The position numbers were made by a program, and so were the translations under genes. A stretch of DNA of 64,000 nt, from contig QZJO01000013.1 in NCBI GenBank assembly GCA_003599755.1, forward strand, positions 27,729 to 91,728, in the 5' to 3' direction. This document shows, one piece after another, positions 1-64,000 of the stretch; within the stretch, counting starts at the first letter, position 1, and each line of letters begins with the position of its first letter. The stretch comes from Candidatus Parcubacteria bacterium. GTDB taxonomy: Bacteria > Patescibacteriota > Minisyncoccia > Sungbacterales > SURF-37. The notes beneath the pieces are model-generated. The model saw only the letters and a list, made by a program, of their open reading frames with translations. It made no database searches and was not told the DNA's origin.

Positions 1-247
1 CCGGACGCTGGGATGGTTTTGGGCGCAGCTGATCCGTACGCTCGGCCTATTGCCGTCCGCGGCATCATCCGAAGCGGCGGATGCCGCCGAACTGCTCGCG
101 CTCGGCGGCGCAGGACTTGCCGAAGCGCTTGCGCGGCCGTACGATGCGGGGCGCGTGGAAGGGGAACTCACCGCGCTGCGCCGCCAATTTGATCAATCAT
201 TTTTTATGCCGCGCTCTCCCCTCATGGCGAGCCGGGCGGTATACTAG
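1..247 (+). CDS. 3' end of a gene entering from the left edge (possibly RecO-like; not recognisable with certainty)
   Basis: Frame open from base 2 to TAG at 245-247; identity guessed only from proximity to glyS. Confidence 0.35.
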   Translation, partial: RTLGWFWAQLIRTLGLLPSAASSEAADAAELLALGGAGLAEALARPYDAGRVEGELTALRRQFDQSFFMPRSPLMASRAVY

Positions 248-251
248 CGCT

Positions 252-2162
252 ATGGCCGGACTCGACAAACTCCGCGAAGCAATCTATTCCCGCGATTTCA
301 AGGAGCCGACGCGCTCGCCGGAAGGCGAGCTGCCGCCTGAAGCGCTGCAGGAATCGGCAAAGCCCATACCGCGCTCCTGGACGGAACGCCAGCCGAATGC
401 ATCCGCTCCGCTGGCGGCCGCAACGGGAAAACAGCGTCACTGGATCCGCAACGGCGTGATTATCGGCGTGGCTGCGATTTTAGTCGGCGGCGGCTGGCTC
501 GGGTATACGCTTTTTTTGGCGACCTCTGATGTGGGATTTTCGATCGAAGGGCCGAAAGAAGTTTCGGCCGGCGAACCGACCGTGTATACGATCCGCGTGA
601 CGAACCGTTCGAGCGTACCGCTCACCGAAGTATCCGCGACGCTGACATTTCCGCCCGGCACGATTACGCCCGACAGTATGGAAATTCCGTTTTCGGCCCC
701 GCGCATCCGCGTGCCGATCGGCGACGTTCCGGCGGGCGAACGCACGGAACGGGAAGTCCGGGTGCAGCTCGTAGGCCAGGCCGGCCACATGCATACGATT
801 GCGGGCCTTTTGTTGTACCGGCCGGAAAATATCTCATCACAGCTGACGCGCGAGACCGATATGACCACCACCATCGCGCGCGTACCCATCGCGGTCAGCG
901 TGGACGTACCCGAACGAATCAGCTCCGGCCAGGAGGTGAAGATGATCATTGCCGTGGACTCAGAATTATCAGTCGTGCTGCCGAACATGTCGCTTGGCGT
1001 CGAATTTCCCGCGGGGTTCGTGTTCGATCGCGCGGAACCCGATCCGATCGCGCCGAATAAACCCATTTGGTCGCTCGGAGAGCTCGTCGGCGGCCAATCG
1101 CGCACCATTACGGTCTTCGGGACGCTTGCCGGCGAGCCGGAAGAAGCGAAGCCCTTCCGCATGCGCGTTGGTCAATATGAAGCGGCGAATGATCGGTGGC
1201 TTGCGGTCATTGAGCATACGCAAACGCCATTGATCGCGTCGCCGTTTTTGCTCGCGCAGGCCACGCTTAATGGCGCCCGCGGCGGCGCGCTGCAACCGGG
1301 CACGCGCGTGACCGGTAGCGTATTTTATCGGAATAATTTGCCCGATCGCGTCGAGAATCTTACGGTTTCGGCTTCGTTCCCGGAGAATCTCGTGGATTTG
1401 CGCTCGGTTCGGGCCGAACGCGGCTTTTACGATGTCGGAAAGAAATCGCTGGTTTGGAATCCGAGTTCGGAATCCCGGCTGCGGGAGCTTGCCGCGGGCG
1501 GAGAGGGAACGCTCGCCTTTTCGTTCGAGCTTAAGCAGGCATTGCCGATCAATTCATTTGCAGACAAAAATTTTTTGTTCCCCGTCATCACGCTGATCGA
1601 TACAGCCAATCCGCCGCCGGCGTACCGGGGGATTGAGCTCGGCTCGGAGGACCGGATCGAATACCGGATGGCCTCGGTCCTTGGCCTGATCGGCCGCACG
1701 ACGTATTATGAATCTCCGTTCCCGAACACCGGCCCTCTGCCGCCCAAGGTGCGCGAGACGACTACCTATACGGTATTTTGGGAGCTGACCAGCGGCGGCA
1801 ATGATCTGCGGGATGTAGAGGTGCGCGGCGAACTGGCTGCGGGCGTCGAATGGCGGGATCAGGTGACGAGCGATTTGGGAACCGTTACGTTCAATCCCGC
1901 GACGCACGAAGTCATCTGGCGGATCCGCGATCTGCCGGCCGCAACCGGGGTGCTGCGCGCCCCGATCCGCGCCGCGATCCAGGTTGCCATTGCTCCCGCC
2001 GAGAACCAGATCGGTACCAGTCCGAATCTCTTGCAGAACGTGCGCGCGAGCGGCCGGGACCTTTTTGCCGACGTCACGCAGGACGTAACCGTTCCGAACG
2101 TATCCACGGAATTGAAGAGCGACAGCCAAAGCAAGCAAATCGAATGGCGAGTCGCGCCGTAA
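252..2162 (+). CDS. Membrane-anchored surface protein with repeated Ig-like/DUF11-type beta domains
   Basis: One TM helix (GVIIGVAAILVGGGWLGYTLFL) then repeated motifs such as VSAGEPTVYTIRVTN, ISSGQEVKMIIAV, YTVFWELTS; ATG 252 chosen because TATACT lies at 240-245. Confidence 0.7.
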   Translation: MAGLDKLREAIYSRDFKEPTRSPEGELPPEALQESAKPIPRSWTERQPNASAPLAAATGKQRHWIRNGVIIGVAAILVGGGWLGYTLFLATSDVGFSIEGPKEVSAGEPTVYTIRVTNRSSVPLTEVSATLTFPPGTITPDSMEIPFSAPRIRVPIGDVPAGERTEREVRVQLVGQAGHMHTIAGLLLYRPENISSQLTRETDMTTTIARVPIAVSVDVPERISSGQEVKMIIAVDSELSVVLPNMSLGVEFPAGFVFDRAEPDPIAPNKPIWSLGELVGGQSRTITVFGTLAGEPEEAKPFRMRVGQYEAANDRWLAVIEHTQTPLIASPFLLAQATLNGARGGALQPGTRVTGSVFYRNNLPDRVENLTVSASFPENLVDLRSVRAERGFYDVGKKSLVWNPSSESRLRELAAGGEGTLAFSFELKQALPINSFADKNFLFPVITLIDTANPPPAYRGIELGSEDRIEYRMASVLGLIGRTTYYESPFPNTGPLPPKVRETTTYTVFWELTSGGNDLRDVEVRGELAAGVEWRDQVTSDLGTVTFNPATHEVIWRIRDLPAATGVLRAPIRAAIQVAIAPAENQIGTSPNLLQNVRASGRDLFADVTQDVTVPNVSTELKSDSQSKQIEWRVAP

Positions 2163-2173
2163 TCAAAACCAGC

Positions 2174-3505
<1,332 letters not shown>

Positions 3506-3520
3506 CCGACGTCCATCCCT

Positions 3521-4792
3521 ATGTTCAAGAAGGTAGCGCTCCCCAACGGTTTACGGATCCTGACCGCACCGATGCAGGGCACCAATACGGTGACCACATT
3601 TGTCATGTGCGGGACCGGCTCGGACCACGAGACCGAACCGCAAAGCGGCATATCGCATTTTTTAGAGCACATGTTTTTCAAAGGCACGACGAAGCGGCCG
3701 AACCACTTGGCGATCACCAAGGAGCTCGACCGCATGGGCTCGGCCTCGAACGCCTTTACGTGGCACGAAACTACGGGATACTACGTGAAGGCCGGCGCCA
3801 TCCATTTTGACCGGGCGATTGATCTTCTGGCCGACATCTACCGGAATTCCCGATTTCCCGAAGAAGAGATGGAAAAGGAAAAGCGGGTGATCATCGAGGA
3901 GCTGCATATGCGGCGGGAAATCCCCACGAGCTATATCTGGCGCCTGTGGGAAAAGACGTTGTACGGCGATTCGCCGGCCGGCCGCGAAGTCGGCGGCACC
4001 GAAGAAACGGTGCAGGCGATTCGGCGTGAGGACTTGGTTAAATACTTCGAAAGTCAGTACGTCGCGCCCAATACCGCAGTCGTAGTTGCGGGCAAAATCG
4101 ACGAGGACGCGGCCGTGCGGCGCGTGGCGGAATTATTCTCCGATATTCGCGCCGGCGCGCCGCATCCGGCGCCCGCGTTTGTGCCGCGGCAGGCCGCACC
4201 CATTCTCATGCCCGAGGCGCGGACGATCGACCAAACGCACACGGTCATCGGTTTCCGGGGGTATGACGCGTTCCATCCGCGGCGCTGGGCCGCCGAGATG
4301 CTCGCGATCGTGCTCGGAGGATCGTGGAGCTCGCGGATGTTCGTGCGCGTGCGCGAGGAGCTCGGGCTCGCGTACACGGTATCGTCGTCGAGTTCGAACT
4401 ATAAGAACCGCGGCTCGTTCGAGACATATGCGGGCGTGAGCCATCACAATCTCGCCAAGGCCATCGAGGCGATCCTGGCCGAATACCGCCGCGTTCGCGA
4501 AGAGCCGATCGCGGCCGAAGAGCTTGCCGATGCACGCGAATTCCTCAAAGGCCGGATGCTTATGGAATGGGAGACCTCCGAGGCGGTCGCGGATCATGCC
4601 GCGGGCGAAGAAATGCTGACCGGCGATCCGTTGACCATCGAGGAAGTATTTGCGAGGATCGATGCAATCAAGCCGGCGGATCTGGCCGACGTTGCCCGAG
4701 ACCTCTTCCGGCCCGACCGCCTCAATGTCGCGATTTTGGGTCCCGAACCGACGTTCGGGGATCCGCAAGCCCTCATCAACCGATTCGCCTGA
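3521..4792 (+). CDS. M16 (pitrilysin-family) zinc peptidase
   Basis: Inverted zinc motif HFLEH, SNAFT, SSRMF.RVREELGLAY. Confidence 0.93.
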   Translation: MFKKVALPNGLRILTAPMQGTNTVTTFVMCGTGSDHETEPQSGISHFLEHMFFKGTTKRPNHLAITKELDRMGSASNAFTWHETTGYYVKAGAIHFDRAIDLLADIYRNSRFPEEEMEKEKRVIIEELHMRREIPTSYIWRLWEKTLYGDSPAGREVGGTEETVQAIRREDLVKYFESQYVAPNTAVVVAGKIDEDAAVRRVAELFSDIRAGAPHPAPAFVPRQAAPILMPEARTIDQTHTVIGFRGYDAFHPRRWAAEMLAIVLGGSWSSRMFVRVREELGLAYTVSSSSSNYKNRGSFETYAGVSHHNLAKAIEAILAEYRRVREEPIAAEELADAREFLKGRMLMEWETSEAVADHAAGEEMLTGDPLTIEEVFARIDAIKPADLADVARDLFRPDRLNVAILGPEPTFGDPQALINRFA

Positions 4793-4795
4793 TTT

Positions 4796-5857
4796 ATGGC
4801 CCTCGAACGCATCTCCTTGGATATCTCGTATACTTCGTATATACGGGCCGTGATCGTCGTCGCGGTTACCGTCGCGCTGGTATATCTGTCGCAAATCATC
4901 GTGGCCCTCTTGTTCGCCATGGTCATCGCGTCGGGCATCGAGCCGGGCGTGCGCTGGTTTGCGCGCTACCGCGTGCCGCGCATTGCCGCGGTGCTCTTGA
5001 TCTACGTCATTGCCATTGCGGTTCTCGGCACCGCGCTCGCGCTGGTTTTGCCGCCGCTGGTCGATGAGTTCACGGCGTTTCTCGATGACTTTCCGCGTTA
5101 CCAGCGGGTCCTCCTCCAGGAGCTGCGCGCGTTTGAGGATCTGCCGTTCTACACGTATTTTTCGGAAAACGCGCAGCAGTTTATTTTGAACCCGCCGTTT
5201 GACCTGCGCACCGTCGGTTCAAGCGCCCTGGATCTTATCGTCGCGTTCTTCGGCGGCATCGGGTCCGCACTGATTCTCCTGGTGGTTTCGTTTTACCTGG
5301 CGAGCCAGGAGCGGGGGATCGAACAATTTCTGCGTCTGGTCACGCCCCTGCGGAGCGAGGAATATGTAATCGGGCTTTGGCAGCGCACGCAAACTAAACT
5401 CGGGCGATGGCTGCGCGGCCAACTCATCCTCGGTCTGATCATCGGCGTGCTCGTCTATTTCACGCTGATCATCCTCGGCGTTCCGTACGCATTCACGCTC
5501 GCGCTGTTGGCCGCGGTGTTGGAATTGGTGCCGATCATCGGCCCGATTCTGGCGGCGATCCCCGCGGTATTTTTCGGATTCCTCGATTCACCGGTCCGCG
5601 GCCTGGTGGTTGCGGCGGCATACGTGCTGATCCAGCAAATCGAGAGCCATTTGTTGGTTCCGCTCGTGATGCGTCAGGCCTTGGGCTTGAATCCGTTGAT
5701 CGTGATCATCGGGCTTTTGGCCGGCGCGAAACTGGGCGGTATCATCGGCATGTTTCTTGCCGTGCCGCTTGCTTCGGTGATTGCCGAATTCCTCGTGGAC
5801 ACGGATCGCAAGCGGCGCGAAGTGCTCGCGGATCCGCGCCTGACCGGCCAGGGATGA
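4796..5857 (+). CDS. AI-2E family transporter (PerM-like)
   Basis: Multi-TM; W.RGQL, LELVPIIGP, QQIESHLLVP..M...LGLNP motifs. Confidence 0.9.
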   Translation: MALERISLDISYTSYIRAVIVVAVTVALVYLSQIIVALLFAMVIASGIEPGVRWFARYRVPRIAAVLLIYVIAIAVLGTALALVLPPLVDEFTAFLDDFPRYQRVLLQELRAFEDLPFYTYFSENAQQFILNPPFDLRTVGSSALDLIVAFFGGIGSALILLVVSFYLASQERGIEQFLRLVTPLRSEEYVIGLWQRTQTKLGRWLRGQLILGLIIGVLVYFTLIILGVPYAFTLALLAAVLELVPIIGPILAAIPAVFFGFLDSPVRGLVVAAAYVLIQQIESHLLVPLVMRQALGLNPLIVIIGLLAGAKLGGIIGMFLAVPLASVIAEFLVDTDRKRREVLADPRLTGQG

Positions 5858-5888
5858 GTAGCGGTTGGCAACGGTTTATGCTACGGTC

Positions 5889-5914
5889 AATAGGGCTTTC
5901 GGGCCCTATTTTTG
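5889..5914 (+). terminator. Intrinsic terminator
   Basis: AATAGGGC-TTTCGG-GCCCTATT followed by T run. Confidence 0.65.
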
Positions 5915-5965
5915 ATCCCTGCTCCGTGTAGCCGCTGTGCTACACTGGGCTAACAAGGGGCCTTC

Positions 5966-7429
5966 ATGACCAACACTGGCGGCAACAAATTTTATATCAC
6001 GACGGCCATCGATTACGTGAATGGCGCGCCGCATATTGGGCATGCGCTGGAGAAAATCCAGGCCGACGTCATCGCGCGGTGGCAGCGGAGCCGCGGCAAA
6101 GCGGTATGGTTTTTGACCGGGACCGACGAACACGGCTCGAAAATCGCCCGGCGCGCGGCCGAAGTCGGGAAAGAGCCGCAAGCGTTCGCTGATGAAAACG
6201 CGGCGATATTTCGCGATCTCAAGAAGGTGCTTGATCTGTCCTGGGATGATTTCATCCGGACGACCGACCGCGAACGCCATTGGCCCGGCGTGGAAAAACT
6301 CTGGCGCGCGCTCGCTGCGGCAGGGGATATATATAAGAAACGCTACGGGGGCCTCTATTGCATCGGGCATGAAGGATTTGTGACCGAGAAGGACTTGGTG
6401 AACGGAAAATGCCCTGATCATGGAACGGCGCCCGAAGCCATCGCGGAGGAAAACTGGTTTTTCCGATTGTCGAAATACGGGCCCCAGATCAAACGGCGGA
6501 TCGAATCCGGGGAACTGGCTGTTCATCCGCAGAGCCGAGCCAATGAAATCCTGGCGCTGATCGACCAGGGACTGGAGGACGTATCGTTTTCCCGGCCGCG
6601 CGAAACGCTTTCATGGGGCATTCCGGTGCCGGACGATCCGACGCAGACGATCTATGTCTGGTGCGACGCGCTGGCGAATTATCTGACCGCCGTGGGCTAC
6701 GGCCGGGATGACGCGAATTTCGCGCGATGGTGGCCGGCGGATCTGCACGTTATCGGCAAAGATATTCTCCGTTTTCATGCCGCCATTTGGCCGGGCATGC
6801 TGCTCGCGGCCGGCATTCCGCTGCCGCGTGCGATTTTGGTGCACGGCTTTCTCAATGTTGAGGGCCAGAAGATTTCCAAGACCCTGGGCAATGTCATTGC
6901 GCCGGGCGATATCGTACGCGAATACGGCACCGATCCGGTTCGCTATTATTTGTTGCGCGACGTGCCGGTCGGTGAAGACGGCAATTTCTCTCGGGCCGTG
7001 CTGAAGGAGCGATATAACGGCGATCTGGCCAACGGCCTCGGAAATCTGGTCGCGCGCGTGGGTGCGCTTGCCGAAAAGGCGGGTCCTTTGCCGGTGCCGT
7101 CAACGCATCCGCTGGCTGATGCGGTTGCTGCGGCTCGCGCGGGGCGCGAGCGCGCGCTGGGGGCGTATAAATTCAACGAGGCGCTTGCTGCGGTCTGGTC
7201 CTTGATCGGCGCGGCGGATCGGTATCTGAACGAAACCAAACCCTGGACGCTGGACGGCGCAGAGCTCGCTCGCGCCATCGCGCCCGCCGCGCTGGCGGTT
7301 GCGGCACTCGCTGAGCTTATCGAGCCGTTCCTCCCGAGCACCGCGGCCAAGATCGCCGCGGGAATCAGCCGCGAGGGCGATATCCTGGTCATACGAAAAG
7401 GCGAGGGACTGTTCCCTCGCCTTGCCTAG
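5966..7429 (+). CDS. metG: Methionine--tRNA ligase (short form)
   Basis: YITTAIDYVNGAPHIGH, GTDEHG, YVWCDAL, GKDILRFH, KISKTLGN. Confidence 0.96.
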   Translation: MTNTGGNKFYITTAIDYVNGAPHIGHALEKIQADVIARWQRSRGKAVWFLTGTDEHGSKIARRAAEVGKEPQAFADENAAIFRDLKKVLDLSWDDFIRTTDRERHWPGVEKLWRALAAAGDIYKKRYGGLYCIGHEGFVTEKDLVNGKCPDHGTAPEAIAEENWFFRLSKYGPQIKRRIESGELAVHPQSRANEILALIDQGLEDVSFSRPRETLSWGIPVPDDPTQTIYVWCDALANYLTAVGYGRDDANFARWWPADLHVIGKDILRFHAAIWPGMLLAAGIPLPRAILVHGFLNVEGQKISKTLGNVIAPGDIVREYGTDPVRYYLLRDVPVGEDGNFSRAVLKERYNGDLANGLGNLVARVGALAEKAGPLPVPSTHPLADAVAAARAGRERALGAYKFNEALAAVWSLIGAADRYLNETKPWTLDGAELARAIAPAALAVAALAELIEPFLPSTAAKIAAGISREGDILVIRKGEGLFPRLA

Positions 7430-7464
7430 GACTGCCTCCAGCAGTCGCGTCGGTTGTGGATCTG

Positions 7465-7992
7465 TCAGGTGAATTCGCTGAACCCGGTACCGCGCCAGAG
7501 GACGGATCCCGGCCGCTCGGGTGCGGCATTGAAGCAGCCGGCATACGCCAGAAGCCGTCTGCCATTCGGCTTCTGGAAGAAAACCGGATACGCTCGTTCC
7601 AGCGGTTGGAGCGGTTCGCCGCAGGCGGTACAGCGCGATCGCGCCTCGATGTCGGCCGGAAGGCCTTTTTGGAGCTCGAAGTGCCGCTCGTTGAGACAGG
7701 CGCGGTGGATGAGCACGAGCCGGCCGGTGAGGCGGTCGCGCACGGATGCGATACCGGCTGCAGTATTTCGCACTGTCTTCGCGGGCGAGTGCGCCGGAGT
7801 GGATCCGGGCTTGCCCGGGTCATCGCAGAGCGCTGCGTGACAGATACGGCAGAGCTGATTCGCGCCGTTGGTTCTCGGACTCAAATTGTGCACGATGACG
7901 AGGCCGCGCGCCTCGGCGCACGCGCGGTGCGCGGGAATCCGTGCGGTGCGTGTTGCGTTGAGCGCGAGCACGAGGCGGAACGATCGGCCCAT
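7465..7992 (-). CDS. Hypothetical Cys/His-rich protein with repeated HRAC...CxxC motifs (probable zinc binding)
   Basis: ATG at 7992 with GGAGGTG 6 nt upstream; fills the metG-tatD gap. Confidence 0.6.
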   Translation of the reverse strand: MGRSFRLVLALNATRTARIPAHRACAEARGLVIVHNLSPRTNGANQLCRICHAALCDDPGKPGSTPAHSPAKTVRNTAAGIASVRDRLTGRLVLIHRACLNERHFELQKGLPADIEARSRCTACGEPLQPLERAYPVFFQKPNGRRLLAYAGCFNAAPERPGSVLWRGTGFSEFT

Positions 7993-8047
7993 GGGCATCA
8001 CCTCCGGTATGAGCGGTATGAGGAGCTGAAGCGAGTATAATCGATAT

Positions 8048-8875
8048 ATGTCCGGTATGAAACTGATCGATACGCATGCGCATATGCAGTTTCCCGCGTA
8101 TGACGCCGATCGCGCGGCCGTGTTGCAGCGCGCCCGCGACGCAGGCGTGGCCATGATCAACGTCGGCACGCAATATTCGACGTCGCAGGCGGCGATCGAG
8201 CTTGCCACGCGCGAAGGTCTTTGGGCGACGGCGGGATTCCACCCCGGGCATCTTGCAATCCAGAGCCATCACGATGCTCAAGAGCTTCGGGAACCGAATC
8301 AAGAGGAGTTTTCGGCCGCGCGCATCCGCGAGCTTGCCGCTCATGGGCGTATCGTTGCTATCGGCGAATGCGGCCTGGACTACTACCGATTATCCGGCGT
8401 CGATGTTGCGGCAGTGAAGCAGCGACAGCGCGAAGTATTTGGCGAGCAGATCGCGGTCGCCCGTGACATGAAAAAGCCGCTCGTCATCCATTGCCGCCAA
8501 GCGTTCGCCGACCTGATTGCGATTCTCAACGATGCGCGGCTTGCGATCACGCCGCAGGGAAACGGCGTGATTCATTTTTTCAGCGGCACGGCCGATGACG
8601 CCAAGGCGCTTTTGGATCTCGGATTTTTTCTGGGCTTCGGCGGCGTGGTAACGTTCGCGCGCGAATACGACGAGGCGCTGCGCTTTACGCCGCATGGTCG
8701 ATTGCTCTTGGAGACCGATGCGCCCTACGTCGCGCCGGTGCCGCATCGGGGCAAGCGCAACGAGCCGACATTTATCATTGAAACGGCGAAGAAAATCGCT
8801 GAACTGCGTGACATGGAGTTTGAAGAACTGGCTGCCCGGACCACAGCGAACGCGAAAATGCTCTTCGGTCTTTGA
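8048..8875 (+). CDS. tatD: TatD family DNase
   Basis: IDTHAH, GFHP, AIGECGLDY, VIHCR, LLETDAPY, RGKRNEP. Confidence 0.95.
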   Translation: MSGMKLIDTHAHMQFPAYDADRAAVLQRARDAGVAMINVGTQYSTSQAAIELATREGLWATAGFHPGHLAIQSHHDAQELREPNQEEFSAARIRELAAHGRIVAIGECGLDYYRLSGVDVAAVKQRQREVFGEQIAVARDMKKPLVIHCRQAFADLIAILNDARLAITPQGNGVIHFFSGTADDAKALLDLGFFLGFGGVVTFAREYDEALRFTPHGRLLLETDAPYVAPVPHRGKRNEPTFIIETAKKIAELRDMEFEELAARTTANAKMLFGL

Positions 8876-8932
8876 TTAAGAAATCGCCGCCAGCGCGGGC
8901 TGGCGGCGACAAGGACTCCGAGGGTGCTGGGG

Positions 8933-9373
8933 TCAGGCGACGGCGGCGGGGGAGCGGGGGCCGAGCGGCGCGAACGCCGCGAGGAAGGCACTGATCGCTT
9001 CGAGATCGAGGAATGCGGCTGCCTCGAGGAACTGGTACGGATCTTCGTCGAACCGTACCAGTATCGCGTAGGCGATGACGAGCTCGGTGTTGAGCTCCCA
9101 GATGCCCTCGGCCGCTGGGGAGATGAAGGTGGTCTCCGTGGCGACGCCGTAGCGGAATGCGAGTACGCTGCGAATCTGGTCGCCGGCGAAACAGCTTATG
9201 GCGACTCCGTCACGCCGATCGTAGCGGATACTGATCGTGCCTCGGAGCTTGTTTTCGTGCAGCGTGTGCTCGCTGGAGAAACGGCCCATGAAGTGGCCGC
9301 ACGTGAAGATCTTCCCGGCTGCGTGGCGTATTCCTTGCTCGCCCCACTCGTGCGATTCCAGATACTGGATCAT
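8933..9373 (-). CDS. Hypothetical protein
   Basis: 146-aa ORF filling the tatD-leuS gap; a competing + strand ORF exists. Confidence 0.45.
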   Translation of the reverse strand: MIQYLESHEWGEQGIRHAAGKIFTCGHFMGRFSSEHTLHENKLRGTISIRYDRRDGVAISCFAGDQIRSVLAFRYGVATETTFISPAAEGIWELNTELVIAYAILVRFDEDPYQFLEAAAFLDLEAISAFLAAFAPLGPRSPAAVA

Positions 9374-9463
9374 CCTGGCCCCTTTCGCGGCAACCGCGTT
9401 GCCGGTACCGGTACTTTCTGGTACGCTGGGTCTGTATTTATCACGTTTTCATAAGAAAGTCAA

Positions 9464-12334
9464 ATGCCGCGGCCGTACGACCCCAAAGCCATTGAAGCGA
9501 AATGGACCAAGCGCTGGCTCAAGGAAAAAACCTATGAGCCGAACTTTTTGCGCGCGAAACGTCCGTTTTACAACTTGATGATGTTTCCGTATCCCTCGGC
9601 CGAAGGCCTGCACATCGGCAGCGTGCGCACGTTTTCGGGCGTGGATATCTACGGGCGGTTCAAACGCATGCAGGGCCACGACGTATTTGAACCGATGGGC
9701 TTGGACGGGTTCGGCATTCATTCCGAAAACTACGCCCTGAAGGTCGGCAAGCATCCGGCGGATTTGGCCAAAGTCACGGCGAAAAATTTCTATCGCCAGC
9801 TTTCCGAGATCGGCAACGGGTTCGCCTGGGACGAGCGCTTGGAAACGTACGACCCGAAGTATTACCGCTGGACGCAATGGATCTTTGTTCAGATGTTCAA
9901 GCGCGGCCTCGCATACCGCAGAAAGCAGGCCGTGAACTGGTGCCCGTCTTGCAAGACCGTGCTTGCCGACGAACAGGTTATTTCGGGCGAATGCGAACGG
10001 TGCGGGACCGCGGTCGTCAAAAAAGACCTCGAACAGTGGTTTTTCAGAATCACCGAGTACGCCGATCGGCTGCTGAAAAACATCGATGCGCTCAACTGGT
10101 CCGAGAAGATAAAAATCGCCCAGAAGAATTGGATCGGCAAATCCGAAGGCGTGGAGATAAAATTTTCGCTGGAAAAAATCCCCGGCCAGAAAGACGGTGC
10201 TCACTCGGTTACGGTGTTTACCACGCGGCCGGATACGCTCTTTGGCGCGACGTTTCTCGTCATTTCGCCCGAGCTTGCTGATCAATGGATGCACGTGGGC
10301 TGGCGCGCGCCCGAGAAGGTGCGCCGCTACGTTGCCGCCGCGTTGAAGCGCCGCATCGGCGAACCCGCGGCAGGCGATCGGGCAAAGACCGGCGTGGATG
10401 CCGGCTTCGTGGCCGTGAATCCGGCGACCGGCGCGCGGATTCCGGTCTGGGTTTCGGATTACGTGCTCGCCGGCTACGGCACGGGCGCGATCATGGCCGT
10501 GCCCGCGCACGACCAGCGGGACTACGAGTTCGCCAAACAATTCGGCTTGGAAATCGTTTCGGTGATCGATCCGGTCACCGGTACGCCTCAGGAGAATCCG
10601 CGCGAGAAGAAAAAAATCGTCGCCTTCGTGGAAGACGGCGACGCGGTCCTGACCGTACAGTGGGGTCCGGAGCTTGGCGGGCGGTTGCTGATCGGCGGGA
10701 CCGTTGAGGACGGCGAGGATCCGGCGGCAACGGCGCGGCGTGAAATCGCCGAAGAAACGGGATATACCGACGTGGAACTTATCGAGCGGGCGCCGGAGAC
10801 CGTGCATCACCGATACTTCGCTCCTTCGAAGGGCATCGCCTTTCACGCCGCGGTAACGGTGCTCCGTTTCCGGTTGAATAACAAGAAACGGAACGCTCAG
10901 AAACTCGAAGAGAATGAACGGGGCAAGTTTGTAGTGGAGTGGGTGCCGAAATCTCAAGCGCTGCGGGAAGTCACTGATCCGCTGCATCGCTATGCGTTGG
11001 CGAAATACGGCGAAGGAATGGTATACGACGGGCCCGGCGTGCTCGCGCGCTCAGGGAAATTCACCGGCATGCCGTCCGAAGAAGCGAAATGGGCTGTTGC
11101 CGAGGCGGTCGGCGGCACGCGGGTGGCGCGCTACCGCCTGCGCGATTGGCTTTTGTCGCGGCAGCGCTATTGGGGCCCGCCAATTCCGATGATCTATTGC
11201 GACGCGTGCGCCAGGGCGAATAAAGGCGAGCGCGCGGACATGCCCGGATGGTATGCGGTACCGGAGCGCGAGCTCCCGGTGAAGCTTCCGCAGGTCAAAG
11301 AATTTCGGCCCACGGGCATAGGCGTATCGCCGCTGGCAAGCGTGCGTTCGTTTTACGAAGCGCGGTGCCCGGCCTGCAACGCGAAGGCCCGGCGCGAGAC
11401 CGACGTATCGGATACGTTTTTGGATTCGGCGTGGTACTTCCTCCGCTATCCGTCGGTGCGCGAAGCGAAACGGCCGTGGCATTCGGCGATCACCAAGAAG
11501 TGGCTGCCGGTGGCGAGCTACATCGGCGGCGCGGAACACGCGGTACTGCATCTGTTGTATGCGCGGTTCCTCACAATGGTGTTCCATGACTGGGGCATGG
11601 TGGATTTCGAAGAACCGTTCGCGACGTTCCGCGCGCACGGCCTGATCACCAAGGACGGGGCGAAGATGTCCAAATCCAAGGGCAACATCGTGAATCCGGA
11701 CGAATATTTCCGGCAATACGGCGCGGATACTATGCGTACGTACCTTGCCTTTTTGGCGCCGCTGGAACAGGGCGGCGACTTTCGCGACGAAGGCATTCGC
11801 GGCATTACCCGATTTTTGGAGCGTGTCTGGAAATTCTACGACGGCGCGCAGTTTTCCGCGCGGTCGGATAATGCGGTCGCGCGCGCCGCGCATCGGGCCG
11901 CCGACAAAGTCGGCCGCGACATCGAGGCGCTGCAATACAACACCGCGATCTCGGCGCTCATGGTATTGTTGAACGAATTCGAAAGGCGCCCGGACGCAGT
12001 GGGCAGGCGCGAAGCCATGCGGTTTCTCCAACTGCTTGCGCCGTTCGCGCCGTTCATTGCGGAAGAATTGTGGGATCGGTTAAGCGGGAAGGGAAGTATT
12101 CACTGCAGCCGTTGGCCCGAAGTCGATCCGCGGTTCCTCAAAGACGAGACGGTCCAGATCGCCGTGCAGATCAACGGCAAAGTGCGCGATCACATTGCGC
12201 TCGCGCCCGATACGGGGGCAGTAGATGCCCGGAAGGCCGCCTTGGCGCTGCCGAAAGTCCGCGAAATGCTCGGCGCCAACGAACCGAAGAAATTCGTCTA
12301 TGTGCCGGGACGCATCATTAATATCGTGATTTAA
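9464..12334 (+). CDS. leuS: Leucine--tRNA ligase with inserted Nudix domain
   Basis: MFPYPSAEGLHIGS, FTTRPDT and GTGAIMAVPAHDQRD (editing domain), SRQRYWG, KMSKSKGN; Nudix box at about 10697-10765. Confidence 0.96.
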   Translation: MPRPYDPKAIEAKWTKRWLKEKTYEPNFLRAKRPFYNLMMFPYPSAEGLHIGSVRTFSGVDIYGRFKRMQGHDVFEPMGLDGFGIHSENYALKVGKHPADLAKVTAKNFYRQLSEIGNGFAWDERLETYDPKYYRWTQWIFVQMFKRGLAYRRKQAVNWCPSCKTVLADEQVISGECERCGTAVVKKDLEQWFFRITEYADRLLKNIDALNWSEKIKIAQKNWIGKSEGVEIKFSLEKIPGQKDGAHSVTVFTTRPDTLFGATFLVISPELADQWMHVGWRAPEKVRRYVAAALKRRIGEPAAGDRAKTGVDAGFVAVNPATGARIPVWVSDYVLAGYGTGAIMAVPAHDQRDYEFAKQFGLEIVSVIDPVTGTPQENPREKKKIVAFVEDGDAVLTVQWGPELGGRLLIGGTVEDGEDPAATARREIAEETGYTDVELIERAPETVHHRYFAPSKGIAFHAAVTVLRFRLNNKKRNAQKLEENERGKFVVEWVPKSQALREVTDPLHRYALAKYGEGMVYDGPGVLARSGKFTGMPSEEAKWAVAEAVGGTRVARYRLRDWLLSRQRYWGPPIPMIYCDACARANKGERADMPGWYAVPERELPVKLPQVKEFRPTGIGVSPLASVRSFYEARCPACNAKARRETDVSDTFLDSAWYFLRYPSVREAKRPWHSAITKKWLPVASYIGGAEHAVLHLLYARFLTMVFHDWGMVDFEEPFATFRAHGLITKDGAKMSKSKGNIVNPDEYFRQYGADTMRTYLAFLAPLEQGGDFRDEGIRGITRFLERVWKFYDGAQFSARSDNAVARAAHRAADKVGRDIEALQYNTAISALMVLLNEFERRPDAVGRREAMRFLQLLAPFAPFIAEELWDRLSGKGSIHCSRWPEVDPRFLKDETVQIAVQINGKVRDHIALAPDTGAVDARKAALALPKVREMLGANEPKKFVYVPGRIINIVI

Positions 12335-12340
12335 TAACGA

Positions 12341-13021
12341 ATGGACGTCTTGCACCTGACCGAACGCAATATTGATGCGGCCGCGGACCATGCGGCTTCG
12401 CTGATCAAGCGCGGCGGCATCGCGGCGGTGCCGACCGATACCGTCTATGGCCTAGTCGGCGATGCGCTGCGGCCGTCTTCAGTGGGCAAGATTTACCGTA
12501 TCAAGGCGCGCGCGTTTACCAAGGCCTTGCCGATTTTCGTGCGGGATATCGCCATGGCGCAGCAATACGCCTACATCGAGCGGCGCCTGGTTCCGTTTTT
12601 GCAGGAAGTATGGCCCGGACCGACCACGATTATTCTGCGCAAAAAAGATGCGTTGCCCGATTCGCTGACCGGCGGCACCAACACGATCGGCATGCGCATT
12701 CCGGCCAGCCCCTTCATCGCCGCACTGCTCGCGCGGTTTGATAATCCGCTGGCCGAAACGTCGGCGAACATTTCGGGCAGCGAGCCGGCAACGACGGCCA
12801 GCGAAGTACAAAACACGTTCATGCATCACATCCCGCAGCCCGAGCTCGTGGTCGACGGCGGGAAAATCGAATCCGAGGGCCCTTCGGCCGTGCTCGATCT
12901 GACGCGGCCGGACAATCCCAAAATTTTGCGCATGGGCTCGATCACCAAAGAAAAGCTCGACGAAATGCTCGCGCAGTGGAACCGCTTCGCGTCCCAGGAG
13001 GGCATACCAAACGGCAACTGA
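12341..13021 (+). CDS. tsaC: Threonylcarbamoyl-AMP synthase (TsaC/YrdC/Sua5)
   Basis: PTDTVYGL, IYRIKAR...KALP, WPGPTT, TSANISG. Confidence 0.93.
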   Translation: MDVLHLTERNIDAAADHAASLIKRGGIAAVPTDTVYGLVGDALRPSSVGKIYRIKARAFTKALPIFVRDIAMAQQYAYIERRLVPFLQEVWPGPTTIILRKKDALPDSLTGGTNTIGMRIPASPFIAALLARFDNPLAETSANISGSEPATTASEVQNTFMHHIPQPELVVDGGKIESEGPSAVLDLTRPDNPKILRMGSITKEKLDEMLAQWNRFASQEGIPNGN

Positions 13022-13074
13022 TATGGACGAGGAGCTCCGCGCCGCAGAGCGGCGCGGTACCTCGCGACAAACAC

Positions 13075-14328
13075 ATGAAAAAAACTTCACTCGGGAAAAC
13101 CGACCCCGCGCTCGCGCGGCTCATCCGCGCCGAAGCCAAGCGCCAAGAAGAAATGCTGGATCTGATTCCTTCGGAAAATTTCGCGTCGGTTGCGGTGCGC
13201 GAAGCTGTGGGCTCGGTGCTCACGAATAAATACTCGGAAGGATATCCAGGCAAACGCTATTATCCCGGCAACGCGATCGTGGACGAGATTGAGCTTCTTG
13301 CCCAGAAGCGCGCGCTTGCCGCGTTCAAATTGTCGCCCGATGCCTGGGCTGTCAATGTGCAGCCGTATTCGGGCTCGCCCGCGAACATTGCAATATACGC
13401 CGGCCTTATGGATATCGGCGATACGGTCCTCGGCATGGCGCTGGCGGCCGGCGGGCATCTGACGCACGGACACAAGGTAAACTTCTCCGGCCGCGCGTGG
13501 CACGCGGTCCAATACGGCGTGGCCGTTGCGACGGGGCGCATTGATTACGAATCTGTGCGCGCGTTGGCCGAGCGGCACAAGCCCAAAGTCATTGTTTCGG
13601 GTACGACCGCGTATCCGCGCCAGATCGATTTCAAAAAATTCGGCGCGATCGCCAAGCGCGCCAAGGCCTATCACGTCGCCGATATCTCGCACATCGCGGG
13701 GCTGGTCGCCGCGGGCGTCCATCCGTCGCCGTTCGGATATGCGGATGCGGTCATGACGACGACGCACAAAAGTTTGCGCGGCCCGCGCGGGGCCATCATC
13801 TTTGCGCGCAAAGCCGTCGCCGACCAGATCGATCGCGCGGTGTTTCCCGGCATGCAGGGCGGCCCGCATAATCACGTGACCGCGGGCATTGCGGCCATGT
13901 TTGCCGAAGCGCTCCGCCCTTCGTTCCGGCGCTATCAAAAGCAGATCGTGAAAAATGCGCAGGCGCTCGCGAGCGGATTATTGAGCCATGGATTCGCGCT
14001 CATCACCGGCGGCACGGACACCCATCTGGTGCTTGCCGACGTGCGGCCGTTCAATCTGGACGGCATGGCCGCCGAGCGGAAGCTCGAAGCGGTCGGCATC
14101 ACTGCGAATCGCAACACTATTCCCGGCGACGCGTCGCCCTTTCGGCCGTCGGGCCTGCGCATGGGTACGCCCGCGCTCACGACGCGCGGCATGCGCGAGA
14201 AGGAAATGCGCGAGGTCGCGGATCTGATTGCTGAGACACTCCGCGGGGGCGCGGCCGGCCCGATCAGGCGCCGCGTACAAAAGCTCTGTAAACGATTTCC
14301 CATCAATGGCAACGTTGCTCGACGGTAA
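13075..14328 (+). CDS. glyA: Serine hydroxymethyltransferase
   Basis: LIPSENF, NKYSEGYPGKRYY, GGHLTHG, TTTHKSLRGPRG, QGGPHNH. Confidence 0.97.
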   Translation: MKKTSLGKTDPALARLIRAEAKRQEEMLDLIPSENFASVAVREAVGSVLTNKYSEGYPGKRYYPGNAIVDEIELLAQKRALAAFKLSPDAWAVNVQPYSGSPANIAIYAGLMDIGDTVLGMALAAGGHLTHGHKVNFSGRAWHAVQYGVAVATGRIDYESVRALAERHKPKVIVSGTTAYPRQIDFKKFGAIAKRAKAYHVADISHIAGLVAAGVHPSPFGYADAVMTTTHKSLRGPRGAIIFARKAVADQIDRAVFPGMQGGPHNHVTAGIAAMFAEALRPSFRRYQKQIVKNAQALASGLLSHGFALITGGTDTHLVLADVRPFNLDGMAAERKLEAVGITANRNTIPGDASPFRPSGLRMGTPALTTRGMREKEMREVADLIAETLRGGAAGPIRRRVQKLCKRFPINGNVARR

Positions 14329-15142
14329 AGCCCTTGCGGGCCAGATTATCGAGGAACTTCGCGCGGAATACGCGAAGCTGCCGCGACCGCTTTCGCTCGC
14401 GATCGTGGTCGTCGGCGGCACCGAAGCGATCCGAAAATTCGTGGCGCAAAAGGAAAAAGTCGCCCATGAGCTTGGCGTGAATTTTCGCATGCATGAGTAT
14501 GACGCCGCGATCTCCACCGATGCATTGCGCAAGCGTATGGCGGCATTGGCCCATGACGCGGATCCGGACGGCATCATCGTGCAATTGCCGCTCGCCGAGC
14601 ATATCAATCAGCAGAGCGTTTTGAATGCCGTGCCGCCCGAAAAAGACGTGGACGTTCTCTCGGCGCGCGCGCTTGGGAATCTTTTTGTCGGAAAGCAACG
14701 AGTGCTGCCCGGCGTCGTCGGCGCGGTCAAGGCGTTGCTCGAGGCGTATGCCATAGATTGGACAAAAAAGGCCGCGGTGATCGTGGGTGCCGGGTTGCTT
14801 GTCGGCAAACCGATGGCTGCGTGGTTGTTAAACGAGCGGGTGACGTTTTCGGTCGTGCGCTCCACGACGTCCGACATCGGCGACTATATCCGGCGCGCGG
14901 ATGTGGTTATCACCGGCGTGGGCAAGCCGGGGCTTATTACCGCGGATATGGTCAAAGACGGCGCGATCGTCATCGATGCGGGTACGTCGGAATCGGCGGG
15001 AAAGCTCGTGGGCGACGTGGATTTCGAGCCAGTTTCGAACAAAGCGTCGTTCATCACGCCCGTGCCCGGCGGCGTGGGTCCGCTGACCGTGGCGATGATC
15101 TATAAGAATCTTTTGGAACTATACCGAGCAAAAAAGCGATGA
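14306..15142 (+). CDS. folD: Methylenetetrahydrofolate dehydrogenase/cyclohydrolase
   Basis: LLDGKALA, GIIVQLPL, EKDVD, ITPVPGGVGPLTVAM. Confidence 0.95.
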   Translation: MATLLDGKALAGQIIEELRAEYAKLPRPLSLAIVVVGGTEAIRKFVAQKEKVAHELGVNFRMHEYDAAISTDALRKRMAALAHDADPDGIIVQLPLAEHINQQSVLNAVPPEKDVDVLSARALGNLFVGKQRVLPGVVGAVKALLEAYAIDWTKKAAVIVGAGLLVGKPMAAWLLNERVTFSVVRSTTSDIGDYIRRADVVITGVGKPGLITADMVKDGAIVIDAGTSESAGKLVGDVDFEPVSNKASFITPVPGGVGPLTVAMIYKNLLELYRAKKR

Positions 15143-15690
15143 ACGCGTTCGATTTTTTCCTATTCGAATGGCTTAATGGACTCGTACTCCGCTGGCCGTG
15201 GTTCGATGCTGTGGTAATTCTTGCGGGCAAGAAACTGCCATACGGAGTAGGCATTGCGTTTGCGGTACTGTTTTTACTGCCGATTTTTCCTCGATTTCGG
15301 CAACGCGCATGGAAAAATTTGGAAATGTTTTTCGTGGCGCTCGGCGGAGCGATCATTGCGCGTCTCGTAGTGGCGGGGGCTATTCGTTACTTCTATGATC
15401 GACCCCGACCGTTTGAAGTAGTCGATAACGCGCGGCAGCTGATCGATCATGCGATTGGCGCCTCATTTCCATCGGGCCATGCGGTATTTTTCTTCGCGCT
15501 CGCGGCAGGAATCTGGCCGTATTACAAAAAAACGAGCGCGGCGTTTTTCGGAGCCGCAATGCTGGTTTCGATAGGCCGGATTATGGGCGGCGTGCATTGG
15601 CCCTCGGATATTATTGCAGGCGCCATACTCGGTATTGCGACGACCGGGCTCTTAGTTATGGCAACGCGACGCATCCGGTCCGAATCATGA
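15139..15690 (+). CDS. PAP2 family membrane phosphatase (undecaprenyl-diphosphatase BcrC-like)
   Basis: RPRP, SFPSGHA, GRIMGGVHWPSDI. Confidence 0.92.
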   Translation: MNAFDFFLFEWLNGLVLRWPWFDAVVILAGKKLPYGVGIAFAVLFLLPIFPRFRQRAWKNLEMFFVALGGAIIARLVVAGAIRYFYDRPRPFEVVDNARQLIDHAIGASFPSGHAVFFFALAAGIWPYYKKTSAAFFGAAMLVSIGRIMGGVHWPSDIIAGAILGIATTGLLVMATRRIRSES

Positions 15691-16961
15691 ATCTTGTTCC
15701 CGTTCCGGTACAGCCGCATGCGCGTTCGATACTCCGGCGATATCGGACGCTCAATCCGGGTTTATTTCGCCGTCTTCGCCGGGCGGGCGGGCGACTCACG
15801 GGGACTGCCGTATTGCATATCAGCGCCACGCCGCGCGGTGGCGGCGTGGCCGAAATACTCCAAAGCGAGGTTGCGCTCGAGCAGGGACTCGGCATGGACA
15901 GCCGGTGGTTGGTTATCCGCGCGCCGCGGAAATTTTTTGCCATCACGAAAAAAATTCATAACCTTCTGCAGGGAGCAGCGGGAAAGCTTACCGAGCAGGA
16001 AAAAGGATATTATCTTGCCGCAAACCGGGAGTTTGTCGCGGCGTTTGCTCGAGCCGCGCGCGGCGTTGAACGCGCGGTGGTGGTCGTGCATGATCCCCAG
16101 CCGCTTGCGATGATCGGCGGATTGCCGGCAGAAATTTCGACCGTACTGCGCCTGCATATTGATTTGGCGACGCCCGATCCCGCGACGCTCGAATTTTTCC
16201 GGCCGATGATCGACCGATACGACCGCGTCATCGTGAGCGAACGAGCGTACTTGGTTTCATTGCCGTGGCTGCGGCGCGCGAAAGCGCGCGTGATATTTCC
16301 TGCGATCGACCCGTTGTCCGAGAAGAACCGACCGATGTCCCGCCGTGCGGCCGAGCGTCTGCTGTTGGAATTCGGTATTGATTGTTCGCGGCCGCTCGTT
16401 ACGCAGGTCTCACGATTCGATCCTTGGAAAGACCCCATCGGTGTCGTTCAGGCGTACTATCGTGCAAAAAACGATATTCCGGATTTGCAATTGGCGCTTG
16501 CCGGCTTGCGTGTCGCGGTCGACGATCCGGAGGCAGAGGCCGTATTCCGGAAAGTGCGCAAGTTCGCGCGCGGCGATTCGGCAATTCATTTATTCGGGGA
16601 TCACGAGCAGCTCAAAACCGTTTCTGGTGACCGATTCGTCAGCGCGCTCTATACGGCAAGCGATGTCGTTATCCAAAAAAGCATTCGCGAAGGGTTTGGC
16701 CTGACGGTGGCCGAAGCACTGTGGAAAGGGAAGCCGGTCGTTGCCGGTATGACCATCGGCACCAAAGCGCAGATCCAAAATGGTAAAAACGGCCTGCTCG
16801 TCGCTTCGCCCGAGGAGGCGGCCTCAGCGATCATCAAACTTATGCGCGATCGCCGGCTTGCCGCGCGCCTCGGCGCGGCCGGCAAAAAATCCGTGCAGCA
16901 GCGGTTTTTGCTGCCGCGTCTCGCGCTCGATATGGCCAACGTCTTTGGAGAGTTGGTGTAG
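15687..16961 (+). CDS. GT4 glycosyltransferase, TreT-like trehalose synthase
   Basis: GGGVAEIL, TKKIHNLLQG, HDPQP, QVSRFDPWKDP, QKSIREGFGLTVAEALWKGKPV. Confidence 0.85.
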   Translation: MNLVPVPVQPHARSILRRYRTLNPGLFRRLRRAGGRLTGTAVLHISATPRGGGVAEILQSEVALEQGLGMDSRWLVIRAPRKFFAITKKIHNLLQGAAGKLTEQEKGYYLAANREFVAAFARAARGVERAVVVVHDPQPLAMIGGLPAEISTVLRLHIDLATPDPATLEFFRPMIDRYDRVIVSERAYLVSLPWLRRAKARVIFPAIDPLSEKNRPMSRRAAERLLLEFGIDCSRPLVTQVSRFDPWKDPIGVVQAYYRAKNDIPDLQLALAGLRVAVDDPEAEAVFRKVRKFARGDSAIHLFGDHEQLKTVSGDRFVSALYTASDVVIQKSIREGFGLTVAEALWKGKPVVAGMTIGTKAQIQNGKNGLLVASPEEAASAIIKLMRDRRLAARLGAAGKKSVQQRFLLPRLALDMANVFGELV

Positions 16962-16976
16962 CGATATTCGAAACTG

Positions 16977-17696
16977 CTACTGACGTAAGGCGAATGGGTT
17001 AAAGTTTGTTCCCTCGTCGTAGGTATCAAGACCTTCCTTACGCTTGATAATCTTAATTACTCTTTGGGTGATCGGGAGGACAATTATTTCCCAGGTTGTG
17101 GCGAAGACAACGGTTGTAATTGTAAGGGGGATAATCTCTTCTGCAGTAAACCAGCCAGCGAAATAAAAAGCGGTAAAGAATGCAATGGTATTGTCCACTG
17201 TTTGTCCAAAAAGTGTGGATAGGACGAGGCGCACACCTATAAATCTTCCTTGCGTCCAAAGCTTCATTTTTGCGACGACATAGGAGTTTGTTAGTTCTCC
17301 GGCAAAAAATGCAACAATAAATCCTAGAGCAATGATTGGTGCGGCCCGGAAGATTAGATTAAATGCCTCGTTGTACTCGAAACTAGGATTGGGTACAAAA
17401 CTATAAATTGAAGTAAGTGTTGCCGAAAGGAGCATACAGGCAAAGCCGGTCCACACGATTTTTCTAGTAACTCGGTAGCCGTACACTTCGGTAAAAATGT
17501 CGGCAAAGATATATACGAATGGATATGCTATTGCTCCCACGGAAAAAACGAGGCTGCCAATGTAAAAGGTTTTAAGTGAAGTAAAGGTGCCGACAAGCAA
17601 AACCGTGACCCATAACATTCCAAAAACTCCTAGCCATTTGTGTGGTTGTGCCGCCGAAACAGCTGGGTCTGTGATGAGTTGTTTTTCTTGCTTCAT
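16977..17696 (-). CDS. yhhQ: Queuosine precursor transporter (YhhQ/VUT family)
   Basis: DIFTEVYGY, R..STLFGQTVD, C-terminal EGLDTYD.GTNFNPF; visibly AT-richer than flanks. Confidence 0.88.
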   Translation of the reverse strand: MKQEKQLITDPAVSAAQPHKWLGVFGMLWVTVLLVGTFTSLKTFYIGSLVFSVGAIAYPFVYIFADIFTEVYGYRVTRKIVWTGFACMLLSATLTSIYSFVPNPSFEYNEAFNLIFRAAPIIALGFIVAFFAGELTNSYVVAKMKLWTQGRFIGVRLVLSTLFGQTVDNTIAFFTAFYFAGWFTAEEIIPLTITTVVFATTWEIIVLPITQRVIKIIKRKEGLDTYDEGTNFNPFALRQ

Positions 17697-17767
17697 ATGG
17701 GTAAGAAATTTCTTCCCAAAATGCAGGCCGCCAATTCATTTTATCCAAACTCGTTGATTTTTCTACT

Positions 17768-17831
17768 TGGTGCCGAGGGATGGAGTTGAACCCTCACGCC
17801 CTTGCGAGCAACGGATTTTGAGTCCGTTGTG
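17768..17831 (-). pseudogene. 3' remnant of a second tRNA-Leu(CAA): anticodon arm, variable arm, T arm, acceptor 3' strand with CCA; no 5' strand or D arm
   Basis: Minus strand ACGGA-CTCAAAA-TCCGT, GCTC-GCAA-GGGC, GAGGG-TTCAACT-CCATC, CCTCGGC-ACCA. Confidence 0.8.
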
Positions 17832-17850
17832 CCCCGAACTAAATTTTCTG

Positions 17851-17934
17851 TGCCGCGGGAGAGAGTCGAACTCTCATGAGGTTGCCCTCGCTGGATTTTG
17901 AGTCCAGTGCGTCTGCCAGTTCCGCCACCGCGGC
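17851..17934 (-). tRNA. tRNA-Leu(CAA)
   Basis: Acceptor GCCGCGG/CCGCGGC-A, anticodon arm CTGGA-CTCAAAA-TCCAG, long variable arm, GTTCGAC T loop; CCA not encoded. Confidence 0.95.
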
Positions 17935-17943
17935 GCACGGCTC

Positions 17944-17971
17944 ATTCTATCGCTTTTTCCAGCTTTTGCAA
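17944..17971 (-). promoter_or_regulatory. Sigma70-type promoter for tRNA-Leu
   Basis: TTGCAA-16 nt-TAGAAT on minus strand, 9 nt before the tRNA. Confidence 0.6.
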
Positions 17972-17978
17972 TAAGAAG

Positions 17979-18016
17979 CGCCCCGCCGCGTTCTGACTTC
18001 GAACACGACGGGGCGA
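17979..18016 (-). terminator. Hairpin terminator after glmS
   Basis: CGCCCCGTCGTGTTC...GAACGCGGCGGGGCG followed by a T-rich tract on minus strand. Confidence 0.55.
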
Positions 18017-18028
18017 TATAACGGCGGG

Positions 18029-19861
18029 CTATTCCGTCGTCACGGACTTGGCGAGATTCCGAGGCTTGTCGACATTGATGCCGCGGGACACGCCCATCCA
18101 GTAGGCGAACAATTGCAGCGGAATTGCGGTCAGAACCGGCATGAGGAACTCGTCGTCTTCCGGCACGGTGATCGTCGCGTCGGCAAGCGAAGCGATTTCA
18201 CTATCGTCCGGATTTGCGATGGCAATGACCGGTCCGCGGCGCGCCTTGATCTCCTGGATGTTCGCGACCATCTTTTTGCGGCGGGAGTCGCGTACGGCGA
18301 TCGCGATCGTGGGAAACCGGTCATCAACGAGGGCAAGCGGCCCGTGTTTCATCTCGCCAGCCGAATAGCCCTCGGCATGCGCATAGGAAACCTCCTTCAG
18401 CTTGAGCGCACCTTCGAGCGCGACGGGGTACTGATATCCGCGGCCGATGAAAAGGCAACTCTGCATCCAGCCGAACTGTTCAGCGACCGCTCGAACGTGG
18501 TCGCTTTGCGCGAGCGCCGTGGTGATCTTATCGGGTAACCGGAGGACGGCTTCGAGCATGCGCTCCGCGTCTGTCCGGATCAGATCACGCTGGCGGCCCA
18601 GGTGGATCGCCAGGAGCGCGAGCAGGGTGACCTGGGAAACGAAGGCCTTGGTACTCGCGACCGATGTCTCGGGGCCGATATGGTTGTAGATACCTGCATC
18701 GGTCAGACGCGCGATGGCCGAACCGACGCGGTTGACGATGCCGAGCGTGAGAATGCCGCGGTCCTTGCCGCCTTTGATGGCGAGCAGCGTGTCCATCGTT
18801 TCGCCGGACTGGCTGATAGCGAGCATCGCGCTGTTGCGCCGCGATGATGTACGGCGGTATTCGTATTCGGACGCCAGCACTGCTGTAGCAGAAAGACCAG
18901 CGTAGGCCTCGATGTACATGGCACCGATGAGTGCGGCATGGTAGGCCGTGCCGCATCCGACGACGGTGAGGTCCTCGATCGCAGAGAGCTGTTTTTCGAC
19001 GGCGGCGAGGCCGCCGAACCGCACGTGGCCTTCTCTCGCGATGATGCGGCCGCGTAACGAGTTGGACAGAGCCGCCGGTTGCTCATTGATCTCGAAGAGC
19101 ATCCGATGCGGAAACCCGCCGAACTCCGCGCTCTCGGCCTCGAGCTCGATCGCTTGCGATGGGCGCATGCGAGTCACCGCGCCCGCGTCAACGATCATAT
19201 GGCTGGTCGGCGAAAGTGTGGCGATGTCGTAGTCCTCGAGATGTACCACTTCGCGGGTATGGATGGCCATGGCCGCCGCGTCGGATGCGATAAGGCGGGC
19301 ATCGGGCAGAATGCCGATGGCGAGCGGGCTCGAACGGCGGCTGGCGACGATAACGCCGGGTTCGTCGGCCGTGATGGCAACGAGCGCAAAGGTGCCTTCG
19401 ATCTGGTGGATGGCGGCACGCATGGCCTCGGCGAGATTACCGCGATACTCCATCTCCAAAAGATGCGCCACTACTTCGGTGTCGGTCTCGGAGGTGAAGC
19501 GATGACCGGCCGCCGTTAGCACGCGGCGCAGTGCATCGTGGTTCTCGATGGTGCCGTTATGGACGACAGCGAAACGCGTGTCGCAGCCGGTGTGTGGGTG
19601 CGTGTTCCGTTCGCTCGGCGCGCCATGGGTAGCCCAGCGGGTATGCCAGATACCGACAGAACTGACCAGAGTATGTCCGGACACTGCATCACGGAGCGCG
19701 TTGATGTCGCCCACGGATCGGATGATGGTCAACTCGGCGCTGTTTTGGAGTGCAAAGCCGGCTGAATCGTATCCGCGGTACTCGAGACGACGAATGCCTG
19801 CCATGCCCCAGGGCACGATGTTGGTATTCGGAACAGCCGTAATGCCGTAGATTCCGCACAT
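18029..19861 (-). CDS. glmS: Glutamine--fructose-6-phosphate transaminase
   Basis: MCGI, LEYRGYDSAG, HTRWATHG, SQSGET, LKLKE, C-terminal PRNLAKSVT; AAGGAGG SD. Confidence 0.97.
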   Translation of the reverse strand: MCGIYGITAVPNTNIVPWGMAGIRRLEYRGYDSAGFALQNSAELTIIRSVGDINALRDAVSGHTLVSSVGIWHTRWATHGAPSERNTHPHTGCDTRFAVVHNGTIENHDALRRVLTAAGHRFTSETDTEVVAHLLEMEYRGNLAEAMRAAIHQIEGTFALVAITADEPGVIVASRRSSPLAIGILPDARLIASDAAAMAIHTREVVHLEDYDIATLSPTSHMIVDAGAVTRMRPSQAIELEAESAEFGGFPHRMLFEINEQPAALSNSLRGRIIAREGHVRFGGLAAVEKQLSAIEDLTVVGCGTAYHAALIGAMYIEAYAGLSATAVLASEYEYRRTSSRRNSAMLAISQSGETMDTLLAIKGGKDRGILTLGIVNRVGSAIARLTDAGIYNHIGPETSVASTKAFVSQVTLLALLAIHLGRQRDLIRTDAERMLEAVLRLPDKITTALAQSDHVRAVAEQFGWMQSCLFIGRGYQYPVALEGALKLKEVSYAHAEGYSAGEMKHGPLALVDDRFPTIAIAVRDSRRKKMVANIQEIKARRGPVIAIANPDDSEIASLADATITVPEDDEFLMPVLTAIPLQLFAYWMGVSRGINVDKPRNLAKSVTTE

Positions 19862-20010
19862 GGTAGTCCTCCTTGTCAGGTTGGGGAAGAACTTCTCCTA
19901 TCCATGATACCGGCGTATATACTGCTCTGTTTTCAGGGTATCGCGCGGTACCGGAAGCGGCTGCGTAGGCACTGTCGCAAGGGCTGAAAATGCACTATGG
20001 TACAATTGAT

Positions 20011-20772
20011 ATGGCAACCGTCATCGCATTCTGTAATCAAAAAGGAGGTACGGGAAAGACCACGACGGCCGTGAATGTCGCAAGCTATCTTGTGGCGCTC
20101 GGCAAGCGGGTGCTTGTCGTGGATATCGATCCCCAGGCAAACGCGACTTCGGGCATCGGCGTGCAGGCGGGCGAGCGGCATCTGTACCATGGCCTCGTGC
20201 GGGATGCGCATCCGGATGAATTGATCCGCCATTCCGGCCTGATGAATCTCCATGTGTTGCCGGGGCATCCGGACTTGGCCGCCGCGACCGTGGAGCTCGT
20301 ACCGATGGAGAACCGCGAATACCGGCTGCGCGATCTCTTGCGCCGCGTCGGCCGCCGCTACGATTTTATTCTCATCGATCCGCCGCCGACGCTCGATCTT
20401 CTGACCATCAACGCGTTGACGGCGGCCGATCAGGTGATCATCCCGGTACAGTGCGAGTACTACGCGCTCGAGGGGCTGGCGCGCCTGATGCATACGATCA
20501 ATCTTGTCAATCAGAATTTGAAAATGAAAGTGCGGACCATGGGCGCATTGCTGACGATGTTTGATCGCACAAGCCGGCTGCACCGCGCGGTCGCGCGGGA
20601 CGTGCGCAAAAAGTTTCCCGGCTATGTATTTGATGCCGTTATCCCGAGGAACGTTAGCTTGGCCGAGGCGCCGAGCTTCGGCAAAACGATCCTCCAGTAC
20701 GATCCCTATTCGCACGGCGCGAAGGCCTACCGAAAATTGGCGCAGGAAATTGTTAAGATCGAAAAAGAATGA
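20011..20772 (+). CDS. parA: Chromosome partitioning ATPase ParA/Soj
   Basis: NQKGGTGKTTT, DIDPQANAT, PVQCEYYALEG, IPRNVSLAEAPS. Confidence 0.96.
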   Translation: MATVIAFCNQKGGTGKTTTAVNVASYLVALGKRVLVVDIDPQANATSGIGVQAGERHLYHGLVRDAHPDELIRHSGLMNLHVLPGHPDLAAATVELVPMENREYRLRDLLRRVGRRYDFILIDPPPTLDLLTINALTAADQVIIPVQCEYYALEGLARLMHTINLVNQNLKMKVRTMGALLTMFDRTSRLHRAVARDVRKKFPGYVFDAVIPRNVSLAEAPSFGKTILQYDPYSHGAKAYRKLAQEIVKIEKE

Positions 20773-21230
20773 AGCGCATTGCCATTATTTTTATAGTCGT
20801 CGCTGTAATTTTTGGCTTATTTCTTTACAGTAGGCGCGAAAAGGAAGTTTCCGGGCGCGTTGTTGCGTGCGAAACCGGAGAGCCGATTGCTGGAGCTACA
20901 GTTTCAGCGCATCAGCACGGATGGGGGCTCTCGAATGGCATGCCCGTCTGGGATAAAGAATATACGACAACTGCGGTAAGCAGTTCTGATGGTTCATTTT
21001 CGCTTGCTTGGCGGGTCGGTAATGCGGCGCAATTGCGGGCTAAGCATGATAACTATATCGTTGCTGAATGGTGGGCAAAAGATACGGAAACGGTTTCTTT
21101 GCCATTGCGCCCCGGAACCGATCCGTTCCCATTGGCGGTAACATATAATTGCAAACTCGTTTCTGAATGCATGGTATGTGAAATGATAAACGGTGTTGAA
21201 ACGTGTCATAATTCGTGTCTGCCTCAATGA
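20769..21230 (+). CDS. Small exported protein (carboxypeptidase-regulatory-like fold) with Cys-rich tail
   Basis: N-terminal TM/signal, VSGRVV..ETGEPIAGATV, TTAVSSSDGSFSL; ATGA overlaps with parA and parB. Confidence 0.7.
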   Translation: MKRIAIIFIVVAVIFGLFLYSRREKEVSGRVVACETGEPIAGATVSAHQHGWGLSNGMPVWDKEYTTTAVSSSDGSFSLAWRVGNAAQLRAKHDNYIVAEWWAKDTETVSLPLRPGTDPFPLAVTYNCKLVSECMVCEMINGVETCHNSCLPQ

Positions 21231-22327
21231 CCAACCCTCTCGGCAAAGGACTTGAATCGCTCATTCCGGGCAAGGCCACGCCGCCTCCGGAACCGGAGCC
21301 GTTGGACGTGCTACACGGCCAAAAAGAGCTCGACGAGCCGATGCATCGGTTCCACGACGGCGGTCCGATGCGCCAAGCTGCATCCGCGCCCGGATCGACG
21401 GGTACTGCAGCGCCGGTGAACGCGGCCGCTTCCACGCCCTTGCCGCCGCGAACGATCCAAGTCGATACGCCGGGTCGGATGATGTTTTCGGCGCAGCCCA
21501 TCCGTGGGGATAGTATTTTCTGGATTGAGATCACCAAGATCGAGCCGAATCCCTTTCAGCCGCGCCGCGTGTTCGACGCGGGCGAGTTGACCGCGCTTGC
21601 GCAATCCATCCGCGATCATGGCGTGCTGCAGCCGCTGTTGGTAACGAAGGTTACCAAGGATACGCCCAGCGGCGTGGACGTGCGCTATCAGTTGATCGCC
21701 GGCGAACGGCGCTGGCGCGCATCCAAGCTCGCGGGTTTGCGCACGGTGCCGGTGATCGTACGCGGAACCGATACGTCCGATCAGGCCAAGCTCGAGTTGG
21801 CGCTCATCGAAAACGTCCAGCGCGAGGACCTGAACGCGATCGAGCGGGCCAAGGCCTTCCAGCAATTGATCGATGAATTCCGCCTCGGGCACCAGGATAT
21901 CGCCAAGCGCATCGGCAAAAGCCGGGAGATGGTGACCAATACGCTCCGCCTTTTGCGCCTCCCTAAAGAAATGCAGGATGCGATTTCGGGGGGCGTAATC
22001 ACCGAAGGCCATGCCCGCGCGCTCTTGATGCTGGATCCGGAACCGGATAAGCAGCAGCAGTTATTCCGCGAAATGCAGCAAGGTCCGATGTCCGTGCGCG
22101 CGGCCGAGCTTGCGGCGCGGGCCTTGGGCGGCGCCAAAGTGCAAAAACGGAGCAAGCTGAAAAACACGCCCGTGGATCCGGATCTCCAGTCGCTGCGCGA
22201 GCGACTTGAAGAGCTGTTTGGAACCAAGGTATCGCTGATCCGGCGCGGCGAGCGCGGCCGGATCATCGTGGAATTTTATTCGGATGAAGAGTTGCAGGGG
22301 ATTATGGGACGGATCGTGAAGGAATAG
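21227..22327 (+). CDS. parB: ParB/Spo0J partition protein
   Basis: LGKGLESLI, PNPFQPRR, LIAGERRWRA, ALIENVQREDLN, HTH. Confidence 0.96.
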   Translation: MTNPLGKGLESLIPGKATPPPEPEPLDVLHGQKELDEPMHRFHDGGPMRQAASAPGSTGTAAPVNAAASTPLPPRTIQVDTPGRMMFSAQPIRGDSIFWIEITKIEPNPFQPRRVFDAGELTALAQSIRDHGVLQPLLVTKVTKDTPSGVDVRYQLIAGERRWRASKLAGLRTVPVIVRGTDTSDQAKLELALIENVQREDLNAIERAKAFQQLIDEFRLGHQDIAKRIGKSREMVTNTLRLLRLPKEMQDAISGGVITEGHARALLMLDPEPDKQQQLFREMQQGPMSVRAAELAARALGGAKVQKRSKLKNTPVDPDLQSLRERLEELFGTKVSLIRRGERGRIIVEFYSDEELQGIMGRIVKE

Positions 22328-22333
22328 AATTCG

Positions 22334-22369
22334 AAACAAAAATCCCGGCGAATGCCGGGATTTTTGTTT
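22334..22369. terminator. Bidirectional intrinsic terminator between convergent parB and topA
   Basis: AAACAAAAATCCCGGC-GAAT-GCCGGGATTTTTGTTT, perfect 16-bp stem. Confidence 0.85.
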
Positions 22370-24425
22370 ATTCTTCAGCTGCGGCTTTGGCCGCTTTCGC
22401 CTTCTGCTTCTTTTCGGGAATTGGTTTCCGCGGATCGTTCCACGTCGCATATTTGCAATCCGGATATCGGCCGCACCCGAAGAACATCCGGCCTTTGCGC
22501 GTGCGCCGCTCGAGGATTTCGGCCTGGCCGCATTCGGGACACCGCACGCCCGTGGATTTGGGCGGGTCTTTGGGCATGGGCTTGGCGTTCTTGCAATCGG
22601 GAAATCCCGAGCAGGCGAGGAACTTGCCGAAGCGGCCGTATTTGACGAGCATTGGCTTGCCGCATTTTTCGCAGACCTCGTTCGTTTCTTCGACCGGCGT
22701 GCGCCGCTCGACGACCTCGTATTTTTCAGCCAAGTGCTTGGCAAACGGCTCATAGAATTCGCCGATCACCGGCCGCCATGCGCGCTTGCCTTCGGCGATT
22801 TCGTCCAGTTCCTCTTCCATTTTCGCCGTGAATTGGATATCCACGATCTCGGGGAAATGCTCGACCAACAGATCATTGACGATATTGCCGATCTCGGTCG
22901 GCCGCAGGCGCTTTTGCTCGTCTTTTTCAACATAGTTGCGATCTTGGATCGTCGCGATGGTCGGCGCATAGGTCGAAGGTCGGCCGATGCCTGCCTGTTC
23001 CAATGCTTTGATGAGCGACGCTTCGGAGAAGCGGGGCGAGGGTTCGGTGAAGTGCTGCTCGGGAACCACGGCGTCGAGTCCGAGCGCCTCATCCTTAGCA
23101 AGCTGGGGCAGCGACACTTCCTCGATTTTTACCGGCCATGCGGCAAGGAAGCCGTCGAACTTCTGGGTCTGGCCGTTGGCACGGAACGTATATGCATCGT
23201 TGGCCTCCTGGGGCGCAACCGCAATATCCACGCTTACGGCTTCGAACAGCGCTTCGGGCATTTGCGATGCCATGAAGCGCCGCCAGATGAGGTCATAGAG
23301 CCGGAACTGTTGGCGATCGAGCGAGGAGCGGATGGAATCGGGCGTGCGCGCCGGATCGGTTGGCCGGATGGCTTCGTGCGCTTCTTGCGCGCCCTTGGCT
23401 TTGGTCTTGAAGCGGCGCGCTCCCGCGGCATAGCTTTTTCCAAAGAGCGTTCCGATGGCAGATTGCGCGCGGGCGAGCGACTCTTCAGAAAGGTTAAGCG
23501 AATCGGTACGCATGTACGTGATGAGGCCGGTCGAGCCCTCGCCGGCGAGATCCATGCCTTCGTAGAGCTGCTGGGCGATGCGCATGGTCTGACGCGCGGA
23601 AAAGCCGAGGCGGCGGAAAGATTCCTGCTGCAGCGTGGAGGTGGTAAACGGTGTGGGCGGTTTTTTTGAAACGGCTTTGGTTTCGATGCCGATCACGGTC
23701 CAGGTTGCCTGCTCGAGCCGCGCGGTGATGGCCTTTGCCTCTTGTTCATTCGGGATGGCGAATTTATCGAGTGTCTCGTTATTGATGCGGACGAGGCGCG
23801 CCGAAAAGATATCTTGTTTGCGTTTTTCCGGATGTACGTTCGCGGCAATGGTCCAGTATTCTTGCGGCTTGAAGGCCTGGATTTCGCGCTCGCGCTCGAC
23901 GATCAGGCGCACGGCCACGGACTGCACGCGGCCTGCCGAAAGCCCACGCAGCACTTTTTTCCAAAGGAAGGGCGAGAGCGAGTAGCCGACGAGCCGATCC
24001 AAAATACGGCGCGCCTGCTGGGCGTCGACGCGGCGCATGTCGATGGTGCGCGGGTTTTTGAGCGCCTCTTCGATGGCCGATTGGGTGATTTCGTGAAATA
24101 CGATGCGCTCGGCTTTGTCTGCGTCTAAGCCCAGGGCCTCGGTCAGATGCCAGGCGATGGCTTCGCCTTCGCGGTCTTCATCGGTCGCGAGAATCACACG
24201 CTCGGCTTGGCTCGCTTGTTTCTTCAAAAGCGTGACCTGTTTTTTTGACTTGGTCGGAATGATGTACGACGGTTCGTAATTCTTTTCGATTTCCACGCCG
24301 AGCTTGGATTTGGGCAGATCGCGAATGTGCCCGTACGACGATTCCACCGCAAAATCGCTCCCGAGGAAGCGGGAGATGGTGCGCGCTTTGGTCGGCGATT
24401 CGACGATGACGAGTGATTTGGCCAT
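22368..24425 (-). CDS. topA: DNA topoisomerase I
   Basis: LVIVESPTKA, ATDEDREGEAI, SAGRVQS, ITYMRTDS, C-terminal zinc ribbons. Confidence 0.97.
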   Translation of the reverse strand: MAKSLVIVESPTKARTISRFLGSDFAVESSYGHIRDLPKSKLGVEIEKNYEPSYIIPTKSKKQVTLLKKQASQAERVILATDEDREGEAIAWHLTEALGLDADKAERIVFHEITQSAIEEALKNPRTIDMRRVDAQQARRILDRLVGYSLSPFLWKKVLRGLSAGRVQSVAVRLIVEREREIQAFKPQEYWTIAANVHPEKRKQDIFSARLVRINNETLDKFAIPNEQEAKAITARLEQATWTVIGIETKAVSKKPPTPFTTSTLQQESFRRLGFSARQTMRIAQQLYEGMDLAGEGSTGLITYMRTDSLNLSEESLARAQSAIGTLFGKSYAAGARRFKTKAKGAQEAHEAIRPTDPARTPDSIRSSLDRQQFRLYDLIWRRFMASQMPEALFEAVSVDIAVAPQEANDAYTFRANGQTQKFDGFLAAWPVKIEEVSLPQLAKDEALGLDAVVPEQHFTEPSPRFSEASLIKALEQAGIGRPSTYAPTIATIQDRNYVEKDEQKRLRPTEIGNIVNDLLVEHFPEIVDIQFTAKMEEELDEIAEGKRAWRPVIGEFYEPFAKHLAEKYEVVERRTPVEETNEVCEKCGKPMLVKYGRFGKFLACSGFPDCKNAKPMPKDPPKSTGVRCPECGQAEILERRTRKGRMFFGCGRYPDCKYATWNDPRKPIPEKKQKAKAAKAAAEE

Positions 24426-24431
24426 TCTGAG

Positions 24432-25523
24432 TTATGCGACGCGTTGAAATCGGTTCTGTCCCATGCCGCGAACGTACCCTTTTAATTCCAACATGGAAAG
24501 GCAAGATATGACTGCCGCGGGCGGAAGTTCGGTCGTGCGGCAAAGCTCATCGACGCTCTGCGGCTCCGACAAGAGTTCCAATATGGTGCGCTGGGTCGCG
24601 TCCGTCAAGGCGCCGGCGCTCGATGGAGGCGCGGCGCGTTTGGAAATGCCGAGCGCGTCGACCAGTTCTTCGGCGCTTCGGAGTAGTGCGGCGCCTTCTT
24701 GAATCAGGCGGTTGTTGCCCGCACTCGCCGCGGAAAAGAGTGTGCCCGGAATCGCGAATACGTCGCGGCCCTGCTCAAGCGCGTAGTTGACGGTGATGAG
24801 CGTGCCCGAGCGCTCGGGCGCCTCGGCCACGACCACCACGCGTACCAGGCCGGCGATGAGACGGTTGCGCGCGCGGAAATGGTGTTTCAGCGGCCGGCTT
24901 GCGGGCGGATATTCGGAAATGACCGCGCCGCCTTTGCGAATTATCTGCTCCGCCATGTCCCAATGCTCGGCCGGATAGAACGACGTGCGATCCAAGCCGC
25001 CGCCCAATACGCCGACGGTTTCGATACTCGATTCGAGCGCGGCGCGATGCGCCGCGCCGTCAATGCCGCGCGCGAGGCCGCTGACAATCGCCACGTCGGC
25101 GATATCGGCAAGATCGCGCACGATTTTCCGCGTCGCTTCCAAGCCGTAAGGCGTTGCTTTGCGCGTGCCGATCACGGCGATGCGCGGCTTTCCGGGCGTA
25201 ATCCTTCCTTTTATATAGAGCGCGGCCGGCGGATGAGCCAGTTGCCGCAGTTCGTGCGGGAATTCATCATCTTCGGCCGCGACGAGCGCGATGCCAAAGC
25301 CCACGAGCTTGCGCAATTCCTCGTCCGGACGTACGCGGTCGCGGGCGCGCGCGATGTGGTTCGCGCGTTCGGCGTTTAAGCCGGCCTGTTCCAGCGCGGC
25401 GCTCGATGCGCGCCACGCGTTTTCATACGACGGAAACGCGGCGCGGAGTTTCTCGATCGTATCGAGCTCCGCTCCGGACTGCAGTATCGCATGCAGGAAT
25501 TTTTTTTCCTGTGCGGCTAACAT
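24432..25523 (-). CDS. dprA: DNA-processing protein DprA
   Basis: AVIGTRKAT.YG, IVSGLARGID, RNRLIAG, SGTLIT, ALEQGRDVFAIPG, winged-helix C-terminus. Confidence 0.95.
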   Translation of the reverse strand: MLAAQEKKFLHAILQSGAELDTIEKLRAAFPSYENAWRASSAALEQAGLNAERANHIARARDRVRPDEELRKLVGFGIALVAAEDDEFPHELRQLAHPPAALYIKGRITPGKPRIAVIGTRKATPYGLEATRKIVRDLADIADVAIVSGLARGIDGAAHRAALESSIETVGVLGGGLDRTSFYPAEHWDMAEQIIRKGGAVISEYPPASRPLKHHFRARNRLIAGLVRVVVVAEAPERSGTLITVNYALEQGRDVFAIPGTLFSAASAGNNRLIQEGAALLRSAEELVDALGISKRAAPPSSAGALTDATQRTILELLSEPQSVDELCRTTELPPAAVISCLSMLELKGYVRGMGQNRFQRVA

Positions 25524-25537
25524 TGCCTCTCACTATA

Positions 25538-25666
25538 CCCGGTAGTAGAACTTCGAACAATCATGCAAGCGCTTCGCGTATGAGTATATCCATCTTTGGC
25601 ATATGTAAACTGCATGACGGTTTCCGGCATTACATTCCGTTATCCATTCGAAGTTTCACTATCGGG
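25538..25666. mobile_element. MITE-like element, family B, copy 1 (upstream of dprA)
   Basis: 20-bp TIR CCCGGTAGTAGAACTTCGAA vs CCCGATAGTGAAACTTCGAA (17/20), flanked by TATA on both sides; second copy at 30458. Confidence 0.75.
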
Positions 25667-25789
25667 TATACCGACCGCGGAATGGTTTGACAACGCATAA
25701 TCCGTGCGGTAGTCCTTGAACAGGGTTTACGCATACCGGCTCTTCGATAACCGATACATCACATACCAGGCGACCCGAAGGAGGGATGC

Positions 25790-26806
25790 ATGGTCCAGAG
25801 CGAGACCTTCATCGACCGGCTCGTGCATGCGATCCAGGAAAAGCGGAGCGTGCTCTGCGTCGGGATCGATCCGCAATTCGATTCGATACCCGAGCCTTTG
25901 AAGCGGGAGGCGATCAGCCGCTACGGTAAGACACTGCGGGCGATCCGCCATCTCTTCGAGGAATTCGCCAAGCGGATCATCCATGCGGTCGAATTCGATG
26001 CGGTAGCGGTCAAACCCAACTGGGGTTTTTTCGTCGGCTATGGGTATCACGGTTTCCGCGCGTATCAAAACATTCTCCAGTATGCCCAGCGGCAGGGCCT
26101 GATCGTCATCGCTGATGGAAAACCCGGTGATGGGCCGCCGACCGCCCAGTACTACGCCAAGGGGTTTCTCGGTGAGATGCCCTTCTGGCCGGACGGAGAC
26201 GGAAGGCCGACGACGATTCGGTCGCCCATCCGGGCCGACGCCATGACCGCGCAAGTCGAGCTCGGCGAACCATGGTGGGATGCGCTGCGCGATGAGGTCG
26301 TCGCGACCGGACGCGGCGCGTTCCTGATGCTGCGCTCTTCGTTCCGCGGGGGATGGAGCGGGCACGAATCGAGCATCCAGCGGCATACCACGATCAGCGC
26401 CGAGCCGTGGTGGGAGCAGTTCGCGCAGAGCCACATGAAAAAAATCTGCGCGGATACGGCCGGCAAAACCGGCTGGTACAATGTCGGCGCGGTGGTGGGC
26501 GCGACATTTCCCCGGGAGGCGGAAACAATCCGCAAAATCCTGCCCAAGGTCTGGTTTCTCACGCCGGGTCTCGGCGACCAGAAGGCGACAGCGGACGATG
26601 CCGTCGCGGGCGTCGATGACCAGGGTCTTGGCGTGCTCGCGGCGCCAAGCCGCAGCGTGATCTACGCATACATGCGCGAAGGATTCATCCGGCCGCCCGA
26701 AGAATTCGCGCAAGCGGCCGCGGCCGCCGCGCGCGTCGCGCGCGACGCGCTCAACATGGCGATCCAGCGGCGGCTGCACGATCGGAAGAATGCCACGGTC
26801 AGATAA
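25790..26806 (+). CDS. pyrF: Orotidine-5'-phosphate decarboxylase (divergent)
   Basis: SVLCVGIDP, VKPN, VIADGKPGDG..TAQYYA (DxKxxD), VGAVVGAT, LTPGLGDQ, SRSVIYA. Confidence 0.85.
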   Translation: MVQSETFIDRLVHAIQEKRSVLCVGIDPQFDSIPEPLKREAISRYGKTLRAIRHLFEEFAKRIIHAVEFDAVAVKPNWGFFVGYGYHGFRAYQNILQYAQRQGLIVIADGKPGDGPPTAQYYAKGFLGEMPFWPDGDGRPTTIRSPIRADAMTAQVELGEPWWDALRDEVVATGRGAFLMLRSSFRGGWSGHESSIQRHTTISAEPWWEQFAQSHMKKICADTAGKTGWYNVGAVVGATFPREAETIRKILPKVWFLTPGLGDQKATADDAVAGVDDQGLGVLAAPSRSVIYAYMREGFIRPPEEFAQAAAAAARVARDALNMAIQRRLHDRKNATVR

Positions 26807-27492
26807 TGGAAAAGGAGGATGCCTTGCTGACGAAGGAGGAACAAGAGGTCGCCCTGATTCTTCATCGCTGTCAGGTGAACCAGTTCAGTCGTACGGGGTT
26901 CCTGGGCGCGCACCACGCAGAGCATCCGGATGCGCCGCCGATGCCCGATTACATTCAGACGGCGAATCTGTATTCCTTCCCTGCGGACGCATGGAGGGTT
27001 GCTGAGATCTTCGCCGGGCGGTTCGGCGCTCGGCTGAAGGTCGAATGCGATCTGATCATGGATGTACCGAGGGCCTCGACGCCGTTCGTGGCATACGTGG
27101 CGGTCCTTACCGGCATTCCCATGATCATGCCTCAATACGAGTCCAAGCAGCGCGGCATCGACAGTCCGTTCACCGGCGTGTGGGTGTCGGGGCAGCGTGT
27201 CGGCATCATCGACGGCGTCAAGAATACCGGCCTTTCGCTTCGAAAGGCTATCGCGCACTGCAGGAAGCACCGGCTCGTGCCAACCTTCGCCGGCGCGATC
27301 ACGGATCGTGGTACTGACGAAGAAGAGTTCATCGATGGCGTGCCGTCCGGTTCGCTACTCCGCTGGCGGAGGGCCCTCGACTTTTACGAGTCGGAAAGCG
27401 ACATCCCGGCCGATCTCATTGATGCCTCACGGCAATATCCGGATGTGTTCAGGCGGTATCTCTGGGTGAAAAACCATGCGGACGGGAAGTAG
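26806..27492 (+). CDS. Type I phosphoribosyltransferase, PyrE-like, degenerate
   Basis: Coupled to pyrF; GQRVGIIDGVKNTGLSL resembles the PRPP loop; ITDR motif. Confidence 0.65.
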   Translation: MEKEDALLTKEEQEVALILHRCQVNQFSRTGFLGAHHAEHPDAPPMPDYIQTANLYSFPADAWRVAEIFAGRFGARLKVECDLIMDVPRASTPFVAYVAVLTGIPMIMPQYESKQRGIDSPFTGVWVSGQRVGIIDGVKNTGLSLRKAIAHCRKHRLVPTFAGAITDRGTDEEEFIDGVPSGSLLRWRRALDFYESESDIPADLIDASRQYPDVFRRYLWVKNHADGK

Positions 27493-27512
27493 CCGTCCAA
27501 GAAAGGGATCCG

Positions 27513-27836
27513 ATGCAGAATCAGCTGACTGACGTTCAGATGATCTCCTGGAACGATCTGCGGGCCCGGCTGCGGGAGGGCCTCGACAAGCTCCTCGCAG
27601 TGGTGCCCGAAGGCGATGCGCCGGAGTTGAAGCTGGGCTATCGCGACAGTGGGGGTTGGCTCCCGCTTCCGCCGGAGGCAGCCGATCCGCTCGTGCTGCT
27701 GCGCGAGTTCGTCGGGCCGGTCGTGACGCTATCGCGTCATCGGTCTCCCGCTCAAGTTCGCGCGCTTCTCCATCAAGGCGTCGGTCAATGCCTCATCGCC
27801 GAGGACCAGAGCTGGCATCAGGCCTACGTCGACTGA
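27513..27836 (+). CDS. Hypothetical protein
   Basis: 107-aa ORF, AAGGGA SD, third gene of the pyrF unit. Confidence 0.55.
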   Translation: MQNQLTDVQMISWNDLRARLREGLDKLLAVVPEGDAPELKLGYRDSGGWLPLPPEAADPLVLLREFVGPVVTLSRHRSPAQVRALLHQGVGQCLIAEDQSWHQAYVD

Positions 27837-27862
27837 AGCTTGCGCAGTTCCTTAAGGTTTCG

Positions 27863-27901
27863 GCCCGTCGCGCGAACGCGCGCGACGGGCTAACTCTTTT
27901 A
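27863..27901 (+). terminator. Intrinsic terminator between convergent genes
   Basis: GCCCGTCGCGCG-AACG-CGCGCGACGGGC then T-rich tract. Confidence 0.7.
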
Positions 27902-27902
27902 A

Positions 27903-29873
27903 TTACCCGTCGCCAGTGCCCACAATTTCCTCGAGCGCTTCGTTGAGCAAAGATGCATAGAGATTCAAACCGACTTTATTCATGGTTCCGGATTGCTGTT
28001 TGCCGAGCACATTGCCCGCGCCGCGAATTTCCAGATCGCGCAATGCGAGCTGAAACCCCGCGCCAAGTTCCTGCGCTTCGCGCAATGCCTCAAGGCGCTG
28101 CTCGGCTTCGGCGGTCATGCCGCGCGTCGGGTAGAAAAAATACGCATAGGCCTGCTCGCCGCCTCGGCCGACGCGGCCGCGGATCTGATGCGCTTGCGCC
28201 AACCCGAGCCGCGCGGCATTGGCGACGATGAGCGTATTGGCATTGGGCATATCCAGTCCGTTTTCGATGATTGTGGTCGCGAGTAGGATATCGATTTCGC
28301 CCGCGCGAAAGGCATGCACGGTGCGCACCAGTTCCGTCTCGCGCATGCGGCCGTGGAGCACCGCGATGCGCGCACCCTTGGCCATGCGCTCGAGTCGCCG
28401 GCGTACGAGCTCGATGGAATTGATGCGGTTCCAAAGATAAAAAATCTGGCCGCCGCGTTTGCGCTCTGTGCGGATCGCTTCGGCAATCGCGCTCTGCGAG
28501 AAGGGCAGAATGAACGTCTGGATGGGGATGCGGCCGTGCGGCGGTTCGTGGATCGCGGAAAGGTCGCGGAATTTGGCGAGCGCCAGCGACAGCGTGCGGG
28601 GAATCGGCGTGGCCGAAAGCGAGAGAATATCCACGTTGGCGCGCAATTCCTTGAACCGTTCCTTCTGGCGGACGCCGAAGCGCTGTTCCTCGTCGATAAT
28701 AACGAGGCCGAGATCCTTGAATTGAATATCGCGGGACAATAAACGATGCGTGCCGATGACGATATCGGTCTGGCCGGTTCGGATGCGTTCGATTTCGTGC
28801 TTGATATCGCGCTTCGACGCCAGGCGCGTCAATTGTGCCACGGTAAGCGGAAGATTACCGAGTCGTTCGCGAAACGTCGCCGCATGCTGGTCGGCGAGCA
28901 CGGTCGTCGGCACCAAGAGCGCTACTTGTTTGCCGGTATATGCCACGCGGACCGCGGCGCGGATCGCGACTTCGGTCTTGCCGAATCCCACGTCGCCGAC
29001 GAGCAGCCGATCCATCGGCTTTCCGGCCGAAAGATCGCCGTGGATCTCGGCAATAGCGCGCTCTTGATCGCGGGTTGTGGCCCAGGGAAACGATGCGGCC
29101 AGCACGGCCTCGATCTCGGGAAAGCGGGGATACGGCGGACGCGTCGCTGCGGCACGACGCCGGTAGATCGCCGCCAATTCTTTGGCCATTGTTCGCGCAT
29201 CCTCGCGCGCCTTGCGTTTGGTGGTTTCCCACACCGTGCCGCCGAGGCGGTGCACGGTCGGCGTCTCGAATCCGACATAGCGTGCGATACGCTTGGATTG
29301 TTCGCGCGGAACCAGCAAGCGGTCAGGCATGGAACCGGCGCGCGGCGGCGCGTATTCCAGTTCGAAAAATTCATTGCCGGTTTCGCGCGCGGCAATCCCG
29401 CGAAATATTCCGATGCCGTGATCGATGTGTACGACAAAGTCGCCGGGCTTCAGTCCGGCGAGCCACAGTTTCTCGTATTCGTCGGCCGATGCCGCGCTCG
29501 GAGTTTTGAGAGGTTTGGGTTTTTCGGCAACCGGCAGCGGCAGAATGTTGAGTACGGTGTTCCCGGAAAATTCGATGCGGATCGGATGCTCGATGTTGAT
29601 CGGAAATACGTCCACGATGCCGCCGCGCGTGGCGAATTCGCCGGGGGCGGAAACCATGCCGACTTTGCCGTAGCCCATGTCGGCGAGTTTGCGCAGGAGC
29701 GGCGAGTAGGGAAGCGCGGCGTCGTGCTCCACGATCACGGTACGGTCGCGCCACCACGGATCCTGCCGCGCTTGCTTCCGTATTTCGTCGGCATGCTCTC
29801 GGAACCACAAAACGCCCCGTTCCAGAAAATAGGGGGTGATGCCGGCGATGAGGGTGGGTTCTTGGGCGGGCAT
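27903..29873 (-). CDS. mfd: Transcription-repair coupling factor, shortened
   Basis: GEFATRGGIVDVFP, CarD-like VVHIDHGIG, MDRLLVGDVGFGKTEVA, DEEQRFG, SATPIPRTL, QIRGRVGR, DLEIRGAGN; only 656 aa. Confidence 0.92.
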   Translation of the reverse strand: MPAQEPTLIAGITPYFLERGVLWFREHADEIRKQARQDPWWRDRTVIVEHDAALPYSPLLRKLADMGYGKVGMVSAPGEFATRGGIVDVFPINIEHPIRIEFSGNTVLNILPLPVAEKPKPLKTPSAASADEYEKLWLAGLKPGDFVVHIDHGIGIFRGIAARETGNEFFELEYAPPRAGSMPDRLLVPREQSKRIARYVGFETPTVHRLGGTVWETTKRKAREDARTMAKELAAIYRRRAAATRPPYPRFPEIEAVLAASFPWATTRDQERAIAEIHGDLSAGKPMDRLLVGDVGFGKTEVAIRAAVRVAYTGKQVALLVPTTVLADQHAATFRERLGNLPLTVAQLTRLASKRDIKHEIERIRTGQTDIVIGTHRLLSRDIQFKDLGLVIIDEEQRFGVRQKERFKELRANVDILSLSATPIPRTLSLALAKFRDLSAIHEPPHGRIPIQTFILPFSQSAIAEAIRTERKRGGQIFYLWNRINSIELVRRRLERMAKGARIAVLHGRMRETELVRTVHAFRAGEIDILLATTIIENGLDMPNANTLIVANAARLGLAQAHQIRGRVGRGGEQAYAYFFYPTRGMTAEAEQRLEALREAQELGAGFQLALRDLEIRGAGNVLGKQQSGTMNKVGLNLYASLLNEALEEIVGTGDG

Positions 29874-29892
29874 TACATATGGCGTGACTGAG

Positions 29893-30456
29893 TTAGGCGT
29901 TGTACTGGTTCATCGCGCGTTCGGGTCCCATATCCGTGATCGCTTCGATGGCGGCGATCGATTTTTTGACCATTGTTTTGGCAGTCGCTTCCTCATTGCC
30001 GCGGAATTTCTCGAGTACGAGCTTTTCGGCCGGAACGCGGCGCTTTTTCTGGATGCCGATGCGCATGCGCCAGAATTCGCGGGTTTTCAAGGCGCGGGCG
30101 ATCGCGTCAACGCCCTTGTGGCCGTTGGAGCTCTTATTAAAGGAAAGCTTGGTCGCGCCGAGCATAAGGTCAGCATCATCATGCAGCACCACGATCTGCT
30201 TCGGCTTCACTTTATAGAATTTGGCGGCGGGTCCGGCGGCATTGCCGCTTTTGTTCATGAATGTTTCGGGCAGCACGAATGCCGCTTTTTCTTTGCCGAT
30301 TTTTCCTTCCGCGACCAGGGCTTGGAGCTTCGCCGACGGCGCGGGTGCCGGAAATCCGAGCTTGCGGACAGCCGCGAGCAGGGTTTCGCGCCCAATATTA
30401 TGCCGGGTGCCGGCGCAATCCGGGCCAGGGTTGCCGAGTCCGATAAAGAGATACAT
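29893..30456 (-). CDS. pth: Peptidyl-tRNA hydrolase
   Basis: MYLFIGLGNPG, TRHNIG, PETFMNKSG, HDDAD, GHKG, RMRIGI. Confidence 0.94.
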   Translation of the reverse strand: MYLFIGLGNPGPDCAGTRHNIGRETLLAAVRKLGFPAPAPSAKLQALVAEGKIGKEKAAFVLPETFMNKSGNAAGPAAKFYKVKPKQIVVLHDDADLMLGATKLSFNKSSNGHKGVDAIARALKTREFWRMRIGIQKKRRVPAEKLVLEKFRGNEEATAKTMVKKSIAAIEAITDMGPERAMNQYNA

Positions 30457-30457
30457 A

Positions 30458-30579
30458 GCCGGTAGTAGAACTTCGAATACTGAATGCGATTTCCACCGTG
30501 TATTTTCAGGTATTTTACCCAAGAGAGCCCGGTGTTCGAGTTATCGGGCCGCCGGCCCATTCGAGATTTCGCCCCCGGG
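30458..30579. mobile_element. MITE-like element, family B, copy 2 (abuts the pth start codon)
   Basis: CCGGTAGTAGAACTTCGAA (30459-30477) identical to 25539-25557; other end CATTCGA..TTTC.....CGGGTATACCG as in copy 1. Confidence 0.7.
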
Positions 30580-30648
30580 TATACCGGGCCAATTCTATCC
30601 CGCCCGCCGGCATTTGCCAAACGTCCAAAACTATACTAAAATCGTCCC

Positions 30649-31251
30649 ATGTCATTTGATTCCGCGCTTCCGCCGCGCCGATCCGAACCTACGCCGGAAC
30701 CCAAATTCGCTTCAACGCTCCGCCGGACGATCGGCGAGTTTTTACGCTTGGCCGTGATCGCGGCCGCCATCGCACTGCCGATCCGCTACTTCATTGCGCA
30801 GCCGTTCGTGGTGGATGGCGCATCCATGAGCCCAAACTTCATCGATGGCCAGTATTTGGTCGTGGATGAATTGACGTACTTTCTGCGGCCGCCGGAACGG
30901 GGCGAGGTCGTCGTGTTCCGCTATCCGCGGAATCCCCAGACGCATTTTATCAAGCGCATCATCGGCCTGCCGGGCGAAACCGTCGAAATCCGCGAAGGCG
31001 ACGTCTACATTGCGAACGCCGAATATCCGGACGGATTCAAGCTCGAAGAGTCGTATCTGCCCGAAGACGTCCACATTCCCGGCGCGTTCAAGTTCGTGCT
31101 CGGACCCGAGGAATACGTCGTGCTCGGCGATAACCGGGCCGAGAGTTCGGATTCGCGCTACTGGGGAACGCTCGAACGCCGCCTGATCACCGGCCGCGCG
31201 ATCTTCCGCGCCTGGCCGCCGACTGATTTCGGACCCATTGTGCAGCCCTAA
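30649..31251 (+). CDS. lepB: Signal peptidase I
   Basis: PFVVDGASMSP, IKRIIGLPGE, LGDNRAESSDSR. Confidence 0.95.
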   Translation: MSFDSALPPRRSEPTPEPKFASTLRRTIGEFLRLAVIAAAIALPIRYFIAQPFVVDGASMSPNFIDGQYLVVDELTYFLRPPERGEVVVFRYPRNPQTHFIKRIIGLPGETVEIREGDVYIANAEYPDGFKLEESYLPEDVHIPGAFKFVLGPEEYVVLGDNRAESSDSRYWGTLERRLITGRAIFRAWPPTDFGPIVQP

Positions 31252-31257
31252 GACCGC

Positions 31258-32655
31258 ATGGCACGACCCAAAGACAAACCAAAAATGATCCAGCGGCCGC
31301 GCGGCACGCATGATGTTTTGCCGCCGGAGCAACCGATATGGGAAGCGGTCCGGAAAACTATTCGCGAACTTTCCCGTTTCTACGGATTCGAGCGCATCGA
31401 GACGCCGCATTTTGAGATGACGGATCTGTTCACCACGGGCGTCGGCGAAGCGACTGATATCGTGACCAAACAGATGTATTCGTTCAAGACCCGCGGCGGC
31501 GATCAATTGACGCTGCGGCCCGAAGGTACCGCGCCGGTGGCGCGCGCATTTATTGAACACGGCATGATGAACTGGCCGCAGCCGATCAAAGTGTTTTATG
31601 ACGGTTCGTTTTTCCGCCACGAGAACCCGCAGCGCGGCCGATACCGCGAGTTCCACCAGTGGGGACTCGAGGTGCTCGGCGATGACGGAGCGGTAGCGGA
31701 CGCTGAGGTGATCCACGTTTTCACGTTGTTTCTCCGCGAGTGGGGCTTTAAGGATTTCATCGTCGAGGTCAATTCCATCGGCTGCCCGGCATGCCGCGCG
31801 CCGTTCCGCGCGCAGCTTACGCAGTATTACCGGTCCAAGGTTCGGGGGCTTTGCAAGGATTGCAAAGAGCGGTTCAAGGAAAATCCGTTGCGCCTTCTGG
31901 ACTGCACCGAAGAAAAGTGCATGCAGGTCAAGAAAGGCGCGCCGCAGCTTTTGGATAAGCTTTGCGAAGCGTGCCGATCGCACTTCAAATTGCTCCTGGA
32001 ATTCTTGGAAGAGCTGCAGATTCCCTACGCATTGAATCCGCACCTCGTGCGCGGACTCGATTATTATACGCGCACGGTATTCGAGGCCTATGTCGACGAA
32101 CCGATCAAGCCCTCGGCCGAGCCGATTAGTCCCGAAGCGGTCGTCCCGGAAGAAAAATCGGCGGACGAAGAGGCGCCCGCGCCGGTCGAGGCACCGAAGC
32201 TCGAGGACAAATCGCCGCGCCGACTTGCCGTATTCGGAGGCGGCCGCTATGATAACCTCGTTGAATTGGTCGGCGGCAAGTCGACGCCCGCCTGCGGCGG
32301 TGCGCTCGGCTTGGAACGGTTCATCGCGCTCGTGCGCGAGGCGGGCAGGGCGCCGGCCGAAGAAAAGCCGAATGTGTTCTTGGTGCAGCTCGGCGAACTT
32401 GCCAGGAAAAAAAGTTTTCGGATCATGGAGGAGCTCCGCGCCGCGGGCATCACCATGGCCGAATCGCTGGGGCGCGACTCGATTCGTTCGCAACTCAAAG
32501 TCGGTGATCGCGTCGGGGCGCTGTACGCCCTGATTATCGGCCAGAAAGAGGCGCTCGATGAAATGGTGATTCTTCGGGAGATGTCGTCGGGTATCCAGGA
32601 AACCATCCCGCGAAGCCGGCTGGTCGATACCTTGAAACGGAAGCTCAAGACCTAG
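31258..32655 (+). CDS. hisS: Histidine--tRNA ligase
   Basis: PRGTHD, LRPEGTA, FRHENPQRGRYREFHQ, LVRGLDYY, GGGRYD. Confidence 0.96.
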   Translation: MARPKDKPKMIQRPRGTHDVLPPEQPIWEAVRKTIRELSRFYGFERIETPHFEMTDLFTTGVGEATDIVTKQMYSFKTRGGDQLTLRPEGTAPVARAFIEHGMMNWPQPIKVFYDGSFFRHENPQRGRYREFHQWGLEVLGDDGAVADAEVIHVFTLFLREWGFKDFIVEVNSIGCPACRAPFRAQLTQYYRSKVRGLCKDCKERFKENPLRLLDCTEEKCMQVKKGAPQLLDKLCEACRSHFKLLLEFLEELQIPYALNPHLVRGLDYYTRTVFEAYVDEPIKPSAEPISPEAVVPEEKSADEEAPAPVEAPKLEDKSPRRLAVFGGGRYDNLVELVGGKSTPACGGALGLERFIALVREAGRAPAEEKPNVFLVQLGELARKKSFRIMEELRAAGITMAESLGRDSIRSQLKVGDRVGALYALIIGQKEALDEMVILREMSSGIQETIPRSRLVDTLKRKLKT

Positions 32656-32662
32656 GTATGGA

Positions 32663-32776
32663 TCCCGTTAGAGACCGCGGTCGCGGTATATAAATTATGC
32701 GGATGCTGAGAATAGTAATTACTCAGGGTAATCGACGGGCGGGAAACTGTGCGACCGCGCCCTGTCTCTAACGGGA
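32663..32776 (+). mobile_element. 114-bp start-codon element, family A, copy 1 (hit)
   Basis: A-TGGA[TCCCGTTAGAGAC...GTCTCTAACGGGA]TGGA; 13-bp TIR, 4-bp duplication. Confidence 0.85.
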
Positions 32777-33132
32777 TGGACTGCGTATTCTGCAAAATCG
32801 CGCGCAAAGAAGTGCCGACCGAGGTCGTGGCTGAGGATGCCCAGATTCTGGCCTTCCCCGATCATAAACCCAAGGCCCCGGTTCATATTCTCGTCATCCC
32901 GAAAGAGCACATTCAGTCAATCGCGCATCTGGAAGCGAATCATAACGATGTGATCGCGAAGCTCATCTATACCGCCAAGCACGTCGCCGCCGAAAAAGGA
33001 CTGAAAGGATACAAGCTCGCGTTCAACGTCGGGCGCGCGGGCGGGCAGCTCGTCGATCACCTCCATCTGCACCTCTTGGGCGGATGGGACAAGCCCGAAG
33101 ATTGGAAAAAAGGATTTTTAGGAGATTTGTAA
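32776..33132 (+). CDS. HIT family nucleotide-binding protein (HinT-like)
   Basis: MDCVFCKI, PKAPVHILVIPK, GQLVDHLHLHLLGG. Confidence 0.93.
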   Translation: MDCVFCKIARKEVPTEVVAEDAQILAFPDHKPKAPVHILVIPKEHIQSIAHLEANHNDVIAKLIYTAKHVAAEKGLKGYKLAFNVGRAGGQLVDHLHLHLLGGWDKPEDWKKGFLGDL

Positions 33133-33147
33133 TCACATATTCATCGC

Positions 33148-33375
33148 ATGGTCTACGTCAAACGAAAAGAACGCGAAACGACCGCCTCAATGCTTCGTCG
33201 CTTCACGCGGCGCGTGCAGCAATCGGGCGTGCTGTTGCGCGCGCGCAAGGGTCGCTTCTTCGTGCCCAAGCCCAGCCGCCGCGCCGTGCGCGAGCGGGCG
33301 TTGCGCCGCATCCAAGTTCAAAAGGAGCGCACGAAGCTCGTGAAGCTCGGCAAATTGCATGAACTCGACCGCTAG
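33148..33375 (+). CDS. rpsU: 30S ribosomal protein S21
   Basis: E...SMLRRFTRRVQQSGVL, FVPKPS; upstream of yqeY as is typical. Confidence 0.85.
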   Translation: MVYVKRKERETTASMLRRFTRRVQQSGVLLRARKGRFFVPKPSRRAVRERALRRIQVQKERTKLVKLGKLHELDR

Positions 33376-33384
33376 TCCGTTCTC

Positions 33385-33846
33385 ATGCTCGCCGATACCG
33401 TTGCCGCCCAATTGAAAGAAGCAATGGTGGCGCGGGATGAACTCCGCGTCTCGACCCTGCGCATGCTGCAGGCCGCTTTGCAAAATCGCGAAATCACCGA
33501 GCGGGGCAAGGGGAGTGCAAGCCCGCTTACCGATGCCCAGGTCACGGCAGTGGTCCGCGCGGAACTCAAAAAGCGGCGCGACGCCATCGAAGCGTATCGC
33601 GCCGCGGGCCGGGTTGATGCCGCGGCGCGGGAAGAAGCCGAAGCGGGGGTGCTCGCTGTGCTCTTGCCGCCCGAACTTTCCGATGCCGAGCTCGATGCGC
33701 TTGTGGCCGAAGGCGTTCTTGCGACCGGCGCGGCAAGCGAGCGCGATTTTGGTAAACTGATGGGGTGGCTCCGCGGACGGGTGGACGGCAAGGCATCGGG
33801 CGAGCGAGTCGCCGCGGCAGCCAAACGGAAGTTAGGAGTTGCATGA
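33385..33846 (+). CDS. GatB/YqeY domain protein
   Basis: LKEAMVARDELRVSTLRML, KKRRDAIEAY, LPPELS, DFGKLMG. Confidence 0.92.
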   Translation: MLADTVAAQLKEAMVARDELRVSTLRMLQAALQNREITERGKGSASPLTDAQVTAVVRAELKKRRDAIEAYRAAGRVDAAAREEAEAGVLAVLLPPELSDAELDALVAEGVLATGAASERDFGKLMGWLRGRVDGKASGERVAAAAKRKLGVA

Positions 33847-34274
33847 TCGTAACGGTCGCAAATCGGACTGCGGCGCGCGTGTCCCGCGCTGAAGTCGCGC
33901 GCATCATCGAACGAACGTTCCGGATACTGCGCCGCCAGGGCTTTGGCATCGAGCAGGGATATGCCGTATCCGTGGCCTTCGTGGGCCAGCGCGAGGCCAA
34001 AGCCATTGCCAGCCGATTTTTAAAAAAACGCCACGCCGCCAACGTCCTTTCCTTCGACTATGGCCCGGCGGGGGAGCTCGTTCTCAACCCGGACGCTATT
34101 CGGCGCTCGATTCCGGCATTGGGGGCCTCATTTTCCGAGGCTTTGCGCCGGCTCCTCATCCACGGGGCCGTGCATTTGGCGGGCGTGCATCATGAGCGTT
34201 CCCGGCGGGAGGCCCGCGCGGCGGAACGATTAGAAGCGGATATCGAACGAGCGCTCCGCGTCCGGCGGCGCTGA
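33843..34274 (+). CDS. ybeY: rRNA maturation endoribonuclease YbeY
   Basis: NVLSF, GELVL, HGAVHLAGVHH metal motif. Confidence 0.88.
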   Translation: MIVTVANRTAARVSRAEVARIIERTFRILRRQGFGIEQGYAVSVAFVGQREAKAIASRFLKKRHAANVLSFDYGPAGELVLNPDAIRRSIPALGASFSEALRRLLIHGAVHLAGVHHERSRREARAAERLEADIERALRVRRR

Positions 34275-34284
34275 ATAAAAACCT

Positions 34285-35508
34285 GTGCGCGATGTTTCCA
34301 TAGGCATTGATATCGGTACGACCGCAGTGACGACTGCGGTCGTCGAACGCATGGCCGACGGAACCATTGCGGTGCGCGGCATCGGCCGCGCGCCGAGCGC
34401 CGGCTTGCGCCGCGGCATGATCGTGGATGTGGATGCGACCGCGCAATCAATCCGCCGTTCGGTGCTTGAGGCGTCCAAGGCCTCGGGCGCGACGATTCGC
34501 GCCGCGGTAGTCGGCATCGGCGGGACGCATCTGGGAAGCTTTACGACGCGCGGCGCGGTTGCCGTGACGCGTACGGACGGGGAAATCACCGAGCAAGATG
34601 CGACGCGCGCGCTCGCGGCCGCCGAAGGATTCATTTCGAAAAATCCCAATCGCGAGATCGTGCATGTTATCCCGCGTGAATTTCGCGTGGACGGACAGGG
34701 CGGCGTCATGGATCCGGTGGGTTTGGTCGGCATGAAGCTTGAAGTGGAAGCGCTCGTTATCGATGGTGCGCGGCCCGCGCTGCAAAATATCGTGAAGGCC
34801 TGCGAGCTTGCCGGCATTGAAGTGCGCGATTGGGTCGCCAACGTCGTGGCCGCGTCGTCGGTGCTTTTGAATGATCAGCAGCGGGAACTCGGCGCGATGC
34901 TCTTGGACTTGGGCGCGGGCACCACGGATTTTGCGATCTTTGAGGAAGGGCGACTCCTGGACGCGGGCGTCATTCCGATCGGCGGCACACACATCACTGC
35001 CGACATCGCGATCGGCCTTCGAACCAACATCGCGGCCGCGGAACAGATCAAGCTGCGTTACGCGTCGGCATTGCCCGATCCGCGCGCGACGCGGCGCGAT
35101 ACCATCGCACTCGGAGATTTCGTGCGCGGCGACAGTTCGGTCTTCGCGGTCCGCGACCTCGTCGATATTATCGGCGCGCGGCTTACCGATGTGTTCGAAC
35201 TTGCGACCAAAGCGATGAAACGCGTCGGCCGCGCGGGCCTCTTGCCCGGCGGCATCGTGCTCGTCGGAGGCGCGGCCTCCATTCCGGCGATTCAGGAACT
35301 CGCGCGCCGGGAGCTCCGTTTACCGGTCGAGACCGCGACCGAACTTTCCATCGAGGGCATGCCGCTTGATGCGCCGACCGAATTTGCGGTATCCATCGGC
35401 CTCGCACTGTGGGAAGGTCGGGGACTGCGGTTCGCCCCCCGGCACGCCAATCGTTTCGGCAGCATTTGGGAAGGAATCAAGCGCGTATTGCGCACATTCG
35501 TGCCCTAG
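34285..35508 (+). CDS. ftsA: Cell division protein FtsA
   Basis: GIDIGTT, GLRRGMIVD, LLDLGAGTT, GGTHITADI, AEQIK; upstream of ftsZ. Confidence 0.95.
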   Translation: MRDVSIGIDIGTTAVTTAVVERMADGTIAVRGIGRAPSAGLRRGMIVDVDATAQSIRRSVLEASKASGATIRAAVVGIGGTHLGSFTTRGAVAVTRTDGEITEQDATRALAAAEGFISKNPNREIVHVIPREFRVDGQGGVMDPVGLVGMKLEVEALVIDGARPALQNIVKACELAGIEVRDWVANVVAASSVLLNDQQRELGAMLLDLGAGTTDFAIFEEGRLLDAGVIPIGGTHITADIAIGLRTNIAAAEQIKLRYASALPDPRATRRDTIALGDFVRGDSSVFAVRDLVDIIGARLTDVFELATKAMKRVGRAGLLPGGIVLVGGAASIPAIQELARRELRLPVETATELSIEGMPLDAPTEFAVSIGLALWEGRGLRFAPRHANRFGSIWEGIKRVLRTFVP

Positions 35509-35592
35509 TTCCGGCCATCGGCTGGACTTGTCGCCGGCGGTAGTACTCGAACACACCCGGAGCAATTATCAAGTTTACGAATCGCCGGCTTT

Positions 35593-35621
35593 TTGCTACG
35601 GCTCGTATAGGAATTTATAAT
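35593..35621 (+). promoter_or_regulatory. Sigma70-type promoter upstream of ftsZ
   Basis: TTGCTA-17 nt-TATAAT. Confidence 0.7.
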
Positions 35622-35689
35622 CGTCCGGTTCAATGGGCGGCGGCATGATGCTGCCGCCGTATCCCGCTTTTCTCGAAAACGCATTCGCT

Positions 35690-36802
35690 GTGCCACACCT
35701 CAAACCAGAACTCGAAACGTTTGCGCGCATCAAAGTCGTTGGCGTCGGAGGATCCGGCAACCACGCCGTAACGCGCATGGTGGAGAAGAAAATTCACGGC
35801 GTTGATTTTATTGTTATTAATTCCGACGCCCAGGATCTTCATCAGGCCAAGGCGCAGCACAAGATCCATATCGGTAAAAATCTGACCAAAGGCCTCGGCG
35901 CGGGGATGAATCCGGAAATCGGGCGCCAGGCGGCCGAAGAGAATCGTGACGACATCCACGAAGCGATCAAGGGCGCGGACATGGTGTTCGTGACCTGCGG
36001 CTTGGGCGGCGGCACCGGCACCGGGGCCGCACCGATCGTCGCCGAAGTTGCGAAAGAATCGGGCGCGCTGACGGTCGGCGTCGTGACGAAACCGTTTTCG
36101 TTCGAAGGATTGCAGCGCACGCGCATCGCCGAAGAGGGTTGGGCGAAATTGCGCGACCGCGTGGACGCGCTCATCACGATCTCGAACGATCGGCTCTTGA
36201 ATCTCGTCGACAAGGCGACTTCGCTCCTCTCGGCATTCCAGGTCTGCGATGACGTGCTACGCCAAGCGGTGCAGGGCATCTCCGATCTCATCACGCTGCC
36301 GGGCTTGATCAACGTGGACTTCGCAGACGTGCGCGCGGTGATGCAGGATACCGGTTCCGCATTGATGGGCGTGGGCTTGGCGACCGGCGATGACCGCGCG
36401 GTGCAGGCCGCGCGCGCCGCGGTTAGCTCGCCGCTTTTGGATATTTCTATTGATGGCGCGCACGGTGTGCTCTTCAACGTCTCGGGCGGTTCGGACATGA
36501 CCATGTGGGAGATCAACGAGGCGGCCAAAGTCATTACCGAATCCATTGATAAGGAAGCAAAACTCATTTTCGGCGCGGTCCACGACGAACGGCTGAAGAA
36601 AGGCGAGCTCAAAATCACCGTGATTGCGACCGGATTCGGGACGCCGGTGCCCAAACCCGTGCCCGAATTGAAAAAAGCGGTCACGCCGCCGCCCGCCCTT
36701 GAGCGCGCCAAACCCGCGGTGCCGACGGCAACACCCGTGACCCGCGATGCCGAAGAAGAGGAGTGGGGAGCGGTGCCCGCGTTTCTTCGCCGCCGCAAGT
36801 AG
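35690..36802 (+). CDS. ftsZ: Cell division protein FtsZ
   Basis: [25 protein letters not shown]-terminal VPAFLRR; GTG start at 35690 inferred (ATG 35633 possible). Confidence 0.97.
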
Positions 36803-36902
36803 CGCTCGGCTCCGCGGCCGCCAGCCGAGCCCGATGGGCCAGTTCGGCAGGCCGTCAACGGAGCGGGCGAAATTTTCCGAAAAATTCTCTTCGCGCCTTC
36901 CT

Positions 36903-36932
36903 TCAGGCGACGGCTCATGAGCCGTCGCCTGA
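36903..36932. repeat. Perfect 30-bp palindrome
   Basis: TCAGGCGACGGCTCA|TGAGCCGTCGCCTGA. Confidence 0.9.
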
Positions 36933-36986
36933 TTCGTTTGTCTTGCCAAAAATATTTTTCATTGCGTAGGCCGGCTTTCGCAGCGG

Positions 36987-37024
36987 TTATCCACACCGGT
37001 TCTCTGGCGGACGAGGTCTATAAT
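36987..37024 (+). promoter_or_regulatory. DnaA box plus -10 element upstream of nrdJ
   Basis: TTATCCACA at 36987-36995, TATAAT at 37019-37024. Confidence 0.6.
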
Positions 37025-37143
37025 AAAAATCTCTCAATCGATTCGTCGTCTTTCTTATTCATAGAGGTCTGTTCCGTTCGGTCGCGTAGTTCGCAAGGCC
37101 CCCCGTCGAGGCCTTTCGGCTCCCCGCAGGAACGCATACGTCC

Positions 37144-39909
37144 ATGCCCGACGCAACGCTCACGCCCGGGGTCGCAACCCAAAAGAAAGTCGCGCTTCCT
37201 ATTGCGCGGTTGTTCTCGGCGCCCGGCCGCCATCCGTTCGATGAAGTGGAATGGGAAAAGCGTCCGGTCGTCATTCGGGGCATGAATGGCGTGACGCACG
37301 AAGAAGAAGGCGAGTTTCCGGTATTTTGGTCGGTCAACGCTTCCAATATAACCGGCTCGAAGTATTTTCGCGGGAAAATCGGCACGCCGACGCGCGAAAA
37401 TTCAGTCAAGCAGATGATCAGCCGCGTCGTGCGCGTCGCGCGCGAGTGGGGATTGCAGTTCGGACATTTCGATACCGAAACCGAAGCCAATACCTTTGCC
37501 GACGAGCTGACGCATATCCTTTTGTTCCAGAAGGCCTCGTTCAATTCGCCGGTGTGGTTCAACGTCGGCGTTGAAACCAAGCCCCAGTGTTCGGCCTGCT
37601 TCATCCTTTCGGTGGAAGATGACATGCGCTCGATCATGGATTGGATCTATACCGAGGCTATGATTTTCAAAGGAGGATCGGGCGCGGGCGTGAATCTATC
37701 GCCGTTGCGTTCATCGCACGAGAAATTGACGCAAGGCGGCCGCGCTTCCGGACCCGTATCATTTATGCGCGGCGCTGATTCGATCGCCGGCATGATCGCG
37801 TCAGGCGGCTCGACGCGCCGCGCGGCAAAGATGGTCGTGCTCAATGCCGATCACCCGGATATCATGTCCTACGTGCGTTCAAAAGCCGACGAGGAAAAGA
37901 AAGTGCGCGCGCTCATGGCGGCGGGCTACGACATGCAGGATTTGAACAACGACGGCTGGAAGTCCATCCAATACCAGAACGCGAACAACTCCGTGCGCGT
38001 AACCGATGAATTCATGCGCGCGGCCGAAACTGATAGTACGTGGCAGACCCGTTATATCATGACAGGCGAAGTTGCCGGAGAGATGAAGGCGCGAGAGCTC
38101 CTGCGCGCGATCGCCGAGGCGTCATGGGAATGCGGCGATCCGGGATTGCAGTACGACACGACGATCAACCGCTGGAACACCGCAGCCAACACCGGGCGTA
38201 TCAACGCGACGAATCCGTGCGCAGAATACATTCACCTCGACAACTCGGCCTGCAACCTCGCGTCTATTAATCTGATAAAGTTTTTGGGCGATGACGATTC
38301 GTTCCGCGTGGAGGATTTCATGCACACGGTACGGATCATGATTCTCGCCCAGGAGATCTTGGTCGGCGGCTCGTCCTATCCCACGCCGAAAATCGAGAAA
38401 AATGCCCATGATTTTCGCGAATTGGGCTTAGGTTACGCGAATCTTGGCGCATTTATGATGGCGTTGGGCGTGCCCTATGACTCGGCCGAAGGTCAGGCGA
38501 TCGCCGGCGGCATCACCGCGCTCATGACCGGCGAGGCCTACCGTTATTCGGCCGTGATCGCCGCGCGCATGGGACCGTTCGCCGGATTCGCGGTCAATCG
38601 CGAGCCGATGACCCGAGTGCTCCGCATGCATCGCGACGCGCTCTCGACCATCGCGCGCGATAAACTGTTCGATCCGCGCATCTACGACCAAGCCGTGCAA
38701 TCCTGGAACGAAGCGGTGCGCCTCGGCGAAACGTACGGCGTGCGCAATTCGCAGGTCACGGTTATCGCGCCGACCGGCACGATCTCGTTCATGATGGATT
38801 GCGATACCACGGGCGTGGAGCCGGATTTTTCGCTCGTCAAAACCAAGAACTTGGTGGGCGGTGGGGTAATGAAAATCGTCAATCGCACCGTACCCCGCGC
38901 GCTCCGGCGCCTCGGCTACGACGAAGTCCAGATCAACGACATCATCGCGCACATCGAGGCGAAAGGAACGGTCGAAGGCGCGCCGCATATTCAGAACGAG
39001 CACTTGGCGGTATTCGATTGCGCGGTCAAACCGGCCAACGGCACGCGCTCGATCGCGTGGCAGGGCCATGTGCGAGTCGTCGCCGCGGTACAGCCGTTTA
39101 TTTCGGGCGGCATCTCGAAGACCTTCAACATGCCGTATGAGACGACGGTCGAAGAGATTATGGAGGCCTATATCATGGCCTGGAAACTCGGCATCAAATG
39201 TTTCGCGGTGTATCGCGACGGATCGAAAGCCGCCCAGCCGCTGGTCACGTCGAGCGGCAAAGGCGGCGCGCGCGAGGACGCCAAGCAAGTTGAGATGCCG
39301 TTCGCACCCATGCGCCGCCGCATGCCCGCGACCCGCGCGTCCGAGACGCATAAGTTCGTCGTCGCCGGCCACGAGGGCTACATGACTTATAGCGTCCACC
39401 CTGACGACGGCCTTGCCGAAATTTTCATCCGCATGGCCAAACAGGGCTCGACCCTCGCGGGACTCTTGGACTCGTTCGCGATCATGGTATCGGTTTCGCT
39501 CCAGTACGGTGTGCCGTTGAAAGACCTCGTGCGCCGCTTCGCCTACACGCGTTTCGAGCCGGCCGGCTTTACCGAAAACGCCGACATCCAAGTAGCGACC
39601 TCGATCGTGGACTATATCTTCCGGTATTTGGGCCAGCGCTTCCTTTCGCCCGATGAGCTGGCGGAGCTTGGTATCAACGCGTCGAGCGCCGTGCTCGCGC
39701 CTCTGACGAATCGCGCGGCAGCCGCTCCCATGGAGGGCGAGCTGGAACCGACCCAGCCGGTCAGAATCGAGGCCACGAAAGCCATCAAAATCGAGGAAAC
39801 AGTGACCATATACGCCGACTCGGTCTGCCGGAATTGCGGGGGAATGCTGGTTCAGACCGGGGCCTGCAAGACCTGCCGCTCCTGCGGCGTCTCGACCGGC
39901 GGGTGCTAG
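37144..39909 (+). CDS. nrdJ: Class II (adenosylcobalamin-dependent) ribonucleotide reductase
   Basis: FNSPVWFN, QCSACFI, TRRAAKM, TNPCAE, ACNLAS, IAPTGTIS, GISKT, YRDGSK, C-terminal TSCPD and CxxC...CxxCG. Confidence 0.95.
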   Translation: MPDATLTPGVATQKKVALPIARLFSAPGRHPFDEVEWEKRPVVIRGMNGVTHEEEGEFPVFWSVNASNITGSKYFRGKIGTPTRENSVKQMISRVVRVAREWGLQFGHFDTETEANTFADELTHILLFQKASFNSPVWFNVGVETKPQCSACFILSVEDDMRSIMDWIYTEAMIFKGGSGAGVNLSPLRSSHEKLTQGGRASGPVSFMRGADSIAGMIASGGSTRRAAKMVVLNADHPDIMSYVRSKADEEKKVRALMAAGYDMQDLNNDGWKSIQYQNANNSVRVTDEFMRAAETDSTWQTRYIMTGEVAGEMKARELLRAIAEASWECGDPGLQYDTTINRWNTAANTGRINATNPCAEYIHLDNSACNLASINLIKFLGDDDSFRVEDFMHTVRIMILAQEILVGGSSYPTPKIEKNAHDFRELGLGYANLGAFMMALGVPYDSAEGQAIAGGITALMTGEAYRYSAVIAARMGPFAGFAVNREPMTRVLRMHRDALSTIARDKLFDPRIYDQAVQSWNEAVRLGETYGVRNSQVTVIAPTGTISFMMDCDTTGVEPDFSLVKTKNLVGGGVMKIVNRTVPRALRRLGYDEVQINDIIAHIEAKGTVEGAPHIQNEHLAVFDCAVKPANGTRSIAWQGHVRVVAAVQPFISGGISKTFNMPYETTVEEIMEAYIMAWKLGIKCFAVYRDGSKAAQPLVTSSGKGGAREDAKQVEMPFAPMRRRMPATRASETHKFVVAGHEGYMTYSVHPDDGLAEIFIRMAKQGSTLAGLLDSFAIMVSVSLQYGVPLKDLVRRFAYTRFEPAGFTENADIQVATSIVDYIFRYLGQRFLSPDELAELGINASSAVLAPLTNRAAAAPMEGELEPTQPVRIEATKAIKIEETVTIYADSVCRNCGGMLVQTGACKTCRSCGVSTGGC

Positions 39910-39917
39910 ATCGCTCG

Positions 39918-40103
39918 CATCCCGGAAAAATCTCAGCCGTTCTGCGAACGCCGTTGCCTCGGATGCTTCGCAATGCGAATCAGGAAAATTTCAACTCGAC
40001 CGCGCCGAAGACGCGGGACTCGGACAAGAAAATTTTCCTTGCATTGCTCGCGTCCTCGGCACGGCGTTTGTCGCATCTCGGCAATGTAATTTTTACGGAA
40101 TAC
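39918..40103. repeat. About 185-bp imperfect rod-like inverted repeat (structured RNA or MITE)
   Basis: Nested complementary blocks TGCGA/TCGCA, ACGCCG/CGGCGT, TGCC/GGCA, GCAATGC/GCATTGC, AGGAAAATTT/AAATTTTCCT. Confidence 0.75.
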
Positions 40104-40168
40104 TCACTTGGCATTTCCCTGCGGTAGGGCCCTTGCGGGGCCCTCGGTCCTGTTATGATAACCGCATT

Positions 40169-40717
40169 ATGCTGCTTATATTCACTGGCAATGGAAAAGG
40201 AAAAACCACGGCCGCGCTCGGGCAGGCGCTGCGTTCGGTTGGCGAAGGCAAACGAGTATTGATGGTGCAGTTTATTAAAGGGCCGTGGAAGTCGGGCGAA
40301 GATGACATTGAGATCGTTATCAAAGGAAATCCTTCGACAAGCTCGGGATCACCAACCTTTCGGTTGGTGAAGATGGGCAAAGGCTTTGTCGGCATTCTCA
40401 ACGACAAACTGCCGCGTGAAGAACATGAACGAGCCGCAGCCGAGGCGTTGATTTATGCGCGGCAAGAGGCGGAGTCCGGAAAATGGAACATGATTATTCT
40501 TGACGAGGTAAACAATGCGGTTGCCCTTGATCTTATAAGGAAGGAAGACGTGCTCGCATTCGTAGATAGCGCATTGCCGAAGCTGGAGCACATTATTTTG
40601 ACTGGCCGCGATGCGCCGCAAACATTCATCGAGCGAGCGGACTTGGTGACGGAGATGCGCGATGTGAAGCATCCCTATGAGCAGGGGATCAAAGCCAAGA
40701 GAGGATTGGAATATTGA
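40169..40717 (+). CDS. btuR: Cob(I)alamin adenosyltransferase (BtuR/CobO/CobA type)
   Basis: TGNGKGKTTAALG, VQFIKG, ILDEV, LTGRDAP, ADLVTEM..VKHPY..GI.A..G.EY. Confidence 0.93.
   Translation: MLLIFTGNGKGKTTAALGQALRSVGEGKRVLMVQFIKGPWKSGEDDIEIVIKGNPSTSSGSPTFRLVKMGKGFVGILNDKLPREEHERAAAEALIYARQEAESGKWNMIILDEVNNAVALDLIRKEDVLAFVDSALPKLEHIILTGRDAPQTFIERADLVTEMRDVKHPYEQGIKAKRGLEY
40329..40349 (+). repeat. REP-like 21-bp unit in frame within btuR
   Basis: ATCCTTCGACAAGCTCGGGAT encodes (N)PSTSSG(S); related to CCCTTCGAC...GCTCAGGG at 52868-52895. Confidence 0.6.
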
Positions 40718-42252
40718 TGAGTAAGTCGCGGATATTTTTCTGGCTCAACATCGCATTCATCGCCGGCATCGCCGCCGCATCCTACTTTTTCGTATCACTC
40801 ACCGTTGTGTGGGCGGTTTTTATATTCGGCGTTATCGCTACCGTATCCGCGCTGCGTCGGCACGGAGTGCGGCAACCGGCACTTGTCGCTGGCGCGTGCT
40901 GCATTACGGCGGCGTTCGGGATGTTTTGGTTTCTCTGGCGTGGCGCGGCGGATTTACCGTTGGAATCCACGGTCGGCGCACCCGCAATCATTGAGGGCGT
41001 GATCGCAGCAGAACCGCGGCGGACCGCGCGGAGCCAGCAGATCGTGATCGAAGAATCAATGACCAACGCGCGGATTCTTATCGGAACGGAGCGGTTCCCC
41101 GAATACGCGTACGGCGACCGTGTCGCGGCGGCGGGCATCGTGAAGCATCCGGAAAACTTTTCCGATGATTTTGATTACGCCGCGTTCCTCGCCAAAGACG
41201 ATATTTACTACACGATGGCGTTTCCGAAAATTACGATACTCGGTACGGGTGCGGCTTCCCCGGTGCGGCATATGCTCTTTAGCATCAAAAACGCTTTTGC
41301 GGCGTCGTTGGAGCGGACATTTCCCGAACCGCATGCCGCATATCTCAAGGGGCTTTTGCTCGGCGAGCGGCAAAGTTTTTCCGAAGAATTGCGCGAGGAT
41401 TTGCGGCGGACGGGCACGGCGCATATCGTGGCGTTGTCGGGATACAATATCGGCATCGTCGCAAGCGGACTCATGGCGCTGCTCCGCTGGCTCTGGGTGC
41501 CGTTCGGTGCCGCGTTTTGGGGCGCGACGTTCGGCATTATCGGTTTCGTGGCATTGACCGGCGCCCAGGCATCGGTGGTGCGCGCGGCGATCATGGGCAC
41601 GCTCGTGCTTGTCGCGGCGCGCGAAGGGCGTCCGTACCATATGCGCAATGCCCTGGCGTTTGCCGCGGCGGCGATGCTTTGGGAGAATCCGAAGCTTTTG
41701 CGGTTCGATGTCGCATTTCAACTTTCGTTCCTGGCGACCGTCGGCGTGGTGTGGGGCTCACCTCTCGTGGCGGCGTGGTTCCGGCGCATCGGGGCGCGTT
41801 TGCATATTTGGCTTCGCGAGCACGGCGTCGTTCGCGAGCAACGCGGCGGCGGATTACGCGAGAGGCGATCCTTGTTTGTCGAAACGCTCGCGACCACGAT
41901 TGCCGCGCAGCTCGCGGTCTCGCCGCTGCTCGTGCTCACATTCGGCGAACTCTCGCTCATCAGCCCGATCGCCAACGCCATGGTCCTTGTGCTCATACCG
42001 TATACCATGGCTCTCGGATTTGTGACGGGACTTGTCGGCATGGTCGCGCCCGTCGCCGCGCTGCCGCTTGGGTGGATGACGCGCGCGCTGACGAGCTATG
42101 AACTCGGCGTTATCGAGGCGCTCGGCGGGATATCGTACGCTGCCATTAACGATCGGCGCGTCGGTATGGCGATCGTGGCCGGCATTGCGCTCGGCATTGC
42201 CGCGGCCCTTGTCTGGCGCCGCATGCGCGCCCGCGCTCTTGTTATTCTATGA
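40717..42252 (+). CDS. comEC: ComEC competence channel (membrane part)
   Basis: GLLLGE, GTAHIVALSGYN, SVVRAAIM, FQLSFLA. Confidence 0.93.
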   Translation: MSKSRIFFWLNIAFIAGIAAASYFFVSLTVVWAVFIFGVIATVSALRRHGVRQPALVAGACCITAAFGMFWFLWRGAADLPLESTVGAPAIIEGVIAAEPRRTARSQQIVIEESMTNARILIGTERFPEYAYGDRVAAAGIVKHPENFSDDFDYAAFLAKDDIYYTMAFPKITILGTGAASPVRHMLFSIKNAFAASLERTFPEPHAAYLKGLLLGERQSFSEELREDLRRTGTAHIVALSGYNIGIVASGLMALLRWLWVPFGAAFWGATFGIIGFVALTGAQASVVRAAIMGTLVLVAAREGRPYHMRNALAFAAAAMLWENPKLLRFDVAFQLSFLATVGVVWGSPLVAAWFRRIGARLHIWLREHGVVREQRGGGLRERRSLFVETLATTIAAQLAVSPLLVLTFGELSLISPIANAMVLVLIPYTMALGFVTGLVGMVAPVAALPLGWMTRALTSYELGVIEALGGISYAAINDRRVGMAIVAGIALGIAAALVWRRMRARALVIL

Positions 42253-43142
42253 TCACGCGCCTCAACCATTGGCGCTGGCTTGTCGTCGGCGCATTGGGAT
42301 TCGCGGCGCTTGCCGTCTGGTCGGCGGTGTTCGCCTTGGCCGAACGCCAGGATCTTACGCTCACCGTGCTTGATATCGGCCAAGGCGAAGCGCTTTTCAT
42401 CGATGCGGGCAATGGCGTGCAGGTGCTCATCGACGGCGGGCCGAGCGACGCGATTCTGGAAAAACTCGGTACGGCCATGCCGTTTTGGGACCGGACGATC
42501 GAGCTGGTTGTGCTGACGCATCCGCATGCGGACCACGTGAGCGGGCTCGTATCCGTGCTTGATCGGTATCGGGTCGGCATGGTGATCGATTCGGGCGTGG
42601 CGCACGAGATCGCCGATTATGCCGCGTGGCAAGAGCGGATTCGCGATCAGGGCATTGTCCGCCATGTGCCGGTCGCGGGCGAGCGGATCAGAATCGATGC
42701 GGATACGGTTTTTGAAGTGCTCGCGCCGTTGGAAAATTTCGATGGCCGCACGGCCCCGGTGCATGACGCCATGGTGGTACTGCGTTTGGTGGATGCGGGG
42801 GCGACGGCACTGTTGACCGGCGATGCGGAAGCAGATGTCGAGGCGCACATTCTTTCCAGCGGTGGAATCGTTTCCGCGGATTTGTTGAAAGTAGGGCATC
42901 ATGGATCGAAAACTTCGACGAGCGCGCGATTCCTTGAGGCCGTGCGCCCGGCAATGGCGGCGATGTCGCTCGGCGCCGGCAACCGCTACGGCCATCCGCA
43001 TCCGTCCGTGGTGTCTCGCCTTGAAGCGGCGGGCGTTCCGATTTATCGGACCGATCGACGCGGCGACTGCATATTTACGAGTACCGGTGAATCGTTTGCC
43101 GTTCGTTGCGTTCGGGAAAATACATTGCCTGCTATTGAATGA
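42249..43142 (+). CDS. ComEC/Rec2 C-terminal metallo-beta-lactamase domain as a separate gene
   Basis: LDIGQG, THPHADH, LLTGDAE, LKVGHHGS, NRYGHP. Confidence 0.92.
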   Translation: MITRLNHWRWLVVGALGFAALAVWSAVFALAERQDLTLTVLDIGQGEALFIDAGNGVQVLIDGGPSDAILEKLGTAMPFWDRTIELVVLTHPHADHVSGLVSVLDRYRVGMVIDSGVAHEIADYAAWQERIRDQGIVRHVPVAGERIRIDADTVFEVLAPLENFDGRTAPVHDAMVVLRLVDAGATALLTGDAEADVEAHILSSGGIVSADLLKVGHHGSKTSTSARFLEAVRPAMAAMSLGAGNRYGHPHPSVVSRLEAAGVPIYRTDRRGDCIFTSTGESFAVRCVRENTLPAIE

Positions 43143-43172
43143 TTCGGCCCGATCGGCTACGATTGGTCCATT

Positions 43173-44249
43173 ATGAAAGGGCTGAACTTTCCATTGTTCC
43201 CGACGAAGCTCGGCGATCAAAGCCCGCGCTTCGCGCTCGAAGATCCGGTCGAGCGGCGCAAGTACTTCGATCTCAAAGCCGGACCGGAAATCGAGAAGCT
43301 CCGCGAGTATCTCCGAACGGGAACGTTCGTCGGTTTTTTGTTGGGCAAGAAAAATTCCGGCAAAGGAACCTACTCGAAGTTGTTCATGGAAGCGGTCGGG
43401 GGTGAACGCGTGGCGCACCTGTCGGTCGGCGATATCGTGCGCGGCGTGCACAAAGATCTGGCGGACGAAAGCCGTAAGCAAGAGCTTATCAAATTTCTCG
43501 AATCGCGCTATCGCGGATTCATCACTATCGAGGCCGCGCTCGATATTATTCTCGGCCGCGACACGAAAACTTTGCTGCCAACCGAAATCATCATCGCGCT
43601 CGTGGAGCGGGAGATTGATCGCATCGGTCGTAAGGCGATTTTTATCGACGGTTTCCCGCGGAATTTGGACCAGATATCGGCCGCCCTCTATTTCCGCACG
43701 ATCATCGGTTACCGCGATGATCCGGACTTTTTCGTGTTTATCGACCTTCCGGATACGGTTATTGATGCGCGCATGAAGACGCGCGTGGTTTGCCCGAAAT
43801 GCAACATGCCGCGAAGTTTGCAGTTGTTGCGAACCAAAGAAGTCGGATACGACGAAGCGGCTAAGGAATTCTATCTGATCTGCGATAATCCGGCGTGCGG
43901 TTCGAGCGCGCGCATGATCGGCAAGGAAGGGGATGAGCTCGGCATCGAGGCGATCCGCGATCGGGTGGAATTGGATGACAAAATCATGCGTCAACTGCTC
44001 GAATTGAAAGGCGTGCCGAAGATACAGCTCCGCAACACCATTCCCGTCGAGAAAGCGCGCGAAGTCGCGGACGACTATGAGATCACACCGGCTTATCGCT
44101 ACGAATGGGATGCGGCGGCCAAGCAGGTGCGCGTGATTGAAGAGCCATGGGTCATCAACGATGATGATGGCGCGCCGTCGCATAGCTTGCAGGCCGCACC
44201 CGTGGTTATTTCGCTGATCAAGCAGATGACCAAAGTTCTCGGCCTCTGA
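43173..44249 (+). CDS. Extended adenylate-kinase-like NMP kinase
   Basis: P-loop GKKNSGKGT, HLSVGDIVR, IDGFPRN, Cys-containing LID (CPKC...CDNPAC). Confidence 0.8.
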   Translation: MKGLNFPLFPTKLGDQSPRFALEDPVERRKYFDLKAGPEIEKLREYLRTGTFVGFLLGKKNSGKGTYSKLFMEAVGGERVAHLSVGDIVRGVHKDLADESRKQELIKFLESRYRGFITIEAALDIILGRDTKTLLPTEIIIALVEREIDRIGRKAIFIDGFPRNLDQISAALYFRTIIGYRDDPDFFVFIDLPDTVIDARMKTRVVCPKCNMPRSLQLLRTKEVGYDEAAKEFYLICDNPACGSSARMIGKEGDELGIEAIRDRVELDDKIMRQLLELKGVPKIQLRNTIPVEKAREVADDYEITPAYRYEWDAAAKQVRVIEEPWVINDDDGAPSHSLQAAPVVISLIKQMTKVLGL

Positions 44250-44251
44250 GC

Positions 44252-44731
44252 ATGGACGCGAAGAACCGGTTTAAAGTGGTCATCACGGCGATCGTCGTTC
44301 GCGACGGTCGCTATTTGATTCTCAAGCGCTCGGCTAAGGAAGAAAAATTTCCGAACCGCTGGACCGTGCCGGGCGGGAAACTGGATACCGACGATTATAT
44401 GCACCGGCCGAAGGACACGCCGGATTACTGGTACAACGTATTGGAAGAAACGTTGCGCCGCGAAGTGCGCGAGGAGGCGGGTATCGAGATCGCAAACATC
44501 CGATACGTTACGTCGCTGGCCGATGCGCCCGAGGGCAAAGATCCTTCGCTCGTGATTTCGTGCCTCGCTGATTACGCGCGTGGCCAGATTGCGCTTTCGG
44601 ACGAGATGAGCGACGCGGCATGGGTGACCCTCGAAGAGGCGAAGCGATTCGATCTGATTGAAGGTATTGGGGAAGAAATTGCGATGGCCGAGGCCATGCG
44701 TAACGGCAGGGCAAAGGGTGAGTGGCGGTGA
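44252..44731 (+). CDS. Nudix hydrolase
   Basis: WTVPGGK...LRREVREEAGI. Confidence 0.88.
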   Translation: MDAKNRFKVVITAIVVRDGRYLILKRSAKEEKFPNRWTVPGGKLDTDDYMHRPKDTPDYWYNVLEETLRREVREEAGIEIANIRYVTSLADAPEGKDPSLVISCLADYARGQIALSDEMSDAAWVTLEEAKRFDLIEGIGEEIAMAEAMRNGRAKGEWR

Positions 44732-44839
44732 GGATGACCGGTTGACAAGTTACGCATCCGCCGGGTTGACGGCCGGGCGGGTATCCAGCTACGCTCGGAG
44801 CAGCGTAGGGTGGGTTCTAACAATTCGCGGAGGATGCTG

Positions 44840-45223
44840 ATGCCGACAGTCAGCAAGAGTGCAGGCCAGCGGAAGTTGAGGCAGCAGGTCGTGGAAGAGA
44901 TCCGCGCAAAGCTCCTGAAGGATCGGGCGGAGCTGGCCAACGGCCGTGGCGGGATCATGGACGCCGGAGGGGACTTCGGCAAGGATCTCGGCGACCACAG
45001 CGTCGTGAGCCTCTCGCAGGATCTCCTTTTCCAGAAGGCGCAGACGGCGACGGAGCAGATCCGCGCGATCGATGAGACGATCGCGAGGATCGACGACGGG
45101 ACGTTCGGGATCTGCGCGGAGTGCGGAGGGCCGATCCCCGTCAAGCGACTGCAAGCCGTGCGTACGGCGCAGTGCTGCTGCGAGTGCCAGGGGCGTCGCG
45201 AGGGCCTCGCGCGGAGGAGGTAG
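44840..45223 (+). CDS. TraR/DksA C4-type zinc finger protein
   Basis: Coiled coil with DLGD, RIDDGTFGICAECGGPIPVKRL.A...AQCCCECQ; GGAGG SD. Confidence 0.88.
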   Translation: MPTVSKSAGQRKLRQQVVEEIRAKLLKDRAELANGRGGIMDAGGDFGKDLGDHSVVSLSQDLLFQKAQTATEQIRAIDETIARIDDGTFGICAECGGPIPVKRLQAVRTAQCCCECQGRREGLARRR

Positions 45224-45374
45224 CGCAGAAGCCGCCCGAAGTACATTTTCGATGCGATAACAGCTGGCTGCCCTACGCCTCCGAGTCCAGCTGCTCGGGG
45301 AATCCCGCTGACCGGTCGAGGTAGACGTACCTCAATGGCCGGTCAGCGGACTTAAATTTAAATTAAAAAATGAA

Positions 45375-45399
45375 CCGGGCGGTGCTCTGCACCGCCCGG
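45375..45399 (-). terminator. Intrinsic terminator
   Basis: CCGGGCGGTGC-AGA-GCACCGCCCGG followed by TTCATTTTTT on minus strand. Confidence 0.7.
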
Positions 45400-45417
45400 A
45401 GGCGAAGGGGTCGGCGT

Positions 45418-45792
45418 TCAGGCCGCCTGCTCGAGCTTTCGGAGAAGCTCTTGGGGTGGCGTGGCCGCGCGAATCTGGACCAGATGGGCTGGAAGGATCT
45501 TGTCGAGGCACTTCTTGATGGTGTTCGTCTCGTTGCGCGCGGCATCGCTGCCGCGCAGAAGCTCGGGCGCGTACATCCCGACCATGAAGCCGTTGCCGGC
45601 CTGGCGGAGGGTTATCCACCCCTCCTTGTAGCCGAAACAGACCGCGATGATCGTGAGGATCTGCGGCGACCGGAGCGGGTGCTCTCGATGCGGTTCGATC
45701 AGGCGTGCGCGCCAGTCGCTGGAGAACGACTCTGCCACCGGGGACTCCCGGAGGCACTCCTCGATCTGTCTCAGGATCTCGAGTTTCTTCAT
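45418..45792 (-). CDS. Hypothetical protein
   Basis: ATG at 45792 after GGAGG; own promoter TTGACT-18-TATACT (45886-45857) and terminator. Confidence 0.65.
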   Translation of the reverse strand: MKKLEILRQIEECLRESPVAESFSSDWRARLIEPHREHPLRSPQILTIIAVCFGYKEGWITLRQAGNGFMVGMYAPELLRGSDAARNETNTIKKCLDKILPAHLVQIRAATPPQELLRKLEQAA

Positions 45793-45883
45793 GCCTCCGT
45801 CACCCCCTTCTGTGCACATTTTGCCGCCACATGACGGCTGCTCACACGTAGCGACTAGTATATAGCTCTTTATTGGGGAAAGT

Positions 45884-45916
45884 CAAGAGCGCCGCGCATC
45901 ATGCGCGGCGCTCTTG
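45884..45916. terminator. 16-bp-arm palindrome downstream of the tRNA-Pro locus
   Basis: CAAGAGCGCCGCGCAT-C-ATGCGCGGCGCTCTTG. Confidence 0.6.
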
Positions 45917-45931
45917 GTTTGCTTCGCTCAG

Positions 45932-45969
45932 TCGGGCTGCTGGGAATCGAACCCAGTCTACGAGTTCCA
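45932..45969 (-). pseudogene. 3' half of a split (outer) tRNA-Pro
   Basis: ACTCG-TAGA-CTGGG-TTCGATT-CCCAG-CAGCCCG-A; CAGCCCG pairs with CGGGCTG at 46196-46190. Confidence 0.8.
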
Positions 45970-46065
45970 GGGTGTAGTGTTGCGAGCGTATCCGCTGCGC
46001 GGATTCGTTCTCGCAACACCCGCGCAAACCAAAGACCTTTGCTTTGCGCCCCCTCGCCTCGCTTG

Positions 46066-46171
46066 CCCCGCACCAATTTCGGCAGTCGGGGCGCCGGGAA
46101 TCGAACCCGGTCTACAAGACCCCCAGCCTTGTGTACTGCCGTTATACTACGCCCCGAAATTTGGTGCGGGG
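46066..46171. mobile_element. CCCCGCACC...GGTGCGGGG inverted-repeat element (family C) enclosing tRNA-Pro(GGG)
   Basis: Arms CCCCGCACCAATTTCGG (46066-46082) and CCGAAATTTGGTGCGGGG (46154-46171). Confidence 0.7.
46086..46156 (-). tRNA. tRNA-Pro(GGG)
   Basis: CGGGGCG/CGCCCCG-A acceptor, CAAGG-CTGGGGG-TCTTG anticodon arm, CCGGG-TTCGATT-CCCGG; no encoded CCA. Confidence 0.93.
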
Positions 46172-46196
46172 TGTACTGCCGTTATACTACAGCCCG
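46172..46196 (-). pseudogene. 5' half of the split (outer) tRNA-Pro
   Basis: CGGGCTG-TAGTATAACGGCAGTACA; 46171-46190 identical to 46131-46150 of the inner tRNA. Confidence 0.8.
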
Positions 46197-46221
46197 TGTA
46201 TGCTGCTTGTGCCCCTCCGAT

Positions 46222-46410
46222 TTATCCGGCCTTTCGGTGCAAGGTCTTCAGGCAGCGCGTGCAGGCCTTCACCCGGCGGCCGGACGCCAAACGTACCCAC
46301 TGGAGGTTGGGGTACTTGCGCTCGGTTTTGGTAAGATTGTAGTGTCCGCGGAGAAGCTTCCGGGTACCGCCAATAATTGAGCTTTTGCCGCAGAGTGGAC
46401 AGGCGCGCAT
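46222..46410 (-). CDS. rpmB: 50S ribosomal protein L28
   Basis: MRACPLCGK...RKYPNLQ...VKACTRCLKT. Confidence 0.9.
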   Translation of the reverse strand: MRACPLCGKSSIIGGTRKLLRGHYNLTKTERKYPNLQWVRLASGRRVKACTRCLKTLHRKAG

Positions 46411-46452
46411 GGGATTGGGGCGATAAATACTCATTGGTTGTAGCAGACATTC

Positions 46453-47094
46453 ATGGAAAATGCAATTTCGTTTCTCTTCCCATTGGCAGTGCTGGTATTC
46501 TCCGTGGTGCTCCATGAGGTGTCTCACGGGTATGTCGCCAATGCGCTCGGGGATCCGACCGCCAAGTACGCCGGACGCTTGACGCTGAATCCGATCCCGC
46601 ACATCGATCCGGTAGGCTCCATTCTCGTGCCGTTGGCGTCCTGGTTTTTAGGAGGATTTGTCATCGGCTGGGCAAGGCCCGTGCCGTATGATCCGCGCAA
46701 TATCCGCCTCCGCAATACGGAGTTCGGCGCCGCGCTCATCGGGGCGGCGGGACCGGGCGTTAATATCGCGATCGCGTTGATATTCGGCCTCGTGATTCGG
46801 TTCACGGACTTGTGGCAAAACGCGGTTGGCGCGGCGGCATCGCCCATGCTTGAAATATTCGTGACTATTACGATCGTCAATCTATTCCTCGCGATATTCA
46901 ACCTTATACCGATTCCGCCGCTCGATGGATCAAAGGTTCTGTTCTGGCTATTGCCGGGCGAATGGTGGCAGCTCCGCCAGGCCTTAGAGCAATACGGGTT
47001 TTTCATTCTTCTCTTCTTTATATTTGCCCTATCCAATTGGATCGTGCCGATAGTGCGCGCCATTTTTGGCGCTATTACCGGCATCCCGCTCTGA
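46453..47094 (+). CDS. Site-2 protease (M50 family)
   Basis: HEVSH, GDPTAKYAGRLTLNP, AAGP, FNLIPIPPLDG. Confidence 0.94.
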   Translation: MENAISFLFPLAVLVFSVVLHEVSHGYVANALGDPTAKYAGRLTLNPIPHIDPVGSILVPLASWFLGGFVIGWARPVPYDPRNIRLRNTEFGAALIGAAGPGVNIAIALIFGLVIRFTDLWQNAVGAAASPMLEIFVTITIVNLFLAIFNLIPIPPLDGSKVLFWLLPGEWWQLRQALEQYGFFILLFFIFALSNWIVPIVRAIFGAITGIPL

Positions 47095-47100
47095 GCTGCG

Positions 47101-47129
47101 TTGACAGCCCCTGCCCTCCTCCGTATACT
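47101..47129 (+). promoter_or_regulatory. str operon promoter
   Basis: TTGACA-17 nt-TATACT, about 180 nt upstream of rpsL. Confidence 0.85.
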
Positions 47130-47308
47130 CGGAATGTTATGCGTTCGTCTGCGCGCCCGGCGGGCGAGCAGAAATGAACCTATAATTCCGTTTCATCGGG
47201 GGCAGTTACGCCTCGGAGAGCGTTCTAGCGGAGCGGATTCCCGGCATTGCTCGGCGGGCCAGTAATTCGGCTCGACGATGATGCGGGGTTTTCTCTACCT
47301 ACGATTTC

Positions 47309-47722
47309 ATGCCGACGATTCATCAACTTCTAAAACACGGGCGTGGCCGCAAGCGCGCCAAGTCCAAAGCCCCCGCCCTGGGGCGTGGTTTTAATACGAT
47401 CTACAACCGGCCGGTACAATACGCGTCGCCGTTCAAGCGCGGCGTGTGCGTTAAGGTTTCGACCATGACCCCGAAAAAGCCCAACTCCGCGCTCCGCAAG
47501 GTAGCGCGCGTGCGGCTGACCAACGGCATGGAGGTTACTGCCTATATCCCTGGCGAGAAGCATAATCTTCAGGAGCACTCGGTCGTGATTATCCGCGGCG
47601 GCCGCGTCAAAGACCTTCCGGGCGTGCGCTATCATATCGTGCGCGGCGTGTTGGACACCGGCGGCGTGGAAGGCCGGCGGCAGCAGCGCTCGAAGTACGG
47701 CGCCAAGCGACCGAAGTCATAA
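47309..47722 (+). CDS. rpsL: 30S ribosomal protein S12
   Basis: [23 protein letters not shown]. Confidence 0.98.
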
Positions 47723-47725
47723 CCT

Positions 47726-48193
47726 ATGCGCCGCAAACGCAATTTCGAACGCGATATCGCACCCGACCCGCGCTATGACAGCGTGTTGATCGCCAAGCTT
47801 GTTAATTCAGTCATGCAGAAAGGGAAAAAGTCCGTGGCGGAGTCGGTGATCTATGACGCGTTTGATCTGATCGCGAAAGAGACCGGCGAAGATCCATTGA
47901 TCGTATTCCAACGCGCGATGCAAAACGCGTCGCCGTTGCTGGAGATCAAGTCGCGGCGCATTGGCGGCGCGAACTACCAGGTGCCGCGCGAGGTGAATCC
48001 GAAGCGCCGCGTGGCGCTGGCATTGCGCTGGCTGATCGGCGCAGCGCGCGCCAAAACGGGCAAGCCCATGGCCGCGCGATTGGCCGAAGAAATCATGCTC
48101 GCGGCCAAAAACGAAGGCGCGGCGATCAAGCGCAAAGCCGATATGCATCGGATGGCAGAAGCCAACAAAGCATTTGCGCATTTTGCGTGGTAA
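47726..48193 (+). CDS. rpsG: 30S ribosomal protein S7
   Basis: RRIGGANYQVP, HRMAEANKAFAHF. Confidence 0.98.
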   Translation: MRRKRNFERDIAPDPRYDSVLIAKLVNSVMQKGKKSVAESVIYDAFDLIAKETGEDPLIVFQRAMQNASPLLEIKSRRIGGANYQVPREVNPKRRVALALRWLIGAARAKTGKPMAARLAEEIMLAAKNEGAAIKRKADMHRMAEANKAFAHFAW

Positions 48194-48202
48194 CTCTTCA
48201 GA

Positions 48203-48529
48203 ATGGATCTTGGGATTCGCTCGAAACATAAGATTAGGCTTGGGCTTATTATAAGTTCGCTGGTATTTGGTTTTTTATTTACCGCCTTCGCGGGAATCGT
48301 GCTGTATGCATACACACTTACTAGTGTGTTTTCCGGCGGAGAACTTATGTGCTACGGATTTTTTAGTGATGGAAGTCCATGCTCATATGTAGATATCGTA
48401 GTGCGAGGTGCAGGATTTCTCCTGGGTGGCTTCCGCGATGCGGAGTCATGGATCATACCTTTGGTTTCTGCTGGCATTTTCTATATCGCGGTAGATAATA
48501 TTTCCCGTCTGAAAGCACGCGCCGTATAG
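48203..48529 (+). CDS. Hypothetical small membrane protein inserted between rpsG and fusA
   Basis: 108 aa, two hydrophobic segments, Cys pair in the loop; AT-richer than flanks. Confidence 0.65.
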
Positions 48530-48530
48530 C

Positions 48531-50648
48531 ATGGCACGAGAATATCCACTCGAAAGAACAAGAAACATCGGGATCATCGCCCATATCGACGCCGGAAAAA
48601 CCACGGTTTCCGAGCGCATTTTGTTTTACACCGGGGTCTCGCACAAAATCGGCGAGGTGCACGAGGGCGACACGGTCATGGACTGGATGGAGCAGGAGCG
48701 GGAGCGGGGCATCACCATTACCGCGGCCGCGACCAATGCATTCTGGAAGCCGTCGTATCTTGCCGAAGCGCAGAAGACCAAAGACAACGAATACCGGATC
48801 AATCTCATCGATACCCCGGGCCACATCGATTTTACCGTCGAGGTGAAGCGCTCGCTCCGGGTGCTGGACGGCGCGGTCGTCGTGTTCGACGGCGTAGCCG
48901 GCGTCGAACCGCAATCCGAAACCAACTGGCGCTACGCGGATGATTACCGCGTGCCGCGCATCTGTTTCATCAATAAGCTCGATCGCACCGGCGCGTCGTT
49001 CGAAAAATCACTCGCTTCTATTTACGAACGGCTGACGCCCAACGCCGTGGCGCTCTCCATTCCGATCGGATCGGAAGCGGATTTCGAGGGCGTGATCGAT
49101 CTTCTGAACGAGCAAGCGGTCCGGTTCCTCGGCGAACGGGGCGAGCGGATCGAGCGAGGGCCGATTCCCGACGCATTGAAAGAAACCGCGGCCGAGTGGC
49201 GGGCCAAGATGGTGGAAAAGATTTCGGAGACCGACGACGCGCTGACCGAAAAATTCCTGAATGCCGAGGCGATCACGCCGGCTGAACTGAAGGTGGCGCT
49301 GCGCCAAGCGACTCTCGCGGCCAAGCTCGTGCCGGTGCTTGCCGGCTCGGCTTTGAAAAACAAAGGCGTGCAGCTCGTACTCGACGCGGTCGTGGATTAT
49401 CTGCCCTCGCCGCTCGACCTGCCGCCGGTCAAAGGCGTCAATCCCAAAACCGGCGCCGAAGAAGAGCGCGCGGCCAAGGATGACGCGCCGTTTGCGGCGC
49501 TTGCGTTCAAGCTGCAATCCGATCCGTTCGTCGGGCAGCTGACGTTCTTTCGCGTGTATTCGGGTACGCTCGCAGCCGGTTCGTACGTATTGAACACCAC
49601 GAAGGGTGAACAAGAGCGCGTGGGTCGGATTTTGCGATTGCACGCGAACCATCGCGAAGAATTGAAAGAGATCCAGGCCGGCAATATCGGCGCGATCGTT
49701 GGCCTCAAGATCACGCGTACCGGCGATACGCTGGCTGACCCCGACCATCCGATCGTGCTCGAACAGATCCAATTTCCCGAGCCGGTGGTGTCGCTGCGCA
49801 TCGAACCGAAAACCAAGGCCGACCAGGAAAAAATGGGCATCGCGTTGCGCCGATTGTCCGAAGAGGACCCGACGTTCCGCATCAAGGGCGATGTCGAGAC
49901 GGGCGAGACGATCATCTCGGGCATGGGCGAGCTGCACCTCGAGATCATCGTGGACCGGATGCGCCGGGAATTTTCCGTGGAAGCGAACGCCGGCCGCCCG
50001 CAGGTCGCGTACAAAGAAACCGTTAAAAAGGCGGCCGAAGCCGAAGGCAAGTACATCCGCCAGACCGGCGGCCGGGGACAATACGGCCATGTGCGGCTCC
50101 GCGTGACCCCGCAGGAACGAGGCAAGGGCTTTGAATTCGTCAATGAAATCAAGGGTGGCGTGATTCCTCAGGAATTCATCCCAGCCGTGGAAAAAGGCGT
50201 GCGCGAGGCGACTGATCGCGGGGTGCTCGCCGGCTATCCGGTCGTGGACTTGCAGGTGGCGCTCTACGACGGTTCATTCCATGACGTGGACTCGTCTGAA
50301 GCCGCGTTCAAAATCGCGGGTTCCATGGCATTCCAGGAAGGCGCACGCCGCGCGGGACTCGTACTCTTGGAGCCGATTATGCGCGTCGAAGTAGTCACGC
50401 CCGAGCAATTCCTCGGCGACGTGACCGGGGATCTGAACGCCAAGCGCGCGCGGATCCAGGCGATGAACGAGCGCGCGATGGGCGTCAAAGTCATCGAGGC
50501 CCAGGTGCCGCTTGCCGAGATGTTCGGCTACGCGACCACGCTTCGTTCGTTGACGCAGGGTCGGGCGTCATTTACGATGGAGTTCAGCCATTATGAGGAG
50601 GTCCCGTCGAACATCGCACAGACGATTGTCGCGGGGCGCACCGGGTAG
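48531..50648 (+). CDS. fusA: Elongation factor G
   Basis: [31 protein letters not shown]. Confidence 0.98.
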
Positions 50649-50656
50649 TTCAGCAT

Positions 50657-50950
50657 ATGTTGGATGACCTCACCTCACTCATTCGCAACGGCGAGCGCTA
50701 CATCATCGTCGAAGGCGGCAAGCCGCGCTACGTGCTTTTGAGTTTCGATGATTATCGCGCGCTCGTGGGCGGTGCCGGCAACTCGACTGCGTCCGCACCC
50801 GCGGTCCGCGCGGACCTCGATCTGGCGAATGCCGAGCTCCAGGCGGCTCGTCAGCGTCCGAGCGCCGACATCCCGCCCGAGGCCTTGCCCATGGCCGTCG
50901 CGGCAGCGCCCGATCCCCTGAGCATCCGGCTCGAGGATCTGCCGCTTTAG
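50657..50950 (+). CDS. Hypothetical protein with Phd/YefM-like N-terminal strand pattern
   Basis: YIIVEGGKPRYVLLSFDDY; C-terminal IRLEDLPL. Confidence 0.6.
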   Translation: MLDDLTSLIRNGERYIIVEGGKPRYVLLSFDDYRALVGGAGNSTASAPAVRADLDLANAELQAARQRPSADIPPEALPMAVAAAPDPLSIRLEDLPL

Positions 50951-50965
50951 AGCATCCGGCGGCGC

Positions 50966-50994
50966 TTGACCGGTTTGCAAAGGCCTGCTACCAT
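50966..50994 (+). promoter_or_regulatory. Internal promoter for tuf
   Basis: TTGACC-17 nt-TACCAT with extended TG. Confidence 0.65.
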
Positions 50995-51087
50995 GCATCT
51001 GTTTGGTAATGGCTTGAAACCGGCTTTCGCCGGAGCTTTTATCCGGTCGTTATTCGTATCATTCATTAGCGATATTAATACTGCACT

Positions 51088-52281
51088 ATGGCAGGGAAGT
51101 TTGAACGATTGAAGCCGCACCTGAACGTCGGCACCATCGGTCACGTGGACCACGGCAAGACGACGCTGACTGCGGCCATCACCAAGTCGCTGAATCTCGC
51201 GGGATTCCAGTCCCGGGTGGAATCGGTCGACCAGATCGACAACGCGCCCGAGGAAAAGGCGCGCGGCATTACCATCGCGCTCCATCACTCGGAGTACGAG
51301 ACCGACAAGCGCCACTACGCGCACATCGACGCGCCGGGCCACGCCGACTACATCAAGAACATGATTACGGGTGCCGCTCAGATGGACGGCGCGATCCTCG
51401 TCGTATCGGCAGTGGACGGCCCGATGCCCCAGACCCGCGAACATATCCTGCTCGCGCGCCAGGTCGGCGTACCGGCTATCGTGGTTTTCTTGAACAAAGT
51501 GGACATGGTGCAGGAAAAAGAGCTTGTGGATTTGGTGGAAGCCGAAGTTCGTGAGTTGCTCAAGAAATATGAATTTCCGGGCGATACGACGCCGGTTATT
51601 CGCGGCTCGGCCTTGAAGGCGCTCGAAGCGACTTCGAAGGACGATCCGGCGGTGCAGCCGATTCTTGAATTGGCAAAAGCGCTCGATGAATTCGTGCCCG
51701 ATCCGGTGCGCGACGTCGAAAAGCCGTTTTTGATGCCGGTCGAGGACGTGTTCTCGATCGAAGGCCGCGGCACCGTGGTGACCGGCCGTATCGAACGCGG
51801 CAAAGTCAAGCTTAATGACGAAATCGAAATCATCGGCTTGAAAGACACCGCGAAGACGACGATTACCGGCATCGAGATGTTCAACAAGTCCCTGGACGAA
51901 GGCATGGCCGGCGACAATGCGGGCATCCTGCTCCGCGGTCTTAAGAAAGAAGACGTCGAGCGTGGCCAAGTGCTCGCCAAGCCCGGCTCTGTGACGCCGC
52001 ACACCGAATTCGAATCCGAGGTCTATATTCTGACCAAGGAGGAAGGCGGCCGCCACACGCCGTTTTTCGCCGGGTACAAGCCCCAATTTTACATCCGCAC
52101 CACGGACGTAACGGGCGAAGTGACCCTGCCGGCCGGAACCGAGATGGTCATGCCGGGCGATACGATTACCTTCCAAGTGAAGCTCATCCAGCCGGTCGCA
52201 CTGGAAGAGAAGCAGCGATTCGCAATCCGCGAGGGCGGCAAGACCGTCGGCGCGGGCGTCGTGACCAAAATCAACAAGTAA
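51088..52281 (+). CDS. tuf: Elongation factor Tu
   Basis: [36 protein letters not shown]. Confidence 0.99.
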
Positions 52282-52360
52282 TCCCAGGATGAAGGCGCGG
52301 GCGAACCCTTGTATCGCTCGCGTCTTCGTTCCTTGAACCCGCCAGTTCTTCGAAACGAGT

Positions 52361-52693
52361 ATGGCAACCGCTGTCCGCGAAGAGGAGGTAAAGCCGCGCA
52401 TCCGGATCCGCATCCGGGCCTATGATCATAAGATCATCGATGCCTCGGTGCGTCAGATCGTGGATACTGCGCGCCGCCACGGGGCCGATGTCATCGGCCC
52501 GGTGCCATTGCCGACTGAAATCCGGAAATACACGGTGAACCGCTCGACCTTCGTCCATAAAGATGCGCGCGAGCAGTACGAAATGCGGGTGCACAAGCGC
52601 CTCGTGGACATCGTGAACCCCACGCCCAAAATCATCGACGCGCTGACGAATCTGACGCTGCCGGCCGGCGTGGATATTGAAATCAAGATGTGA
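52361..52693 (+). CDS. rpsJ: 30S ribosomal protein S10
   Basis: [27 protein letters not shown]. Confidence 0.98.
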
Positions 52694-53118
52694 GGTTTTG
52701 CCTGCCGAGGCGGAGCCGAGAGGCCCTAAAATCTTCATCCGCCGAAGCTTTGCCGGCAGGCAGGTTCAGCGGAGGCGAATTGCCAAAATGCATTCCTGCC
52801 CTTTTCTCCCAGTGCGAAGCAGTGGAGGAAAAGGGGAGTGATGCAACCGGCTCACTCCGCCCGTTGTCCCTTCGACTCGCTCCGTTCGCTCAGGGTAAGC
52901 ACCTGCAGCGCGCAAGCAGAAAGAAGGTGGGCGCCTTATTTGCAAGGCATAATCGTGATTGATTTCGTGCACCGGTAGGCACTGCGGCCAAGCGCGTATC
53001 CCAAGGCGGGCGTTGCCCGTTTTTTCTTGTCTTCATGCGCCGGCCAGCTCGCCATACCGCTCTTCCCCGGCCTCTGCATTTCTGCTACGAATGGCCGGTG
53101 GCCTGATCGATTCCATCC
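52694..53118. repeat. 425-bp rpsJ-rplC spacer packed with REP-like palindromes
   Basis: CCGCCGAAGC...CAGCGGAGGCG, TGCCGGCAGGCAGG, CCTTTTCTCC...GGAGGAAAAGG, CCCTTCGAC...GCTCAGGG. Confidence 0.6.
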
Positions 53119-53736
53119 ATGTCCAAATTCATTCTCGGCAAAAAGCTCGGTATGACCCAGGTGTTCGACGCATCGGGCGCGGTGATTCCCGCAACCCTGA
53201 TCGCGGTCGCGCCCCTTACGGTCATTCGAGTGAAAACCAAGGAGCGCGATGGCTATACCGCGGTCCAGCTTGGCTATGGCCGCCGCCGCCCGACGCGTGT
53301 CGCCAAGGCCCAGCGCGAGGAATGGAAGGATCTCGGCCCGTTTGCCGTCGTGCGCGAGGCGCGGGGCTTGAGTCAAGGCGAGCGGGCGAGCACCATCGAT
53401 ATTTCGCAGTTTGCCGAAGGCGATGAGGTTATTGTCAGCGGCGTTTCCAAAGCGAAGGGATTTGCCGGCGTGATGAAACGCCACGGATTCCACGGCGCTC
53501 CGGCGACCCACGGCACGAAACACGCGCACCGCGAACCGGGTTCCATCGGCGGCGGGGGCGGACGGGCCGGCGGCCGCGTGGTCAAAGGCATGCGCATGGC
53601 CGGCCGCATGGGCGCGGACCACGTCACGCGCCGGGGCGTACCGATCGTGAAAATCGACGCCGAGCATAACATTATCGCGGTGAAAGGCGCGGTACCCGGT
53701 CCGCGGGGCGCGCTTATCGAAATTCGCGCGGACTGA
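53119..53736 (+). CDS. rplC: 50S ribosomal protein L3
   Basis: GKKLGMTQVF, DGYTAVQLG, KGFAGVMKRH. Confidence 0.98.
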   Translation: MSKFILGKKLGMTQVFDASGAVIPATLIAVAPLTVIRVKTKERDGYTAVQLGYGRRRPTRVAKAQREEWKDLGPFAVVREARGLSQGERASTIDISQFAEGDEVIVSGVSKAKGFAGVMKRHGFHGAPATHGTKHAHREPGSIGGGGGRAGGRVVKGMRMAGRMGADHVTRRGVPIVKIDAEHNIIAVKGAVPGPRGALIEIRAD

Positions 53737-53741
53737 CATTT

Positions 53742-54401
53742 ATGAACATCGGCGTATACAACCAAGAAGGAAACCGCGTGGGCGAGATGGAATTGCCCGC
53801 CGCGTTTGCCATGCGTTGGAACGCGAATCTCGTGCATCAGGTGGTGACGAGCGAGCTCGCGAACCGCCGACCGACCGTTGCGCACACACGGGGCCGGAGC
53901 GAGGTTCGCGGCGGCGGAAAAAAACCGTGGCGCCAGAAAGGCACGGGCCGCGCGCGCCACGGGTCCATCCGATCGCCGATTTGGAAGGGCGGCGGCGTGA
54001 CCCATGGACCAACCAAAGAGCACGATTTCAAGAAAAAGATCAACCGCCGCATGGCGGCCAAGGCCCTGGCCATGGTACTGGGCGCGAAAGCCCGTGACCA
54101 CGAGCTCGTGGTGGTGGATACGCTGCAACTTGGCGCGCCCAAAACCAAGCAGGCCGCGGCGGCATTTGCCAATATCGCCAAGGGTGCCGCGATCCGCGAT
54201 TGGGGCGGCAAAAAGCCGCGCGCGCTCCTTCTCTTGCCCAAGAAGGATGAGATCGTGATTCGCGCGAGCCGGAACATTCCGTTTTTGGAACTCATGGAGG
54301 CGCGCAACGTCACCGCGCTCGATGCCCTTAACCGCAAGTACGTCGTCGCGCCCCAGGAGGCGATCGCCGTGCTCGCCGAACGCCTGAAGCGCGCCGCCTA
54401 A
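53742..54401 (+). CDS. rplD: 50S ribosomal protein L4
   Basis: GGGKKPWRQKGTGRARHGS. Confidence 0.98.
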   Translation: MNIGVYNQEGNRVGEMELPAAFAMRWNANLVHQVVTSELANRRPTVAHTRGRSEVRGGGKKPWRQKGTGRARHGSIRSPIWKGGGVTHGPTKEHDFKKKINRRMAAKALAMVLGAKARDHELVVVDTLQLGAPKTKQAAAAFANIAKGAAIRDWGGKKPRALLLLPKKDEIVIRASRNIPFLELMEARNVTALDALNRKYVVAPQEAIAVLAERLKRAA

Positions 54402-54411
54402 CCCGCGAATC

Positions 54412-54816
54412 ATGTTCAATCCGTTCAAAAAAGAAGCGAAGCTCAAGACCGAGCCGCCGACTAAAGCCCCGCGTCGCGCGGCAACGGCCGCGCCGCAAGC
54501 CGCGGCCAAGCCAGCGGCCGCGCCGCGTAGCGCGGAGGCGCGCCGGTTTATCGGCATCGTCATTGCGCCGCATGTCACGGAAAAAGCGAGCATGGCCGGC
54601 GCCCATAATTGGTATACGTTTCGCGTCCGGCCGCAGGCCACGAAAATCGAAATCCGTCGCGCTGTGGAAGAGCGCTACGGGGTTTCAGTCGAGCGCGTAC
54701 GCGTACTCAACACCCTGCCGCGCCGCATTCGACTCGGCCGTACGGAGGGCACGGTATCTGGATTCCGCAAAGCCATGGTAAAAATTGCGCCCGGCCAGAA
54801 AATCGAATTTACCTAA
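54412..54816 (+). CDS. rplW: 50S ribosomal protein L23 (Ala/Pro-rich N-terminal extension)
   Basis: PHVTEKA, YTFRV...ATKIEI, RKAMVK. Confidence 0.95.
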   Translation: MFNPFKKEAKLKTEPPTKAPRRAATAAPQAAAKPAAAPRSAEARRFIGIVIAPHVTEKASMAGAHNWYTFRVRPQATKIEIRRAVEERYGVSVERVRVLNTLPRRIRLGRTEGTVSGFRKAMVKIAPGQKIEFT

Positions 54817-54821
54817 ATTTC

Positions 54822-55643
54822 ATGAAGCGCTATCGCCCAACCAGCCCCGCGCGTCGTCAGGCCGAAATGGTCGACATGACGGACGTCACAAAGAAAGGAC
54901 CGGAAAAGTCCCTCACGGTCGGCTTTCGGCGTGGCGTAGGCCGCAATGCGCAGGGCCGCATCACGACGCGGCATAAAGGCGGCGGAGCCAAGCGCCGCTG
55001 GCGGATGATCGATTTCAATTTCGACCGCAAAGACATGCCCGCCGTGGTGGAGGCGATCGAATACGATCCGAACCGCACCGCACGCATCGCGCTCGTGCGC
55101 TACCAAGACGGCGAACGGCGCTATATTCTCGCGCCCGCCGGGCTTAAGCCGGGTGCGCGGTTCATCGTTTCTAAAACCGCGCCGATCGCGGTCGGCAACC
55201 GCTTGCCGCTTGCCGCAATTCCGGTCGGCACGTACGTTTTCAATATTGAATTGACGCCCGAGGGCGGCGGCAAACTCGTGCGTTCGGCCGGCGTAGGGGC
55301 GCAGCTTTTGGCCGTGGAGGGCGCGTATGCGCAGCTCAAGCTGCCGTCCGGCGAAATCCGTATGGTGCGGGCTGATTGCTGGGCGACGATCGGGTCGCTG
55401 TCGAACGCTGAATGGTCGCTCATGAGCTTCGGCAAGGCCGGCCGCATGCGCCACCGCGGCATCCGTCCGACGGTGCGCGGTTCGGCCATGAACCCGCGCG
55501 ACCATCCGTACGGCGGCGGTGAAGGCCGGGCCATGCGCGGAACGCGCCGTCCGAAAACCGCTTGGGGTAAAATCACCGGCGGGGTCAAAACGCGGCGCCG
55601 CAAATGGTCGGATCGATTTATCGTGCAGCGCCGCAAACGCTAA
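54822..55643 (+). CDS. rplB: 50S ribosomal protein L2
   Basis: IEYDPNR, RGSAMNPRDHPYGGGEG. Confidence 0.98.
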   Translation: MKRYRPTSPARRQAEMVDMTDVTKKGPEKSLTVGFRRGVGRNAQGRITTRHKGGGAKRRWRMIDFNFDRKDMPAVVEAIEYDPNRTARIALVRYQDGERRYILAPAGLKPGARFIVSKTAPIAVGNRLPLAAIPVGTYVFNIELTPEGGGKLVRSAGVGAQLLAVEGAYAQLKLPSGEIRMVRADCWATIGSLSNAEWSLMSFGKAGRMRHRGIRPTVRGSAMNPRDHPYGGGEGRAMRGTRRPKTAWGKITGGVKTRRRKWSDRFIVQRRKR

Positions 55644-55652
55644 CGCTATTCC

Positions 55653-55979
55653 ATGACCCGATCGCTCAAAAAAGGACCGTACGTGCACCCGAGCATCTTG
55701 AAGCACCTGGCCCGCACCAAAGCGGGGGCGGGCGTGATCAAGACCTGGGCGCGCAGCTCCCAGATTACGCCCGAAATGATCGGGCACCGCTTTGCCGTGC
55801 ACAACGGCCGGACCTTCGTCGAGTTTTCTATCTCGGAGGAAATGGTCGGCCACCGGTTGGGCGAATTCGCGCCGACTCGCAAGTTCGTCCGCCACGGCGG
55901 CCGCATGCAAAAAGAGATCGAGACCAAAGCCGCCGAAGCCCAAAAGGCCGCAACAACTGCGCCGGCCGCGGGCAAATGA
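55653..55979 (+). CDS. rpsS: 30S ribosomal protein S19
   Basis: [22 protein letters not shown]. Confidence 0.98.
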
Positions 55980-55991
55980 TAAGAGCCCAGT

Positions 55992-56501
55992 ATGCACATC
56001 ACCGCTGAACTCAATTATCTGCGTCTAGCGCCCCGGAAGGTGCGCTTGATTGCCGATGCCATCCGCGGCAAGCGGGTGCCGGACGCCGAGCGCACGCTCC
56101 AGTTCCTCGGCCGCCGCGCCGCGCTGCCGGTGGCGAAGCTCTTGCGTTCGGCCGTCGCCAACGCGCGCCACAATTTCCAGATTAGCGATCCGGCCACGCT
56201 GACCATCACCGAGATCCGCGTGGATCAGGGCCCGATGCTGAAGCGCATTCAGCCGCGGGCCATGGGCCGCGCGTTTCGCATCCGGAAAAAGACGAGTCAC
56301 ATCCGGATTGTGCTGGAAGCGTCCAAGGCCCCCGCGCGCCGTGCCAAAGCGAAAAGCGACATTGCCGTCGTGACCGAGGCCGATTCACGGGCCGATGCGG
56401 CCGCCGGTTCGCGCGGCCGCGATGAGCGCCCTGGCACTCCGTCCCGGCCGACGTCGCGCCAACCGTTTACCCGCCGCATATTCCGCCGCAAAGCCATATG
56501 A
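55992..56501 (+). CDS. rplV: 50S ribosomal protein L22 (C-terminal extension)
   Basis: APRKVRL, SAVANA, PRAMGRA, TSHI. Confidence 0.97.
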   Translation: MHITAELNYLRLAPRKVRLIADAIRGKRVPDAERTLQFLGRRAALPVAKLLRSAVANARHNFQISDPATLTITEIRVDQGPMLKRIQPRAMGRAFRIRKKTSHIRIVLEASKAPARRAKAKSDIAVVTEADSRADAAAGSRGRDERPGTPSRPTSRQPFTRRIFRRKAI

Positions 56502-57196
56502 CCCATCGCGTGCATCCTTTTGTATTCCGCCTTGGTGAGACCACGACCTGGAAGTCGCGCTGGTTCAACTTGAAAAAGTTCCCCGCGCTTTTGCGCGAGG
56601 ATACGCTGTTGCGCGAATGGCTCTGGAAGCGCTTGGCGGGCATGCGCGTCTCGTCCATTGAGATCGAGCGTTCGCCGAACACCGTCACCATCATCATCAA
56701 GACCGCGCGGCCCGGTATTCTTATCGGCCGCGGCGGCGAGGGGATCGAGCGGCTGCGCCGTGATATCGAGCGCGAACTCCGGCGCATCGCGCGGCGGTTC
56801 AAGGTGCGCCCCGCGGCCGAGAAGCGCGAATTGAAACTGACGATTGAAGAGGTGCGCTCGCCCGAAATCGACGCGCGCATCGTGGGCGAGGAAATTAAGG
56901 AAGACATCGAAAAGCGCGTCCGCTTCCGCCGCATTTTGAAACAGGCGGTCGAGCGCGTGATGAGCCACCGCGAGGTCCAGGGCGTCAAAATCATGCTGTC
57001 CGGCCGATTGGATGGCGCCGAGATGTCGCGCACCGAATGGGCTAAGCGCGGCCGCATCCCACTCCAGACGCTTCGCGCGAACGTCGACTACGCCCTCGTG
57101 GAGGCGTTGACGACGTATGGCACAATCGGTATCAAGGTATGGATCTATAAGGGCGATGTCTTCGAAAAAGCCGAACAAAAGGAGGAAAAATCCTAG
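56498..57196 (+). CDS. rpsC: 30S ribosomal protein S3
   Basis: [31 protein letters not shown]. Confidence 0.98.
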
Positions 57197-57204
57197 CGCT
57201 TCCT

Positions 57205-57621
57205 ATGTTGCAGCCCAAAAAGGTCAAACACCGAAAATGGTTCAAAGGACGCTCCCGCGGCATCGAACGCCGGGGCGTGGATTTGGCGTTCGGTACCTAC
57301 GGCCTGAAGGCGGAGGAAGCGCGTTGGATTACCGCGCGGCAAATCGAAGCCGCGCGCCGCGCGATCACGCACCATATCCAGCGGGGCGGAAAATTGTGGA
57401 TCCGGGTATTTCCGGACAAGCCCGTAACCAAGAAGCCGCCCGAAGTTACCCTCGGCGGGGGCAAAGGAGCGGTCGATCATTACGTCGTCGCGGTGCGGCC
57501 GGGACGAGTTCTGTTCGAGATGGACGGGGTATCGGCCGAGGTTGCGAAAGAGGCGTTGCGCCGCGCGTCGGCGAAGCTGCCCATTCGAACGTCGATTATT
57601 GCTGAACACGCCGGCATATGA
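57205..57621 (+). CDS. rplP: 50S ribosomal protein L16
   Basis: [26 protein letters not shown]. Confidence 0.98.
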
Positions 57622-57809
57622 AACCCGTTGAATTGCGCAAAAAATCGGCAGGCGAATTGGCGGACCTTTTGCGGGAACGCCAGGTTCGCCGCGAGGAGCT
57701 CGTACTGCTTCTGGGTCAGCATAAAGCCAAGAATGTCAAGGAACTGGCGACCGTGCGCCGTGACATCGCGCGCATCAAAACCATCCTTGCTCAACAGCCA
57801 CGATCATGA
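57618..57809 (+). CDS. rpmC: 50S ribosomal protein L29
   Basis: [17 protein letters not shown]; operon position. Confidence 0.94.
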
Positions 57810-57810
57810 G

Positions 57811-57924
57811 CCCCATCAGAGACCGCGGTCGCGGTATACAAATCATGCAGATAATGGCAGCATCGATTACCAGTAATATTCAACGGGCAGGGAGCGGTAC
57901 GACCGCGACCTGTCTCTAACGGGA
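57811..57924 (+). mobile_element. 114-bp start-codon element, family A, copy 2 (rpsQ)
   Basis: A-TGAG[CCCCATCAGAGAC...GTCTCTAACGGGA]TGAG; 85/114 ungapped identity to copy 1 by hand count. Confidence 0.85.
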
Positions 57925-58217
57925 TGAGAACGCTCCAGGGCACAATCGTATCCAATCGCATGACCAAGACCGTGGTCGTTCGGGTCGATCGTTTGAAGCA
58001 GCACGCGAAGTACCGCACGCATTACCGGTCGAGTCAGAAATTCAAAGCCGACGTCCCCGACGCCGCGGCGTTCGCGATCGGCGATATCGTCCGTATCGTC
58101 GAGACCCGGCCCCTGTCCAAGGACAAGCGCTGGCGCGTCGTTGATGTGGTGCGCAAAGCCACGGCGCCTCTTACCGATGAATCGTCGGCCGAGGCGGCAA
58201 CCCCCGAACACGTATGA
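57924..58217 (+). CDS. rpsQ: 30S ribosomal protein S17
   Basis: [31 protein letters not shown]. Confidence 0.97.
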
Positions 58218-58579
58218 TCCAGACCCGCAGCATGCTCAAAGTGGCCGATAATTCCGGAGCCAAATTGCTCCAGGTAATTCACGTACTCGGCGGTACGCGC
58301 CGCCGGTATGCCGAGCTCGGCGACATTATCGTCGCGGCGGTCAAAGCAGCCGAGCCGCGCAAGCCGGTAAAGAAAAAAGACGTTGTGCGCGCGGTGATCG
58401 TGCGCCAGAAAAAGACGTTTCGCCGGAGCGACGGCACGTACGTGCGGTTCGACGACAACGCCGCGGTGGTGCTCGACGGCACGGAACCCAAAGGCGGCCG
58501 CATCTTCGGCCCGGTCGCGCGAGAATTGCGCGAGCGCGGTTTTACCAAAATCGTTTCCTTGGCGCCCGAAGTCATCTAG
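58214..58579 (+). CDS. rplN: 50S ribosomal protein L14
   Basis: [24 protein letters not shown]. Confidence 0.98.
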
Positions 58580-58583
58580 TCCT

Positions 58584-58904
58584 ATGCCTACGCGACTAAA
58601 AATTAAAACCGGCGATACCGTCCAACTTCTGTCCGGCAAGGAACGGGGCAAGCGCGGCAAGGTAATCGGGGCGTTTCCCCGAACCGGTTTGGTCGTGGTC
58701 GAGGGCTTGAATTTGAAAAAGCGGCATCGCCGAAGCCGCCGACAGGACAAGAAAGGCGAGATCGTGCTGATTCCCGGCCCGGTGCAGAGCTCCGCGGTGG
58801 CGGTCGTCTGCCCGAAATGTTCGAAGCCCGCGCGCATCGGATATCAGTTAGCGGAAGGCGGCCGGAAACTCCGCGTCTGCAACCAGTGCCGCGCAGCGTT
58901 CTAA
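58584..58904 (+). CDS. rplX: 50S ribosomal protein L24
   Basis: KIKTGDTV..LSGKERGKRG, VEGLN. Confidence 0.96.
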   Translation: MPTRLKIKTGDTVQLLSGKERGKRGKVIGAFPRTGLVVVEGLNLKKRHRRSRRQDKKGEIVLIPGPVQSSAVAVVCPKCSKPARIGYQLAEGGRKLRVCNQCRAAF

Positions 58905-58912
58905 CCCATTCT

Positions 58913-59449
58913 ATGAATCTGACCCGTGAACGATACGCCAAAGACGTCGTGCCCGCCCTGCGGGAGGCATTTGGCTATAAAAATCAGATGGCCGTACCGC
59001 GGGTTCTGAAAGTCGTGGTCAATGCCGGCGTGGGTCGCATCCGCGAAGAAAAGCAGCACGAGCAGGTGAAAAAAGCTCTCGGGCTTATCACCGGCCAGAA
59101 GCCGGCAGCACGCCCGGCGAAAAAAGCTATTGCGTCCTTCAAAACGCGCCAGGGGCTCGTGGTGGGCTATCAAGTAACGCTGCGGGGCAGACGCATGTGG
59201 GACTTTTTGTCGCGCCTCGTGGACGTCGCCATTCCGCGCCAGCGCGACTTCCGCGGCTTGGATCCCAAGGGCGTGGACGAACACGGCAATTTGACAATCG
59301 GATTTCGCGAGCATATCGTGTTCCCCGAACTGATCGGTGAGGATATTCCATTCCTCTTCGGTCTGGAAGTAACCGTCGTAACGTCGGCCGAGACGCGTGC
59401 TGAGGGTTTGGCGTTGCTCACGCGGCTCGGTTTTCCGTTTCATTCCTAA
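58913..59449 (+). CDS. rplE: 50S ribosomal protein L5
   Basis: [28 protein letters not shown]. Confidence 0.97.
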
Positions 59450-59454
59450 ACTCA

Positions 59455-59640
59455 ATGGCAAAGCAATCCGTCATCGCCCGTTCGTTGAAGCGCCCGAAGT
59501 TTTCTTCGCGGATCGTTCGCCGTTGCTTCCGTTGCGGCCGGCGGCGCGGGTATATGAGCGATTTCGATCTTTGCCGGATTTGCTTCCGGGAACTCGCGAA
59601 CCGCGGCGAGATTCCCGGCATTCGAAAATCGAGCTGGTAA
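59455..59640 (+). CDS. rpsN: 30S ribosomal protein S14 (zinc-binding type Z)
   Basis: RCFRCGR...LCRICFRE...PGIRKSSW. Confidence 0.97.
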
Positions 59641-59652
59641 ACCCCATACACT

Positions 59653-60039
59653 ATGGATGCCCTGTCGGACTTCTTCATACGTATCAAGAACGGCTATCGC
59701 GCGAAGCGTGCGACGGTCATTGTTCCGCATTCCAAATTGAAGGCGGAGGTTGCGCGCGTGCTGCAATCGCGGGGCTACATCGGCGAGATCGAAAAGAAGG
59801 GCCGGAAAGTTCGTAAGTTTTTGGAACTCGAATTGCGCTATCCCAACGGCGAACCCGCTCTGGAATCGGTCAAGTTGATCTCCAAGCCGTCGCGTAAGCT
59901 CTACATGAAAAAGGGTGAAATCCGTCCGATCCGCCAAGGATTCGGCCTGCTCGTCATCTCGACGTCGCGCGGCATCATGAGCGGCGAGGAAGCTCGGAAG
60001 GCGGGGCTCGGCGGTATGGCGATTGCGGAAATTTGGTAA
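59653..60039 (+). CDS. rpsH: 30S ribosomal protein S8
   Basis: RIKN, ISKPSRKLY, ISTSRGIM. Confidence 0.97.
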   Translation: MDALSDFFIRIKNGYRAKRATVIVPHSKLKAEVARVLQSRGYIGEIEKKGRKVRKFLELELRYPNGEPALESVKLISKPSRKLYMKKGEIRPIRQGFGLLVISTSRGIMSGEEARKAGLGGMAIAEIW

Positions 60040-60053
60040 TACATCTTCATGAG

Positions 60054-60167
60054 TCCCGTTAGAAACCGCGATCGCGCATCAACCATACGACATATGCCCA
60101 TGAAAGAAACGCATAATTTCAGTAACTATCAGAAAGCGATTCAGATCGCGATCTGTTTCTAACGGGA
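60054..60167 (+). mobile_element. 114-bp start-codon element, family A, copy 3 (rplF)
   Basis: A-TGAG[TCCCGTTAGAAAC...GTTTCTAACGGGA]TGAG; same length, different interior. Confidence 0.85.
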
Positions 60168-60712
60168 TGAGTCGCATCGGCAAACAACCCATCGAACTTC
60201 CCAGCGGCGTGAGCGCCCGCTTTACCGATGGCGCCCTCACGGTCACCGGTCCGAAAGGGACGCTTGCCCGGACGATTCGCCCGGAGGTGACGATCACGAT
60301 CGAGGGCACCGTGCTTTCCGTGGCACCGGCCAAAGAGACGCGCGACACGCCCGCATATTGGGGTCTCACGCGGGCGCTCATCGCGAACATGGTGGAAGGC
60401 GTAGCCAAAGGATTTACGAGAAAATTAGAGATTGAAGGCGTCGGCTATCGCGCGACACTGGACGGCCAGACGCTCGTGCTCGCCATCGGATTTTCCCACC
60501 CCGTACGTATCCCGCCGCCCGAGGGCATAACCTTCGCGGTGGAAAAAAACGCAGTGACGGTTTCAGGCGCGGACAAGGAATTGGTCGGCGACACGGCCGC
60601 GACGATCCGCCGCATTCGGCCGCCGGAACCTTATAAAGGAAAAGGTATCCGCTATGCCGGCGAAATCATCCGGCGCAAGGCCGGCAAGAAGGCCGCCGCC
60701 GCGGGCGCATAA
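60167..60712 (+). CDS. rplF: 50S ribosomal protein L6
   Basis: MSRIGKQPI, GVGYRA, PEPYKGKGIRY. Confidence 0.98.
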   Translation: MSRIGKQPIELPSGVSARFTDGALTVTGPKGTLARTIRPEVTITIEGTVLSVAPAKETRDTPAYWGLTRALIANMVEGVAKGFTRKLEIEGVGYRATLDGQTLVLAIGFSHPVRIPPPEGITFAVEKNAVTVSGADKELVGDTAATIRRIRPPEPYKGKGIRYAGEIIRRKAGKKAAAAGA

Positions 60713-60720
60713 TCACTCAT

Positions 60721-61101
60721 ATGAGACGAACCACCCAACATCGTATTCGCCAAGAACGCCGATCCCGTCGGGTACGCCAAGCCGTACGCGGCGATGCCGC
60801 GCATCCGCGGCTTTCGGTGTTCCGTTCGAATCGCCATATCGCCGCGCAGCTGATCGATGACGTTTCGGGGCGGACGCTCGTGGCCGCATCAGACATGGAA
60901 TTTACGAGCGCGAAGACAAAATCAAAAGATGCCAAGGCTGCGGGGCGTCGCGAACGCGCGCAATGGGTTGGTGTCGAGATCGCCAAGCGCGCCGGCACCA
61001 AAGGCATCAAAGCCGCGCGGTTCGACCGCGGCCGCTATCGCTACCACGGCCTCGTCGCCGCGGTGGCCGAAGGCGCGCGCGCCGGCGGATTGCACGTATA
61101 A
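60721..61101 (+). CDS. rplR: 50S ribosomal protein L18
   Basis: PRLSVFRSN.HI.AQLIDD, FDRG.Y.YHG. Confidence 0.97.
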   Translation: MRRTTQHRIRQERRSRRVRQAVRGDAAHPRLSVFRSNRHIAAQLIDDVSGRTLVAASDMEFTSAKTKSKDAKAAGRRERAQWVGVEIAKRAGTKGIKAARFDRGRYRYHGLVAAVAEGARAGGLHV

Positions 61102-61116
61102 TCATTGCCACCTGAT

Positions 61117-61662
61117 ATGCCACGCGAACGACGCGGAGAACGAAGAGGCATGGAGCGGTCGGAATTCGACCGTAAAGTGTTGGACGTGCGTCGCGTAGCG
61201 CGCGTGGTTTCGGGCGGCCGGCGGTTCAGCTTCCGCGTCACTATCGTGATCGGCAACCGGCGCGGCAAAGTCGGCGTCGGCGTAGCCAAAGGGCAAGACG
61301 TGGCGATGGCAACGGAAAAGGCAAGCGCGCGGGCGAGAAAAAATCTCATCGCCGTACCGATTACCGCGCACGGTTCGATTCCGCATGAGGTACGCGCCAA
61401 GTATGCCGCCGCATCGGTTATCCTGCGGCCGCGGCCGGCCGGATCCGGCATTATCGCTGGCGGTTCGGTACGCGCAGTCGCCGAATTGGCCGGTATTGCG
61501 AATTTGTCGTCGAAAATCGTATCGCGCACGCCCAATAAACTTACCAATGCCATGGCGACGCTCGAGGCGTTGAGCCGGCTTTCGGCCGAACGCCGTGTCG
61601 TGCCCGCCCGCCCGGTTACGCCCATAGCGGAACGTGAAAGCGCCGAAGCGCCGGCTTCTTAA
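61117..61662 (+). CDS. rpsE: 30S ribosomal protein S5
   Basis: RVARVVSGGRRFSF, GSGIIAGG.VRAV.ELAG. Confidence 0.97.
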   Translation: MPRERRGERRGMERSEFDRKVLDVRRVARVVSGGRRFSFRVTIVIGNRRGKVGVGVAKGQDVAMATEKASARARKNLIAVPITAHGSIPHEVRAKYAAASVILRPRPAGSGIIAGGSVRAVAELAGIANLSSKIVSRTPNKLTNAMATLEALSRLSAERRVVPARPVTPIAERESAEAPAS

Positions 61663-61673
61663 AGCATTCATTC

Positions 61674-62111
61674 ATGCAACTCAACACACTCCAACCCCGA
61701 AACCGACCGTCCCGCGAAAAGCGCGTAGGCCGCGGCGGAAAGCGCGGGACTACGTCGGGTCGCGGCACCAAAGGCCAAAAGGCCCGGGCCGGCGCGAAAA
61801 TCCGCCCCGCGATGCGCGATATCGTCAAGAAACTCCCGAAACTTCGGGGGTATCGGTTCCATTCCTTTCGCGAAAAGCCCGTCGCGGTGACGCTCGAGCG
61901 CATCGTCGCGGCATTCCCGAGCGGGGCGACGGTCGATCCGGCGGCGTTGCTCGCGACAGGCATCATCCATAAGATAAAAGGGACGATACCGTTGGTGAAA
62001 GTCGTCGGCGACGCGAGCGTGAACAAACGCTTAACGGTAAAGGGCATGCGCGTATCGCGTCCTGCCGCGGCCCGGATCACGGCTGCCGGCGGCAGCGTGG
62101 TCGCGGGTTGA
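61674..62111 (+). CDS. rplO: 50S ribosomal protein L15
   Basis: RVGRGGKRGTTSGRGTKGQKAR, LPKLRG. Confidence 0.96.
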   Translation: MQLNTLQPRNRPSREKRVGRGGKRGTTSGRGTKGQKARAGAKIRPAMRDIVKKLPKLRGYRFHSFREKPVAVTLERIVAAFPSGATVDPAALLATGIIHKIKGTIPLVKVVGDASVNKRLTVKGMRVSRPAAARITAAGGSVVAG

Positions 62112-62127
62112 TCCGTTTCGGATTGCT

Positions 62128-63417
62128 ATGTTTCAGAAACTGCGCGCGGTACTCATGCTTCCGGATCTTCGCAAAAAGATCCTTTTTGTTCTGTTCATTT
62201 TGGTCATCTTCCGACTCGTGGCCGCGATTCCGGTTCCCGGATTCGACCGCGAGGCACTGGCGACGTTTTTGAGTACGAATCAATTCTTCGGCCTCTTGAA
62301 CGTATTTTCCGGAGGCGTGCTCGAAAATCTTTCGATCGCCATGCTCGGCGTCGGGCCCTATATCACCGCATCCATCGTCATGCAGCTCATGACCATGATT
62401 TTCCCCCGCATGAAGGAGATGTATCAGGAAGAGGGGGAAGCGGGCCGCCGGCGGTTCAACCAGTATGCGCGCCTTCTGACCGTGCCGTTCGCACTCCTGC
62501 AGGCCTATGGTCTCTTGATCGTGCTCATTCGCCAGGGCATTTTGCCGGAGCCTAATTTGGCCGGATTCGCCATCAGCATGATTACGGTCACCGCGGGCAC
62601 GGTATTCTTGATGTGGCTCGGCGAACTCATCTCGGAACAGAATATCGGCAACGGCATCTCGCTTTTGATCTTCGCGGGCATCGTCTCGCGATTGCCGGTG
62701 GATTTCCAGAACATGCTTGTAGAGATCGGTGTTTTACCGTCGTTCAACATCGACACCGCGCGCATCCCGTATTATCTCGCGTTCCTCGCGATCAGCATCC
62801 TCGTGATCGCGGGCGTAATCATCATCACCGAGGGCCAGCGCAAAATCCCGGTATCGTACGCTAAGCGCGTCCGGGGCAATCGCGTGTTCGGCGGCGTCGA
62901 GACGCATCTGCCGCTCCGGGTCAATCAAGCCGGCGTCATTCCGATTATTTTCGCCATCTCGATCATTCTCTTCCCGGGCCTTATCGGGAGTTTTCTTGCG
63001 ACCGTGCCGAATCCGACCGTGCAGGACATCGGCGCATTTCTTGTCAGCATTATCAATAACCAATGGCTCTACGCCAGCGGCTATTTCCTACTCGTGTTCC
63101 TCTTTACGTATTTTTACACTGCGGTGACGTTCGATCCCGAATCCATTGCCACAAACATCCAGAAGCAGGGCGGATTTATCCTGGGTATCCGGCCCGGCCG
63201 GCCCACGGCCGAGTATCTGGCGCGGATTCTTTCGCGCATTACGCTCTTTGGGGCGCTGTTTCTCGGCATCATCGCCATCTTGCCGATTCTCGTGCAGGCC
63301 GGGTTCCAGACTGCGGCCGTAACCATCGGCGGCACGTCGCTCTTGATCGTGGTATCCGTGGTCCTGGAAACGCTGAAGCAAATCGATGCGCAATTGGTAA
63401 TGCACGAGTACGAGTAA
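62128..63417 (+). CDS. secY: Preprotein translocase SecY
   Basis: LGVGPYITASI, WLGE.I...IGNG.SL, NQAGVIPIIFA, GIRPG, GGTSLLIVV. Confidence 0.98.
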   Translation: MFQKLRAVLMLPDLRKKILFVLFILVIFRLVAAIPVPGFDREALATFLSTNQFFGLLNVFSGGVLENLSIAMLGVGPYITASIVMQLMTMIFPRMKEMYQEEGEAGRRRFNQYARLLTVPFALLQAYGLLIVLIRQGILPEPNLAGFAISMITVTAGTVFLMWLGELISEQNIGNGISLLIFAGIVSRLPVDFQNMLVEIGVLPSFNIDTARIPYYLAFLAISILVIAGVIIITEGQRKIPVSYAKRVRGNRVFGGVETHLPLRVNQAGVIPIIFAISIILFPGLIGSFLATVPNPTVQDIGAFLVSIINNQWLYASGYFLLVFLFTYFYTAVTFDPESIATNIQKQGGFILGIRPGRPTAEYLARILSRITLFGALFLGIIAILPILVQAGFQTAAVTIGGTSLLIVVSVVLETLKQIDAQLVMHEYE

Positions 63418-63463
63418 GACAATGTTCCGAGTGGCGTTGCGGCGGCAACAGCGGGAGCTCTCC

Positions 63464-64000
63464 ATGAAAAAATCCCGAAAGGTCCGGGGCAAGACATTCA
63501 TCGTGCTCGGCATTTCCGGCTCGGGCAAAGATACCCAAGCACAGTTTTTACTGAAGGCCATTGGGGGCCATCGGTTAAGCACGGGCGACGGCCTGCGCGC
63601 GATGGCCAAAAAGAAGAATATGGTCGGTCGATACGTCGCGCGCGCCCTGAAGCGCGGGGGGCTCTTACCGGCGTGGGCGCCGATTTATCTCTGGCTTTTC
63701 GAATTCATCAACGATCTCGAAGGCGACGAATCAGTGATTTTCACGAGCGGCCCGCGGCGCGTCGAGGAAGCCCAGCTCTTGGATGTATTCTGCCATGACC
63801 TTGGTCGCGCCGCGCCCGTCGCGATCCATCTTGCACTGCCGATTCGGGTGGCGCGCGAGCGGCTGATGGCTCGGCGACGGGGCGACGACACGCCGCAGGC
63901 CATTGAAGGGCGCCTGCGCTTTTACGAAGAGCATGTGCGCGATGTTATCGCGTATTTCCGGCGCAAAGGACGGTTGATATCGATTAACGGCAACCAGTCG
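63464..64000 (+). CDS. adk: Adenylate kinase family protein (runs off the window edge)
   Basis: Read from sequence: FIVLGISGSGKDTQA, LSTGDGLR, GPRR..EA, RRGDD; directly after secY. Confidence 0.85.
   Translation, partial: MKKSRKVRGKTFIVLGISGSGKDTQAQFLLKAIGGHRLSTGDGLRAMAKKKNMVGRYVARALKRGGLLPAWAPIYLWLFEFINDLEGDESVIFTSGPRRVEEAQLLDVFCHDLGRAAPVAIHLALPIRVARERLMARRRGDDTPQAIEGRLRFYEEHVRDVIAYFRRKGRLISINGNQS

Follow-up and report, generated by a model that had tools for sequence, protein, structure and literature searches.

A likely new kind of mobile DNA, found with a GIY-YIG nuclease and able to insert into essential operons of ultra-small bacteria

What kind of sequence ends exactly where a gene begins, and lends that gene the first base of its start codon? 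In a 64-kb stretch of DNA from a Candidatus Parcubacteria bacterium, the whole of which we call the window, the genes hit, rpsQ, and rplF each begin with the final A of a 114-bp element. An earlier note on this DNA read these elements as MITEs that target, or survive only in, start codons and stay harmless by rebuilding the ATG.

Three elements at gene starts

All features of the window given here are on the + strand. The element at the start of hit (32663..32776) is 114 bp long, with 13-bp terminal inverted repeats, an inner stem, and a 4-nt bulge that faces the gene. Its last base is the A of the ATG of hit (32776..33132; HIT family by Pfam), which lies downstream of hisS (31258-32655) and whose start is thus rebuilt by the element. 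The target duplication is TGGA, with its left copy at 32659..32662 and its right copy at 32777-32780. The element at rpsQ (57811..57924) is also 114 bp and supplies the A of the ATG of its host gene (57924..58217; S17 by Pfam). It is 76% identical to the hit element, and its left end has decayed: it begins with C and has 3 mismatches against its right end. It lies between copies of TGAG (57807..57810 and 57925-57928), and the TGA within the left copy is the stop codon of rpmC. The third element (60054..60167), again 114 bp, gives the A of the ATG of rplF (60167..60712; L6 by Pfam) and is flanked by TGAG at 60050..60053 and 60168-60171. So the three elements and their ends are as the earlier note described them, and the 4-bp duplications are exact in 3 of 3. 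Deleting 118 nt in silico does tighten the junctions as it proposed, yielding an ATGA overlap of rpmC and rpsQ, a 9-nt spacer between rpsH and rplF, and a 2-nt spacer between hisS and hit. Folding z-scores are -5.9, -2.3, and -5.0 for the hit, rpsQ, and rplF elements. At the gathering score, Rfam found just two tRNAs in the window, and the elements match no family. The rpsQ element is covered, with 0 differences, by a 443-nt contig from one soil run, which may be the source sample.

The note also suggested looking for empty sites, and the orthologous junctions were indeed free of the element in all relatives examined, which are other genera and not close strains: 0 of 29, 0 of 29, and 0 of 19 carry one at the three junctions. 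At rpmC-rpsQ, 6 of 29 relatives have the ATGA overlap. Its view that these ribosomal genes are normally tightly spaced needs one correction: in this order, rpsH and rplF are often well apart, with gaps of 32-394 nt, occupied by unrelated repeats, in 20 of the 27 assessable relatives. A single near-identical pair of loci, L261/L262, has a filled and an empty site, with a 3-bp duplication; repeated right ends may have recombined there and deleted the DNA between them. We rejected L281/L282 as another such pair: the two differ by 40 nt within a repeat of the host gene that has nothing to do with the element. Contigs from three soil runs include no joint that skips the 118 nt among the 15 listed (of 46), which does not argue against excision. 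No RNA sequencing run is listed as containing this DNA.

Copies in other genomes and the choice of targets

The source genome has 21 of these loci, 14 with an exact 4-bp duplication and 18 on start codons. The pattern of the ends was matched in 26 of 41 related genomes (a reversed control pattern gave 0 matches). Across GTDB, 86 of 130 elements have an exact duplication and 44 do not. The duplications are precise and target-derived over at least 15 tetramer classes. Among the T..A and C..G copies that have no exact duplication, 11 of 41 bear an outward-facing preferred tetramer at each end, a pattern that simple insertion leaves unexplained. We also considered a 5-bp duplication, and rejected it because G-ended copies change the ATG to GTG (8 of 9 start-docked C..G copies keep the left ATG). 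The GTT/AAC boxes of the elements recall integron attC sites, whose features we used for comparison; we rejected this reading because the boxes come in the opposite order and the duplication derives from the target. Copies are often in tandem or nested, and some ends enclose tRNA genes.

Judging from sequence, recent movement is evident in short copies that are identical yet occupy different sites. In G032, 100-bp copies are 100% and 98% identical over three sites, and in G017, 103-bp copies on two contigs are 100% identical. With terminal inverted repeats, a 4-bp target duplication, element-free relatives, and an enrichment at starts that exceeds its null, the earlier reading of these sequences as MITEs holds up.

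That enrichment belongs to part of the family. Of the A-ended copies in the source genome, 15 of 17 are docked on starts, as are 63 of 73 T..A copies from GTDB. Among non-coding-or-start ATGRR sites of the source genome, starts are 265 of 1434, or ~18%; against this null, which depends on a crude gene caller, the binomial p of the 15 of 17 is 9e-10. Three more copies in that genome, with the duplication TATG, are likewise on starts. Docking is polar, with the bulge facing the gene in 40 cases vs 4, and insertion is polar at A|TGRR. Upstream of the targets, we found no motif longer than an AT-rich context. On the other side, starts host 0 of the 25 G-ended copies of G038, and the most recent copies in G032 lie at A|TAAA sites, none of which are starts; the targets of G-ended copies, and of some A-ended ones, are different tetramers. 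Start docking is a trait of the A-ended subfamily with ATGRR targets, not of the whole family.

Could a preference for starts arise with no recognition of starts at all? If only a short, subfamily-specific sequence (R|YNRR) were recognized, then selection and longer retention might account for the location of copies. That the target tetramers vary by subfamily, and that the newest G032 copies and G-ended G038 copies are off starts, would be as expected, and any strand-specific motif would yield polarity. But it is not obvious how this would place 15 of 17 A-ended copies and the three TATG copies on starts, and the upstream search offered nothing beyond an AT-rich context; we view this explanation as possible but doubtful. 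A different idea is that these are not mobile DNA and that the host has domesticated them as regulatory leaders, or as RNA hairpins, for its ribosomal and housekeeping genes. Many copies are on essential genes, their interiors have diverged, and the leader frame (see below) is often open. Nevertheless, the empty junctions in all relatives examined, the target duplications, the unrelated host genes, and the absence of an Rfam match largely refute it, and we give it hardly any credence.

A 277-bp element that encodes a nuclease

The earlier note suggested looking for an autonomous partner with a transposase, a HUH enzyme, or a tyrosine recombinase. Instead, the sole gene that we find between these ends encodes a 94-aa nuclease. 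Outside the window, two 277-bp copies (G000:C2:12075-12351, + strand, and G000:C3:6284-6560, - strand) each have as their only gene a single-domain GIY-YIG nuclease (PF01541) of this length, in a frame that opens at the left ATG copy and closes with a TGA that overlaps the ATG rebuilt for the host gene. Position 69 is almost always Arg; the C2 nuclease has Trp there, and the C3 nuclease retains the Arg. They belong to a family of full elements of 274-293 bp with inverted repeats, in which the nuclease starts at the left ATG or an internal one. The best 80 relatives in metagenomes comprise 67 distinct elements with paired ends, 9 duplicates, and 4 without paired ends. Of the 67, 57 are start-docked, and in 62 the stop codon of the nuclease begins at the first base past the element. 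The nuclease is under purifying selection (median dN/dS of 0.18 over 38 pairs).

The fold, with its terminal and inner stems, is conserved over the metagenome elements, and both stems co-vary: 96.8% of cells are paired and 14 of 26 pairs have two-sided change, while 0 of 500 shuffles scored as high and slid controls reached at most 49%. The inner stem lies inside the nuclease coding sequence, and both it and the right end are built into codons. When we compared G-T and A-C pairs as a guide to which strand folds, they were balanced.

In the relatives, the best 10 matches to the nuclease are all flanked by the ends and the weakest 12 are not; on the tree, nearly all end-flanked nucleases fall to the same side of a 100/94 branch. 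On this tree, from 74 columns and with an unsettled bootstrap, elements with TTAG ends tend to group together, as do those with TACG ends, but neither type is one clade (9 and 7 changes). In L261 and L249, short copies that adjoin TACG-end nuclease elements bear the same variant end. Genomes rich in short copies may be without a matching nuclease, such as G002, with 8 elements and no match at E ≤ 1e-8. Small GIY-YIG relatives form 3,575 clusters at E ≤ 1e-10, most of which are probably other subfamilies. No NCBIfam model matches the nuclease. Its best profile match is 1zg2 (UPF0213/YhbQ; E = 1.4e-10), and Foldseek matches it to 1zg2 (E = 2e-4) and to Slx1 (7cq2; E = 5e-4), so the modeled fold most resembles those of UPF0213 and of Slx1, a nuclease that acts on branched DNA. 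We found no description in the literature of either as part of a mobile element.

We found no other genes between these ends in the source genome or in the long candidate pairs of G017 and G032 (for G038, 100 of the 116 pairs were listed). The source genome has no larger element with a transposase between such ends, and the long pairs in G017 and G032 proved to be separate short elements around host genes. MITEs usually share their ends with an IS of known transposase; here, just the GIY-YIG gene lies between them. Of the three families that we searched for in the source genome, DDE_Tnp_1 (PF01609), Y1 transposase (PF01797), and reverse transcriptase (RVT_1), none had a match. The genome encodes one tyrosine recombinase. 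Carriage by phage is unsupported because viral contigs contain no relative of the nuclease and match the end pattern just 2 times.

We think it quite probable, from these sequence comparisons, that the gene-less 114-bp copies and the 274-293-bp elements are one family and that the nuclease mobilizes both via folded single-stranded DNA. One might object that a 4-bp duplication together with terminal inverted repeats typically marks the work of DDE enzymes (PMC3184786, in the available text), that hydrolytic nucleases seldom join DNA, and that we searched for three enzyme families. Perhaps, then, these are classical MITEs that an undetected DDE or HUH transposase mobilizes in trans, and the nuclease rides along or promotes retention, as TnpB does in IS200/IS605. 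We consider this quite improbable: no other gene was found between the ends in the source genome or in the long pairs of G017 and G032, the codons of the nuclease contain the right end and inner stem, and short-copy end variants match the adjoining nuclease element. Alternatively, the nuclease might only cut, and the host might carry out the insertion during repair, by gene conversion akin to homing or by switching templates from a folded donor, which would make this a nuclease-driven repeat system rather than a transposon. The similarity to UPF0213 and Slx1, the frequent tandem and nested copies, the ends that surround tRNA genes, and the target-like tetramers at both ends of those 11 of 41 copies would all make sense. 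On the other hand, the targets have just 4-5 bases in common, which is insufficient for homing, the duplications are precise across their many tetramer classes, and unrelated sites hold identical copies. So this seems to us rather unlikely.

How the elements might move and be tolerated

If the nuclease is the mobilizer, then it would bind the folded ends of the element and cut the target at positions 4 nt apart, and host polymerase and ligase would complete the insertion. The likely reason for a preference for start codons is that transcription or initiation exposes them as single strands, and selection would afterwards purge copies in coding DNA. PMC5234074, in the available text, cites an enrichment of pauses at starts. 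To our knowledge, GIY-YIG enzymes are hydrolytic nucleases and not strand-transfer enzymes.

It had been proposed that supplying the missing base keeps the insertion harmless. The A is supplied, but that alone is not enough because, in the predicted mRNA, the hairpin buries the start region of the host gene. Coupled translation from the left ATG is therefore likely, and host expression would probably need it. The leader frame of hit (32658..32693) has 11 codons from the left ATG and stops early inside the element. That of rpsQ (57806..57919) has 37 codons; its left ATG overlaps the rpmC stop, and it ends at the TAA of the right repeat, 4 nt upstream of the rpsQ ATG. The 37-codon leader of rplF (60049..60162) also runs from the left ATG to the right-repeat TAA, 4 nt upstream of the rplF ATG. 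The left-ATG frame is open in 29 of 76 copies, vs 10 and 6 for the other frames; in copies without a left ATG, the same frame is open in 9 of 31, and the others in 4 and 4. Ribosomes from the left ATG may open the hairpin and then begin translation anew at the host gene, so essential genes could tolerate the insertion.

Taken further, this would be a new class of transposon, under 300 bp, with a single GIY-YIG domain as its transposase. The DNA of its own gene would fold into the branched substrate, one subfamily would actively target translation starts, and translational coupling would both express the element and sustain essential host genes. Based on the sequences, we find this full account as easy to believe as to doubt.

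One of the closest known systems is Ssn (cd10448; Chenal et al. 2025, PMC11893778). As the main text of that paper describes it, a single-domain GIY-YIG nuclease of ~94 aa is flanked by its own hairpin repeats (NTS/SRM); such repeats are also present where the gene is absent; the NTS stem has a similar TCCCG/CGGGA core; a related single-domain family cuts hairpin DNA only when it is single-stranded; and the authors hypothesize that NTS-ssnA-NTS is an IS-like unit. However, our nuclease is in another clade (29-39% identity over 66-68 aa, and a long branch with support of 100, with four GIY-YIGs that adjoin NTS motifs standing in for Ssn). The source genome has 0 dRS3-type motifs and hence no 20-50-nt NTS/SRM flanks; in our elements, pairing joins the left end to the right over 70-290 bp, and the ends overlap coding sequence; and there is a 4-bp duplication and docking on starts. 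The main text of PMC11893778 does not contain "start codon", "duplication", or "Patescibacteria".

IS200/IS605 and REP/RAYT elements use a HUH enzyme and are not known to have terminal inverted repeats or a target duplication. They do resemble ours in their tiny enzyme, folded ends, polar insertion at a short motif, and gene-less clusters (PMC11893778 and PMC3184786, in the text available), but the source genome has no Y1 transposase match. The available text of a review of bacterial MITEs (PMC3184786), in which GIY is absent, describes Correia, Nezha, and IMU as short and gene-less, with terminal inverted repeats, target duplications, long stem-loops, and filled and empty sites, all like our elements; those MITEs are moved by IS transposases, whereas the candidate partner here is just the nuclease of the 277-bp element. 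According to the same text, Neisseria REP2 and Borrelia IR are also stem-loop repeats directly at gene starts, but they carry a promoter, a ribosome-binding site, and the ATG within the repeat; here the ATG is copied from the target and the element gives one base. Some CPR rRNA genes contain insertions that code for GIY-YIG proteins; these do not resemble introns and apparently fall outside of homing (PMC11270868, available text, where neither "inverted repeat" nor "start codon" appears), and they too are selfish GIY-YIG genes in CPR genomes. GIY-YIG homing endonucleases have long, specific targets, a single cognate site, and extra DNA-binding domains, unlike the single domain and the 4-5-base targets in many unrelated genes that we see. 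A Penelope-like retroelement, which pairs a reverse transcriptase with GIY-YIG, does not fit either, as the element is too short and RVT_1 has no match in the genome. In the available text of PMC12455944, GIY-YIG comes up a single time, as a gene that Patescibacteria donated. We found no description of a start-docking GIY-YIG element in a search of the openly accessible literature.

If the nuclease is the mobilizer, then GIY-YIG would join the DDE, HUH, serine, and tyrosine enzymes as a chemistry of transposition, in an element of ~277 bp, and a large set of uncharacterized small GIY-YIG proteins would gain a role. The IS-like origin proposed for Ssn repeats would become directly testable, and an enzyme of 94 aa with the ability to insert DNA at start codons would be attractive as a tool. 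Left ATG copies also matter for annotation, as they lead to false N-terminal extensions and short ORFs across the Patescibacteria. Selfish DNA can spread even in gene-dense genomes of under 1 Mb, ribosomal operons included, and these elements are likely a new kind of mobile DNA that is able to enter the essential operons of ultra-small bacteria.

Start-codon elements and their copies

The feature is real. The three elements in the window lie at the starts of hit (32663-32776), rpsQ (57811-57924) and rplF (60054-60167), and each is 114 bp long, carries terminal inverted repeats of 13 bp and is flanked by 4-bp direct repeats. As the earlier note described, the last A of each element is the first base of the gene's ATG, and removing 118 nt in silico brings back the ATGA overlap at rpmC-rpsQ and leaves short spacers at the hit and rplF junctions. 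An Rfam search of the window elements matched no family. In relatives, all from other genera, the orthologous sites are empty: the element is present at the rpsQ junction in 0 of 29 (the ATGA overlap is seen in 6), at the rplF junction in 0 of 29, and at the hit junction in 0 of 19 (9 are tight). The copies in this genome are old; those at hit and rpsQ are 76% identical. One soil run, which may be the source sample, yielded a 443-nt contig that spans the rpsQ copy without differences.

Across the 929-kb genome, we found 27 end pairs, of which 6 are cross-pairings, leaving 21 loci; 14 have an exact 4-bp duplication. Docking on starts, which had been proposed from three cases, recurs genome-wide. 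Fifteen copies dock on ATGRR starts: those of hit, rpsQ, rplF, rplS, rplI, nusA, cysS, typA, ychF, murJ (two, in tandem), a murG-like gene, a glycosyltransferase, a TIGR00375-like gene, and one unnamed gene. Three TATG-flanked copies also lie on starts (rplU, a lysS-like class II tRNA synthetase, and a PD-(D/E)XK gene). One of the remaining three loci is intergenic. Another, ended by C..G and with a CCAG duplication (contig C1:254771-254870), encloses the start codon and first 17 codons of gyrB, so the N-terminus of GyrB is now made of element sequence. The last is a decayed copy (C4:8914-9089) whose left repeat provides the TAG stop of murJ. The typA start is also occupied in a Lloydbacteria record, either because the insertion is old or because the site was used again.

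Could these elements simply be avoiding coding DNA? By a crude gene caller, 265 of the 1434 ATGRR sites in this genome that are non-coding or at starts are starts, as compared to 15 of 17 A-ended copies on starts (p 9e-10). Avoidance of coding DNA alone is therefore insufficient to explain the docking. Among GTDB elements, 63 of 73 T..A-ended copies coincide with the ATG that opens a long frame. The bulged end of the element faces the gene in 40 cases and away from it in 4; in 29 it cannot be recognised. Nevertheless, docking on start codons belongs to the A-ended subfamily and not to the whole family. The 51 C..G-ended GTDB copies are at GTG starts (9), stops (8), a tRNA (1), or elsewhere (33). 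In three relatives, with about 20-27 stretches sampled per genome (a subset of the copies), starts or tandem arrays at starts hold 27 of 40 T..A copies in G017, and starts hold 4 of 12 T..A copies in G032, whose youngest copies use A|TAAA, and 0 of 25 G-ended copies in G038. Eight C..G-ended copies lie inside long open frames; some have a length compatible with preserving the frame, and they may be in-frame insertions into coding genes.

Spread and mobility

The end pattern is present in 26 of 41 relatives; a stricter version that requires flanking ATGs matches 53 of the 301 genomes in the class. Among the GTDB matches listed, records are labelled Patescibacteria, Omnitrophota, Deltaproteobacteria, and Planctomycetota. 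The duplication is exact in 86 of 130 unanchored GTDB elements. In eleven copies, both ends show a preferred target tetramer that faces outward in place of a duplication, suggesting that two right ends joined separately or that copies recombined with each other.

G032 and G017 contain copies that are 98-100% identical at unrelated sites. Together with the inverted ends, the 4-bp duplications and the empty sites in relatives, this supports the proposal of a non-autonomous mobile element (MITE). Two full elements (the nuclease-encoding form) from different families are 92% identical. Two nearly identical metagenome loci differ by one 121-nt short copy; deletion is a possible cause. We saw no joint from precise excision in contigs, a data type that cannot show its absence.

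Six stretches show insertions into another element or into a nuclease gene. In G032, the start of a gene that looks RecA-like on inspection carries an interrupted full-length copy, and that of an rpmC-like gene carries two nested elements. The same ends also enclose entire tRNA genes (Thr, Leu, Pro, Val, Ser) and lengthen the acceptor stem, mostly without a duplication (extracted stretches L323:720-810, L324:650-756, L325:669-773, L326:750-854, L364, L377, and L384); the one in L324 sits within a second element that surrounds a decayed tRNA copy. Other repeat or hairpin families occupy the rpmC-rpsQ spacers of two relatives (G002 and G027), and other repeats occur in ten rpsH-rplF spacers. One of the families at these ribosomal junctions has ATCCCGT..ACGGGAT arms. 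Both sites appear to be hot spots where small selfish repeats accumulate.

A nuclease-encoding partner

The earlier note proposed looking for an autonomous element with the same ends; a candidate exists, and its gene encodes a GIY-YIG nuclease rather than a transposase or HUH/tyrosine recombinase. Two 277-bp full elements (C2:12075-12351 and C3:6284-6560) encode 94-aa proteins that match PF01541 and are 76% identical to each other. In both, the frame opens at the left ATG (the upstream copy of the target) and crosses both repeats, and its TGA stop shares bases with the rebuilt host ATG. The structure model (pLDDT 83) is closest to UPF0213 and Slx1. Tyr11, Tyr13, Tyr24, Gly26, Arg34, His38, and Glu70, which we take to be catalytic as in the GIY-YIG family, are invariant or nearly so among 62 sequences. 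A search of this genome for DDE_Tnp_1, Y1 transposase, and reverse transcriptase found none of these three.

Within the order, 46 of 62 genomes have matches to the nuclease. Among 30 loci inspected, the same ends enclose every one of the 10 best and none of the 12 weakest. The best 80 of 139 metagenome relatives comprise 67 distinct elements with paired ends, 9 duplicates, and 4 without paired ends. Of the 67, 57 dock on starts and 46 show an exact duplication; the stop codon of the nuclease directly follows the element in 62. In a core-residue tree with few columns and rough support, a 100/94 branch separates 79 flanked and 4 unflanked or unassigned proteins from 17 unflanked proteins and one degenerate one. 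Between the stem arms, dN/dS has a median of 0.18, taken over 38 pairs whose synonymous sites are not saturated. A TACG-ended subfamily of full elements is adjoined by short copies with matching ends.

This genome has three further small GIY-YIG genes, possibly from sister element families. Two of these have distinct inverted repeats of their own (11 and 15 bp), and the third adjoins tRNA-Asn, with a repeat of part of that tRNA on its opposite side (C10:123481-123741, C1:96347-96574, and C10:118024-118248).

Folding, host genes, and interpretation

The window elements fold far better than shuffled sequences (z of -5.9 for hit, -2.3 for rpsQ, and -5.0 for rplF). Full elements have a terminal stem and a 13-bp inner stem between the LRKR and RLKRF codons; short elements share this plan, with a 4-nt bulge at the right. 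Among 63 related full-element sequences, from which the structure was also derived, 96.8% of cells are paired, with two-sided changes at 14 of 26 pairs; none of 500 shuffles scored as high, and slid controls reached at most 49%. Thirteen short elements have two-sided changes at 8 of 20 pairs. Such co-variation inside a reading frame suggests that a single strand, whether DNA or RNA, folds.

In predicted mRNAs for 67 elements, unpaired bases make up 8% of the host start region (-12 to +3) when the element is present and 44% when it is absent. Of 76 start-docked copies, 29 have no stop across the interior in the left-ATG frame, versus 10 and 6 in the two other frames (Fisher p 2e-6, with non-independent copies). 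At rpsQ and rplF, the left-ATG frame has 37 codons and stops 4 nt upstream of the host ATG; at hit, it ends after 11 codons. Given the pairing and the frame bias, translational coupling of this frame to the host gene is likely. Copies with a decayed left ATG retain a weaker bias (9 of 31 versus 4 and 4), so ancestry may contribute.

The family works like an insertion sequence with its MITEs and also resembles single-strand hairpin systems. Our literature search found no description of such a family. The partners of known MITEs are IS transposases (PMC3184786), and the closest experimental analogue of the nuclease is Ssn (PMC11893778). However, four GIY-YIGs that adjoin NTS motifs, the hairpin repeats of Ssn nucleases, fall on a separate branch from the element nucleases, and a search of this genome for dRS3-type repeats found none. 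It seems probable that the GIY-YIG nuclease drives the movement of the element; it is about an even bet that the enzyme carries out transposition on its own and recognises starts. The best interpretation is that the window elements are gene-less versions of a minimal mobile element that encodes a GIY-YIG nuclease and whose A-ended subfamily docks on start codons.

Follow-up and report, generated by a model that had tools for sequence, protein, structure and literature searches.

An intact tRNA-Pro(GGG) gene in a 14-bp inverted repeat (the inner gene) was probably put inside an older tRNA-Pro gene (the shell) by a small, hairpin-ended, non-autonomous mobile cassette that carried a spare of the gene it interrupted. 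The locus lies on the minus strand of the window, by which we mean the whole stretch of 64,000 nucleotides analysed here (G000:C2:27729-91728, from a genome of 0.93 Mb in 13 contigs with 58-61% G+C). Judged by its arms, junction and flanking fragments, it is one decayed member of a cassette family that is widespread in CPR genomes. An earlier note on this DNA had proposed that a palindromic element carrying its own tRNA was inserted into a tRNA gene of the same isotype and replaced it, and the proposal is supported, being in keeping with all of the comparative data: arms of this type wrap tRNAs of 12 isotypes, usually inside a shell of the same isotype, multi-layer nests and 5S-in-5S cases occur, and relatives from the same family have a plain tRNA-Pro(GGG) after rpmB.

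The coordinates of the features are given in Table 1. The shell starts directly downstream of rpmB, with 25 nt between the stop codon and its first base. Its 5′ fragment, read on the minus strand from 46196 to 46172, is CGGGCTG-TA-GTAT-AACGGCA-GTAC-A; the acceptor type is the same as in plain tRNA-Pro genes of relatives, and the repeat search aligned the 26 nt at 46171-46196 with the 5′ end of the inner gene at 92% identity. The earlier note had given the 5′ half as 46196-46172, and the fragment is indeed there; the last C of the note's 5′ half, however, belongs to the arm as its first base. The 3′ half had been placed at 45969-45932, and of these limits the end at 45932 was correct, the homology extending back to 45979. 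The 3′ fragment is made up of a relic of the D-stem 3′ strand and anticodon region (CTACACCCTGGAACTCG), TAGA, the T arm, the acceptor strand CAGCCCG and A73, and it ends in ...ACTCG-TAGA-CTGGG-TTCGATT-CCCAG-CAGCCCG-A with 45932 as the last base. A 36-nt stretch of this piece was 86% identical to the 3′ end of the inner gene in the repeat search, and over 31 nt the fragment and tRNA-Pro(CGG) of contig C13 were 96.8% identical. A 10-nt direct repeat, (C/G)TACACCC, was found by the repeat search on both sides of the insert.

Table 1. Features of the nested tRNA-Pro locus (window positions) and small GIY-YIG ORFs elsewhere in the same genome (contig:positions).
Feature	Position	Strand	Evidence
rpmB (ribosomal protein L28)	46222..46410	-	PF00830 Ribosomal_L28, 29.6 bits, sole match in genome
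Shell 5′ fragment: acceptor strand CGGGCTG, D arm and A26 of the older tRNA-Pro	46172..46196	-	Sequence
5′ arm CCCCGCACCAAATTT of the inverted repeat	46157..46171	-	Repeat search; motif found in 91 public stretches
Inner intact tRNA-Pro(GGG)	46086..46156	-	ARAGORN; Rfam RF00005 tRNA, 56.3 bits
6-nt trailer CTGCCG, then 3′ arm AAATTGGTGCGGGG	46066..46085 (arm 46066-46079)	-	Sequence and repeat search
Constant junction tetranucleotide CAAG, 3′ of the 3′ arm	46062..46065	-	CAAG/CAGG at the same place in 19/55 tRNA-carrying cassettes
Two-hairpin spacer (segment 96 nt)	45970..46061	-	Repeat search and fold
Spacer hairpin arms	46022-46034/46037-46049 and 45977-45986/46010-46019	-	Repeat search
Shell 3′ fragment	45932..45979	-	Sequence and repeat search
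Perfect 16-bp hairpin right after the shell, without T run	45884..45916	-	Repeat search
Small GIY-YIG ORFs (86-99 aa) between sister arms TCCCGTTAGAGAT/ATCTCTAACGGGA	C2:12094-12294, C3:6341-6541		ORF search and arms
Small GIY-YIG ORF between tRNA-Asn 5′ fragment and intact tRNA-Asn	C10:118033-118245		

The intact tRNA-Pro(GGG), the inverted-repeat arms around it and the two hairpins of the spacer, all described in the earlier note, were recovered by the searches listed in Table 1. The two arms are 14 nt long and 93% complementary with one bulged A, and the gene that they enclose is the only GGG isoacceptor that ARAGORN found in the whole genome. The spacer occupies the position where the variable region of the shell would be, and a module similar to its hairpin 1 (38/50 nt, with compensated stem changes) lies between tRNA-Thr and tRNA-Tyr on contig C1. 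As had been claimed, the distant acceptor strands of the shell, CGGGCTG and CAGCCCG, pair perfectly (7/7), and outer and inner stems are distinguished by compensated differences, namely the acceptor pairs 5-68 and 6-67 (C-G and T-A in place of G-C and C-G) and the second pair of the T stem (T-A in place of C-G); the accompanying claim that the arrangement is not a simple tandem duplication was upheld. The whole 273-nt unit folded at -133.9 kcal/mol (z = -6.6 against 200 shuffles), and the predicted fold is a giant tRNA-like RNA in which the inner cloverleaf caps the arm helix. The 16-bp hairpin that follows the shell is a possible transcript end, and the consensus terminator scan made no terminator call at 45884-45916. 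Neighbouring ORFs read in frame between 43173 and 47722 were adenylate-kinase-like, Nudix, DksA-type, one without a family, peptidase M50 and S12.

Forty relatives and the window's own genome were searched with the locus as query, and 35 loci were then run through ARAGORN and inspected. The results showed that the adjacency of rpmB and tRNA-Pro(GGG) is conserved in relatives from the same family, four of which (G011, G002, G004 and G010) have a plain tRNA-Pro(GGG) after rpmB; in G010 the acceptor stem of this plain gene, CGGGCTG/CAGCCCG, is identical to that of the shell in the window. By inspection, shell fragments were present at 18 of 29 distinct tRNA-Pro loci of relatives and with all three isoacceptors, a count that is not a frequency since the loci were chosen by similarity to the query, and a flanking inverted repeat of at least 10 nt was found at 12 of the 29. 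Some of the shells are clean, and in one relative (L021) taking out two inserts restored CAAGG-CTGGGGG-TCTTG exactly; others are decayed. Small hairpins of a like kind also occur in the D loops, variable loops and T loops of relatives' shells. The inner gene was 94% identical over 72 nt to a plain gene of another family, compared to 84-86% for the plain genes of the same family, which is a weak hint that it may be of foreign origin. Among the fetched loci there was no near-identical copy of the window's cassette, the best reaching 85%, and only two orthologous nested pairs were usable. In one pair (L046/L076) the 5′ half of the shell was more conserved than the neighbouring coding DNA, and L076 has no shell T arm; this conservation could reflect constraint rather than decay, or co-transfer with the cassette. 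In the other pair (L068/L112) the shells were about 80-85% identical compared to about 95% for the inner gene, as estimated from the alignment.

The family pattern CCCCGCACYAAA-N(75-105)-TTTRGTGCGGGG, which the arms in the window (CCCCGCACCAAATTT/AAATTGGTGCGGGG) miss by one base, the bulged A, was searched in one-genome-per-species contigs. It was found in 91 stretches, mostly from CPR and in a few bins labelled Omnitrophota, Planctomycetota, Elusimicrobia and Ignavibacteria. Eighty of these were fetched, and a tRNA lay between the arms in 55 of them, representing 12 isotypes (Pro 15, Val 9, Met 6, Arg 6, Glu 4, Ile 4, Asp 3, Ala 2, Gly 2, Ser 2, Lys 1 and Leu 1); the remaining 25 held other cargo, mostly A+T-rich. 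A copy of the inner 5′ part was detected upstream in 29/55 and a copy of the inner 3′ part downstream in 37/55, with at least one half in 45/55 and both in 21/55. Reversed flanks gave 0 and 2 detections and wrong-side searches 3 and 0, and the test misses shells that have diverged from their inner gene. These counts were used in place of an alignment-based tally of shell acceptor pairing, which was too noisy (18/55 fully mapped). Within the family, insertions fall in the loop of either the anticodon arm or the T arm, where 2-4 bases, the anticodon included, are often gone. Besides CAAG/CAGG, the tetranucleotide TGAA was found 3′ of the arm in 8/55 and TTCA 5′ of the 5′ arm in 11/55. The pairs TTCA...CAAG and CTTG...TGAA are reverse complements of each other, the window having CAAG, and the unit therefore has an orientation independent of that of the tRNA.

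The same arms were found around 150-450 nt in 7 of 401 class genomes sampled, and inspection of five loci with this longer cargo showed 5S rRNA, tRNA-Leu and nests. Two of them hold a 5S rRNA inside a split 5S rRNA beside the 23S end (Rfam 82 and 76 bits), and in one, three tRNA-Ala genes whose D arms are unlike lie concentrically, each of the shells being joined by TTCA|arms|CAAG. No nuclease ORF was present within the CCCCGCAC-type arms at these five inspected loci. At the window locus itself, arms flank an RNA gene, fragments of the same type lie on both sides in nested order and a junction tetranucleotide is in place, which are the features by which the family, unpublished so far, is operationally defined here.

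A link to nucleases came from the window's own genome. Four of its 45 tRNAs have (T/C)CCCGC arms, namely Pro-GGG, Val-TAC, Leu-TAA and Thr-TGT; tRNA-Val(TAC) is plainly nested with the junction TACA|...|CAGG, and tRNA-Leu(TAA) has shell remains. The genome also encodes five small GIY-YIG ORFs (Pfam GIY-YIG 54-67 bits) in addition to one 581-aa GIY-YIG frame, which we take to be UvrC. Sister arms (CCCGTTAGAGAT) wrap GIY-YIG nuclease genes in this genome, and both of the arm-wrapped ORFs sit exactly at ATGA stop/start overlaps of host genes. Short copies of the sister arms without cargo are also present, with 4-nt flanking repeats (TGCA and CCAG). The arm type CCCCGTTAGAAAT/ATTTCTAACGGGG also wraps tRNA-Pro cassettes in four relatives (L022, L027, L032 and L033). 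Relatives of the small GIY-YIG protein of this genome are encoded in 324 metagenome stretches. Among the best 80 of the 324, about 46-48 had sister-type arms of at least 13 nt by hand count, and 15 lay within 40 nt of a tRNA gene, those 15 being without arms. Where a tRNA followed the ORF, the 5′ part of the tRNA was repeated upstream of the nuclease ORF in 8 of 12 loci, at a threshold that had no control. The armed nuclease copies that were inspected lie in or between protein genes, not in tRNA genes, and the nearest solved relatives of the small proteins, by weak matches, are UPF0213 single-domain GIY-YIG proteins. Because no nuclease was found within the exact CCCCGCAC arms of the five inspected loci, the nuclease link rests on the sister arm type.

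Four other explanations of the nested arrangement were weighed. The earlier note had offered as an alternative that the outer tRNA arises by splicing, the inner tRNA lying in an intron of its precursor; the parallels would be the bulge-helix-bulge introns of archaea and the group I introns of bacterial tRNAs. All 5′ pieces of 20-59 nt were joined to all 3′ pieces of 30-69 nt, and ARAGORN was run on each of the 903 products of 66-95 nt. Only two products were called tRNA-Pro; in these the anticodon stem has two C.C mismatches, and the loop, CCTGGAA, has C33 in place of the universal U33. None of the 903 single-interval removals of the shell insert thus gave a normal tRNA, in agreement with the earlier statement that the outer anticodon arm is disrupted. 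With introns allowed, ARAGORN found the inner gene alone. No match to the splicing endonuclease EndA (PF01974) or the ligase RtcB (PF01139) was found in the genome (completeness 100; controls positive), there was no group I intron match (Rfam Intron_gpI) at E <= 1 in 45880-46240, and the content of the insert is a tRNA and hairpins. The genome-wide ARAGORN run, a check named in the earlier note, gave 45 tRNA genes, with all Pro isoacceptors present without the shell: GGG (the inner gene), UGG (on C7) and CGG (on C13). The shell halves were equally close to relatives' GGG, UGG and CGG genes (49-52/55 positions); by this comparison the shell is a tRNA-Pro that may once have had any of the three anticodons. 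As far as its sequence goes, the shell is neither needed nor able to decode. A shell without an anticodon arm, the unmatched EndA, RtcB and group I intron and the full Pro set without the shell together leave splicing unsupported and support insertion plus replacement. Splicing is consistent with the anticodon region being the insertion site and with three relatives (L021, L032 and L101) in which all seven anticodon-loop bases remain on the two sides of the insert. However, most shells elsewhere, among them the two in the three-layer Ala nest, are short of 2-4 bases of the anticodon, and T loops also hold inserts. With no anticodon stem-loop left to restore at this locus, we regard an RNA-level intron as highly improbable.

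The three remaining explanations act at the DNA level. A local accident without a dedicated cassette, either partial duplication or recombination among the three tRNA-Pro paralogues or attL/attR-type scars of a lost integrase-borne island, is very unlikely, although the shell halves resemble the TGG and CGG genes no less than they do the inner gene. Nesting with this arm motif and these junctions is seen again with 12 isotypes and in dozens of lineages, a recurrence by which the explanation is largely refuted; in addition, no integrase or recombinase family matched among the six ORFs read in frame at 43173-47722, and the fragments lie nested to either side of the gene, unlike the 3′ direct repeat that closes an island at its distant end. 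It is unlikely that the insertion took place in DNA but that the shell is kept as a tRNA-like handle, by which RNase P and 3′ processing would cut the unit from the rpmB transcript or by which the precursor would be stabilised. Such a handle would fit the perfect acceptor stem (7/7), T arm and D arm that the shell retains despite its ruined anticodon region, the giant tRNA-like fold of the whole unit (z = -6.6) and the highly conserved shell 5′ half of L046/L076. Set against it are the many shells that are decayed or missing a half (both halves were detectable in 21/55), the lost shell T arm of L076, the faster evolution of shells than of inner genes in L068/L112, and the plain gene after rpmB that suffices in relatives from the same family. 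We also consider it unlikely that the arms belong to stable RNA genes as native processing stems of leader and trailer and that tRNA genes pass the nested layout on solely through natural transformation or homologous recombination, with no dedicated nuclease or transposition involved. That sister arms, at sites outside RNA genes such as gene boundaries, enclose protein-coding nuclease genes or short cargo other than RNA argues against it, as do the constant junction tetranucleotides in both orientations and the 25 of 80 cassettes without tRNA cargo; in its favour, the inner acceptor stem continues into the arms, 5S rRNA is likewise found between such arms, the halves of the shell provide homology, and no nuclease gene was seen inside CCCCGCAC-type arms at the five inspected loci.

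Several points count against the preferred reading, insertion of a cassette that carries its own spare gene. Mobility was not seen, there being neither empty and filled alleles in near-identical strains nor a target duplication, and the match between cassette cargo and target gene is left unaccounted for by the model. The acceptor, D and T arms of the shell are perfectly kept here despite the ruined anticodon region, and some Pro shells of relatives (L021, L032 and L101) would be predicted to give a tRNA after clean removal of the insert. Together with the conserved shell half of L046/L076 and the negative search for a nuclease within exact CCCCGCAC arms at the five inspected loci, these points leave the processing-handle and recombination-only explanations in play.

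Under the preferred reading, a non-autonomous hairpin cassette with a complete tRNA-Pro(GGG) would have entered the resident tRNA-Pro after rpmB by DNA-level insertion. The cargo gene would then have taken over the function, the resident gene becoming the shell, which would have decayed thereafter, losing its anticodon arm and gaining the 96-nt two-hairpin segment. The cassette would be moved in trans by a single-domain, Ssn-like GIY-YIG nuclease that recognises the hairpin, and would land in loop regions of stable-RNA genes, the insertion presumably being tolerated only because the cargo restores the function. Owing to the homology of its shell halves, the unit may further recombine into intact copies and so spread. 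It would share a transcript with rpmB, from which the inner tRNA would be freed by RNase P and 3′ processing. More generally, the chances seem about even that such cassettes are self-rescuing gene-replacement elements: moved by GIY-YIG nucleases, these would invade the loops of essential tRNAs (at least 12 isotypes) and 5S rRNA across CPR and survive by carrying a fresh, often foreign, copy of the gene they kill, giving rise to Russian-doll nests and to horizontal turnover of translation RNA genes.

If this reading holds, tRNA and 5S rRNA genes of CPR are not simply inherited but repeatedly overwritten in place by small selfish cassettes. It would also amount to a novel strategy by which mobile DNA settles in an essential single-copy gene, in which a whole spare is brought, as opposed to splicing out or rebuilding an end. 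The annotation of tRNAs would be affected, gene finders being confused by shell fragments and hairpin inserts, as would phylogenies built on tRNAs and, for reduced genomes, the estimated extent of horizontal transfer. The known biology of single-domain GIY-YIG/hairpin systems, in which there is interest as programmable nucleases for single strands, would become wider. The conserved arms provide a simple sequence handle with which to find such events in metagenomes.

The closest known systems share parts of this arrangement, and none of them carries a whole spare RNA gene into its target. SegB of phage T4 is reportedly a free-standing GIY-YIG homing endonuclease that lies in a tRNA gene cluster and is inherited by replacing neighbouring tRNA sequence. 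Small GIY-YIG genes that adjoin tRNA genes are a point of likeness to such homing; unlike SegB, the studied locus has no nuclease gene and is a hairpin-bounded unit with a complete spare tRNA inside its broken target. Tyrosine-integrase elements and prophages insert into tRNA genes, rebuild the displaced 3′ part and leave a displaced tRNA fragment; they need an integrase, and their one direct repeat lies kilobases away. The locus resembles such islands in its tRNA target, in the restoration of function by the incoming sequence and in the displaced fragment that remains, but the unit here is 114 nt long and supplies a whole gene, with fragments to either side at 15 and 115 nt from the gene, and there is no integrase nearby. 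REP/REPIN-RAYT and IS200/IS605 elements are short palindromic single-strand hairpin units with constant flanking tetranucleotides in both orientations and many non-autonomous copies. In contrast to these, neither a Y1 transposase nor a RAYT was found in this genome (PF01797 search), and we know of no RNA-gene cargo or nesting in RNA genes for REP/IS200-type elements.

Ssn proteins are single-domain GIY-YIG nucleases that cut a hairpin repeat (NTS/SRM) in single-stranded DNA (Chenal et al., Nat Commun 2025, PMC11893778). As described there, they are roughly 100 aa long and are encoded between inverted repeats of 20-50 nt; orphan copies of the hairpin are numerous, and the repeat is given an orientation by an additional conserved flank. 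The authors note a likeness to insertion sequences, and REP/REPIN-RAYT or IS200/IS605 elements are mentioned. The word tRNA appears 0 times in the paper, and neither RNA-gene cargo nor cognate-gene nesting is described. The small GIY-YIG genes of this genome between inverted arms resemble Ssn genes in this layout. No nuclease ORF of the single-domain GIY-YIG type is present at the window locus itself, which could be at most a non-autonomous relative of Ssn/SRM-type elements. Interruptions in the anticodon loop and at non-canonical positions are reported for tRNA genes of archaea, whether split or with introns, and for bacterial tRNA genes with group I introns (PMC4090602, PMC4033280). Such introns are removed at the RNA level, by EndA and a ligase or by self-splicing, and this machinery and these motifs are absent here; unlike in tRNA introns, at this locus the interrupted gene is dead and the insert holds the working gene. 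A full-text literature search, with subscription journals outside its scope, returned no description of a tRNA gene nested in its own kind in bacteria.

An assembly error at the locus is unlikely, since the same layout recurs in the sequences of independent genomes. Among public contigs from four DNA runs, none spans the whole locus, and most of the matches and apparent joints were ordinary tRNA-Pro genes of other organisms aligned to the two shell halves. Elsewhere in the window, an ARAGORN call of tRNA-Val(tac) at 1397-1486 was a false positive. One 302-nt public contig from another study covers 46086-46196, that is, the inner gene, the arm and the 5′ piece of the shell, with 5 differences.

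Inspection of public genomes of the window organism's class showed that two, G330 and G358, carry a complete 5S rRNA inside a split older 5S rRNA, in both cases directly 3′ of the 23S rRNA end. The complete inner copy is flanked by CCCCGCAC arms, as in the tRNA cassettes, indicating that the nesting habit extends beyond tRNAs. The same arms as in the tRNA cassettes also enclose non-tRNA cargo of approximately 85–100 nt at six loci (L047, L054, L058, L063, L096, and L105). This cargo has in common a GCGCAAAAGCCGCCTNCGGC-like motif, which can face either way, and could represent a structured small RNA or a module bound by protein.

In the window's own genome (G000), a sister arm type encloses two GIY-YIG ORFs (small single-domain nuclease genes) of 86–99 aa. 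Both are inserted exactly at the ATGA stop/start overlap of the adjoining genes, and therefore the start codon of the downstream gene comes from the element. A third GIY-YIG ORF lies between a tRNA-Asn 5′ fragment, whose D-loop contains a hairpin insert, and an intact tRNA-Asn. A hairpin element without cargo, flanked on either side by CCAG, is located where a gene resembling gyrB begins, and an ATG within the element may be the start of this gene.

Locations of nested, armed, and palindromic features (G000, the window's own genome; C, its contigs; L, loci from other genomes)
Feature	Location	Details
5S rRNA inside split older 5S rRNA	L133:1501-1676 (G330)	inner complete, Rfam 82 bits
5S rRNA inside split older 5S rRNA	L139:1501-1677 (G358)	inner complete, Rfam 76 bits
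GIY-YIG ORF between arms	G000:C2:12094-12294	TCCCGTTAGAGAT/ATCTCTAACGGGA; outside window
GIY-YIG ORF between arms	G000:C3:6341-6541	TCCCGTTAGAGAT/ATCTCTAACGGGA
tRNA-Asn locus with GIY-YIG ORF	G000:C10:117773-118505	ORF of 84 aa
Hairpin element, no cargo	G000:C1:254771-254870	CCCCGTTAGAAAC...GTTTCTAACGGGG
Second palindrome	G000:C7:4855-5230; L046, L051, L107, L113	CCTGCCTGCCGGCAGGCAGG-like
Spacer hairpin module	window 46006-46055; G000:C1:71837-71886	NNNCAAAGC-AAAGGNC-TTTGNTTTGNNN

Another small palindrome is repeated in the D loops and T loops of the shell tRNA copies (the split outer genes) in several lineages, and none was found in the working inner genes inspected.

In the whole-genome tRNA set of G000, tRNA-Ile(TAT) is present, there are just two CAT genes, and Thr(GGT) and Arg(TCT) have no calls, implying either that genes were missed by the assembly or that decoding is unusual. 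A 90-nt tRNA-Val(tac) called by ARAGORN at window 1397–1486 was rejected as a false positive, having a poor drawn structure and no Rfam match; this segment looks like coding sequence.

The spacer of the studied locus, the tRNA-Pro(GGG) nest, has a hairpin module in common with a tRNA-Thr/tRNA-Tyr spacer. The two copies are identical at 38 of 50 nt, and the stem changes between them are compensated.

Follow-up and report, generated by a model that had tools for sequence, protein, structure and literature searches.

The 114-nt unit between the ribosomal protein genes rpsH and rplF in the window, the 64,000-nt stretch of a 929-kb Candidatus Parcubacteria genome analyzed here, is best read as a gene-less mobile element placed at a start codon, likely mobilized in trans by a GIY-YIG nuclease and carrying an open reading frame (ORF) that likely re-initiates ribosomes on the host gene. 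We put the probability of this reading at roughly 0.6. The unit (copy 3, 60054-60167, forward strand, terminal T...A pair included) follows rpsH (S8, 59653-60039) and precedes an intact rplF (L6, 60167-60712), both on the same strand. Its left arm (60054-60073) consists of an outer stem of 13 nt (60054-60066) and an inner stem of 7 nt (60067-60073), and its right arm (60144-60167) of the inner stem (60144-60150), a 4-nt bulge (60151-60154) and the outer stem (60155-60167), within which lies a TAA stop codon (60160-60162). The bulge marks the orientation of the element. A 4-bp target duplication flanks the unit, with the left copy, TGAG (60050-60053), including the remainder of the original start codon (60049-60051) and the right copy at 60168-60171; the last A of copy 3 serves as the first letter of the rplF ATG, a start codon that is thereby rebuilt. 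A 37-codon ORF (60049-60162) extends from the leftover ATG, 9 nt after the rpsH stop, to the right-arm TAA, 4 nt before the rplF ATG, and contains in-frame ATGs at 60094 and 60100.

Two further 114-nt copies on the forward strand were present in the window as the first-pass annotation had described, including the bulges CCCT, ACCT and ATCT of the three copies and the two compensatory pairs of changes in copy 3. Copy 2 (57811-57924), with a decayed left end, interrupts the ATGA in which the rpmC stop (57807-57809) and the rpsQ start (57924) overlapped, and carries a 37-codon ORF (57806-57919). Copy 1 (32663-32776) is located on the start of a HIT-family gene 3' of hisS; its leftover-ATG ORF ends after 11 codons (32691) and a second ORF of 24 codons runs from 32697 to the TAA of the right arm (32769). 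A 220-nt stretch spanning copy 3 was recovered with the same letters in a contig of one DNA run, possibly the source sample, while the contigs of three DNA runs contained no excision, circle, empty allele or element-skipping joint and are uninformative on absence. A nucleotide-level empty site was found in none of the close relatives. Among the rplF leaders of 29 relatives the element was present in 0 of the 26 parsed, six had spacers of 2-17 nt only, and the rpsH-rplF spacer here would be 9 nt without the element and one duplicate. Copy 3 is therefore regarded as a lineage-specific insertion. Four of the relatives' rplF leaders (L141, L147, L154 and L157) contain a different hairpin family that starts with GGGCTT and ends with GGC before the ATG, and with this second family the rpsH-rplF junction is an insertion hot spot.

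Target duplication was frequent in the family. An exact 4-bp duplication bounded 64 of 94 elements, compared to 16 (maximum 24) when flanks were paired by shuffling, while duplications of 3 bp and 5 bp were found for nine and five of the 94, respectively. An initial reading of 5 or 6 bp was replaced after this analysis by 4 bp plus a terminal pair, which was T-A in 82, C-G in ten and C-A in two elements. The base before the left duplicate differed from the last base of the element in 11 of 78 cases, so that the element itself contributes the opening base of the rebuilt codon; insertion accordingly changed start codons from ATG to GTG, or from GTG or TTG to ATG. Scans anchored on the right arm (126 loci) and the left arm (124 loci) gave 220 deduplicated copies, of which 175 had 105-125-nt cores with a canonical right end. 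In this larger set 104 of the 175 had an exact 4-bp duplication, with TGAA (63) and TGGA (20) dominating as a narrower set of targets than gene starts generally. A start codon abutted the bulged end in 148 of the 175 copies and the other end in two, while a crude background for the window's own genome comprised 255 matching starts and 5711 matching sites outside ORFs. Start-codon placement is thus either targeted or strongly filtered by selection, the two not being separable here. The tetramer TCAT occurs just 5' of the stem on the strand opposite the start codon, as in the published consensus of the NTS hairpins considered below, perhaps by chance; if the nuclease reads a TCAT flank, start-codon targeting would follow from sequence.

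The arms covaried well beyond the three copies of the window. Three variable arm pairs switch between A-T and G-C in the 175 copies, and all three matched in 147 of them compared to 35.6 (maximum 53) after permutation. Significance was taken from such permutation counts, and since the copies are kin p-values are overstated. All eight matched combinations occurred, and 133 of 341 pairs with related interiors carried different matched combinations, indicating that double changes recurred; the arms have so been kept complementary. The earlier statement that the ends pair in all copies holds for copies 1 and 3, for which folding z scores were -5.7 and -5.4 with none of 200 shuffles as good, and was overstated for copy 2, which folds more weakly (z = -2.8, equalled by 3 of 200 shuffles) owing to the decay of its left end. 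The outer stem had a probability of 0.98 across the 175 copies. With DNA parameters the bulge register proposed from the three copies was preferred in 144 of the 175 (0.79 for copy 3), in agreement with an unpaired bulge, yet the bulge pyrimidine covaried with the inner stem (G/C/C in 84 and A/T/T in 66 of 175), which makes a second register possible. RNA parameters split the registers 95 versus 61 of 175, and the mRNA strand of copy 3 preferred the other register (0.92).

A strand-specific RNA structure was considered and rejected, as G-U versus A-C mismatches (44/30 and 55/31 in raw counts) were not clearly biased when counted per site; one of the sets used (set B) contained some 18 right ends placed in the wrong register by an extra A, together with about eight false short pairings, and these were removed for later counts. 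From mutations the pairing is therefore not assignable to DNA or RNA. Nested insertions of other small hairpin elements were located in the scan sets at the stem junction of the left arm (eight) and right arm (two), with two in the interior and one ambiguous, and further insertions in the right-arm bulge, a hot spot in the relatives, were found in hand-picked loci of genome G017 (eight) and in the window's own genome (one). Insertion occurs on DNA, and the stem-junction insertions therefore suggest a fold formed by single-stranded DNA. This clustering could also owe something to a sequence preference or to a small number of composite founders. Recognition by fold and distance had been proposed; complementary arms are in line with the first part, and the distance part is weak, as length is narrow and not fixed. 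A folded single-stranded DNA substrate is the reading that we infer and favor.

The lock on length did not survive the larger sample. The 220 bulged copies had a median length of 118 nt (interquartile range 116-120) with 191 within 108-126 nt and only ten at exactly 114 nt, while the eight members in the window's own genome measured 114, 114, 114, 114, 116, 116, 118 and 117 nt. Sister subfamilies with the same ends range from 66 to 291 nt, and deletion forms of 79-82 nt retain both arms. Indel events numbered 38 per 368 substitutions in 23 related pairs, or about one in ten, and length modulo 3 was mildly skewed (81/59/51, p 0.02) among copies that are kin and not independent. The gapless identity of copies 1 and 2 was confirmed at 85/114, with 62/114 for copies 1 and 3 and 54/114 for copies 2 and 3. 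For the interiors, copies 1 and 2 were identical at 45 of 70 positions and copy 3 was near background (24/70 and 18/70). A freely replaceable interior, as first described, is contradicted by the larger set, where 119 of 175 interiors were linked into a single cluster by similarities exceeding the shuffled maximum, and sequence comparison points to interiors that are diverged homologues rather than a free slot. Interiors were A+T-rich, with a G+C content of 40% in copy 3 compared to 59% in its flanks.

The interior was found to contain an ORF, termed here the relay ORF, that terminates with the TAA of the right arm and leaves 4 nt to the host start codon. Stop codons were depleted in the relay frame only (239 versus 333 +/- 16) and ATGs cluster 64-81 nt from the element end. 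An ATG-started ORF of at least 13 codons reaching the right-arm stop was present in 82 of the 175 copies versus 16.6 +/- 3.7 after shuffling, in 42 of 106 mutually dissimilar interiors versus 10.9, and in 39 of 72 independent metagenome copies unused in forming the idea versus 7.6. It was present in 80 of the 148 copies at starts versus two of the 27 elsewhere (Fisher p 4e-6) and was absent or broken in 93 of the 175, with 1-nt indels occurring within relay ORFs. Fifteen copies of other subfamilies had no consistent relay frame. A functional relay peptide was rejected since mismatches by codon position were 90/108/98 in 22 pairs (p 0.44); codon positions mutate equally, and so translation would matter and not the peptide. 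In copy 2 the ATGA overlap of rpmC and rpsQ was split by the insertion and re-linked through the 37-codon ORF, copy 3 is linked likewise to rplF, and copy 1 has two short ORFs in series. The two ATGs, previously offered as sites for ribosome shunting, are explained instead by the target duplication and a short coupling ORF. Translational coupling requires very short distances, in the source as far as accessible (PMC10666635), and the +4 stop-to-start spacing fits this. The relay ORF is thus predicted, from its frame and position, as a likely means of handing ribosomes to the host gene by coupling. Loss of the anti-Shine-Dalgarno sequence was discarded as a reason for coupling, as the 16S tail keeps a CTCCT core. 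This core is present at the 16S 3' end on contig C1 of the genome (L643, C1:4153), where the gene match covers 1596 nt relative to a 1533-position model. The tail deviates from the usual sequence.

Approximately 20 elements sharing these 9-nt end cores, 66-275 nt from core to core, were identified in the window's own genome, nearly all of them on housekeeping gene starts including murG, cysS, rplS, nusA, typA, rplI and ychF, with names read from translations. A right end followed by a start codon was found in 49 of 61 related genomes at up to 39 copies each, compared to 0-1 matches for the reversed control. Records with relatives of the element were almost all titled as Patescibacteria/CPR lineages, and the strict bulged right end occurred in three of 301 genomes across the phylum, all three in the same class as the window. 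Viral contigs gave 120 one-end matches, 17 of them with chance-like or unchecked pairings, and only two short paired matches (L020 and L120), and these demonstrate no viral reservoir for the element. Modal sizes differed by genome, at 98 nt in G032 and 101 or 110 nt in G017. In G032, a complete genome, many 98-nt copies (L476-L492) have interiors that differ strongly without gaps and targets that are often TTTA/TAAA rather than start codons. A 98-nt copy within the gyrB 5' end of the window's own genome (C1:254772-254869) supplies an in-frame ATG and a new N-terminus, and in-frame ORFs of this kind were found in nine of the 27 non-start copies versus three by shuffling. Head-to-tail stacks of two to three units at the regenerated target, resembling cassette arrays, were noted in G017 (L481, L482, L485 and L486) and in the window's own genome (C4:6977-7218). 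A right-end variant with one extra A recurs at about 18 loci among L327-L445 and at C4:61795 of the window's own genome; it is found at the gene-facing end with a stop-to-start spacing of 5 nt.

Full-length relatives of 270-293 bp encode as their only gene a GIY-YIG nuclease of about 86 residues. In two 275-nt copies of the window's own genome the space between the ends is taken up by a GIY-YIG ORF of 86 residues (PF01541, E 3.5e-15; nuclease gene at C2:12094-12351) whose stop overlaps the host ATG, and all duplication-bounded elements of 260-293 nt found had such an ORF except the composite L407. The nearest solved relatives of the enzyme are UPF0213 and SLX1 proteins. A tree was built of 62 homologues, the best matches in relatives with two added for their ends, and the catalytic residues Y5, G18, H30 and E62 were invariant in all 62 rows, with Y16 and R26 in 61. 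Both element ends were present at 38 of 41 nucleases in one clade versus 0 of 21 on the other side of the tree, a split with support of 94/80, which is not strong. Among the 38, the duplication was found for 24, a host start at the end for 25 and the leftover ATG in the nuclease frame for 14, while at least ten of the other 21 had inverted repeats of another type, CCC...GGG, that followed the clades of the tree. In a supported subclade (98/96), with L308, L318 and L475 among its members, both the outer stems and the frame of the stop agree with those of the bulged subfamily. The nearest parent of that subfamily shares about 13 terminal bases and the stop frame with it, and none of the nuclease-bearing elements recovered had its inner stem and bulge. 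Three other GIY-YIG arrangements were observed in the window's own genome, namely a gene between a duplicated tRNA-gene 5' part and the intact tRNA (L161, C10:118033-118245), a gene flanked by a 15-bp inverted repeat inside the 23S rRNA gene (L162, C1:96371-96574) and a third element type with 22-bp CCCG...CGGG ends unlike the others (L164, C10:123535-123738). GIY-YIG enzymes hydrolyze DNA, and to our knowledge they are not known to join it. From its linkage to the ends the nuclease is the best candidate for the mobilizer, a linkage that would also be expected of a passenger gene.

That passenger role belongs to a rather unlikely alternative, an ordinary MITE in which an as yet unrecognized DDE-type transposase acts on double-stranded inverted repeats while the arms are kept matched by hairpin-mediated conversion. 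A 4-bp (3-5) duplication around terminal inverted repeats is what DDE enzymes classically leave, and the copies are old enough (interiors in the window 64% identical at best) that a transposase could have been lost. However, the paired ends examined enclosed no transposase, including at spacings of 0.7-3.5 kb, in searches with five transposase families (six transposase/RT families in all). The DDE families were recorded in just two to 11 of the 61 genomes (DDE_Tnp_1 in 11, IS1380-type in three, IS701-type in two), and those richest in DDE_Tnp_1, G020 and G033, were without an element end; the window's own genome had no DDE_Tnp_1, IS1595, Y1 (PF01797), rve or RT match. Distinct nuclease clades have distinct ends, and strict orientation and start-codon placement are atypical for MITEs. 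An RNA intermediate via RT was also rejected, as RT was present in 24 of the 61 genomes and in neither the window's own genome (G000) nor G017.

Less probable still is a fold that acts mainly on mRNA, by shunting between ATGs, processing or splicing, with a host function keeping the arms paired. It would account for the strong folding of the mRNA strand (z -5.4), the outer-stem probability given above and ends that stay paired while interiors diverge, but the first base of the start codon and its flank would be buried in the stem, the frame-specific interior ORF implies ribosome read-through and not skipping, and the mRNA strand has neither a G-U over A-C bias nor an unambiguous bulge register. 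The element likewise matched no Rfam family, the only window matches at gathering score being two tRNAs. Very improbable is the suggestion in the first-pass annotation of a HUH/REP-type or integron attC-type substrate, which would be read by a Y1 transposase or tyrosine recombinase. The hairpin is bulged, one tyrosine recombinase is encoded in the genome, and the ends contain GTTAGA and TCTAAC, which we take to resemble integron core sites. An attC site has an inverse core 5' of the core site, inner boxes, crossover inside the core and no host duplication; here the core order is reversed and inner L boxes are not evident. Variable host-derived 4-bp duplications lie outside the ends, and neither HUH nor attC chemistry is known to make them; a Y1 match is absent from the genome, and the likeness was given up.

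Under the favored reading, mobilization in trans by a GIY-YIG nuclease, the gene-less 114-bp unit would insert in a 4-bp target duplication at a host start codon with its last base rebuilding the codon. The nuclease of about 86 residues from full-length relatives would act through a folded single strand: it would cut the hairpin in single-stranded form and make staggered cuts in the target, mostly A-TGRA, leaving the insertion to be completed by repair enzymes of the host. The joining step may be target-primed copying or host repair after staggered cuts, which is a guess. Single strands may come from replication forks or DNA uptake, and a ComEC-family gene is present in the genome. Arms would stay matched either because only paired stems are substrates or because they convert each other while folded, and a length near 118 nt would reflect common descent, an A-rich initiation zone and a relay ORF of about 22 codons and not a molecular ruler. 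The interior ORF would then re-initiate ribosomes on the host gene.

A broader picture, for which we consider the odds balanced, is one of transposase-free transposons of about 280 bp whose GIY-YIG enzyme reads the single-stranded DNA fold of its own ends, inserts at start codons, is itself expressed from the host ATG and returns ribosomes to the host gene, with clade-specific ends and gene-less offspring that keep the fold and the relay ORF. If true, few self-encoded mobile elements would be smaller, and they would use a type of nuclease that is not known to power DNA transposition by itself; should the nuclease alone move the element, for which the odds are about even, this would be categorically new. 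Streamlined genomes could then accumulate mobile DNA while their genes stay active, even within operons for ribosomal proteins. For single-stranded DNA tools beyond Ssn, many natural pairs of nuclease and hairpin would become available, and in annotation the element hairpins would not be riboswitch-like leaders and adjacent starts would be treated as rebuilt. A length ruler around a free interior, which fails as stated, is not the important part. No description of the hairpin element family was found in the literature searched, with subscription journals and the Ssn supplements outside the search, and NCBIfam held no curated family for the nuclease; the GIY-YIG mini-element family, with copy 3 as a non-autonomous member, is apparently undescribed.

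Several known systems share features with the element. MIRUs (mycobacterial interspersed repetitive units), short repeats reportedly described by Supply et al. 1997, resemble it as far as the available descriptions extend in start-codon insertion, 4-nt direct repeats and an ORF coupled to the host gene (PMC12548453, PMC3184786). In those descriptions MIRUs have a -4 overlap, imperfect ends and a parent enzyme that is not known, whereas the present element has a 20-bp bulged terminal stem, a +4 spacing in the bulged subfamily, a rebuilt start codon and a nuclease-only full form; 148 of its 175 copies were at starts and 82 of 175 had a predicted relay ORF. Bacterial MITEs such as Correia, ERIC, RUP and Nezha are, in the portion of the review available, likewise gene-less with terminal inverted repeats, target duplication and a long stem-loop (PMC3184786). 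Terminal inverted repeats without a transposase gene and a target-site duplication were found here as well, but no IS that shares these ends and encodes a DDE transposase was found at 0.7-3.5 kb with five families, and unlike MITEs, as there described, the element has a parent with a GIY-YIG nuclease and no recognized transposase and a fixed orientation on start codons.

Small GIY-YIG genes have been described in non-intron insertions of CPR rRNA genes, which are unlike group I/II introns and for which homing is no explanation, in the accessible text (PMC11270868). L162 in the 23S gene is one such insertion; inverted repeats, duplications and start-codon insertions are not described in that text (PMC11270868). 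Ssn (Chenal et al. 2025) is a single-domain GIY-YIG enzyme that cuts single-stranded DNA beside its own hairpin and ignores the loop, and an IS-like origin was raised by its authors; the main text makes no mention of CPR, Patescibacteria or start codons (PMC11893778). As in Ssn so far as the main text describes it, a single-domain GIY-YIG gene (about 90 aa here, catalytic residues intact) accompanies its own oriented palindromic repeat. Ssn genes are there flanked by separate local 20-50-nt hairpins (NTS/SRM), whereas the two ends of the present element pair across the gene, with a target duplication and start-codon targeting in addition. The element enzyme was placed outside the cd10448 clade, judged by three NTS-flanked GIY-YIG proxies from viral contigs that stood apart from all 62 CPR proteins on a long branch of their own (FastTree, 83 columns, support 100, with a long-branch warning). 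By analogy with these systems, the element would be described as MIRU-like in translation and MITE-like in anatomy, with an enzyme that is conceptually closest to Ssn.
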